Part shown: piece after piece, positions 1 to 29,627 of the stretch
How the letters are laid out: each line of letters begins with the position of its first letter
Numbering within the stretch: the stretch's first letter is position 1
From: Candidatus Latescibacterota bacterium
GTDB lineage: Bacteria > Latescibacterota > UBA2968 > UBA8231
Length of the DNA stretch: 29,627 nucleotides
Reading direction: 5' to 3'
Assembly: GCA_965221775.1 (NCBI GenBank)
Contig: CBDCSU010000002.1
Location: 1 to 29,627 of the forward strand
Notes under the pieces: generated by a model
Database searches by the model: none
Seen by the model: the letters and a program-made list of their open reading frames with translations, nothing else
What the model was told of the DNA's origin: nothing
Made by a program: the position numbers and the translations under genes

Positions 1-2719
1 CCGGGAAGGCGTCGTCGAGGAGCCACAGGCTCTCGGGCTGGGTGAGCCCGAAACGGTCGAAGGCGCCCACGAGGATCAGCCGTTCGATCTCGGCCTTGTG
101 GAGGCGGACGCGGGAGCCGGAGCCGGCCATGCGCTCGACGAAGTCGACCAGATCGCGGAAGACGCCGTGATCGCGGCGCTCGGCCTCGACCGCCTCGAGG
201 GCGGCGCGGCGGACGCCGCGCACGTGCATCAGCCCCGGGCGGATGCGGCCGTGGCGGCCGATGTATTTCAGGCGCGAGTCGCCGATGTCGATGGGCAGGA
301 TGCGGCAGCCCCAGCGCCGGGCCTCGTCGAGATAGACGTCGCGGCGGTAGAACCCGTGGCCGTTGCTGATCACGGCGGCGAGGAACTGCGCCGGGTAGTG
401 GGCCTTGAGATACGTGCACTGGAAGGAGAGCTGCGCGTACGTGGCCGAGTGGCTCTTGCAGAAGCTGAAGCCGGTGAAGGAGCTGACGCGCTCCCACAGC
501 TCCCGCGCCTGGGCGGCGGTGAGGCCGCTGTGGCCCATGCAGCCGGCGAGGAAGTCGCGCTCCGTGCGCCGCCACTGCTCCTCGGCCGGGGCGCCCTCGT
601 GGAGGGAGTTCATCATCTTGCGGATGCGGTCGGCCTGGGCGAAGCTCAGGCCCGCCACCTGGTGGCAGATCCTGGTCACGTCCTCCTGGAAGACGCAGAC
701 GTCGTGGGTCCGGCCCAGGATCGTTTCGAGGGCGGGGTGCACGAACTCCCAGTCCCGGATGCCGGCCTTGGACTTGCGCTCGCGCTCGACGTAGGTGGCG
801 GCGTACCGCGACCCGGCGGGGCGCACCAGGCTGGAGGTGATGGCGATCTCCTCGAAGGTCCCGGCCCGGGCCTTCTTGTTCAGCCGCGTCTGGGCCGGGC
901 TCTCGATGTAGAAGATCCCCCTCGTCCGCCCCTTGCGGATGACGTCCCGCACGGCGGGGTCGTCGCAGCACTTGTCGACGTCGAAGACCCCCGGATCCTC
1001 CTCGCCCTGCTCGGCCAGCTGCCCCAGGGCGTCGCGCAGGACCGAGAGCGAGCCGTTGCCGAGGATGTCGAACTTGATCAGCCCGAGCTCGTCGATGCCG
1101 TTGTGCATGTCGATCTGGGTGATGACGCGGTCCTTGTCGCCGCCGGAGCGCTCGCAGGCGACGTGGCGGCGCATGGGCTGGTCGGTGATCAGCACGCCCC
1201 CCGGGTGCTGGCCCAGGAACCGCGGCTTGCCGCGGATGGTGGCGGCGAGCCGCCACAGGCGGCGGATCCCGGCGTCGTCGATGCGCGCCGAGCGGGACCC
1301 GCGGCCGCGGAGGATGCGGGTGACCTCGTCGTCGGTGTAGCCGTGGACCTTGGCCGTCTCGCGGAAGGAGGCGCGCTCGCGGAAGTGGAGGGTGGTGCAG
1401 GTGACCGCCACGTGCTCCTCGCCCCAGCGCCGGGTGATGAACTTCTGCACCTCGTCGCGCTCGTCCCAGCCGAAGTCGAGATCGGCGTCGGGCGGCGAGG
1501 CGCGGTCCTCGTTGAGGAAGCGCTGGAAGTAGAGGTCGTGGCGGATCGGATCGAGGTCGGAGACGCCGATGTTGTAGAAGGTGATGCTGTTGGCGGCGCT
1601 GCCGCGCAGGATCGTGCAGTCCGCCGGCCGCCGGTAGCCGGAGGCGAAGCGGCCGTTGGCCCAGTCGCGGATCTCCTTGACGATCAGGAAATACGACGGG
1701 TAGCCGAGCTTCTCGATCGTCTCCAGCTCCATGCGCTGGATGCGGCGGGCCCGGTCACGGGTGCCGAGGCCGGCGTAGTTGCGCTCGAGCCCCGCCCAGG
1801 CCAGCCGCGCCAGGTGGCCGGCCGGGGTCTCGCCCGGGGGCACGTCGACGCGCGGCAGGATCCACTCGCCCAGGGGCAGCTCGATGGAGCCGCACTCCTC
1901 GGCGAGGCGCTCGGCGTTGGCCAGGGCCCGGCGGTGCGACGGAAAGGCCGCCGCCATCTGGCCGGCGCTGCGCAGGCAGGCCTGGGGCGAGGCGCACTCC
2001 CCGGGCCGCAGGCGCGACAGCGTCGAGTTGAGGCCGATAGCGGTGAGCAGCTGGTGCGTGGGCCACTGCCCCGGGTCGAGGAAGTAGCAGTCGTTCTGGG
2101 CGACCAGGGGCAGGTGCAGGGCCCCGGCGACGGCCTCGAGCTGGCGGCTGCGGCGGCGGGTGGCGGCCGAGTTGGCGATCAGCTCGCCGTACAGCCGGCC
2201 CCGGTTGGGGGTGGCGGCCAGGAGACCGAGGAGCCCGGGCGAGGGGGTGAGGAGCGCGAAGTCGGGCCACTCGCGGGCGAAGACCTCGTCGAAACGGAAG
2301 CGGTCGGCCTCGAGGTGGCGGCGGGTGACCACCTCGCACAGGTCGGCGTAGCCCCGGGCGTTGCGGGCCAGCACGACGAGGCGCTCGCGCCCGTGGGAGC
2401 CGGCGCCGTCGGCCCGCGGCGACATCTCGGCGGGGCCGGCGCGGAGGCCTTCGTCCGCCGGCAGGCCCCGCCGGGCGCGGGCGGCCAGGACCTCTCCGCG
2501 GCGCGGCTCGGTGAGCTCGACCCCGAGGACGGGCCGCAGGCCCTGGCGGCGGCACTCCTCGTAGTGGAGGACGAGCCCCGACATGCGGTCGGTGTCGGTA
2601 AGTCCCACGGCCGGCATCCCCAGCTCCCTCGCTCTCCCCACGATTTCGGGAATACCGGGGACACCGGCGTGGAACGAAAACGACGAGTGGCAGTGCAGGT
2701 GGACGAAGCTCAACCCCAT
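1..2719 (-). CDS. dnaE2: DNA polymerase III alpha subunit, DnaE2 (error-prone)-like; 3' end lies outside the window
   Basis: Not in the ORF track because no stop falls within the window. Read by hand on the minus strand from ATG 2719: MGLSFVHLHCHSSFSF...LGMPAVGLTDTD (PHP domain), RGSAANS, FQRFLNEDRASPPDADLDF (catalytic Asp region), LGQHPGGV, KFDILG, FSFCKSHSATYA...YLKAHYPAQF...GFY. RGSAANS and the ...GFY region fit the DnaE2 subfamily better than replicative DnaE1. Confidence 0.88.
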   Translation of the reverse strand, partial: MGLSFVHLHCHSSFSFHAGVPGIPEIVGRARELGMPAVGLTDTDRMSGLVLHYEECRRQGLRPVLGVELTEPRRGEVLAARARRGLPADEGLRAGPAEMSPRADGAGSHGRERLVVLARNARGYADLCEVVTRRHLEADRFRFDEVFAREWPDFALLTPSPGLLGLLAATPNRGRLYGELIANSAATRRRSRQLEAVAGALHLPLVAQNDCYFLDPGQWPTHQLLTAIGLNSTLSRLRPGECASPQACLRSAGQMAAAFPSHRRALANAERLAEECGSIELPLGEWILPRVDVPPGETPAGHLARLAWAGLERNYAGLGTRDRARRIQRMELETIEKLGYPSYFLIVKEIRDWANGRFASGYRRPADCTILRGSAANSITFYNIGVSDLDPIRHDLYFQRFLNEDRASPPDADLDFGWDERDEVQKFITRRWGEEHVAVTCTTLHFRERASFRETAKVHGYTDDEVTRILRGRGSRSARIDDAGIRRLWRLAATIRGKPRFLGQHPGGVLITDQPMRRHVACERSGGDKDRVITQIDMHNGIDELGLIKFDILGNGSLSVLRDALGQLAEQGEEDPGVFDVDKCCDDPAVRDVIRKGRTRGIFYIESPAQTRLNKKARAGTFEEIAITSSLVRPAGSRYAATYVERERKSKAGIRDWEFVHPALETILGRTHDVCVFQEDVTRICHQVAGLSFAQADRIRKMMNSLHEGAPAEEQWRRTERDFLAGCMGHSGLTAAQARELWERVSSFTGFSFCKSHSATYAQLSFQCTYLKAHYPAQFLAAVISNGHGFYRRDVYLDEARRWGCRILPIDIGDSRLKYIGRHGRIRPGLMHVRGVRRAALEAVEAERRDHGVFRDLVDFVERMAGSGSRVRLHKAEIERLILVGAFDRFGLTQPESLWLLDDAFP

Positions 2720-2726
2720 CTCCCGG

Positions 2727-2767
2727 ATAGCTGCACATACGTATAGCTATGCCGTGAACCGGGTCAA
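2727..2767 (-). promoter_or_regulatory. Candidate promoter/operator of the dnaE2-like gene
   Basis: AT-rich patch with inverted repeat ATAGCT-N12-AGCTAT (2727-2750) containing palindrome ATACGTAT (2737-2744). Minus-strand TTGACC (-35-like) at 2762-2767. Confidence 0.4.
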
Positions 2768-2868
2768 GGGGAAAAACCGGTCGGGGCGGACACGGCCGAA
2801 TCTGTCCGGCAGGTGGCCCGCGGAGAGATCCTGCGGTGGAACGGAGGGTGCCCGGCGGGGCCGGGCCG

Positions 2869-3912
2869 CTAGCTCAGCCGCGAGGCGGGTTCGGCGGTCC
2901 CGAGGTCGAGGGCCAGGACCCCGATGGGACTGTTGCCCACCTGGAGGACCTCGAGCGGAGAGAGATGTCCGGTCTCGTCGTCGATGCGGTAGGTGGCCAG
3001 CTTGCCGGAGCCCTCGCCGAGAGCCAGCAGGTAGGCGCCGTCGGGATCGAGGGTGAAGGAGCGCGGCGTCGGCTCGGTGGGCGTGTGGCTGATCGGCTCC
3101 AGCGCCCCCGTCGACCCGTCGACGGAGAAGGCGGCGATCGAATCGTGTCCGCGGTTGGAGGCGTAGAGGTACTCCCCCGTGGGCGTGATGCGGATCTCCG
3201 CACCGGTGTTCTCGCCCTCGAAGCCCGTGGGCAGGGTCGGCACGTTCTGGAACCGCGTCAGCGTCCCCTCGCGGGTATCGAGCTCATACGCCGAGACCGA
3301 GGAGCTCTGCTCGTTGACGAAGTAGACCACGTCCATGACCGGGTGGAAGCAGAAGTGACGCGGCCCCTCCCCCGGAGGCGGCTCGAGCCGCTGGCCCGCC
3401 GGGTTCGAGGACAGGCGGCCGGTCTTGTCGTCGAAGCGCAACTGGTAGATCAGGTTCGGCCCGGCCGTGTGGGGCACGAAGGCGAAACGGTTGCTGGCGT
3501 CGATCTGGATCGAGTGGGCGCGCTCGGCGGTCTTGATGTTCATCACCGCCGGCGTGCCGACGGAGCCGTCGCGGCGGATCGGATGCACCGCGGCCATGCC
3601 GGCGCGGTAGTAGGAGGTGAACAGGAAGCGGCCGCTGGCGTCGGTGGAGAGGTAGCACGGGTCCGACTCCAGCGGCGCCGTGCCGAGGGGCGCGAGCCGT
3701 CCGCTGCCCTTTTCCAGGCGAAACGCCGCCGCCTGGCGGCCGCCGCGCAGGCCGGCGTACAGAAACCGCTGCTGAGGGTCGACGCACAGGGGGCCGGGAC
3801 CGGCGCCGGCGGCGACGATGGCGTACGAGTCGAGGGCCCCGGTCTCGGGGTCCATGGCGTAGACGTTGATACGGTCCTCGGTGCTGAGCGATACGTATAC
3901 GTAGTACGGCAT
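2869..3912 (-). CDS. pgl: Lactonase family 7-bladed beta-propeller (6-phosphogluconolactonase/YbhE-like)
   Basis: Motifs RAHSIQID, GEGPRHFCFHP, YLYASNRGHDSIAAF, PTPRSFTLDP. Purine-rich RBS (GAGAGGGA) before ATG. No signal peptide. Confidence 0.82.
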   Translation of the reverse strand: MPYYVYVSLSTEDRINVYAMDPETGALDSYAIVAAGAGPGPLCVDPQQRFLYAGLRGGRQAAAFRLEKGSGRLAPLGTAPLESDPCYLSTDASGRFLFTSYYRAGMAAVHPIRRDGSVGTPAVMNIKTAERAHSIQIDASNRFAFVPHTAGPNLIYQLRFDDKTGRLSSNPAGQRLEPPPGEGPRHFCFHPVMDVVYFVNEQSSSVSAYELDTREGTLTRFQNVPTLPTGFEGENTGAEIRITPTGEYLYASNRGHDSIAAFSVDGSTGALEPISHTPTEPTPRSFTLDPDGAYLLALGEGSGKLATYRIDDETGHLSPLEVLQVGNSPIGVLALDLGTAEPASRLS

Positions 3913-3996
3913 TCCCTCTCCTCGGGATCAAAGATCGGACCGGAAGGCGCTCCGGCGCCGGACCGGACGAAGCCGCGCCGGAGGGTGGAGGCGGTC

Positions 3997-4260
3997 TTAC
4001 CGCCGCCGCCGGCGGCGCTTGGGACGGAAGGGGCGCTTCCCCGGCTGAAACTCGCTGATGCCGAGGGCGTGGCCCAGGAGCTCCTGGCCGTCGAGGTTGG
4101 TGATCGCCTCCCTGGCGGCCGACTTGCTCGGCATGTCCACCAGGCCCCGGCCCCGGTCCCTCTGGATCTCCACGGCCGCAACCTTTCCGAAGATCTCGAA
4201 GAGGGTGCGCAGGTCGTCCTCGGTGGCGTTGCTGGCCAGGTTGTCGACGGCGAGTCTCAT
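3997..4260 (-). CDS. RRM-domain RNA-binding protein (87 aa) with Arg-rich C-terminal tail
   Basis: MRLAVDNLASNATEDDLRTLFEIFGKVAAVEI..RGRGLVDM....AREAITNLDGQELLGHALGISE matches the RNP2/RNP1 layout. Start moved to ATG 4260, which has RBS AAGGA; the ORF track's extension to 4692 overlaps the next gene. Confidence 0.85.
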   Translation of the reverse strand: MRLAVDNLASNATEDDLRTLFEIFGKVAAVEIQRDRGRGLVDMPSKSAAREAITNLDGQELLGHALGISEFQPGKRPFRPKRRRRRR

Positions 4261-4359
4261 GGAGTCCTTTCCGCCGCCCGGCGGTGCCGAAGGACGGCAG
4301 AAAAAGCAAGGGCGGCGGCTGGCGGCCGCCTGTAAGCGCGGCGGCTCGCGGAGCCTTCG

Positions 4360-4388
4360 AATATAGGGGCCGGCGCCGGTCTCACCAA
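4360..4388 (-). promoter_or_regulatory. Candidate sigma70-type promoter for the RRM gene
   Basis: Minus-strand TTGGTG (4383-4388)-N17-TATATT (4360-4365), about 100 nt upstream of the start codon. Confidence 0.45.
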
Positions 4389-4402
4389 GGTGCCGAGGCG
4401 CC

Positions 4403-5731
4403 TCAGCCCCCTTCGGACCCGTCGATGCAGTACAGGTGCGTGGCGGTGCGGATGAACAGCTGCGAGCCGGCCACCGCCGGCGAGGACAGGGTGAAGGACC
4501 CGTCGAGGGCGTTGGTGGCCAGGTGTCCGTACTCGGCGCCGGCGGCCAGCACCGTGGTGACCCCGTCCTCGTTGAGCACGTAGAGCTTGCCGTCGGCCAC
4601 CACCGGCGAGGCGCTGACCCGGCCCTGGGCGGTGCGCTCCGGCCCCCACACCACCTCGCCGGTGCGCGCGTCGAGGGCGGTGGCCAAGCCACGGTCGTCG
4701 ACCATGAAGAAGTGGGTGCCGTCGCAGGCGGCGGTGGGCACGTCGGGAGCGCCGGCCCCCTCCCAGCGCCAGGCCAGGTCCTCCTGGCCGATGCGGCCCC
4801 CCTCGCCGACGCGAAAGGCGAGCAGCGGCTTGCGGCGGCTCTGGGCGTAGACCATGCCGCCCACGGCGATCGGCGAGCCGACGATGCGGAAGTTGCCCTC
4901 CCTCCCCGGGTTCAGTCCGCCGACGCGCCACAGCTCCCGGCCCGAGGCCGGGTCGTGGCCGGTGAGGTAGTCGCCGCCGGAGATGACGATCTGCGCGCCG
5001 GCGCCGGTGCGCAGCACGGCAGGGGTGGTGTACGCGTCGGGCGACTCCCCGGGCGCGTCCGTGGGCCGCTCGACCCGCCACGCCAGCTCGCCGGAGGCGC
5101 CGTCGAAGGCGGCGAGGTACGACGGGGCGTCGGTGCGCATCCCGTGCAGGACCTCGACGATCAGGCGGCCGTCGTGCAGGGCCGGCGACGAGGCGTAGCC
5201 CCACATGAGGCCGAAGGCCCCGAACTCGGCCTGCAGGTCCCGCCGCCAGACCGGCTGGCCCTCCATGGTGAAGGCGGCGACCACCCCGGTCCCGGTGACG
5301 GCCCAGACGTGCCGCCCGTCGGTGACCGGCGACGGCGAGGTGTTGTTGTGCTTGCGCCAGGTGCGGTTGCCCTCGGCGAGGACGGCGCGCCACAGCTCCT
5401 TGCCGTCGGCCCGCGACAGGCACAGCAGCAGCAGGTCGTCGCCGCCGGGATCGCGCTTGCGCCGGCGGCCCTGCTGCGGGGGCGCCGCCCCGGCCTCCGG
5501 CGCCGAAGGCGAGGTGACGAAGACGCGGTCGCCCCAGACGATGGGGGTGCCGCCGCTCCAGGAGGGCAGCGGGGCCTTCCACAGGACGCCCTCGGAGGCG
5601 CTCCACTGCGAGGGCAGGCCGGCGGCGGCGCTGACCCCGTTCTGGTGGGGGCCGCGCCACTGGGGCCAGCTCTCCGAAGCGGAGGCGGCGGAGACGGCGG
5701 CCAGCAGGATGCAGGGGATCAGGCTTCGCAT
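4403..5731 (-). CDS. Secreted PQQ-binding-like beta-propeller repeat protein
   Basis: Signal peptide MRSLIPCILLAAVSAASA, then SWPQWRGP and repeated SP-x-V...D..G...W Trp-docking repeats. RBS AGGAG before ATG 5731. Confidence 0.88.
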   Translation of the reverse strand: MRSLIPCILLAAVSAASASESWPQWRGPHQNGVSAAAGLPSQWSASEGVLWKAPLPSWSGGTPIVWGDRVFVTSPSAPEAGAAPPQQGRRRKRDPGGDDLLLLCLSRADGKELWRAVLAEGNRTWRKHNNTSPSPVTDGRHVWAVTGTGVVAAFTMEGQPVWRRDLQAEFGAFGLMWGYASSPALHDGRLIVEVLHGMRTDAPSYLAAFDGASGELAWRVERPTDAPGESPDAYTTPAVLRTGAGAQIVISGGDYLTGHDPASGRELWRVGGLNPGREGNFRIVGSPIAVGGMVYAQSRRKPLLAFRVGEGGRIGQEDLAWRWEGAGAPDVPTAACDGTHFFMVDDRGLATALDARTGEVVWGPERTAQGRVSASPVVADGKLYVLNEDGVTTVLAAGAEYGHLATNALDGSFTLSSPAVAGSQLFIRTATHLYCIDGSEGG

Positions 5732-5920
5732 GGCGGTTCTCCTGGCTGTTGGTGCCGGAATATCTCCGGCAGCACATCCCTGAAGATAGGATCCGGGACA
5801 TGGGGTCCCGCTCTTTCGCAGGCAACCGACATGGCTTCCACATCCCGAAGGGCCGGCAGGGAGCCCGACTCGAAGGGCGTCGCCGACTACAGACATCGCC
5901 CCGGGATGTCCCTTGCCAGC

Positions 5921-5953
5921 TTGCCTGGTGGACCGTAGTGGTCTATTGTAGAC
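5921..5953 (+). promoter_or_regulatory. Candidate promoter and autoregulatory operator of the TA operon
   Basis: TTGCCT (5921-5926)-N17-TATTGT (5944-5949). Palindrome GTCTA-TTG-TAGAC (5941-5953) overlaps the -10, as is typical of type II TA operators. Confidence 0.55.
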
Positions 5954-5984
5954 TACATCGATCTTTTCTCAAGGGAGACCAACC

Positions 5985-6260
5985 ATGCTTGTCTCCGAAT
6001 CCCGCCGCGTCTGGACCGTCGCCGAGGCGAAGGCGCGCCTGTCTGAAATCCTGCGGCTCGCCGAGTCGGAAGGGCCGCAGCGCATCGGTACCCGGAAGTC
6101 GTTCGTCGTGGTGCCCACCGACGTCTGGCGCGCGAAATCGCAGCCACGCAAGTCATTGGGGCAGTGGTTGGTCGAGAACGTACCGCGCGGAACGAACCTC
6201 GAGGTGCCGGACCGTAGTTCGAACCGGAAGACCCCGTTCATCGATGACGAGGACGAATGA
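5985..6260 (+). CDS. Phd/YefM-family antitoxin
   Basis: WTVAEAKARLSEILRLAESEGPQRI is a Phd/YefM N-terminal signature. Acidic tail. ATGA overlap with the PIN toxin. RBS AAGGGAG. Confidence 0.88.
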   Translation: MLVSESRRVWTVAEAKARLSEILRLAESEGPQRIGTRKSFVVVPTDVWRAKSQPRKSLGQWLVENVPRGTNLEVPDRSSNRKTPFIDDEDE

Positions 6261-6676
6261 CCGGTTACCTTCTGGATACCAACGTGGTATCGGAGCTGAC
6301 GAGGGACGCTCCCGCCCCGCAGGTCGTCAGCTTTCTGGCGGACCAGGAAGACGTATGGCTGTCGTCTATTCTCGTACACGAGGTGGAGTACGGCCTGCGG
6401 CTGCTCCCGCAGGGAAACCGCCGCAGTCGCCTGTCAGAGATGCAATCGGCCATCTTGGGGGCGTATGAGGACCGCATACTGTCAATGGACAGAGTGGCGG
6501 CGAAGTGGTCCGCTGAGTTCAGGGCGCAGGCACGCCGCGCCGGACGCACTATCGACATGGGCGATGTCCTGGTTGCCGGCATAGCCAGGGCCCACGGCTT
6601 GGTCATAGTCACCCGCAACATCGCCGATTTCGAGCGCCTCGATGTCGAGCTCGTCAGTCCTTGGGAATCCCCTTGA
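6257..6676 (+). CDS. vapC: VapC PIN-domain toxin
   Basis: YLLDTNVVSEL...E...D..VAGIARAHGLVIVTRNIADF: conserved PIN acidic residues. Confidence 0.92.
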   Translation: MTGYLLDTNVVSELTRDAPAPQVVSFLADQEDVWLSSILVHEVEYGLRLLPQGNRRSRLSEMQSAILGAYEDRILSMDRVAAKWSAEFRAQARRAGRTIDMGDVLVAGIARAHGLVIVTRNIADFERLDVELVSPWESP

Positions 6677-7221
6677 CCACCCTCACCGAGGCTGATGTCG
6701 AGTCCGCCGCCCTCGCGTGGCTCTCCTCCCTCGGTTGGTCCGCAGCCTACCCCAACATCGCCCCGGACACGCCCGCGGCCGAACGCGACGACTGCGGCGA
6801 GGCGGTCCTCGCCCGCCACATGCGCGACGCCCTGCCCCGCCTCCTTCGTCGGCTTCACGGGGACACCCATAGATCGCCAGGACGCCAGCACACGGGCCGT
6901 CTTCGGCGACTACATCAGCATCTGCGACATCCAGCGTTCCGTCGAGGACGGGGCCACGGTGCCCATCTACTACGAGAGCCGCCCGGCCAAGCTGGGACTG
7001 TCGGAGGACGAGCTGGCCTTCTATGTGCAGGTCCTCGGCGACGAGACGCTGAGGGCGATCGCCCACCAGCTCGTCGAGACCGTGCGCAGCAACGTGACCA
7101 TCGACTGGACCCTGCGCGAGAACGTGCGCGCCAACCTCCGCCGCCGGACAAGCAGGAGAAGGCGACGCAGACCGTCCTGGAGCAGGCGGAGGTCTTGTCG
7201 GAGGGCTGGGCGGCCGCCTGA
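6673..7221 (+). pseudogene. hsdR: Internally deleted, frameshifted type I restriction endonuclease subunit R remnant
   Basis: Consecutive fragments: N-terminus ([28 protein letters not shown]), helicase motif III region ([20 protein letters not shown]...[25 protein letters not shown]) and C-terminal domain ([52 protein letters not shown]). Frameshifts near 6838 and 7143. Only ~550 bp versus ~3 kb for an intact gene. Confidence 0.88.
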
Positions 7222-7245
7222 GACACCGCGAACTGCCCCCGGAAG

Positions 7246-7274
7246 CTGACATCACTCCGCCCCGCGAGTACCTT
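7246..7274 (+). promoter_or_regulatory. Candidate sigma70-type promoter of the large cluster (possibly leaderless transcript)
   Basis: CTGACA (7246-7251)-N17-TACCTT (7269-7274), 8 nt before GTG 7283. No Shine-Dalgarno sequence. Confidence 0.4.
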
Positions 7275-7282
7275 CCCGCCCC

Positions 7283-9481
7283 GTGAAGATCCCGCCCGCA
7301 CGCCCCCTCCTGCTCGCCGCCCTCGGCCCGCTCCTGCTGGCCGCCCCCGGGTGGTGCGCCTGGCCCGCCTGGCGCGGGCCCTTCCAGAACGGCACCGCCG
7401 CGGAGACCGGTCTCGTCGAGTCCTGGACCCCGGGCGGCGCCGGCCAGGCCTGGAGGGCCGCCTTCACCGGCCGCTCCACGCCCGTCGTGCTCGACGGACG
7501 GGTCTTCATCGCCGGGCGCGCCGGCAAGGACGTCACCGAGCAGGAGCAGGTCGCCGCCTTCGACGCGGCCACGGGGGAGCTGCTGTGGGAGGACCGCTTC
7601 AACGTCTTCCACACGACCATCCCCTTCAACCGCGTCGGTTGGGCCAGCCCGGCGGCCGATCCGGAAACCGGCCGGCTCTACGTCCACGGCGTGCAGGGGC
7701 TGCTGCGCTGCTACGGCCGCGACGGCGAGCTGCTGTGGGAGCGCTCCCTCACCGAGGAGTTCGGCCGCATCTCCGGGTACGGCGGGCGGGTGCAGACGCC
7801 GGTCGTGGCCGGCGGCCTGGTGATCCTCAACTTCCTCAGCAGCGGCTGGGGCGCCCACGGCGTGCCCCGCGACCGCTACTTCGCCTTCGACAAGCACACG
7901 GGCGAGGTCGTCTGGGTTTCCGCCCCGGGCGGGCGCCCCCTCGACACGACCTACTCGACCCCCGTGGTCGCCGAGATCGGCGGCGAGCGGCTGATCGTCG
8001 CCGGCAACGCCGACGGCTCGGTCTACGCCATGCGCCTGGCCACCGGCGAGAAGCTCTGGGGCTTCCGGCTGAGCCGCCGCGGGCTGAACGCCGCCGTGGT
8101 CGTCGGCGGCGACCGCGTCTACGCCAGCCACGGCGAGGAGAACATCGACGGCAACACCATGGGCCGCGTCGTCTGCATCGACGCCCGCGGCCGGGGGGAC
8201 GTGACCGAGACCCACGAGTTGTGGCGCTACGACGCCCTGAGCGGGTACGCCTCGCCGGCCCTGGCCGGCAGCGTCCTCTACGTGATCGACAACTCCGGCA
8301 ACCTCCACGCCCTCGACGCCGACAGCGGCCGGCGGCGCTGGCACCGCAACCTCGGCACCGTGGGCCGGGGGTCCCCGGTGGTCGCCGACGGCAAGCTCTA
8401 CGCCACCACCGTGAACGGGCGCTTCCACATCCTGCGGCCGGGGGAGACCGGCGGCGAGCTGCTCGACAGCGACCAGGTCCTGGCCGCCGACGGCGGTCCG
8501 GCGGAGATCTTCGGCTCGCCCGCCGTGGCCCACGGGCGCGTCTACTTCACCACCGACGAGGGTCTGTACTGCCTCGGGAACGGCCCCGGGCCGGTGGAGA
8601 GCTCGGGGCCTCCCCCGGCGCCGGCGGAAGCCCCTCCCGGCGAGGCCGTGGGCCTGCAGCTGATCCCCGCCGAGAGCACCGTCGAGCCGGGCGGTTCCGT
8701 GCGCTTCGAGGCCCGCCTCGTGGATGCCATGGGGCGGGTCACCGGCGCCGTCGAGGCGGGAGACTGGTCGACGGAGGGTCTGGCCGGCCGCCTCCGGGAA
8801 GGCGTGTTCACCGCCGATGCCGGCCCTGACCACGGGGGTGTTGTCACCCTCTCGGCCGGCGGCTTCACGGCCCGCGCCCGGGTGCGCGTCCTCACGCGGA
8901 AGTCGTGGAGCCTCGACTTCGGAGCGGCCGGCGCCGTCGAGGAGGAGCGGCCGGTCCCCGGGCACTGGATCGGCTCGGCGGGCGGCAAGTTCCTCCTGCG
9001 CCGGGTGGAGGGCGAGGAGATGCTGTACAAGCCTTTTGCCCGCCGCGGCCTGCAGCGCTCCAACGTCTACCTCGGGCCGGCGGACCTGAGCGGGTACACC
9101 ATCCAGGCGTCGATGATGGGCGACCGGCACCGGCGCAACCTCCCCGACATGGGCCTCATCGCCCAGCGCTACACCCTCGACCTGATGGGCAACCACCAGC
9201 AGCTCCAGGTCCGCTCCTGGGCCTCGGACCTGCGCATGGCGGCGAGCGTCCCCTTCGAGTGGGAGAGCGGCGTCTGGTACACCATGAAGATGCGCGTCGA
9301 CCTCGAAGCCGGGGGGGCCGTGGTGCGTGGCAAGGTCTGGCGCCGGGGGGACCCGGAGCCCGCCGCCTGGACGATCGAGGCCCCCGACCCGCTGCCGAAC
9401 CGCCAGGGCGCGCCCGGCCTCTACGGCCACTCGGCCGCCGAGATCCACTATGACGACGTGGTGCTGGAGATCGATGAATAG
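7283..9481 (+). CDS. Secreted PQQ-like beta-propeller protein with C-terminal Ig-like and lectin-like beta-sandwich extensions (732 aa)
   Basis: Signal peptide, WPAWRGP, propeller repeats up to ...GLYCLG, Pro-rich linker (GPPPAPAEAPP), then ~280 aa of beta-rich sequence (YTIQA, WYTMKMRVD, VRGKVW, GLYG, YDDVVL). Confidence 0.85.
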   Translation: MKIPPARPLLLAALGPLLLAAPGWCAWPAWRGPFQNGTAAETGLVESWTPGGAGQAWRAAFTGRSTPVVLDGRVFIAGRAGKDVTEQEQVAAFDAATGELLWEDRFNVFHTTIPFNRVGWASPAADPETGRLYVHGVQGLLRCYGRDGELLWERSLTEEFGRISGYGGRVQTPVVAGGLVILNFLSSGWGAHGVPRDRYFAFDKHTGEVVWVSAPGGRPLDTTYSTPVVAEIGGERLIVAGNADGSVYAMRLATGEKLWGFRLSRRGLNAAVVVGGDRVYASHGEENIDGNTMGRVVCIDARGRGDVTETHELWRYDALSGYASPALAGSVLYVIDNSGNLHALDADSGRRRWHRNLGTVGRGSPVVADGKLYATTVNGRFHILRPGETGGELLDSDQVLAADGGPAEIFGSPAVAHGRVYFTTDEGLYCLGNGPGPVESSGPPPAPAEAPPGEAVGLQLIPAESTVEPGGSVRFEARLVDAMGRVTGAVEAGDWSTEGLAGRLREGVFTADAGPDHGGVVTLSAGGFTARARVRVLTRKSWSLDFGAAGAVEEERPVPGHWIGSAGGKFLLRRVEGEEMLYKPFARRGLQRSNVYLGPADLSGYTIQASMMGDRHRRNLPDMGLIAQRYTLDLMGNHQQLQVRSWASDLRMAASVPFEWESGVWYTMKMRVDLEAGGAVVRGKVWRRGDPEPAAWTIEAPDPLPNRQGAPGLYGHSAAEIHYDDVVLEIDE

Positions 9482-10901
9482 ACGGAACCTGCTCCTTCTG
9501 GCCGCCCTCGCCGCCGCCCTTCCCGCGGGCGCCGAAGAGGCGATGTGGGGACACACCCGGGCCCGCAACATGGTCTCGGAGGCGGTCGACCTGCCGGTCG
9601 AGTGGGACGTGGCCACGGGAGAAGGCGTGCTCTGGTCCGCTCCCCTCGGCTCCCAGACCTACGCCGGCCCGCTGCTGGCGGGCGGCAAGCTCTTCATCGG
9701 CACCAACAACCAGGGCCTGCGCGACCCCCGGCTCACCGGCGACCGCGGCGTGCTCATGGCCTTCGCCCGGCCCGGGGGCGCCTTCCTGTGGCAGTCGACG
9801 CACACCAAGCTGCCCGCCGGCCGCGTCAACGACTGGCCCCAGCAGGGCATCTGCTCCACCCCCTACATCGACGGCGACCGCCTCTACTACGTCTCCAACC
9901 AGGCGCAGGTGGTCTGCGTCGACACCGAGGGCTTCGCCGACGGCGAGAACGACGGCCCCCTCACCGGCGAGGCCTCCACCGGCCCCGCCGACGCCGATCT
10001 GGTCTGGTCCTTCGACATGATCGAGGAGCTCGACGTCTTCCCCCACAACCTGGCCACCTGCTCCCCCGCCGGTCTCGGCGACCTCCTCTTCGTCGTCACC
10101 TCCAACGGCGTCGACGAGGGCCACGTCCACATCCCGTCGCCTTTCGCCCCCTCCTTCATCGCCCTGCGCAAGTCCACCGGCGAGCTGGTCTGGGAAGACG
10201 CCTCCCCCGGCCTGGGGATCCTCCACGGCCAGTGGTCGAACCCGGCCATCGGCGTCATGGGGGGCCGCCCCCAGGTCCTGTTTCCCGGCGGCGACGGCTG
10301 GCTCTACTCCTTCGAGCCGGAGACGGGAGAGCCGATCTGGAAGTTCGACTGCAACCCCAAGGACTCGGTGTGGGAGCTGGGGGGACGGGGGACGCGCAAC
10401 AACCTGATCTCGACGCCGGTCATCGTCGGCGACCGCGTCTACCTCGGCGTCGGCCAGGACCCGGAGCACGGCGAGGGCCGCGGCAACCTGTGGTGCATCG
10501 ACGGCACCGGCCGCGGCGACGTGACCGGTTCGCACGCGGTCTGGCACCTAGGCGGCGAGGAGTACAACCGCACCATGTCCACCGCGGCGATCGACGACGG
10601 CCTGCTCTACATCGCCGACCTGAGCGGCTTCGTCTACTGCCTCGACGCGGCCACGGGCGAGAAGAAGTGGACCTACGACACCTTCGCCGCCATCTGGGGC
10701 TCGCCCTTCGTGGCCGACGGCAAGGTCCATATCGGCGACGAGGACGGCGACGTGACGATCTTCCGGGCCGGCCCCGAGCTGGAGGTGATCGCCGAGATCA
10801 ACATGGGCAGCGCCGTGTACACCACGCCCGCCGCCGAGGACGGCATCCTCTACGTGGCCTCGCGCAACACCCTCTTCGCCCTGGGCTCGCCGCGGCCGTG
10901 A
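9474..10901 (+). CDS. Secreted PQQ-like beta-propeller protein (acidic)
   Basis: Start reassigned to ATG 9474 (MNRRNLLLLAALAAALPAGA signal peptide, 8-bp overlap with the upstream gene). Propeller repeats GICSTP, LISTPV, IWGSPF, VYTTPA. Confidence 0.85.
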   Translation: MNRRNLLLLAALAAALPAGAEEAMWGHTRARNMVSEAVDLPVEWDVATGEGVLWSAPLGSQTYAGPLLAGGKLFIGTNNQGLRDPRLTGDRGVLMAFARPGGAFLWQSTHTKLPAGRVNDWPQQGICSTPYIDGDRLYYVSNQAQVVCVDTEGFADGENDGPLTGEASTGPADADLVWSFDMIEELDVFPHNLATCSPAGLGDLLFVVTSNGVDEGHVHIPSPFAPSFIALRKSTGELVWEDASPGLGILHGQWSNPAIGVMGGRPQVLFPGGDGWLYSFEPETGEPIWKFDCNPKDSVWELGGRGTRNNLISTPVIVGDRVYLGVGQDPEHGEGRGNLWCIDGTGRGDVTGSHAVWHLGGEEYNRTMSTAAIDDGLLYIADLSGFVYCLDAATGEKKWTYDTFAAIWGSPFVADGKVHIGDEDGDVTIFRAGPELEVIAEINMGSAVYTTPAAEDGILYVASRNTLFALGSPRP

Positions 10902-11983
10902 CCGACTCCGGCGGTCCGGTGGATCGCGTGAGCGCCGCCCGTCAGGCCCTCGACGCCCACGTGCGCGAGATCGTGGCCTGGCACTTCGACCCGGCCACGG
11001 GCTGCCCCTTCTGGCTCGAGCGCGCCGCAGAGCTGGGCTTCGACCCCCGCGACCGCATCGGCGGCTACGCCGACTTGGAGGTCCTCGGCCTCTTCCGGGA
11101 CGAGTGGCTGCGCGGCGGCCCCGTGCGCCGCTGGGTGCCGCGAGCGTTCGCCGGCGAGCCCGTCTTCGTCTTCGAGACCGGCGGCTCCACCGGCGTGCCC
11201 AAGAGCCGCATCAACATCCGCGACTTCCAGGTCGACTACGCCGCGTTCTCCGAGAGCCTGCCCGAGGAGGGCTTCCCCCGGGGCGGGGACTGGCTCATGC
11301 TGGGGCCGTCGGGGCCGCGGCGCCTGCGCCTGGCCGTGGAGCACCTGGCGCAGATGCGCGGCGGCCTCTGCTTCCTCGTCGACCTCGACCCGCGCTGGGT
11401 GAACGTCCTGATCCGGCGGCAGGCCCACCAGGAGCTGGCCGCGTACAAGGCCCATGTCGTCGACCAGGCCCTGAAGATCCTCCGCGCCCACGACACGATC
11501 CGCTGCCTCTTCGCGACGCCGCGCCTGCTGGAGGCCCTGTGCGAGAAGATCGACCTGATGAAGGCGGGCATCCGGGGCGTGTTCTGCGGCGGCACCGAGA
11601 TGGACGCCCAGTTCCACCGCTTCGCCCGCGAGGAGCTGGTGCCGGGAGCGGCCTTCGTGCCGACCTACGGCAACACCCTCATGGGGCTGGCCCTGTGCAA
11701 GCCCTTCGACCCGGCCGACGACTACGCCATCACCTACTACGCGCCGCAGCCGCGGGCGGTGATCGAGCTGGTCGATCGCGACGACCCCGGGCGCCCCGTC
11801 GACTACGGCGAGACCGGGCGCGTGCTGCTGACGACGCTCACCCGCGAGTTCTTCATGCCCCGCTTCCTGGAGCGCGACGAGGGCGAGCGGGCCCCGCCGA
11901 CGGAGAGCTGCCCCTGGGACGGCGTGCGCGACCTGCGCCTGCTGGCCTCCCTCGAGGAGAGCGTCACCGTGGGGGTTTACTAG
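10898..11983 (+). CDS. Atypical adenylate-forming enzyme, EhpF/GriC-like
   Basis: GTG start overlapping the upstream TGA. WHFDPATGCPFWLERA..LGFDPR, P-loop FETGGSTGVPK, YGNTLMG, VDYGETGRV..TTL..EFFMP..LERD, recalled as characteristic of the phenazine-modifying EhpF and aryl-carboxylate reductase GriC family. Confidence 0.75.
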   Translation: MTDSGGPVDRVSAARQALDAHVREIVAWHFDPATGCPFWLERAAELGFDPRDRIGGYADLEVLGLFRDEWLRGGPVRRWVPRAFAGEPVFVFETGGSTGVPKSRINIRDFQVDYAAFSESLPEEGFPRGGDWLMLGPSGPRRLRLAVEHLAQMRGGLCFLVDLDPRWVNVLIRRQAHQELAAYKAHVVDQALKILRAHDTIRCLFATPRLLEALCEKIDLMKAGIRGVFCGGTEMDAQFHRFAREELVPGAAFVPTYGNTLMGLALCKPFDPADDYAITYYAPQPRAVIELVDRDDPGRPVDYGETGRVLLTTLTREFFMPRFLERDEGERAPPTESCPWDGVRDLRLLASLEESVTVGVY

Positions 11984-11984
11984 C

Positions 11985-13430
11985 ATGGCCGGCGGCCTCG
12001 TGCACGTCCCCGTGCTGCGCGCCGGCCGCGAGTACGCCAGCCGCCGGCGGCGGCGGCTGACCGACGTGCGCACCGGCGATCCCGCGGCCGAGGTGAGCCT
12101 CGCCAACGGGGGCCTGATCGCCCGCGACCTGGCGGGGGCGGCTGCCAACCGCCAGGCCCTGGAACGGATCCCGGCCGGGGAACTGGTGGCCCTGTGCGGC
12201 GAGGCCGCCCGCCGCTTCCGCCAAGATCGCCTGCCCGTGGACGGCGAGACGGACCAGTCCTTCGACGACTACCTGTCCCAACTGGCGGCCACGGCGGGCA
12301 TGCCCCCGAGCCTGGGGCGGCGCAACGCCGGCAAGATCGGCGGCGTCCTGGAGTCGATGGACCGGGTGCTGGACGGCCTCACCCGGGGCCTGGACCTGGC
12401 CGTCGTCGACGCCGGCTGGGGCGAGGAGGGAGGCCGCACGATCAGCTACCGGCGCCGGACCGACGTCCTGGGCGCGGTGCTGCCCAACAACTCGCCGGGG
12501 GTCCACACCCTGTGGCTGCCCGCGGTCCCCCTCAAGACGCCCCTGGCCCTGCGCCCCGGCGCCCGCGAGCCGTGGACGCCCCTGCGCCTGGCCCGCGCCT
12601 TCATCGCCTCCGGGTGCCCGCCCGAGGCCTTCGGCTTCTACCCCGGGGACCACGACGGCGCCGTGGAGATCCTGGTGCGCTGCGGCCGCTCCCTGCTCTT
12701 CGGCGGCGACGACACCGTCGACCCCTGGCGCGGCGATCCCCGCGTCGAGATCCACGGCGCCGGCCGCAGCAAGATCCTGCTCGGGCCGGACGTGACCGAC
12801 TGGGGGGAGCATCTCGACCTGATCGCCGCCTCGGTGGCCGACAACGGCGGCCGCTCCTGCCTCAACGCCTCCGGCGTGTGGACCACCGGCCACGGCCTCG
12901 ACCTGGCCCAGGACCTCGCAGAGCGCCTGGCGCGAATCGAGCCGAGGCCGCTGCACGACCCCGAGGCCGCCCTGGCCGCCTTCCCCGAGCCCCGGACGGC
13001 GCGGGCGATCTCCGCCCACATCGACCGGCTCCTGGCCGGCGGCGGCGCCCGCGACCTGACGGCCGAGGTCCACGGCGGCGACCGCCTCGTCGAGGTCGAC
13101 GGCTGCACCTTCCTGCGGCCCACGGTCGTGCACTGCGAGGACCCCTCCCACCCCCTGGCCGACACCGAGTACCTCTTCCCCTTCGTCTCGGTGGTGGAGG
13201 CAGCCGACGCCGACACCATGCTCGGGGCGATCGGCCCCACCCTCGTGGCCACCGCCCTGACCGAGGACCCCGGCCTGCGGGGCCGGCTCATGGACCATCC
13301 CGGCATCGACCGCCTGAACCTCGGGCCGGTGCCGACGACGGCGATCTCCTGGGAGCAGCCCCACGAGGGCAACCTCTTCGAGCACCTCTACCGGCGCCGG
13401 TCCCTCGGGCGCGCCCGACGCCGCGCCTGA
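11985..13430 (+). CDS. Aldehyde dehydrogenase-fold protein (GriD/EhpG/LuxC-like reductase component)
   Basis: VLPNNSPGVH, LRPGAREP, FGG, catalytic-Cys region NGGRSCLNAS, EYLFPFVSV, C-terminal PHEGNL. Directly follows the EhpF/GriC-like gene. Confidence 0.8.
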   Translation: MAGGLVHVPVLRAGREYASRRRRRLTDVRTGDPAAEVSLANGGLIARDLAGAAANRQALERIPAGELVALCGEAARRFRQDRLPVDGETDQSFDDYLSQLAATAGMPPSLGRRNAGKIGGVLESMDRVLDGLTRGLDLAVVDAGWGEEGGRTISYRRRTDVLGAVLPNNSPGVHTLWLPAVPLKTPLALRPGAREPWTPLRLARAFIASGCPPEAFGFYPGDHDGAVEILVRCGRSLLFGGDDTVDPWRGDPRVEIHGAGRSKILLGPDVTDWGEHLDLIAASVADNGGRSCLNASGVWTTGHGLDLAQDLAERLARIEPRPLHDPEAALAAFPEPRTARAISAHIDRLLAGGGARDLTAEVHGGDRLVEVDGCTFLRPTVVHCEDPSHPLADTEYLFPFVSVVEAADADTMLGAIGPTLVATALTEDPGLRGRLMDHPGIDRLNLGPVPTTAISWEQPHEGNLFEHLYRRRSLGRARRRA

Positions 13431-13435
13431 CGGCC

Positions 13436-14587
13436 GTGAGGCCCTTCGACCTCGACGGCGGGACCCGCGTCCTCTTCGGCGCCGGCCGCCTCGGCGAGCT
13501 GGGCGCCGAGACCGCCCGCCTGACGGCCGGACCGGTGCTGCTGGTCTCGGACCCCGGGGTGGCGGCGGCCGGACACACCGGCCGGGCCGCCGATTCCCTG
13601 GCCGCGGCCGGGCTCGAGGTGGTCCGCTTCGACGGCGTCGGCGAGAACCCCACCACCGGGCAGGTGGAGGCCGGCGCCGAGACCGCCCGCCGCCAGGGAC
13701 CCGTGGAGGCCGTCGTCAGCGTCGGCGGGGGCAGCGCCATGGACTGCGCCAAGGGGATCAACTTCTTCCTCAGCCACGGCGGCCCCATGGAGGACTGGGA
13801 GGGCGACGGCGACCGCGGTCCCATGCTGCCGTCCATCGGCGTGCCGACTACCGCCGGCACCGGCAGCGAGGCCCAGCGCTTCGCCCTGATCTCGCGCCAG
13901 GCCGACCACCGCAAGATGGCCTGCGGCGACCCCGGGGCCCGCTTCCGCACCGTGATCCTCGACCCGGAGCTGCCCCTCTCGGCGCCTGCCCGGGTCGCCG
14001 CGGCGGCCGCCATCGACGCCGTCGCCCATGCCGTGGAGAGCTTCACGGCGACCAACGCCAATCCCGTCTCGCGTCTGTACGCCCGCCAAGCCGCCCGCCT
14101 TCTCTTCGGCGCCTTCGAGGGCTGGGTCGCCGATCCGGCGGCCGGTGCCGGCGCCGGCGAGATGCTCCTCGGCGCCCACTGGGCCGGGACCTCCATCGAG
14201 CACTCCATGCTCGGCGCCGTCCACGCCTGCGCCAACCCGCTGACCCGGGCTCACGGCGTCACCCACGGCGTCGCCGTGGGCCTCATGCTCCCTCACGTGA
14301 TCCGCTTCAACGGCGGCGCCGCGGAGGGGCTGTACGCGGGGCTGCTGCACGCTTCGGGGACGGGGACCGCTTCGAAGACGGGCACCGACGCCGCCGAGAC
14401 CCTGGCCGTGCGCGTGGAGGAGCTGCTGGAGGCGGCCTGCCTGCCGCGGCGGCTGCGGGAACTGGGGGTGGCGGCCGACGGCCTGGAGGCGCTGGCGGCG
14501 GAGGCGGCGGAGCAGAAGACGGCGCGGTTCAACCCGCGGCCGGTGGGCGCGGCGGAGTGTGCGGGGCTCTATGGGGGAGCGTATTGA
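13436..14587 (+). CDS. Iron-containing alcohol dehydrogenase
   Basis: GTG start 13436. GGGSAMDCAK, VPTTAGTGSE, metal ligands DAVAH, GAVH and THG. Confidence 0.92.
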   Translation: MRPFDLDGGTRVLFGAGRLGELGAETARLTAGPVLLVSDPGVAAAGHTGRAADSLAAAGLEVVRFDGVGENPTTGQVEAGAETARRQGPVEAVVSVGGGSAMDCAKGINFFLSHGGPMEDWEGDGDRGPMLPSIGVPTTAGTGSEAQRFALISRQADHRKMACGDPGARFRTVILDPELPLSAPARVAAAAAIDAVAHAVESFTATNANPVSRLYARQAARLLFGAFEGWVADPAAGAGAGEMLLGAHWAGTSIEHSMLGAVHACANPLTRAHGVTHGVAVGLMLPHVIRFNGGAAEGLYAGLLHASGTGTASKTGTDAAETLAVRVEELLEAACLPRRLRELGVAADGLEALAAEAAEQKTARFNPRPVGAAECAGLYGGAY

Positions 14588-14634
14588 GGCGCCGGGCGCC
14601 TGAACGCCGGACCCCCGGTGGGTCTCCTCCCCGA

Positions 14635-15798
14635 ATGGCTGGCATCTCGAGTCCTCGCCAACCCTCGTTCGCCGCCCTCCTGCTGGCGCTGGCCATCGCG
14701 GCCTCCTCCGGCGCCGCCGCCTCGGACTGGCCCTCCTTCCGCGGCAACCCCCAACTGACGGGCGAGGCCGCGGCGCCGCTGCGCGAGCCCCTGCGCCTGG
14801 CCTGGTCCCTCGACACCGCCGCCACCGCCGACTCCGGACGCTACGCCGGGATCGAGTCCACCGCGGCCATCGCCGGCGACACGGCCTACGTGGGCACCCT
14901 CGACGGGCGGCTGCTGGCGGTGAGCCTCGCGGAGGGCCGCATCCTCTGGGAGTACGACGCCGCCGCCGAGATCAAGTCCTCCCCCGCAGTGGCAGGAGGC
15001 GTGGTCTACGTGGGCGACGAGGACGGCCGCCTGCACGCGGTGGACGCCGCCTCGGGCATAGAGCTCTGGCGTTTCACCGCCGGGGGAGCGGTCACCGCCT
15101 CGCCCACGGTGGCCGGGGGCCGCGTGATCGTGGGCAGCTACGACAACTCCCTGTACTGCCTCTCCGCGTCCGACGGCCGCAGGCTGTGGAGCGTGGCCAC
15201 CGGCGGATACGTCCACGGCGCCGCGGCCGTGGCCGGGCGTACCGCCGTCATCGCCGGCTGCGACGGGGTCCTGCGGCGGCTGGACCTGGCCACCGGACAG
15301 GAGCTGTCCACCGTCGACCTGGGCACCTACGCGGCGGCCAGTTCCGCCGTGGCCGGAGGGCGCGCCTACCTCGGCACCTTCGGCGACGAGGTGGTCGCCG
15401 TCGACCTGGAGGACGCGCGGGTGGTCTGGCGCTACCGCCCCGCCGGAAGCAGCTTCCCTTTCTACGCATCGGCCGCCGTGGCCGGGGGCCGGGTGATCGC
15501 CGGGGGCCGCGACAGCCAGGTCCACGCCATCGACGCCGATACCGGGGAGGCCCTGTGGGTCTTCGCCGCCGGAGGCCGCGTCGACGCCTCCCCCATCATC
15601 GCCGGCGCCCGCGTCTATGCCGCTTCCATGCGGGGCCGCCTGCACGGGCTCGATCTTGCCACGGGCGCGGAGATGTGGACCTTCGAAGGGGCCTCCGCCT
15701 TCGCCGCCTCCCCCGCCGTGGCCTCCGGCCGGCTGGTGATCGGCGACACCGACGGCGTCCTCCACTGCTTCGCCGCCTCTTCCGTGGAGACGGAATGA
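14635..15798 (+). CDS. Secreted PQQ-like/BamB-like beta-propeller repeat protein
   Basis: Signal peptide, SDWPSFRG, about eight regular ~40-aa repeats (S(S)PAVAGG.VY.G..DG.L.A.D...G...W). Start chosen at ATG 14635. Confidence 0.85.
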   Translation: MAGISSPRQPSFAALLLALAIAASSGAAASDWPSFRGNPQLTGEAAAPLREPLRLAWSLDTAATADSGRYAGIESTAAIAGDTAYVGTLDGRLLAVSLAEGRILWEYDAAAEIKSSPAVAGGVVYVGDEDGRLHAVDAASGIELWRFTAGGAVTASPTVAGGRVIVGSYDNSLYCLSASDGRRLWSVATGGYVHGAAAVAGRTAVIAGCDGVLRRLDLATGQELSTVDLGTYAAASSAVAGGRAYLGTFGDEVVAVDLEDARVVWRYRPAGSSFPFYASAAVAGGRVIAGGRDSQVHAIDADTGEALWVFAAGGRVDASPIIAGARVYAASMRGRLHGLDLATGAEMWTFEGASAFAASPAVASGRLVIGDTDGVLHCFAASSVETE

Positions 15799-17162
15799 CC
15801 GCGACCCCTCCCACTTCCTCGATCCGCCCCGAGCCGGCCACCACCCGCCTGGACCGGATGCTGACCGACACCGACGTGGGCAGCGTCTTCGTCTCCAACT
15901 ACCCTCCCTACTCCTTCTGGCGCGCCGACGAGGTGCCCGCCGCCGAGGCGGTGCTGCAGTCCGCCCCGGGCCCCACCCCTCCCGACCTCGGCCTCTACCT
16001 GCACATCCCCTTCTGCCGCAAGCGCTGCAAGTTCTGCTACTTCCGCGTCTACGTGGACCGCAACGCCGGCGAGATCCGGCGCTACCTCGACGCACTCGGG
16101 CGCGAGATCGAGATCTACGCCGAGCGGTCGCGGATCGCTGGCCGGCCCCTGCGGTTCGTCTACTTCGGCGGCGGCACCCCCTCCTACATCAGCGCCCGGG
16201 ACCTGCGCTCCCTGGCCGCCCGCGCCAAGTCCGCCATGTCCTGGGACGAGGCCGGCGAGATCGCCTTCGAGTGCGAGCCCGGGACCCTCACCGAGGCCAA
16301 GGTCGCCGCCATCGCCGAGATCGGGGTCACGCGCCTGAGCCTGGGCGTGGAGCACCTGAACGACGAGGTCCTGCGCGAGAACGGCCGCGCCCACGTGAGC
16401 CGCGAGGTCTACCGGTCGATGCCCTGGATCCGCGCCGCCGGCTTCCGCCAGGTCAACGTCGACCTCATGGCCGGCCTGGTCTCCGACACCTGGGAGAGCT
16501 GGCGCGACACGGTGGAGCGCGCCGTCGATCTCGACGCCGACAGCATCACCATCTACCAGATGGAGCTGCCGTACAACACCCTCTACTCGAAGGCGATCTC
16601 CGAGGGCCGGCGGCGGGAGCTGATCCTGGCCGACTGGCGGACGAAGCGGGAGTGGCACGCCCACGCCATCGAGGCCCTGACCGCCGCCGGGTACGAGCAG
16701 ACCAGCGCCTACACCCTGGTGCGCAAGGGCCGGCCGGCGGAGTTCCTCTACCGCGACGCCCTGTGGCGCGGCAGCGACATGATCGGCGCCGGCGTCTCCT
16801 CCATCTCCCACGTGGGGGGCGTGCACTTCCAGAACGCGGACCGTTGGGAGGAGTACCTAGGGGCCCTCGACGAGGACCGCCTGGCCATCGGCCGCGCCCT
16901 GCCCACCACCGCCGCGCAGCGGCTGGTGCGCGAGATGATCCTGCAGCTCAAGCTCGGGAGCATCCGCCCTGCCTGCTTCCGGGAGAAGTTCGGCGTCGAC
17001 GTGCTCGCCGAGTTCGAGTCCGCCTGGGCGACCCTGGAGGCCGAAGGGATGCTCACCGCTGCCCCCGAAGAGGTGGGGCTGACGCCGGCAGGGATGTTGC
17101 GCGTCGATCAGCTTCTGCCCCTGTTCTACGCACCCGAGTTCCGGAACGCACGATACACCTGA
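15795..17162 (+). CDS. HemN/coproporphyrinogen III oxidase-like radical SAM enzyme
   Basis: LYLHIPFCRKRCKFCYF (CxxxCxxC), YFGGGTPS, RLSLGV, NVDLMAGL. ATGA overlap at the start. Confidence 0.9.
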   Translation: MTATPPTSSIRPEPATTRLDRMLTDTDVGSVFVSNYPPYSFWRADEVPAAEAVLQSAPGPTPPDLGLYLHIPFCRKRCKFCYFRVYVDRNAGEIRRYLDALGREIEIYAERSRIAGRPLRFVYFGGGTPSYISARDLRSLAARAKSAMSWDEAGEIAFECEPGTLTEAKVAAIAEIGVTRLSLGVEHLNDEVLRENGRAHVSREVYRSMPWIRAAGFRQVNVDLMAGLVSDTWESWRDTVERAVDLDADSITIYQMELPYNTLYSKAISEGRRRELILADWRTKREWHAHAIEALTAAGYEQTSAYTLVRKGRPAEFLYRDALWRGSDMIGAGVSSISHVGGVHFQNADRWEEYLGALDEDRLAIGRALPTTAAQRLVREMILQLKLGSIRPACFREKFGVDVLAEFESAWATLEAEGMLTAAPEEVGLTPAGMLRVDQLLPLFYAPEFRNARYT

Positions 17163-18436
17163 TGGAGTCACCCACCGTGAACCGACCTGCCGCGCCGCGC
17201 GCACCCCTCCACCGGATCGCGCTGATCGCTCTCGCCCTCGCCGCCGCGGCCGCCGCCCCGGCCGAGGAACCACCTCCCGCCGCGGACTGGCCCCAGTTCC
17301 TCGGCCCCCACCGCAGCGGTTCCGTCGAGGACAGCGTCGCCGTGTGGCCGGACGAGGGCCCCGCCGTCCTCTGGCGGCGCCCGGCGGGCGACGGGTTCTC
17401 CGGCATCGCCGTGGCCGGCGGCCGCGCCTTCACCCTGTGGACGGAGGGCCAGCGCGAGTACCTGTTCTGCCTGGACGCCGGCGACGGCAGCGAGCTGTGG
17501 CGCCTCGACACGGGGGGCAAGTACTTCGAGCCCCAGGGCGGCAACGGCCCGCGCAGCACCCCCTCGGTGGCCGGCGGCCACGTGTACGCCCTCGGGGCCA
17601 CGGGCCGGCTGGTGGCGGTGCACGCCGCCACGGGGGAGCTGGCGTGGAGCGCCGACCTGCCCTCGACCTTCGGCGGCGGCATGCCGCGCTGGGGGTTCTC
17701 CGGGTCCCCCCTCGTGGAGGGCGACCTGCTGCTGGTGGAGACGGCGGGCGGCAAGGGCCGCGCCCTGGGCGCCCTGAACCGCTTCACCGGCGAGGTCGTC
17801 TGGAGCGCCCACAGCGACCCGGGCAGCTACAGCTCGCCCGTGGCCGCCGACCTGGCGGGCGTGCGCCAGGCCGTGTTCTTCATGCGCACCGGGCTGGTGG
17901 CGGTGGCCCCGGCCGACGGCCGCCTGCTGTGGCGCCGCGAGTGGGAAACCCCGTACGACGTCCACGCCACGACCCCCCTGCTGATCCCCCCCGACGGCGT
18001 GTTCATCTCCAGCGGCTACGACAAGGGAGCGGCCCTGGTCCGGGTCACCCGCGACGGCGAGGCGTGGAAGGCCGAGACGGTCTGGACCTCTCGCTTCATG
18101 TCCAACCGCATGGCCACCAGCGTCTACGCCGGCGGCCATCTCTACGGCTTCGACGGCACCATCCTCAAGTGCATCTCCGCGGCCACCGGCGCCGAGGCGT
18201 GGAAGGCCCGGGGATACGGCGAGGGCACGCTGATGCGCGCCGGGGAGATGCTCGTGGTGCTCTCCGACCGGGGCGCCCTGGCCCTGGTGCGGGCCGACCC
18301 GAAGGCCCACCAGGAGCTGGCCCGCGCCCAGGTCCTCGAGGGCAAGCGCTGCTGGACCGCCCCCACCCTGGCCGGCGGACGCCTCTTCGTTCGCGACGAC
18401 CGCGAGGTCGTCTGCGTCGACCTGACCCCGGGCTGA
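17162..18436 (+). CDS. Secreted PQQ-like beta-propeller protein
   Basis: TGATG coupling. Signal peptide, ADWPQFLGP, GPRSTP, GFSGSP, SYSSP, CWTAPTLAGGRLFVRD. Confidence 0.88.
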   Translation: MESPTVNRPAAPRAPLHRIALIALALAAAAAAPAEEPPPAADWPQFLGPHRSGSVEDSVAVWPDEGPAVLWRRPAGDGFSGIAVAGGRAFTLWTEGQREYLFCLDAGDGSELWRLDTGGKYFEPQGGNGPRSTPSVAGGHVYALGATGRLVAVHAATGELAWSADLPSTFGGGMPRWGFSGSPLVEGDLLLVETAGGKGRALGALNRFTGEVVWSAHSDPGSYSSPVAADLAGVRQAVFFMRTGLVAVAPADGRLLWRREWETPYDVHATTPLLIPPDGVFISSGYDKGAALVRVTRDGEAWKAETVWTSRFMSNRMATSVYAGGHLYGFDGTILKCISAATGAEAWKARGYGEGTLMRAGEMLVVLSDRGALALVRADPKAHQELARAQVLEGKRCWTAPTLAGGRLFVRDDREVVCVDLTPG

Positions 18437-18493
18437 GAGCGTGGTCACCGGGACGCACTCCGGCTCCGGCGGCAACCCGGTGACCGCCCTCTC
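18435..18493. repeat. Intergenic inverted repeat (18-bp stem, 23-nt loop)
   Basis: GAGAGCGTGGTCACCGGG (18435-18452) versus CCCGGTGACCGCCCTCTC (18476-18493): 16 of 18 Watson-Crick pairs plus one G-U. No U-tract. Confidence 0.7.
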
Positions 18494-18517
18494 CTCGCCT
18501 GGCGGAGACCGGTCCCC

Positions 18518-19774
18518 GTGACCGATCCCCTGCCGCGGCTGCGGCGCCTCCTCGCCGAGGTGCTGGAGAGCAACCCCTTCTACGGCCCGCGGCTGCGCGC
18601 CGCCGGCGTGCGCTCCCCCGGCGACGTGTCGAGCCTGGCCGACTACCGGCGACTGCCCTTCACCACCAAGGAGGAGCTCTCCCTCGACCAGGCCCGGCAC
18701 CCTCCCTACGGCACCAACCTCACCTGGCCCCTCGAACGCTACGTGCGCCTCCACCAGACCTCCGGCACCACCGGCCGGCGGCTGCGCTGGCTCGACACGC
18801 AGGACGGCTGGGACTGGTTCACCGGGTGCTGGATGGAGGTCTACCGCGGGGCCGACGTGCGCGCCTCGGACCGCATCTTCTTCGCCTTCTCCTTCGCCCC
18901 CTTCATCGGCTTCTGGACCGCCTTCGACGCCGCCGTCCGCATGGGCGCCATGGCGGTCCCCGGCGGCGGCATGTCCTCGGTGCAGCGCCTGGAGGCCCTG
19001 GCCGCCAACGACGCCACCGTCCTCGTGTGCACGCCCACCTACGCCCTGCACCTGGCCGGCGTCGCCCGCCACCAGGGCCTGGACCCGGCGGCCACGGCGG
19101 TGCGCACCACCATCCACGCCGGCGAGCCGGGAGCCTCTCTGCCGGCCACGCGGGCGCGCATCGAGCAGGCCTGGGGGGCGCGCTGCTTCGACCACGCCGG
19201 GGCCACCGAGGTCGGCGCCTGGGGCTTCGAGTGCGGGCAGCAGGACGGCCTGCACCTCAACGAGGACGAGTTCCTCTGCGAGATCCTCGAGCCGGGCACG
19301 GACCGGCCCGCCGACGAGGGCGAGCTGGTGGTCACCAACCTCGGCCGCACCGGCTCCCCCGTGATCCGCTACCGCACCGGCGACCGCGTGCGCTGGCACC
19401 AGTCCGACTCCTGCCCCTGCGGACGGAACTGGCGGCGCCTCGACGGCGGCGTCATCGGCCGCTTGGACGACGCCCTGCTCGTGCGCGGCGTCAACCTCTA
19501 TCCGGGCGCCATCGAGAACGTGGTGCGCCGCTTCCCCGAGGTGGAGGAGTTCGCCGTCCACGTGCGCCGGCCGGGCGATCTGGACGAGCTGGAGATCGAG
19601 GTCGAGGTGAACGCCGGGGGCCAGGGAGCCGCCGACGTGGTGGAGGCCCTGACGGCGGCGGCCCACCAGGAGCTGGCCGTGCGGCCGCGGGTGAGCGCGG
19701 TGGACCCGGGCCGCCTGCCCCGCTTCGAGCTGAAGGCGCGGCGCGTCACCGACCATCGAAGGGCGGACTCGTGA
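18518..19774 (+). CDS. Phenylacetate-CoA ligase (PaaK) family protein
   Basis: LPFTTKEEL, HQTSGTTG, CTPTYALHL, AGEPG, GATEVG, GELVVTNL, IRYRTGD, GRLDD..VRGVNLYP, KARRV.D. Confidence 0.9.
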   Translation: MTDPLPRLRRLLAEVLESNPFYGPRLRAAGVRSPGDVSSLADYRRLPFTTKEELSLDQARHPPYGTNLTWPLERYVRLHQTSGTTGRRLRWLDTQDGWDWFTGCWMEVYRGADVRASDRIFFAFSFAPFIGFWTAFDAAVRMGAMAVPGGGMSSVQRLEALAANDATVLVCTPTYALHLAGVARHQGLDPAATAVRTTIHAGEPGASLPATRARIEQAWGARCFDHAGATEVGAWGFECGQQDGLHLNEDEFLCEILEPGTDRPADEGELVVTNLGRTGSPVIRYRTGDRVRWHQSDSCPCGRNWRRLDGGVIGRLDDALLVRGVNLYPGAIENVVRRFPEVEEFAVHVRRPGDLDELEIEVEVNAGGQGAADVVEALTAAAHQELAVRPRVSAVDPGRLPRFELKARRVTDHRRADS

Positions 19775-21015
19775 AGGACCGCTACGACATCGTGATCGCC
19801 GGCGGCGGTCCGGCGGGGGCCACGGTGGCGGCCCTGGTGGCCGAGGGCGGGTACAGCGTCCTGCTGGTGGAGCGGGAGCCCACGCCCCCCTTCAAGGTGG
19901 GCGAGTCCCTCATGCCGGCGACATGGTGGACCTTCCGGCGGCTGGGCCTGCTGGAGCAGCTACGGGCCAGCGCCTTCCCGAGGAAGCACAGCGTCCAGTT
20001 CTTCGGCGGCTCGGGCCGCGCCTCGGCGCCGTTCTACTTCTCCGAGTTCGACCCCGGCGAGAGCGCCGTGACCTGGCAGGTCCTGCGCAGCGACTTCGAC
20101 GCCATGATGCTGGACAACGCCCGCGCCAAGGGAGCCGAAATCGTGCAGGGCGCCATGGTCCTCGACGTGCTCCTCGACGGCGAGAAGGCCACGGGCGTGC
20201 GCGTCCGCGAGCCCGGCGGCGCCGTGCGCGAGATCGACGCCGCCGTCACCGTCGACGCCACCGGCCAGAGCGCCCTGCTGGCGCGCCGGCTGCAGCTGGC
20301 CGAGACCGAGCCGAATCTGAGGAAGGCCTCCCTCTTCACCCACTTCTCCGGGGCCCTGCGCGACGAGGGCATCGACGAGGGCGCCACCCTGATCCTGCAC
20401 ACCCGCGAGAAGGACTCCTGGTTCTGGTACATCCCCCTGCCCGACGACCGCGTCAGCGTCGGCGTCGTGGGCGACCGCGACTACCTGCTGCGCCGCGGCG
20501 GGCGGCCCAACCCCCAGCGCGTCTTCGAGGAGGAGCTGGCCGCCTGCCCCGCCTTGCAGGAACGGCTCGCCCCCGCGCGGCAGGTGCTGCCCATGAAGGT
20601 CACCCGCGACTTCTCCTACCGTTCCCGCCGCATCGCCGGCGACGGCTGGGTGCTGGTGGGCGACGCCTTCGGCTTCCTCGACCCCATCTACTCCTCCGGC
20701 GTGTTGCTCGCGCTGAAGTCCGGCGAGATGGCCGCCGACGCCATCCTCGCGGCCTTGGCCGACGGCGAGCCCACCGCCGAGCGCCTGGGCGCCTTCGGAC
20801 CCGACTTCACCCGCGGCATGGAGGCCGTGCGCAAGCTGGTCTACGCTTTCTACACCAAGGAGTTCAGCTTCGCCGAGTTCCTCCAGGCTCACCCCCACTG
20901 CAAGCGCGGTCTGGTGGACATCCTCAGCGGCAACCTCTACGAGGAGAGGGTGCACGAGATCTTCGAGCCCATGGGCGGGAGTTGTCCGCTGCCGGAGGAC
21001 ATGTCGTTGAGGTGA
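19771..21015 (+). CDS. FAD-dependent oxidoreductase, flavin-dependent halogenase-like
   Basis: GTGA coupling. GGGPAG, KVGESL, FPRK (putative catalytic Lys), DATG, WFWYIP (WxWxIP), VGDA.GFLDPIYSSGV. Confidence 0.8.
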   Translation: MKDRYDIVIAGGGPAGATVAALVAEGGYSVLLVEREPTPPFKVGESLMPATWWTFRRLGLLEQLRASAFPRKHSVQFFGGSGRASAPFYFSEFDPGESAVTWQVLRSDFDAMMLDNARAKGAEIVQGAMVLDVLLDGEKATGVRVREPGGAVREIDAAVTVDATGQSALLARRLQLAETEPNLRKASLFTHFSGALRDEGIDEGATLILHTREKDSWFWYIPLPDDRVSVGVVGDRDYLLRRGGRPNPQRVFEEELAACPALQERLAPARQVLPMKVTRDFSYRSRRIAGDGWVLVGDAFGFLDPIYSSGVLLALKSGEMAADAILAALADGEPTAERLGAFGPDFTRGMEAVRKLVYAFYTKEFSFAEFLQAHPHCKRGLVDILSGNLYEERVHEIFEPMGGSCPLPEDMSLR

Positions 21016-21080
21016 GAGGGCAGGTGCCTTGTGCTCAGGACACTGCAACATCATCGGCGATCGGCTGACTGAGCCCCCAT

Positions 21081-21566
21081 ATGGCATCGGTCTACTTGGA
21101 GACGTCGATCGTCAGTTACCTGACCGCACGCCCAAGTCCCAGCCCCTTGGTTGCGGCCTGGCAGGAGGTGACGGCGTGGTGGTGGAATAACTGTCGCCAA
21201 GAATTCGATCTATACACTTCGGCCTTGGTGCTCGAGGAAGCCAGCCGCGGTGATCGGGAAGCGGCGGAACGCAGGACGGAGCCTCTCCAGGGGATCCCCT
21301 TGCTGGTCGTGTCCGACCGAGTCGTCGAGTTCGCCGAGAGGCTGATAGCTCCGGGTCCGTTGCCCCTCCGAGCCGCCGATGACGCGCTTCACATCGCTCT
21401 ATCTGTAGTACACGCCGTTGACTATCTTCTCACTTGGAACTTCAGACACATCGACAATGCCCTGATCAAGCCCCGGATTCGAGAGCTCTGTGCCACCCAT
21501 GGGTATCCGTGTCCCGAGATATGCACTCCCCAGGAGATGGTAGGAGGACCGCTTGAAGACGGATGA
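21081..21566 (+). CDS. PIN-domain protein (VapC-like toxin)
   Basis: VYLETSIVSYL..RPS, LVLEEASRGD, DDALHIA, YLLTWNFRHI.NA, ICTPQE. Visibly lower GC than its neighbours. Confidence 0.85.
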   Translation: MASVYLETSIVSYLTARPSPSPLVAAWQEVTAWWWNNCRQEFDLYTSALVLEEASRGDREAAERRTEPLQGIPLLVVSDRVVEFAERLIAPGPLPLRAADDALHIALSVVHAVDYLLTWNFRHIDNALIKPRIRELCATHGYPCPEICTPQEMVGGPLEDG

Positions 21567-21738
21567 AGTCATGGCCGCCTTGTGGAAGATCAAGGAAGAA
21601 ATCGCTCGCGAGAACGGCTATGATCTCGAACGCCTGGGCGCCATGCTCCAAGAGAAAGAGCGTATCCACGGAGTTGTATCCAGGGCTCCTTCCAGAAGGG
21701 ACCGCCGGCCTGACACCGAAGGGCGCGAAGTCTCGTAG
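21553..21738 (+). CDS. Small protein, probable antitoxin partner of the PIN protein
   Basis: AGGAGG RBS before TTG 21553. DEVMAALWKIKEEIARENGYDL resembles the small helical proteins found downstream of this PIN family. Confidence 0.6.
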   Translation: MKTDEVMAALWKIKEEIARENGYDLERLGAMLQEKERIHGVVSRAPSRRDRRPDTEGREVS

Positions 21739-21841
21739 AAGCACCCTCCTGGCCGCTCCAAGTGCCTGAGCTGGCCATCTCCTCTCACCGTTGCCCTGCA
21801 TTCCGGTCGGACAGGGCCTCCCCAGGCCCGGTTACTTCCAC

Positions 21842-23128
21842 GTGACCCGCAGACCCACCCTACCCGGAACAAACGGCCTCGCCGCCTGCCTGATCGCCGC
21901 GAGTCTCCTCGCCGCCTCTCCCGCCCCGGCCGCGGACTGGCCCCAGTGGCGGGGCCCCGAGCGGGACGGCCGCGCCCCCGGTTTCCAGGCTCCGGCCGCC
22001 TGGCCGGACAGCCTTCGCCGCGAGTGGCACACCGAGGTCGGCGAGGGGCATGCCGGGCCTGTCGTCGTGGGCAACCGCGTGTACGTGCACGCCCGCCTCG
22101 ACGACCTGGAAACCCTCTCCTGCCTGTCCCTGGCCTCGGGCGAGGTGCTGTGGCGGCAGACGAACCCGGCGCCCTACGAGATGCACCCGGCGGCCCTGGG
22201 GCACGGCAAGGGCCCCAAGTCGACGCCGGCCGTTGCCGGGGGCCGCATCTTCACCCTGGGCATCACCGGCATCCTGTCCTCCCACGACGCGGCCAGCGGA
22301 GAGCTGCTGTGGCGCTGGGACTCCGAGGGCCGCTTCCCCGCCACGGCCCCGCTCTTCGGGACGGCTACCTCTCCCCTGGTCGTCGGAGATCTCGTGGTCG
22401 CTCACTTGGGCGGTCCCGGCCGCGGGGCCCTGCTGGCGCTGGCCGCCGACAGCGGCGAGGAGCGCTGGCGCTGGGAGGGGGACGGCCCAGGATACGCCTC
22501 TCCCTTGGTGGTCGACGCCGGGGGCCCGGTACTCGTGACCCAGTCGGAGCGGTTCTGCCTCGCCCTCGACGCGGCCACCGGCAAGGAGCTGTGGCGCCTC
22601 CCCTTCACCACTCCGTACGACCAGAACATCGTCACGCCCGTTCTCCTCGGGCCGGGGACGGTGGCTTTGTCGGGCTTGGAGCAAGGCACCCTGAGTCTTC
22701 GCTTTGATCGAGACGGGACCGGCCTCCAGGCGCGGGAGCTGTGGCACAACCCGCAGGACTGGCTCTACATGGCCTCGCCAGTGGTCTCCGGGGGCCGCCT
22801 CTTCGGATTGACGAGGAAATACCGGGGCCGGTTGTTCTGCCTGGACGCGGACACGGGCGAGAGGCTCTGGGAAGGTCCCGGGGAGTTGGGCGACAACGCC
22901 GTCCTCGTCGACCTGGGATCCGCCCTGCTGGTGCTGACCACCGGGGCCCGCCTGGCGGTGGTCTCCTCAACGGCGCCGGAGTTCAGCCTGCTTGCGGAGT
23001 ACCGCGTGGCCGAGAGTCCCACGTGGGCCCACCCGGCCGTGGCCGGCGAGCGGTTCCTCGTGAAGGACAGAACCCATCTCGCCTGCTGGCGGCTGCCCGC
23101 CGCCGAGACCGGGCAGGCCGCTCCCTGA
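21842..23128 (+). CDS. Secreted PQQ-like beta-propeller protein
   Basis: Signal peptide, ADWPQWRGP.RDG, GPKSTP, GYASP, YMASP, TWAHPAVAG. Start placed at GTG 21842; the ORF track's 21791 is also possible. Confidence 0.85.
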   Translation: MTRRPTLPGTNGLAACLIAASLLAASPAPAADWPQWRGPERDGRAPGFQAPAAWPDSLRREWHTEVGEGHAGPVVVGNRVYVHARLDDLETLSCLSLASGEVLWRQTNPAPYEMHPAALGHGKGPKSTPAVAGGRIFTLGITGILSSHDAASGELLWRWDSEGRFPATAPLFGTATSPLVVGDLVVAHLGGPGRGALLALAADSGEERWRWEGDGPGYASPLVVDAGGPVLVTQSERFCLALDAATGKELWRLPFTTPYDQNIVTPVLLGPGTVALSGLEQGTLSLRFDRDGTGLQARELWHNPQDWLYMASPVVSGGRLFGLTRKYRGRLFCLDADTGERLWEGPGELGDNAVLVDLGSALLVLTTGARLAVVSSTAPEFSLLAEYRVAESPTWAHPAVAGERFLVKDRTHLACWRLPAAETGQAAP

Positions 23129-23135
23129 GATGCCA
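23061..23135 (+). repeat. Direct repeat copy 1 (3' end of the propeller gene)
   Basis: TGAAGGACAGAACCCATCTCGCCTGCTGGCGGCTGCCCGCCG (42 bp) is identical to 23854-23895, followed by a similar tail ending CCCTGAGATGCCA. Confidence 0.95.
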
Positions 23136-23263
23136 CAGAAAGAGGGTCAGGGTGGACGAAGTGGTGGCACGGCGCCGCGGCTCTTACAAAGGGAGGATGC
23201 AGGAGATCTTCGAGCCAGTGGCCGTCGCCTGCAGGCTGTCGGAGGACCTGTCCCCTGAGGTGA
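23134..23263 (+). pseudogene. Degenerate copy of the 3' end of the halogenase-like gene (20896-21015)
   Basis: Translates HRKRVRVD...YKGRMQEIFEPVAVACRLSEDLS versus HCKRGLVD...YEERVHEIFEPMGGSCPLPEDMS. Shares GAGATCTTCGAGCC and the terminal TGAGGTGA. Confidence 0.8.
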
Positions 23264-23296
23264 ACGGGGAAGCTCTTCCGGGTTCAGGATGACAGA

Positions 23297-23623
23297 GTGA
23301 CCGGCCAAACGCTCCATAGAGTGATTCAACTGGTCCGCCAAGGCGAAGCAAGAGTGTCGGTACACGGGTACGATGAAATGGCGGCAGACGACATCAGAGT
23401 GCAGGATGTGGTTGAAGGGGTGGAAGATGCGATTATCGTTGAAGATTACCCCCACTACGCCAAGGGCCCCTGCGTGCTCGTCCTGCAGCACGACCGAGCA
23501 GGACAACCGATACACATTGTGTGGGGTATCCCTTCTGGACACACTTCACCAGCCGTCGTAGTAACGGCCTATCGCCCCAACGCACAGGATTGGGACGAGC
23601 ACTTCCTCAGGAGGCGTACGTGA
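23297..23623 (+). CDS. DUF4258-like protein (putative toxin)
   Basis: SVHGYDEM..DDI, IIVEDYP....GPCVLVL....G.PIHIVWG, VVVTAYRP...W...F..R. Lower GC. Confidence 0.75.
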   Translation: MTGQTLHRVIQLVRQGEARVSVHGYDEMAADDIRVQDVVEGVEDAIIVEDYPHYAKGPCVLVLQHDRAGQPIHIVWGIPSGHTSPAVVVTAYRPNAQDWDEHFLRRRT

Positions 23624-23835
23624 TGAGCAAACCCACCACGAAACTGCTGCGTGTAGGGGAGTATGCTGCGGAGGTGGAAGTGGAACTGATCGAAGGGGGG
23701 GCGGGATGGCCGCCTTATCTGACCGTGGAGGACGCCTACAAGCTCGATGATGTTCGTGAGGCTCTGAGGGTTGGTGATCTGGAGCACGCAGCCCGGATGG
23801 CCCGGGTATTCCGCCTGACTCCCATTGGGGCATGA
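23623..23835 (+). CDS. Small hypothetical protein, probable partner/antitoxin of the DUF4258-like protein
   Basis: TGATG coupling with RBS AGGAGG. 70 aa, KLLRVGEYAAEVEVELI...W.PYL..EDAYKLDDVREALR.GD. Confidence 0.65.
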   Translation: MSKPTTKLLRVGEYAAEVEVELIEGGAGWPPYLTVEDAYKLDDVREALRVGDLEHAARMARVFRLTPIGA

Positions 23836-23853
23836 GCGCCCTGCTCTGCTTGC

Positions 23854-23925
23854 TGAAGGACAGAACCCATCTCGCCTGCTGGCGGCTGCCCGCCGAAGGC
23901 GGGGAGGCCGCGCCCTGAGATGCCA
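23854..23925 (+). repeat. Direct repeat copy 2 (orphan 3' end of the propeller gene)
   Basis: Encodes KDRTHLACWRLPAEGGEAAP* versus KDRTHLACWRLPAAETGQAAP* in the intact gene. Confidence 0.95.
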
Positions 23926-23940
23926 GCGGCTGCCGCCTGA

Positions 23941-24705
23941 ATGGACCGCCTTCGCCCCGTCCTGCTCCTCGACGTGGACGGGGTCATCCTCGACAACGAG
24001 CGCTGGGAGGAGGAGTCCGCGCGGCTGGGCGGGCCGGCCCTGGCCTCTCTGCTGGGCGGCGATCCCCGGGCGTGGGCGGCCCACCAGGAGAGGGTCTGGC
24101 AGGAGGTGTGGAGGCGCGGCTGCCGCGAGTTCCGCGGCGACGCGGGGCTCCGCGGGCTCAACCTCTCCCGCTGGTGGGACCGGGTCGAGGCGGAGTGGAT
24201 CGCGGAGGTGTGCGGAGTCGTCGGCGTCGCGGCCCCGGAGACGTTCGAGGAGCGGGTCGATGTTGCGGAGCGGGCAACGGTCCACATCCTCGAGAACACG
24301 GAAGGCTTCTTCCCCGGGGCCGCGGAGGCGATCGAGGAACTCTCCGGCCGCTTCGAGATCCACATGGCGTCGGGGAACCCCTCCTTCGTCGTCGAGACGG
24401 TGCTGCGCAGGCTGGGCGTGAGAGACCGGGTCGGGGGACCTTTCGGCTCCGATCTGGTCGGCTGTCAGAAGGGAGACTCGCGGTTCTATCCGGCCATCCT
24501 CGAGGCCGTGGAAGCCGTACCTTCTCTTGCGATCGTGGTGGACGACGGTGAGGAGCCCCTCGCTTCCGCGCGTGCGGCCGGGCTGAGGACGGTCAAGGTG
24601 GGAGGCGCTGCCTCGAACGAGTCCGACTTGGCGGTGGGATCTCTCGCCGAGCTGCCGGATGTCATTTCAGAGGTCGTGGAACTTACCGAAACGGAGACTG
24701 AATGA
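23941..24705 (+). CDS. HAD-superfamily hydrolase
   Basis: Motif I LLLDVDGVILD, motif II MASGN, motif III K (GCQKG), motif IV VVDD....ASARAAGL. Confidence 0.85.
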   Translation: MDRLRPVLLLDVDGVILDNERWEEESARLGGPALASLLGGDPRAWAAHQERVWQEVWRRGCREFRGDAGLRGLNLSRWWDRVEAEWIAEVCGVVGVAAPETFEERVDVAERATVHILENTEGFFPGAAEAIEELSGRFEIHMASGNPSFVVETVLRRLGVRDRVGGPFGSDLVGCQKGDSRFYPAILEAVEAVPSLAIVVDDGEEPLASARAAGLRTVKVGGAASNESDLAVGSLAELPDVISEVVELTETETE

Positions 24706-24992
24706 GCGACGACAGAGAGCCTTCGGCCGAACCGGCCGCCACCGAGGCGGATCGCAGAGCCCCCGCGACTGACAGTCCACGGGCCCGCCACCTCGTCTAC
24801 ATCCTCCTGGGGATCCTCTACCTCCTCCACAACGACCTGTGGCTGTGGAACGACGGCCGCCTGGTGGCCGGCCTGCCGGCGGGGCTGGTCTACCACGTCG
24901 GCTTCTGCGCCGCCGCCTCGGGGGTGCTCTACCTGCTGGTGACCCGGGCCTGGCCGGCGCACCTGGACGAGCAGGGGGAGGAGCGGCCATGA
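24702..24992 (+). CDS. Small two-TM membrane protein (DUF3311-like) associated with the symporter
   Basis: LYLLHNDLWLW.....GLP.GL.YH. ATGA-coupled on both sides, directly upstream of the SSS gene. Confidence 0.7.
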   Translation: MSDDREPSAEPAATEADRRAPATDSPRARHLVYILLGILYLLHNDLWLWNDGRLVAGLPAGLVYHVGFCAAASGVLYLLVTRAWPAHLDEQGEERP

Positions 24993-26449
24993 CTCTCGCC
25001 GTCATCGCCGTCTACCTCGGGCTGGTGATCCTCGTCGGCTCCCTGAGCCACCGGCTCTTCCGGGGCACGGGCGAGGACTACTTCGTGGCCAGCCGCTCCA
25101 TCGGCCCCTTCCTGCTGCTCATGTCCCTCTTCGGGACCAACATGACGGCCTTCGCCATCCTCGGGGCCTCGGGCGAGGCCTACCACGAGGGCATCGGCGT
25201 CTTCGCCCTCATGGCCTCCGCCTCGGCCCTGGTCATCCCGTGCGTGTTCTTCTTCGTCGGCACGCGGGTGTGGGCCCTCGGCAAGCGCCACGGCTTTCTG
25301 ACGCAGGCCCAGTTCTTCCGCCAGCGCTGGCAGTCGGACGGGCTCGGGCTGCTGCTCTTCGTCGTGCTGGTGGCCCTGCTGGTGCCCTACCTGCTGATCG
25401 GCATCATGGCCGGCGGCCTGACTCTGCAGCAGATCACCGGCGGCCAGGTGCCGGAGTGGGCCGGCGGCCTGCTGGTCTGCGCCGTGGTCATGACCTACGT
25501 CTGCTACGGCGGCCTCCGCGGCACCGCCTGGGCCAACGCCTTCCAGACCCTGGTCTTCACCATCCTCGGCGGGGTCGCGTTCTACGTCATCATCAGCCGC
25601 CTGGGCGGCCTGCAGGCGGTGATGACCGCCCTCGGCGAGTCCCATCCCGACCTGCTGGTGCGGGGCGACCACATCAAGCCCCTGAAGCTGCTCACCTACA
25701 CCTGCATCCCCCTGTCGGTGGGCATGTTCCCGCACATGTTCATGCACTGGCTCACGGCGCGCAGCGCCGGCACCTTCCGCACGCCCCTGGTCCTCTACCC
25801 GCTGTGCATCGCCGCCGTGTGGGTGCCCAGCGTCCTCCTCGGCGTCTCGGGGCGTCTCGACTTCCCCGATCTGCAGGGGCCGGCGGCCAACTCGATCCTG
25901 GTGCGCCTCATCGACCTCCACGCCCCGGAGGTGATGGCCGGCCTGCTGGCGGCCGGGGTCTTCGCCGCGGTCATGTCCTCCCTCGACTCCCAGTCCCTGT
26001 CGGTGGGCACCATGTTCACCCAGGACATCGTCCGCCACTACGGCTTCCACAACCGCATGTCCGAGGGCCAGCAGGTCCTCTACGGCCGCCTCTTCGTGGC
26101 CCTCGTCCTGGTCGTCGCCTACGTCATCGCCCAGGTCTCGAACCGCTCGATCTTCCAGCTCGGGGTCTGGTCGTTCACCGGCTTCGCCTCCCTCTTCCCG
26201 GTGGTGGCGGCCGCCGTGTTCTGGCGCCGCAGCACCGCCTGGGGGGCCTTCGCCTCCATCGCCAGCGTCATCGTCCTGTGGACCTGGTTCTTCAGCCGCG
26301 GCTGGCAGAGCTCCGACCATGCCCTGGCCGGCGGCGTCATGCCCGTGGCCGTGATCCTCGCCGTCTCGACGGCCGCCATGATCCTCGTGTCGCTGGCCAC
26401 GCGGCCGCCGGACCGGGCCGTCGTCGACCGCTTCTTCCCCCGGGACTGA
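24989..26449 (+). CDS. Sodium:solute symporter (SSS) family transporter
   Basis: ATG 24989. EDYFVASRSIG, GGLRGTAWANAFQ, AAVMSSLDS, about 13 hydrophobic segments. Confidence 0.92.
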   Translation: MTLAVIAVYLGLVILVGSLSHRLFRGTGEDYFVASRSIGPFLLLMSLFGTNMTAFAILGASGEAYHEGIGVFALMASASALVIPCVFFFVGTRVWALGKRHGFLTQAQFFRQRWQSDGLGLLLFVVLVALLVPYLLIGIMAGGLTLQQITGGQVPEWAGGLLVCAVVMTYVCYGGLRGTAWANAFQTLVFTILGGVAFYVIISRLGGLQAVMTALGESHPDLLVRGDHIKPLKLLTYTCIPLSVGMFPHMFMHWLTARSAGTFRTPLVLYPLCIAAVWVPSVLLGVSGRLDFPDLQGPAANSILVRLIDLHAPEVMAGLLAAGVFAAVMSSLDSQSLSVGTMFTQDIVRHYGFHNRMSEGQQVLYGRLFVALVLVVAYVIAQVSNRSIFQLGVWSFTGFASLFPVVAAAVFWRRSTAWGAFASIASVIVLWTWFFSRGWQSSDHALAGGVMPVAVILAVSTAAMILVSLATRPPDRAVVDRFFPRD

Positions 26450-26455
26450 GCCGCC

Positions 26456-27748
26456 GTGAGGGTGGCCTGCATCGCCGCCGGCGCCGGCGGCATGTACTGC
26501 GGCAGCTGCATCCACGACAACACTCTGGCCGCGGCCCTGATGCGCCTCGGCGTCGACGCGACCCTGGTGCCGGCGTACACCCCCCTGCGCACCGACGAGG
26601 AGAGCGTCGGCCTGGAGCGCGTGTTCTACGGCGGCATCAACGTCTACCTGGAGCAGAAGTCCGCCGTCGTGCGGCGCCTGCCCTCCTGGGCGACGCGGCC
26701 CCTCGACCGGCCGGGCCTGCTGCGCTGGGTCGCCGGCCGCTTCGGCGCCTCCACCGAGGCGCGCGACCTGGGGGCCCTCACCCTCTCGGTGCTGCGCGGC
26801 GAGGAGGGGTTCCAGCGCCGCCGGCTGGAGGAGCTGGTCCGCTGGCTGGAGCGCGACCTGCGCCCGGATCTGGTGCAGCTGCCCAACACCATGTTCGCCG
26901 GGCTGGCGGGGCCCCTGAAGCGGCGTCTCGGAGGGCCGGTCCTGTGCGCCGTGCAGGGGGAGGAGATCTTCCTCGACCGGCTGGTGGAGCCCTACCGCGC
27001 GCAGGCCCGCGAGGAGTTGCGGAAACGCGCCGCCGACGTGGACGGGTTCGTGTCGCCGTGCGCGGCGTACGCCGACTACATGGCCGGCTACCTGGACGTG
27101 CCCCGGGAGCGCTTCCACGTGGTGCCCCTGGGGCTGCGGCTGGAGGGGCACGGCCCGCCGCCGGAAGCCGCGCGCGGCCCGGGGCCGTTCCGCATCGGCT
27201 TCCTGGCCCGCATCTGCCCGGAGAAGGGACTGCACGTGGCCGCCGGCGCCCTGCGCCTGCTGGCGGAGCGCCTGGGGCCGGAGGCGGTGCGCCTGGAGGC
27301 GGCCGGCTGGCTGGGCCCGGCGGACGAGGCCTACTACGAGGAGGTGAGGAGCGGACTCGAGGCCGACGGACTGGCCTTCGAGTACCGCGGCAGCGTGGAC
27401 CGGGCTGCCAAGATCGAGTTCCTTCGGAGCCTGCACGCGCTCACCGTGCCGGCCCCCTACCACGAGCCCAAGGGGCTGTACGTGCTCGAGGCGCTGGCCA
27501 ACGGGGTGCCCGTGGTGCAGCCCCGGCACGGCGCCTTCCCGGAGCTGGTGGAGGGCACCGGCGGCGGGCTGCTGGTGGGGGCGGCCGATCCGGAGCCGGT
27601 GGCAGCCGGCCTGCAGACGCTCTGCGAGGACGAGGACCTGCGCCTGCGCCTCGGGCGCCAGGGCCACGCGGCCGTGCACGAGAGCCGCGGCGACGCGGTG
27701 ATGGCGGAGCGCACCCGCGACGTGTACGAGCGCTTTCTGGCGGGGTGA
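26456..27748 (+). CDS. Glycosyltransferase family 4 (GT-B)
   Basis: IGFLARICPEKG, YHEPKGLYVLEALANGVPVV (Ex7E). N-terminal GAGGMYCGSC. Confidence 0.88.
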   Translation: MRVACIAAGAGGMYCGSCIHDNTLAAALMRLGVDATLVPAYTPLRTDEESVGLERVFYGGINVYLEQKSAVVRRLPSWATRPLDRPGLLRWVAGRFGASTEARDLGALTLSVLRGEEGFQRRRLEELVRWLERDLRPDLVQLPNTMFAGLAGPLKRRLGGPVLCAVQGEEIFLDRLVEPYRAQAREELRKRAADVDGFVSPCAAYADYMAGYLDVPRERFHVVPLGLRLEGHGPPPEAARGPGPFRIGFLARICPEKGLHVAAGALRLLAERLGPEAVRLEAAGWLGPADEAYYEEVRSGLEADGLAFEYRGSVDRAAKIEFLRSLHALTVPAPYHEPKGLYVLEALANGVPVVQPRHGAFPELVEGTGGGLLVGAADPEPVAAGLQTLCEDEDLRLRLGRQGHAAVHESRGDAVMAERTRDVYERFLAG

Positions 27749-27770
27749 CCCGAAGGAGGAGGAACTCACC

Positions 27771-28235
27771 ATGACGTGGCTGCTCTTCGCGCTGATGTCC
27801 GTGCTGTTCTGGGGGACCTACGGCGTGCTGCTGCACACCGGCGTGACGGCCATGGCCGATCCCGTGAACGGCCGGTTCAAAGCCTTCCTCTTCGTCGGCG
27901 CCGCCTACCTGCTGGTGGCCGTCCTCGGCTCGCTGATCGTGCTGAAGATCAACGGCGCCCAGTGGCAGAGCCTGCCCGCCGCCGGCGTCACCTGGTCGAC
28001 CCTCGCCGGGGTGGCGGGCGCCGTGGGCGCCCTGGGGGTGCTGCTGGCCTTCGGCGCCGGGGGCTCGCCCGCCGTGGTCATGTCCCTGGTCTTCGCCGGG
28101 GCCCCGGTGGTCAACGCCGCGGTGGCCATGGCCGTGCACCCGCCCGCCGGCGGCGTCCTCAACTGGCCCTTCCTGCTCGGTGTGCTGATGGCCGCCGCGG
28201 GCGGCTGCCTGGTCACCCTCTACCGTCCCACCTGA
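27771..28235 (+). CDS. Five-TM membrane protein, DMT/EamA-like
   Basis: Strong RBS AGGAGG. W....FWGTYG, AGAVGALG, VMSLVF.GAPVVNA. Five hydrophobic segments. Confidence 0.7.
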   Translation: MTWLLFALMSVLFWGTYGVLLHTGVTAMADPVNGRFKAFLFVGAAYLLVAVLGSLIVLKINGAQWQSLPAAGVTWSTLAGVAGAVGALGVLLAFGAGGSPAVVMSLVFAGAPVVNAAVAMAVHPPAGGVLNWPFLLGVLMAAAGGCLVTLYRPT

Positions 28236-28239
28236 GCCC

Positions 28240-28662
28240 GTGGCCTCCGAGTTCCGCACCACCCGCCGCATCGAGTTCGAGGACACGGACGCGGCCCGCA
28301 TCGCCCACTTCTCCCGCTTCTACGTCTTCATGGAGCAGGCCGAGCACGCCTTCCTGCGCTCCCTGAACCTGTCCGTGGAGATGGAGCTGGAGGGCCGCCG
28401 TCTCGGCTGGCCGCGGCTGGCGGCGTCGTGCGAGTTTCTCGAGCCGGTGCGCTTCGAGGAGGAGGTCGAGGTCCACCTCACGGTGAAGCGCAAGGGGGAG
28501 AAGTCGATGACCTACGCCGTCGAGTTCTCCCGCCGCGGCCGGCCCGTGGCCCGCGGCGAGATCACCTCCGTCTGCTGCGAGTGCGGGGAGGACGGGTCCC
28601 TCACCGCGATCCCGATCCCCGAGGTCTTCGCCTCCCGGATCGAGGAGCACGGACGGGCCTGA
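28240..28662 (+). CDS. Acyl-CoA thioesterase (4HBT/YbgC hotdog fold)
   Basis: RRIEFEDTDAARIAHFSRF...MEQAE, CEFLEPVRFEE, KSMTY. Confidence 0.85.
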   Translation: MASEFRTTRRIEFEDTDAARIAHFSRFYVFMEQAEHAFLRSLNLSVEMELEGRRLGWPRLAASCEFLEPVRFEEEVEVHLTVKRKGEKSMTYAVEFSRRGRPVARGEITSVCCECGEDGSLTAIPIPEVFASRIEEHGRA

Positions 28663-28780
28663 TGCCTGCGCGCGCCGTCTCGCGTGAGTCTCGCGGCGTT
28701 GCGCGCTGCCGGCGGGTCCCCTGCCCGCCTTCGCCGCGCGCCCTCCTTCGCAGGCGAACCCGCGCCCGCGGGAACTGAAG

Positions 28781-29479
28781 TTGTCCGGTCCGCAGGAACC
28801 CCGCGCCCCGGCCCTGGTCCTGCGCCGGCTGAGCAAGTCCTTCGACGGCGCCGACGGCGCCGTGCCCGTCCTCGCCGGGATCGACCTGACCGTGGAGGCG
28901 GGCGCGTCGGTGGCGGTCACCGGCCCTTCCGGATCGGGCAAGAGCACCCTCCTGCACCTGATCGGCAGCCTCGACGAGCCCACCGGCGGCGGCCTCGAGG
29001 TGGACGGCGTCGACCCCTTCTCCCTCGGAGAGAGGGAGCTGGCCCGCTTCCGCAACGACGCGGTCGGCTTCGTCTTCCAGGACCACCATCTGCTGCCGCA
29101 GCTCGACGTGCTGGAGAACGTGCTGATCCCCACCCTCGCCTTCGGCACCCCCGATGAGACCGACGAGGAGCGCGCCCGGGAGCTGATCGAACGCGTCGGC
29201 CTCTCCCACCGCCTCGGGCACCGGCCGGGACAGCTCTCCGGCGGCGAGCGCCAGCGCGCGGCGGTGGCCCGGGCCCTGATCCGGCGGCCACGGCTGCTGC
29301 TGTGCGACGAGCCCACGGGCAGCCTCGACCGGAACACGGCCGGGGCCGTGGCCGACCTGCTCTTCGAGCTGCACGCCGAGGAGGAGGCCCTGCTGCTGCT
29401 GGCCACCCACAACGAGGCGCTGGCGCGGCGCTGCGACCGCGTCCTCGAGCTGCGCGACGGACGGTGCTCCGAAGTCTGA
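28781..29479 (+). CDS. ABC transporter ATP-binding protein (LolD/MacB type)
   Basis: Walker A GPSGSGKST, GFVFQ.HHLLP, LSGGERQR.AVARAL, LLCDEPTGSLD, ATHN. Exact start uncertain. Confidence 0.92.
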   Translation: MSGPQEPRAPALVLRRLSKSFDGADGAVPVLAGIDLTVEAGASVAVTGPSGSGKSTLLHLIGSLDEPTGGGLEVDGVDPFSLGERELARFRNDAVGFVFQDHHLLPQLDVLENVLIPTLAFGTPDETDEERARELIERVGLSHRLGHRPGQLSGGERQRAAVARALIRRPRLLLCDEPTGSLDRNTAGAVADLLFELHAEEEALLLLATHNEALARRCDRVLELRDGRCSEV

Positions 29480-29627
29480 TCCACTACCGGCGGGTGCACG
29501 CCGCCACGGCCCTCGCCGCGGCGGTGTGCGCGGCCGTCCTCGCGGGGGCCCTGGTGGTGGGCGACTCGGTGCGGACCAGCCTGCGGAACCTGACCCTGGA
29601 GCGCCTGGGGCGGGTGGAGCACGCCGT
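29464..29627 (+). CDS. ABC transporter permease (FtsX/MacB-like), N-terminal fragment running off the window
   Basis: Not in the ORF track. GTG 29464: MLRSLIHYRRVHAATALAAAVCAAVLAGALVVGDSVRTSLRNLTLERLGRVEHA, a typical first TM of these permeases. Overlaps the ATPase stop. Confidence 0.75.
   Translation, partial: MLRSLIHYRRVHAATALAAAVCAAVLAGALVVGDSVRTSLRNLTLERLGRVEHA

Follow-up and report, generated by a model that had tools for sequence, protein, structure and literature searches.

A conserved cluster of halogenase, carboxylate-reductase-like and exported beta-propeller genes in Latescibacterota and other uncultured bacteria

Relation to described systems

Two-protein carboxylic acid reductases include EhpF/EhpG, which serve D-alanylgriseoluteic acid (phenazine) biosynthesis in Pantoea agglomerans, and GriC/GriD, which serve that of grixazone. 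In marine bacteria, the bmp pathway comprises the chorismate lyase Bmp6 and the brominases Bmp5 and Bmp2, the latter being, like Mpy16 and PltA, a halogenase that acts on carrier-bound substrates. The locus described here occupies most of a 29,627-nucleotide window (a contig of a Latescibacterota genome; Table 1) and resembles each of these in part. As in EhpF/EhpG and GriC/GriD, a stand-alone adenylase of ~360 aa precedes an ALDH-superfamily protein that has a catalytic-type Cys and is its predicted binding partner, although here the pair sits among exported propellers and is ~70–75% identical across phyla, and its reductase is likened to EhpG and GriD by role rather than by direct sequence comparison. 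Chorismate-lyase-type hydroxybenzoate supply coupled to a flavin-dependent halogenase (FDH) recalls bmp, with Bmp2 one of the nearest solved relatives, but the present cluster has neither a P450 coupling enzyme nor a carrier protein, and nothing in bmp corresponds to its predicted carboxylate reduction, glycosylation and export or to its propellers. The halogenase matches Bmp2, CndH, Mpy16, PltA, CmlS and the 8zop enzyme (E 1e-44 to 1e-66) and shares GxGxxG, a catalytic-type Lys and WxWxIP with them. Unlike these phenol/pyrrole-type enzymes, however, it has no carrier protein or NRPS/PKS partner, and it scores 179 against a CmlS cut-off of 900. The propellers share the eight-bladed PQQ_2-repeat fold of BamB and PQQ-dependent alcohol dehydrogenases, but differ from BamB (17–19% identity, no lipobox Cys seen in the signal peptides, BamB NCBIfam cut-off missed) and are too small for PQQ dehydrogenases, with the quinoprotein cut-offs missed as well.

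The cluster class itself has already been published as an orphan class, the 'Halo_AMP' pseudoclass of sponge-microbiome clusters, which is defined by an FDH and an AMP-binding enzyme (Loureiro et al., 2026 preprint, bioRxiv 10.64898/2026.08.03.742642). According to the accessible text of that preprint, the pseudoclass has 20 components and no MIBiG match, and an acidobacterial family with P450s was analysed in depth. Shared with the present locus are the FDH and AMP-binding enzyme, radical SAM, glycosyltransferase, thioesterase, ABC, TonB and TA genes and frequent PQQ-like domains, whereas the EhpF-type reductase pair, the chorismate-lyase link and the phyletic patterns reported below are not described in that text.

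Gene content and conservation

Between position 7283 and the end of the contig, the + strand carries 22 open frames with coding-type codon GC (GC3 0.85–0.97, GC1>GC2). Three are TA-like (PIN-like, DUF4258 and orf70) and the other 19 are non-TA genes, where the initial annotation had counted about 18 on one strand; the last is broken off by the contig end. Since the window is the entire contig, the cluster is cut at 29627, within the ABC permease. All six stop/start overlaps listed earlier are in the sequence (GTGA 10898, ATGA 15795, TGATG 17160, GTGA 19771, ATGA 24702 and ATGA 24989), and there are further overlaps between PQQ1 and PQQ2 (8 nt, given a PQQ2 start at 9474) and between the ABC ATPase and permease (4 nt). 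Pfam recovered every family that had been named (SSF, Fe-ADH, Radical_SAM with HemN_C, Trp_halogenase, GT4, 4HBT, HAD, ABC_tran and five PQQ_2 proteins), and the PaaK-like ligase and EhpF-like adenylase families were likewise recovered. The absence of a PKS/NRPS core or scaffold synthase held across the 32 frames scanned (no PKS or NRPS domain matches, Pfam), and the same scan found no carrier protein or flavin reductase gene in the window, which, with carrier-dependent enzymes among the nearest solved halogenases, counts against the pathway proposed below.

Table 1. Features of the cluster, with positions in the window.
Feature	Position	Strand	Description
PQQ1	7283..9481	+	Exported PQQ_2-type propeller with extra C-terminal domain of ~290 aa; Pfam PQQ_2 1.3e-35
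PQQ2	9474..10901	+	Exported 8-bladed propeller, most conserved of the propellers
EhpF-like stand-alone adenylase	10898..11983	+	No ANL C-terminal subdomain
ALDH-superfamily reductase partner	11985..13430	+	EhpG/GriD-like by role; weak Aldedh match
Iron-type alcohol dehydrogenase	13436..14587	+	Fe-ADH 1.9e-40, ADH_Fe_C
PQQ3	14557..15798	+	Exported propeller; PQQ_2 9e-49, Beta-prop_ACSF4 1.8e-56
HemN-like (class C type) radical SAM enzyme	15795..17162	+	Radical_SAM, HemN_C
PQQ4	17162..18436	+	Exported propeller; PQQ_2 2.2e-33; signal peptide
PaaK-like aryl/acyl-CoA ligase	18518..19774	+	AMP-binding_C_2
Flavin-dependent halogenase	19771..21015	+	GGGPAG, Lys72, WFWYIP at 217
Lone PIN-like protein	21081..21566	+	PIN 6.8e-4, under cut-off; local insertion
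PQQ5	21791..23128	+	Exported propeller; PQQ_2 7.5e-30
DUF4258 gene and overlapping 70-aa gene	23297..23835	+	TA-like insertion; DUF4258 (23297-23623) 1.8e-17; orf70 (23623-23835)
HAD hydrolase	23941..24705	+	Hydrolase 9.8e-13
DUF3311 small subunit and sodium:solute symporter	24702..26449	+	DUF3311 1.8e-7, SSF 5.3e-38
GT4 glycosyltransferase	26456..27748	+	Glycos_transf_1, Glyco_transf_4
154-aa membrane protein, candidate EamA-like half transporter	27771..28235	+	ESM Atlas 0.98 to 'putative EamA domain' clusters
Hotdog (4HBT/YbgC-type) acyl-CoA thioesterase	28240..28662	+	4HBT_2, 4HBT
ABC exporter	28781..29627	+	LolD/MacB-type ATPase (28781-29479) and permease start, cut by contig end

A core order of PQQ1-PQQ2-EhpF-like adenylase-ALDH-like reductase-Fe-ADH-PQQ3-HemN-like radical SAM-PQQ4-PaaK-like ligase-halogenase-(DUF3311-SSS)-GT4-EamA-half-thioesterase-ABC is retained in 10 fetched Latescibacterota genomes, spanning three families within one class, and in named Latescibacterota loci; a further 80 loci bring the comparison to 90. 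Part of it (PQQ2-adenylase-reductase-FeADH-PQQ3-radical SAM-ligase-halogenase) recurs in Poribacteria, and in the Blastocatellia genome G153 three contigs share the genes between them (ligase-radical SAM-halogenase, adenylase with a propeller, and reductase with GT4). Apart from the EamA-half gene, which a search of G153 did not recover, the Blastocatellia set is dispersed but complete. PQQ2 and the adenylase have an identical presence pattern (28/41 relatives), and across the 35 genomes included in both searches the halogenase and adenylase were both present in 23 and both absent in 10, the adenylase standing alone in two incomplete genomes. Split clusters (G006, G019, G025 and G029) retain both halves, and three ligase-only genomes carry no adenylase, reductase or EamA-half gene.

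Co-occurrence in other genomes, on which the initial annotation had staked its proposal, was thus strongly borne out, with both gene order and phyletic patterns recurring. The named relatives belong to Latescibacterota, Poribacteria and Acidobacteriota; of the three phyla it had suggested, Acidobacteriota is thus represented and Planctomycetota and Verrucomicrobiota are not. Clustering exceeds chance, as seen in this recurring order and in the concentration of PQQ_2 genes, six of the genome's ~12–13 being on this 29.6-kb contig (genome 5.36 Mb). HAD and PQQ5, like the TA genes, are local insertions. The HAD gene occurs in 1/10 genomes (only the same-genus G007) and 0/80 loci, and its proposed role in product release was dropped; PQQ5, in 1/10 genomes and 2/80 loci, is not conserved, which reduces the five propellers first described to a core of four (PQQ1–4). 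The DUF4258/70-aa gene pair was present in 0/90 loci, and the PIN-like protein had no NCBIfam or PDB matches, with look-alikes (32–37% identity) in six Poribacteria loci, in five of them between PaaK and the FDH.

Activation, tailoring and reduction of the acid

We give an even chance to a three-module system in which a hydroxybenzoate-type acid would become an alcohol that is halogenated, tagged with a sugar and exported to four secreted propellers. The first module would consist of the PaaK-like ligase, the halogenase and the HemN-like radical SAM enzyme, acting on a hydroxybenzoate-type aromatic acid. The ligase matches 2-hydroxyisobutyryl-CoA synthetase (6hdw, 4.4e-60) and PaaK (4r1l, 3e-54) in the PDB and falls under the PaaK NCBIfam cut-offs. 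A chorismate pyruvate-lyase-like gene lies beside it in 19/80 loci and in G030 (20/90), directly upstream in many relatives, and occurs in 18/28 cluster-bearing relatives versus 0/13 others. No chorismate lyase was found in the source genome (96.8% complete), so the starter acid here is a guess; the aromatic acid proposed earlier stands by context, from a lyase-like gene that sits beside the ligase and only in cluster-bearing genomes. Many relatives would make the acid from chorismate by the lyase, and the source genome would probably import it via the DUF3311-SSS symporter, a gene present in 5/10 genomes and 14/80 loci, always between the FDH and GT4 or adjoining the ligase.

Importers of the SSS, TAXI-TRAP and TonB-dependent receptor types recur inside or beside the cluster in relatives; such genes are commoner in loci for uptake or catabolism than in loci for biosynthesis, which counts against biosynthesis here. 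Together with the lyase-free source genome, they could fit an environmental aromatic acid that is taken up through outer- and inner-membrane importers, activated, modified and reduced (salvage, detoxification or catabolism) rather than made de novo. This appears improbable, as ATP-driven reduction of acid to alcohol, an intact-motif halogenase, a glycosyltransferase and an exporter all point to anabolism or tailoring, a Pfam scan of the window found no ring-cleavage or benzoyl-CoA pathway genes, and many relatives carry their own chorismate lyase.

In the three-module system, the ligase would convert the acid to a thioester, on which the halogenase and radical SAM enzyme would carry out halogenation and carbon modification, most simply C-methylation. 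The halogenase Lys and WxWxIP are intact in 52/52 orthologues and its nearest solved proteins are halogenases (8zop, 1.3e-66; Bmp2 5bul, 1.5e-51; also CndH, Mpy16, PltA and CmlS), which bears out the family first assigned. The radical SAM enzyme matches HemN (1olt, 6.7e-34) and the NocN methyltransferase (9p2u, 4.8e-29) and has CxxxCxxC in 51/51 orthologues; because it falls under the cut-offs of all curated equivalogs (HemN, HemW, HutW and STM4012), methylation is one among several possible reactions. The hotdog thioesterase, whose best PDB match was deposited as a 4-hydroxybenzoyl-CoA thioesterase (5wh9, 2.6e-15), would then release the tailored acid.

Alternatively, the PaaK-like enzyme may be an amide-forming ligase joining an aromatic acid to an amine or amino acid, giving a small halogenated amide or peptidic product. 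The accessible text of the 'Halo_AMP' preprint argues for small brominated peptidic products and cites PaaK-like ligases of the bagremycin and yatakemycin clusters (bioRxiv 10.64898/2026.08.03.742642), and the present ligase has a weak BagE/FevW NCBIfam match (108 bits versus a cut-off of 800). We nonetheless consider such a product unlikely, given that a Pfam scan of the window found neither a P450, peptide or carrier gene nor an enzyme that would supply an amine, and that an aryl-CoA-type thioesterase and a separate carboxylate reductase better suit a free acid intermediate.

This free acid would be the substrate of the second module, in which the EhpF-like adenylase bound to the ALDH-like reductase, followed by the Fe-ADH, would take carboxylate to aldehyde to alcohol with ATP and NAD(P)H. 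The adenylase aligns over its full length to EhpF (PDB 3l2k/3hgu, E 3.4e-38), its best 120 homologues all being at least 72% identical, and GRSC Cys292 of the reductase is invariant in 25 orthologues. Modelling predicts that the two proteins bind each other (score 0.78, best control 0.01; contact agreement between runs at least 92%, partner pLDDT at least 90). A mark of 0.78 was met by 116/157 solved complexes and 2/215 mismatched pairs, counts that are only a rough guide because custom alignments were used. The EhpF match, the invariant Cys and the predicted complex all back the acid-to-aldehyde step of the earlier proposal. The Fe-ADH lies under every NCBIfam equivalog cut-off.

Export and the secreted propellers

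GT4, the EamA-like half transporter and a MacB-type ABC exporter would form the third module, adding a sugar and moving the product out of the cytoplasm. GT4 has weak PDB matches of the MshA, PimA and BshA types. The 154-aa membrane protein is 62–77% identical in relatives, where it always follows GT4; it had no Pfam or NCBIfam matches, and the DMT exporter proposed earlier is a candidate whose EamA-like call comes from one language-model look-up. For the ABC ATPase (ABC_tran 1.1e-32), the LolD model TIGR02211 gave 242.7 against a cut-off of 307.75, and the gene that follows in relatives encodes a protein of 1106–1144 aa with two FtsX and one MacB_PCD domain.

The LolD- and YbgC-like names could also suggest two units, in which GT4-EamA-thioesterase-ABC would be a housekeeping operon for envelope glycolipids or lipoproteins and a mere neighbour of the halogenase and reductase genes. 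In most Poribacteria loci the GT4-to-ABC part is not next to the halogenase, and the EamA-half gene is missing from the genes found in G153. However, this part follows the halogenase in 7/10 Latescibacterota genomes, in one locus of Poribacteria (L075) and in L042; in Poribacteria G154 it is 28 kb off on the same contig, and in G153 its GT4 adjoins the ALDH-like reductase. The missed LolD cut-off and the relatives' permease of ~1100 aa (LolC/E are ~400 aa) also speak against it, and we give a separate housekeeping operon little credence.

Every propeller carries a signal peptide, in agreement with the secretion first proposed. PQQ1 (signal peptide predicted; 8/10 genomes) is 50–61% identical in other families of the class, and its C-terminal part gave no Pfam matches and only unnamed clusters in the ESM Atlas. 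PQQ2 orthologues have a signal peptide immediately upstream of an MWG motif, and the corrected start assigned to 9474 supplies one here. PQQ3 probably starts at 14635 and adjoins the radical SAM gene in Latescibacterota and Poribacteria; PQQ4 was found in 6/10 Latescibacterota genomes and 19/80 loci. Among the best 120 of >8000 matches, PQQ2 identity is 67–77%. Its AF2 model (pLDDT 83.8) has BamB as its best PDB fold, at 17–19% identity, and PQQ dehydrogenases fit lower. Many His, Asp, Glu and Cys residues are invariant in PQQ2, which is ~70% identical across phyla; this conservation is more in keeping with an enzyme than with a protein that only binds.

Quinoproteins are supplied with PQQ in this manner, and the NirS, NirF and NirN propellers with heme d1. 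By analogy, the cytoplasmic enzymes might make a small aromatic cofactor that is exported and inserted into four catalytic periplasmic propellers. Propeller genes lie in between the enzyme genes and have exactly the same phyletic pattern, the adenylase and propeller remain paired even in the dispersed G153 system, and propeller genes are concentrated on this contig; the high identity and invariant polar residues of PQQ2 point the same way. Even so, cofactor supply seems quite unlikely: the propellers are BamB-sized with BamB as best fit, no quinoprotein cut-off was reached, and we know of no redox cofactor with halogenation or glycosylation. Between-phyla identity of 70–75% (adenylase, PQQ2) is, for its part, unusually high for secondary metabolism and counts against a product pathway.

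The gene system is real and widely conserved in uncultured, largely sponge-associated bacteria, and its families, motifs, gene order, co-occurrence and export signals are established. For the three-module system, we infer the substrate, step order, sugar acceptor, halide and propeller action; its alcohol would be glycosylated, and the four BamB-sized propellers, PQQ1–4, may bind or convert the exported product.

Gene content and layout

The window (29,627 bp) is one entire contig of a genome that comprises 5.36 Mb in six contigs and is estimated from marker counts to be 96.8% complete and 7.75% contaminated. Because the GC content of the window is about 72%, genes were called by codon-position GC together with family matches. 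From 7283 onward the plus strand holds every gene, up to the contig end at 29627, which falls after the first 50 codons of the ABC permease and cuts off the downstream end of the cluster. The six overlapping stop/start codons named in the initial annotation are all present in the sequence, along with two further ones, and gaps of more than 100 nt are confined to the surroundings of the PIN-like, PQQ5 and DUF4258 genes and to the region upstream of the ABC ATPase. A promoter and terminator scan of 5900-25000 gave nothing usable (one promoter-like site, on the minus strand, versus 0.3 expected; five terminator-like sites versus 3.4 expected), and no Rfam family reached its gathering score in the window.

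Features of the window (PQQ1-PQQ5, exported PQQ_2-type propellers; rSAM, radical SAM enzyme)
Feature	Position	Strand	Remarks
DNA polymerase III alpha, seven-bladed lactonase, sixth exported PQQ_2 propeller	2-5896	-	Family matches; polymerase gene cut by contig start
Phd/PIN pair	within 5985-6676		4-nt overlap; local GC 0.63-0.66
Type I restriction fragment	6695-7249		184-aa frame just 5' of PQQ1; SWI2_SNF2 profile positions 146-205 and R-subunit C-terminal profile positions 232-297 only
PQQ1	7283-9481	+	
PQQ2	9474-10901	+	
Adenylase	10898-11983	+	361 aa
Reductase	11985-13430	+	ALDH-like
Fe-ADH	13436-14587	+	
PQQ3	14557-15798	+	
rSAM	15795-17162	+	HemN-like
PQQ4	17162-18436	+	
Ligase	18518-19774	+	PaaK-like
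Halogenase	19771-21015	+	
PIN-like gene	21081-21566	+	161 aa
PQQ5	21791-23128	+	
DUF4258 gene and overlapping 70-aa gene	23297-23835	+	Local GC 0.63-0.66
HAD	23941-24705	+	
DUF3311 and SSS	24702-26449	+	
GT4	26456-27748	+	N terminus (26456-26560) with GGMYCGSC
154-aa membrane protein	27771-28235	+	
Hotdog thioesterase	28240-28662	+	
LolD/MacB-type ATPase and permease start	28781-29627	+	

Several of these features are local. Neither the Phd/PIN pair nor the DUF4258 pair was found in any of 90 related loci (10 Latescibacterota genomes and 80 ligase loci), and both look like inserted TA-type cassettes; the 184-aa frame 5' of PQQ1 appears to be what is left of a type I restriction gene. Synteny of the minus-strand genes is limited to the genus (G006 and G007), and the lactonase among them scores under the 6-phosphogluconolactonase cut-off. 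The HAD, PQQ5 and PIN-like genes and the DUF4258 pair were found in the same genus only, or nowhere, in the Latescibacterota comparison. The PIN-like protein, encoded alone 3' of the halogenase, matches the Pfam PIN family below cut-off, has no antitoxin-sized neighbour gene and returned no match from the PDB. Look-alikes with 32-37% identity lie between ligase and halogenase in five Poribacteria loci (L078, L085, L089, L100 and L109; approximately 11300-11900), and the protein is possibly an accessory component of the system, not a stray toxin.

Conservation and dispersal of the gene set

These genes do co-occur in other genomes, an outcome on which the initial annotation made its reading depend. 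The adenylase is present in 28 of 41 relatives (70-97% identity) and PQQ2 in exactly the same 28. In ten genomes drawn from three of the class's families, the 40 kb around the adenylase retain, with insertions, the order PQQ1-PQQ2-adenylase-reductase-FeADH-PQQ3-rSAM-PQQ4-ligase-halogenase-(DUF3311-SSS)-GT4-EamA-thioesterase-ABC, and the cluster is split in G006, G019 and G025. The halogenase was detected in 81 of 151 sampled genomes of the phylum, with hits in three families (36/63, 27/30 and 17/19) and none in eleven others. Among the 35 genomes covered by both searches, which are kin and not independent, adenylase and halogenase were both found in 23 and both missing in 10, and the adenylase stood alone in two (84-86% complete). 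Four of the eight sampled genomes of the window's genus have neither gene, suggesting that the set was lost as a whole. Single in-frame stops, which may reflect decay or assembly errors, occur in the PQQ2 orthologue of G040 (TAG; G040:C2:506164-507513, on another contig than the cluster) and in the halogenase match of G027 (TGA; G027:C2:3455781-3456659).

A ligase alignment scan with one genome per species recovered 580 relatives, of which the best 80 were kept. Within these best 80 of 580, the halogenase adjoins the ligase in 45 loci, accompanied by the rSAM gene in 38 and by a propeller in 37; five more are truncated clusters, and the other 30 place the ligase in different contexts, under titles that include Nitrospira, Acidimicrobiia, Chloroflexota, Binatia, Methylomirabilota and Scalinduaceae. 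The title Latescibacterota is borne by the loci that show the full order and also by the PQQ2 homologues with 71-77% identity. In Poribacteria the retained part is PQQ2-adenylase-reductase-FeADH-PQQ3-rSAM-ligase-halogenase, which a TAXI-TRAP transporter, a TonB-dependent receptor or a PhyH dioxygenase frequently accompanies, and in one of their genomes (G154) SSS-GT4-EamA lies on the cluster's contig, 28 kb away. In the Blastocatellia genome G153 the set is spread over three contigs, one with ligase-orf-rSAM-halogenase, an SSS gene and a large outer-membrane barrel, a second with the adenylase (64%) and a propeller, and a third with the reductase (50%) and GT4 (45%). Searches of three ligase-only genomes found no adenylase, reductase or gene for the 154-aa membrane protein. 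The recurrence of the same set, differently arranged, in three phyla is the strongest argument that it represents one functional system. Both adenylase and PQQ2 have more than 8000 close homologues.

Uptake functions are recurrent companions of the cluster. Genes for TonB-dependent receptors or large outer-membrane barrels lie within or beside it in four lineages (L119, L042, L032 = G040, and L121), and TAXI-TRAP pairs lie 3' of the halogenase in Poribacteria. The recurrence of importers argues for frequent uptake of the acid.

Enzymes of the putative pathway and its starter acid

None of the adenylase, reductase, Fe-ADH, rSAM enzyme, ligase and halogenase reaches a curated equivalog cut-off, and hence they are treated here as family members, not as named enzymes. 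The halogenase carries the FAD-binding GxGxxG motif as GGGPAG at residue 11 (Gly residues kept in 50-52 of 52 orthologues) and WxWxIP as WFWYIP at residue 217, and its Lys72 aligns to the lysine of PDB 8zop; lysine and WxWxIP are found in 52/52 orthologues of the compared loci. Both are motifs of flavin-dependent halogenases, in which the lysine carries the halogenating species. Among solved proteins, those nearest to it are without exception halogenases (8zop at 1.3e-66, Bmp2, CndH, Mpy16, PltA and CmlS); a literature search for 8zop returned one unrelated hit. Judged by its intact motifs, the gene is predicted to encode a member of the flavin-dependent halogenase family. The ligase matches 6hdw (4.4e-60) and PaaK (3e-54) in the PDB but stays below the PaaK equivalog cut-offs (NF041878, 231.7 versus 700; TIGR02155, 208.7 versus 646.3), and it is assigned only to the wider PaaK-like family. 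Likewise, the rSAM protein has CxxxCxxC and HemN_C and matches HemN (6.7e-34) and also NocN, a methyltransferase of class C (4.8e-29); its scores for HemN (172 versus 325), HemW (161.5 versus 205.4), HutW (179 versus 400) and STM4012 (182 versus 380) indicate a HemN-like enzyme, yet none of these four equivalogs.

Residues 7-360 of the adenylase align to residues 7-365 of the 366-aa EhpF (PDB 3l2k/3hgu, E 3.4e-38), and the protein is of EhpF type, lacking the ANL C-terminal subdomain. The reductase gene begins 1 nt past the adenylase stop and encodes a divergent ALDH-superfamily protein (Aldedh, 6.9e-7) in which GRSC Cys292 is invariant in 25 orthologues. The pair thus resembles the EhpF/EhpG (GriC/GriD) two-protein carboxylic acid reductases, with which it shares an EhpF-type adenylase and an adjoining ALDH-superfamily partner with an active-site-type cysteine; a GriC/GriD literature search listed nothing bearing on this family. 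A LuxE/LuxC label was rejected, there being no LuxE/LuxC match in Pfam or NCBIfam and a match of the adenylase to EhpF. Complex prediction scored adenylase and reductase at 0.78 in three runs, the best of three controls reaching 0.01, with at least 92% contact agreement between runs and partner pLDDT of at least 90; the predicted interface includes adenylase residues 236-246 and reductase residues 39-50. Of 157 solved complexes, 116 attain the mark applied, as do 2 of 215 mismatched pairs, counts that are only rough here since our own alignments were used. A PDB sequence search returned EhpF alone and no complex, which makes it less likely that the score reflects memorisation. The result is still a prediction, and it supports binding of the two proteins to each other.

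A chorismate pyruvate-lyase-like gene (PF01947) offers a clue to the starter acid. Of the 80 loci (the best 80 of 580), 19 have it directly 5' of the ligase, as does G030; it takes this position in 15/35 loci without the halogenase and 4/45 with it. Among the 41 relatives it occurs in 18 of 28 cluster-bearing genomes and 0 of 13 others (18/41 overall), in several far from the cluster. By this association, the ligase subfamily most likely acts on the lyase product, a hydroxybenzoate. A chorismate lyase was found in one of nine genomes of the genus and not in the window's own (96.8% complete), so that here the acid would be imported or made otherwise; the obvious candidate for an importer, by inference, would be the SSS pair encoded between halogenase and GT4. 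A tetrapyrrole pathway, suggested by a HemN-like enzyme beside carboxylate-activating enzymes, was set aside on account of two findings, the link to chorismate lyase and the halogenase's intact motifs.

Ligases of the same subfamily (55-60% identity) are also paired with a chorismate-lyase-like gene, without a halogenase, in ligase-only loci such as L054, L077, L091 and L096. These come from MAGs titled Nitrospira, Scalinduaceae, Gammaproteobacteria, Acidimicrobiia and others, and aminoglycoside-N-acetyltransferase-like or UDP-GlcNAc 2-epimerase genes occasionally lie nearby. By gene content, they appear to represent a separate, widespread hydroxybenzoate-activating pair.

In the distal genes, the GT4 N-terminal motif contains a CxxC that adjoins the glycine-rich acceptor loop. 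The 154-aa membrane protein is grouped with EamA-like proteins by the ESM Atlas only (0.98), and EamA-like is a lead for it. The best solved match of the thioesterase is deposited as a 4-hydroxybenzoyl-CoA thioesterase. The ABC system differs from LolCDE in that its ATPase falls short of the LolD equivalog cut-off (242.7 versus 307.75) and in the large permease of relatives (1106-1144 aa, two FtsX domains and MacB_PCD), after which synteny stops.

Taken together, ligase, halogenase and rSAM enzyme would tailor an aryl thioester, the adenylase-reductase pair and Fe-ADH would reduce the freed acid to an alcohol at the expense of ATP, and GT4, the EamA-like protein and the ABC exporter would glycosylate the product and export it to the propellers. 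The combination of ATP-driven reduction with an intact halogenase, a glycosyltransferase and an exporter speaks for tailoring and export, not catabolism. We consider this three-module scheme evenly poised between right and wrong, and hold with far greater confidence that these genes make up a single conserved system. The cluster described by the initial annotation is confirmed as an observation, and its reading as an import, modification and export route serving five propellers holds in part; HAD and the fifth propeller are not conserved.

The class is uncharacterised but has already been noticed. 'Halo_AMP' clusters of sponge microbiomes are defined by a flavin-dependent halogenase together with an AMP-binding enzyme, with no product assigned and no MIBiG member in any family, according to the accessible part of the preprint (bioRxiv 10.64898/2026.08.03.742642). 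The window falls under this definition as worded there, its ligase gene overlapping the halogenase start. That preprint was the only relevant text found in a literature search on Poribacteria or Latescibacteria halogenase or PQQ-like clusters. The window represents known halogenase and carboxylate-reductase chemistry in a new variant, tightly linked to exported propellers that are unexplained. Without a scaffold synthase, such loci are missed by rule-based cluster finders.

Exported propellers, habitat and significance

All five plus-strand propellers have a signal peptide and none a lipobox cysteine; PQQ2 gains its signal peptide with the start at 9474, as orthologues indicate. Six of the genome's approximately 12-13 PQQ_2 genes lie on the window contig, which makes up 0.55% of the genome. 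PQQ repeats are listed among the eukaryote-like proteins of sponge Latescibacterota in the accessible part of one study (PMC12993501). AlphaFold models PQQ2 as an eight-bladed propeller (pLDDT 83.8, 32-row alignment), and a fold search with this model returned only generic eight-bladed propellers and no pointer to function, with BamB best (17-19% identity) and PQQ dehydrogenases ranked lower. The propellers have no cysteine at the signal-peptide ends and stay under the BamB cut-off (TIGR03300, best 162.6 versus 285.2). They also score below the PQQ-dependent dehydrogenase cut-offs (TIGR03075/TIGR03074, best 87.9 versus 480). A pqqC family search matched neither this genome nor any control genome and carries no information on PQQ supply. 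The C-terminal domain of PQQ1 has no Pfam match and falls in unnamed Atlas clusters only, with an Atlas lead (0.90) to Laminin-G or 3-keto-disaccharide-hydrolase-like proteins.

Four of the exported propellers might be enzymes for which an exported halogenated aromatic glycoside serves as dedicated cofactor or pro-substrate. We think this improbable, and keep it in view because the cross-phylum identity of about 70% in PQQ2 and adenylase is unusual for secondary metabolism. If true, it would be a new case of cytoplasmic synthesis, export and periplasmic use, as for PQQ or heme d1, conserved over several little-known phyla and with a halogenase within a near-housekeeping pathway.

With possible source runs left out, 0.34-0.52 of the window's words recur in runs that carry a sponge or marine metagenome label and come from several studies, and three such runs gave contigs of 1-3 kb that differ from it by 1-3%. 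In an RNA-library run (X20), contigs 565-871 nt long and about 90-95% identical to the window cover the halogenase, the SSS gene and the junctions PQQ1/PQQ2, PQQ2/adenylase and rSAM/PQQ4; they come from a relative. As DNA may be in the library and a contig across two genes does not establish a single transcript, these contigs are only a weak hint and no evidence of co-transcription.

The system is abundant and almost unchanged between phyla of mostly uncultured bacteria, and it touches on the long-standing question of which organisms produce the halogenated aromatic compounds found in sponges. With the gene set defined, a probable starter acid and a predicted enzyme complex at hand, heterologous expression can address that question. 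Moreover, exported BamB-like propellers are very numerous in these phyla, and this operon is a good place to learn their role.
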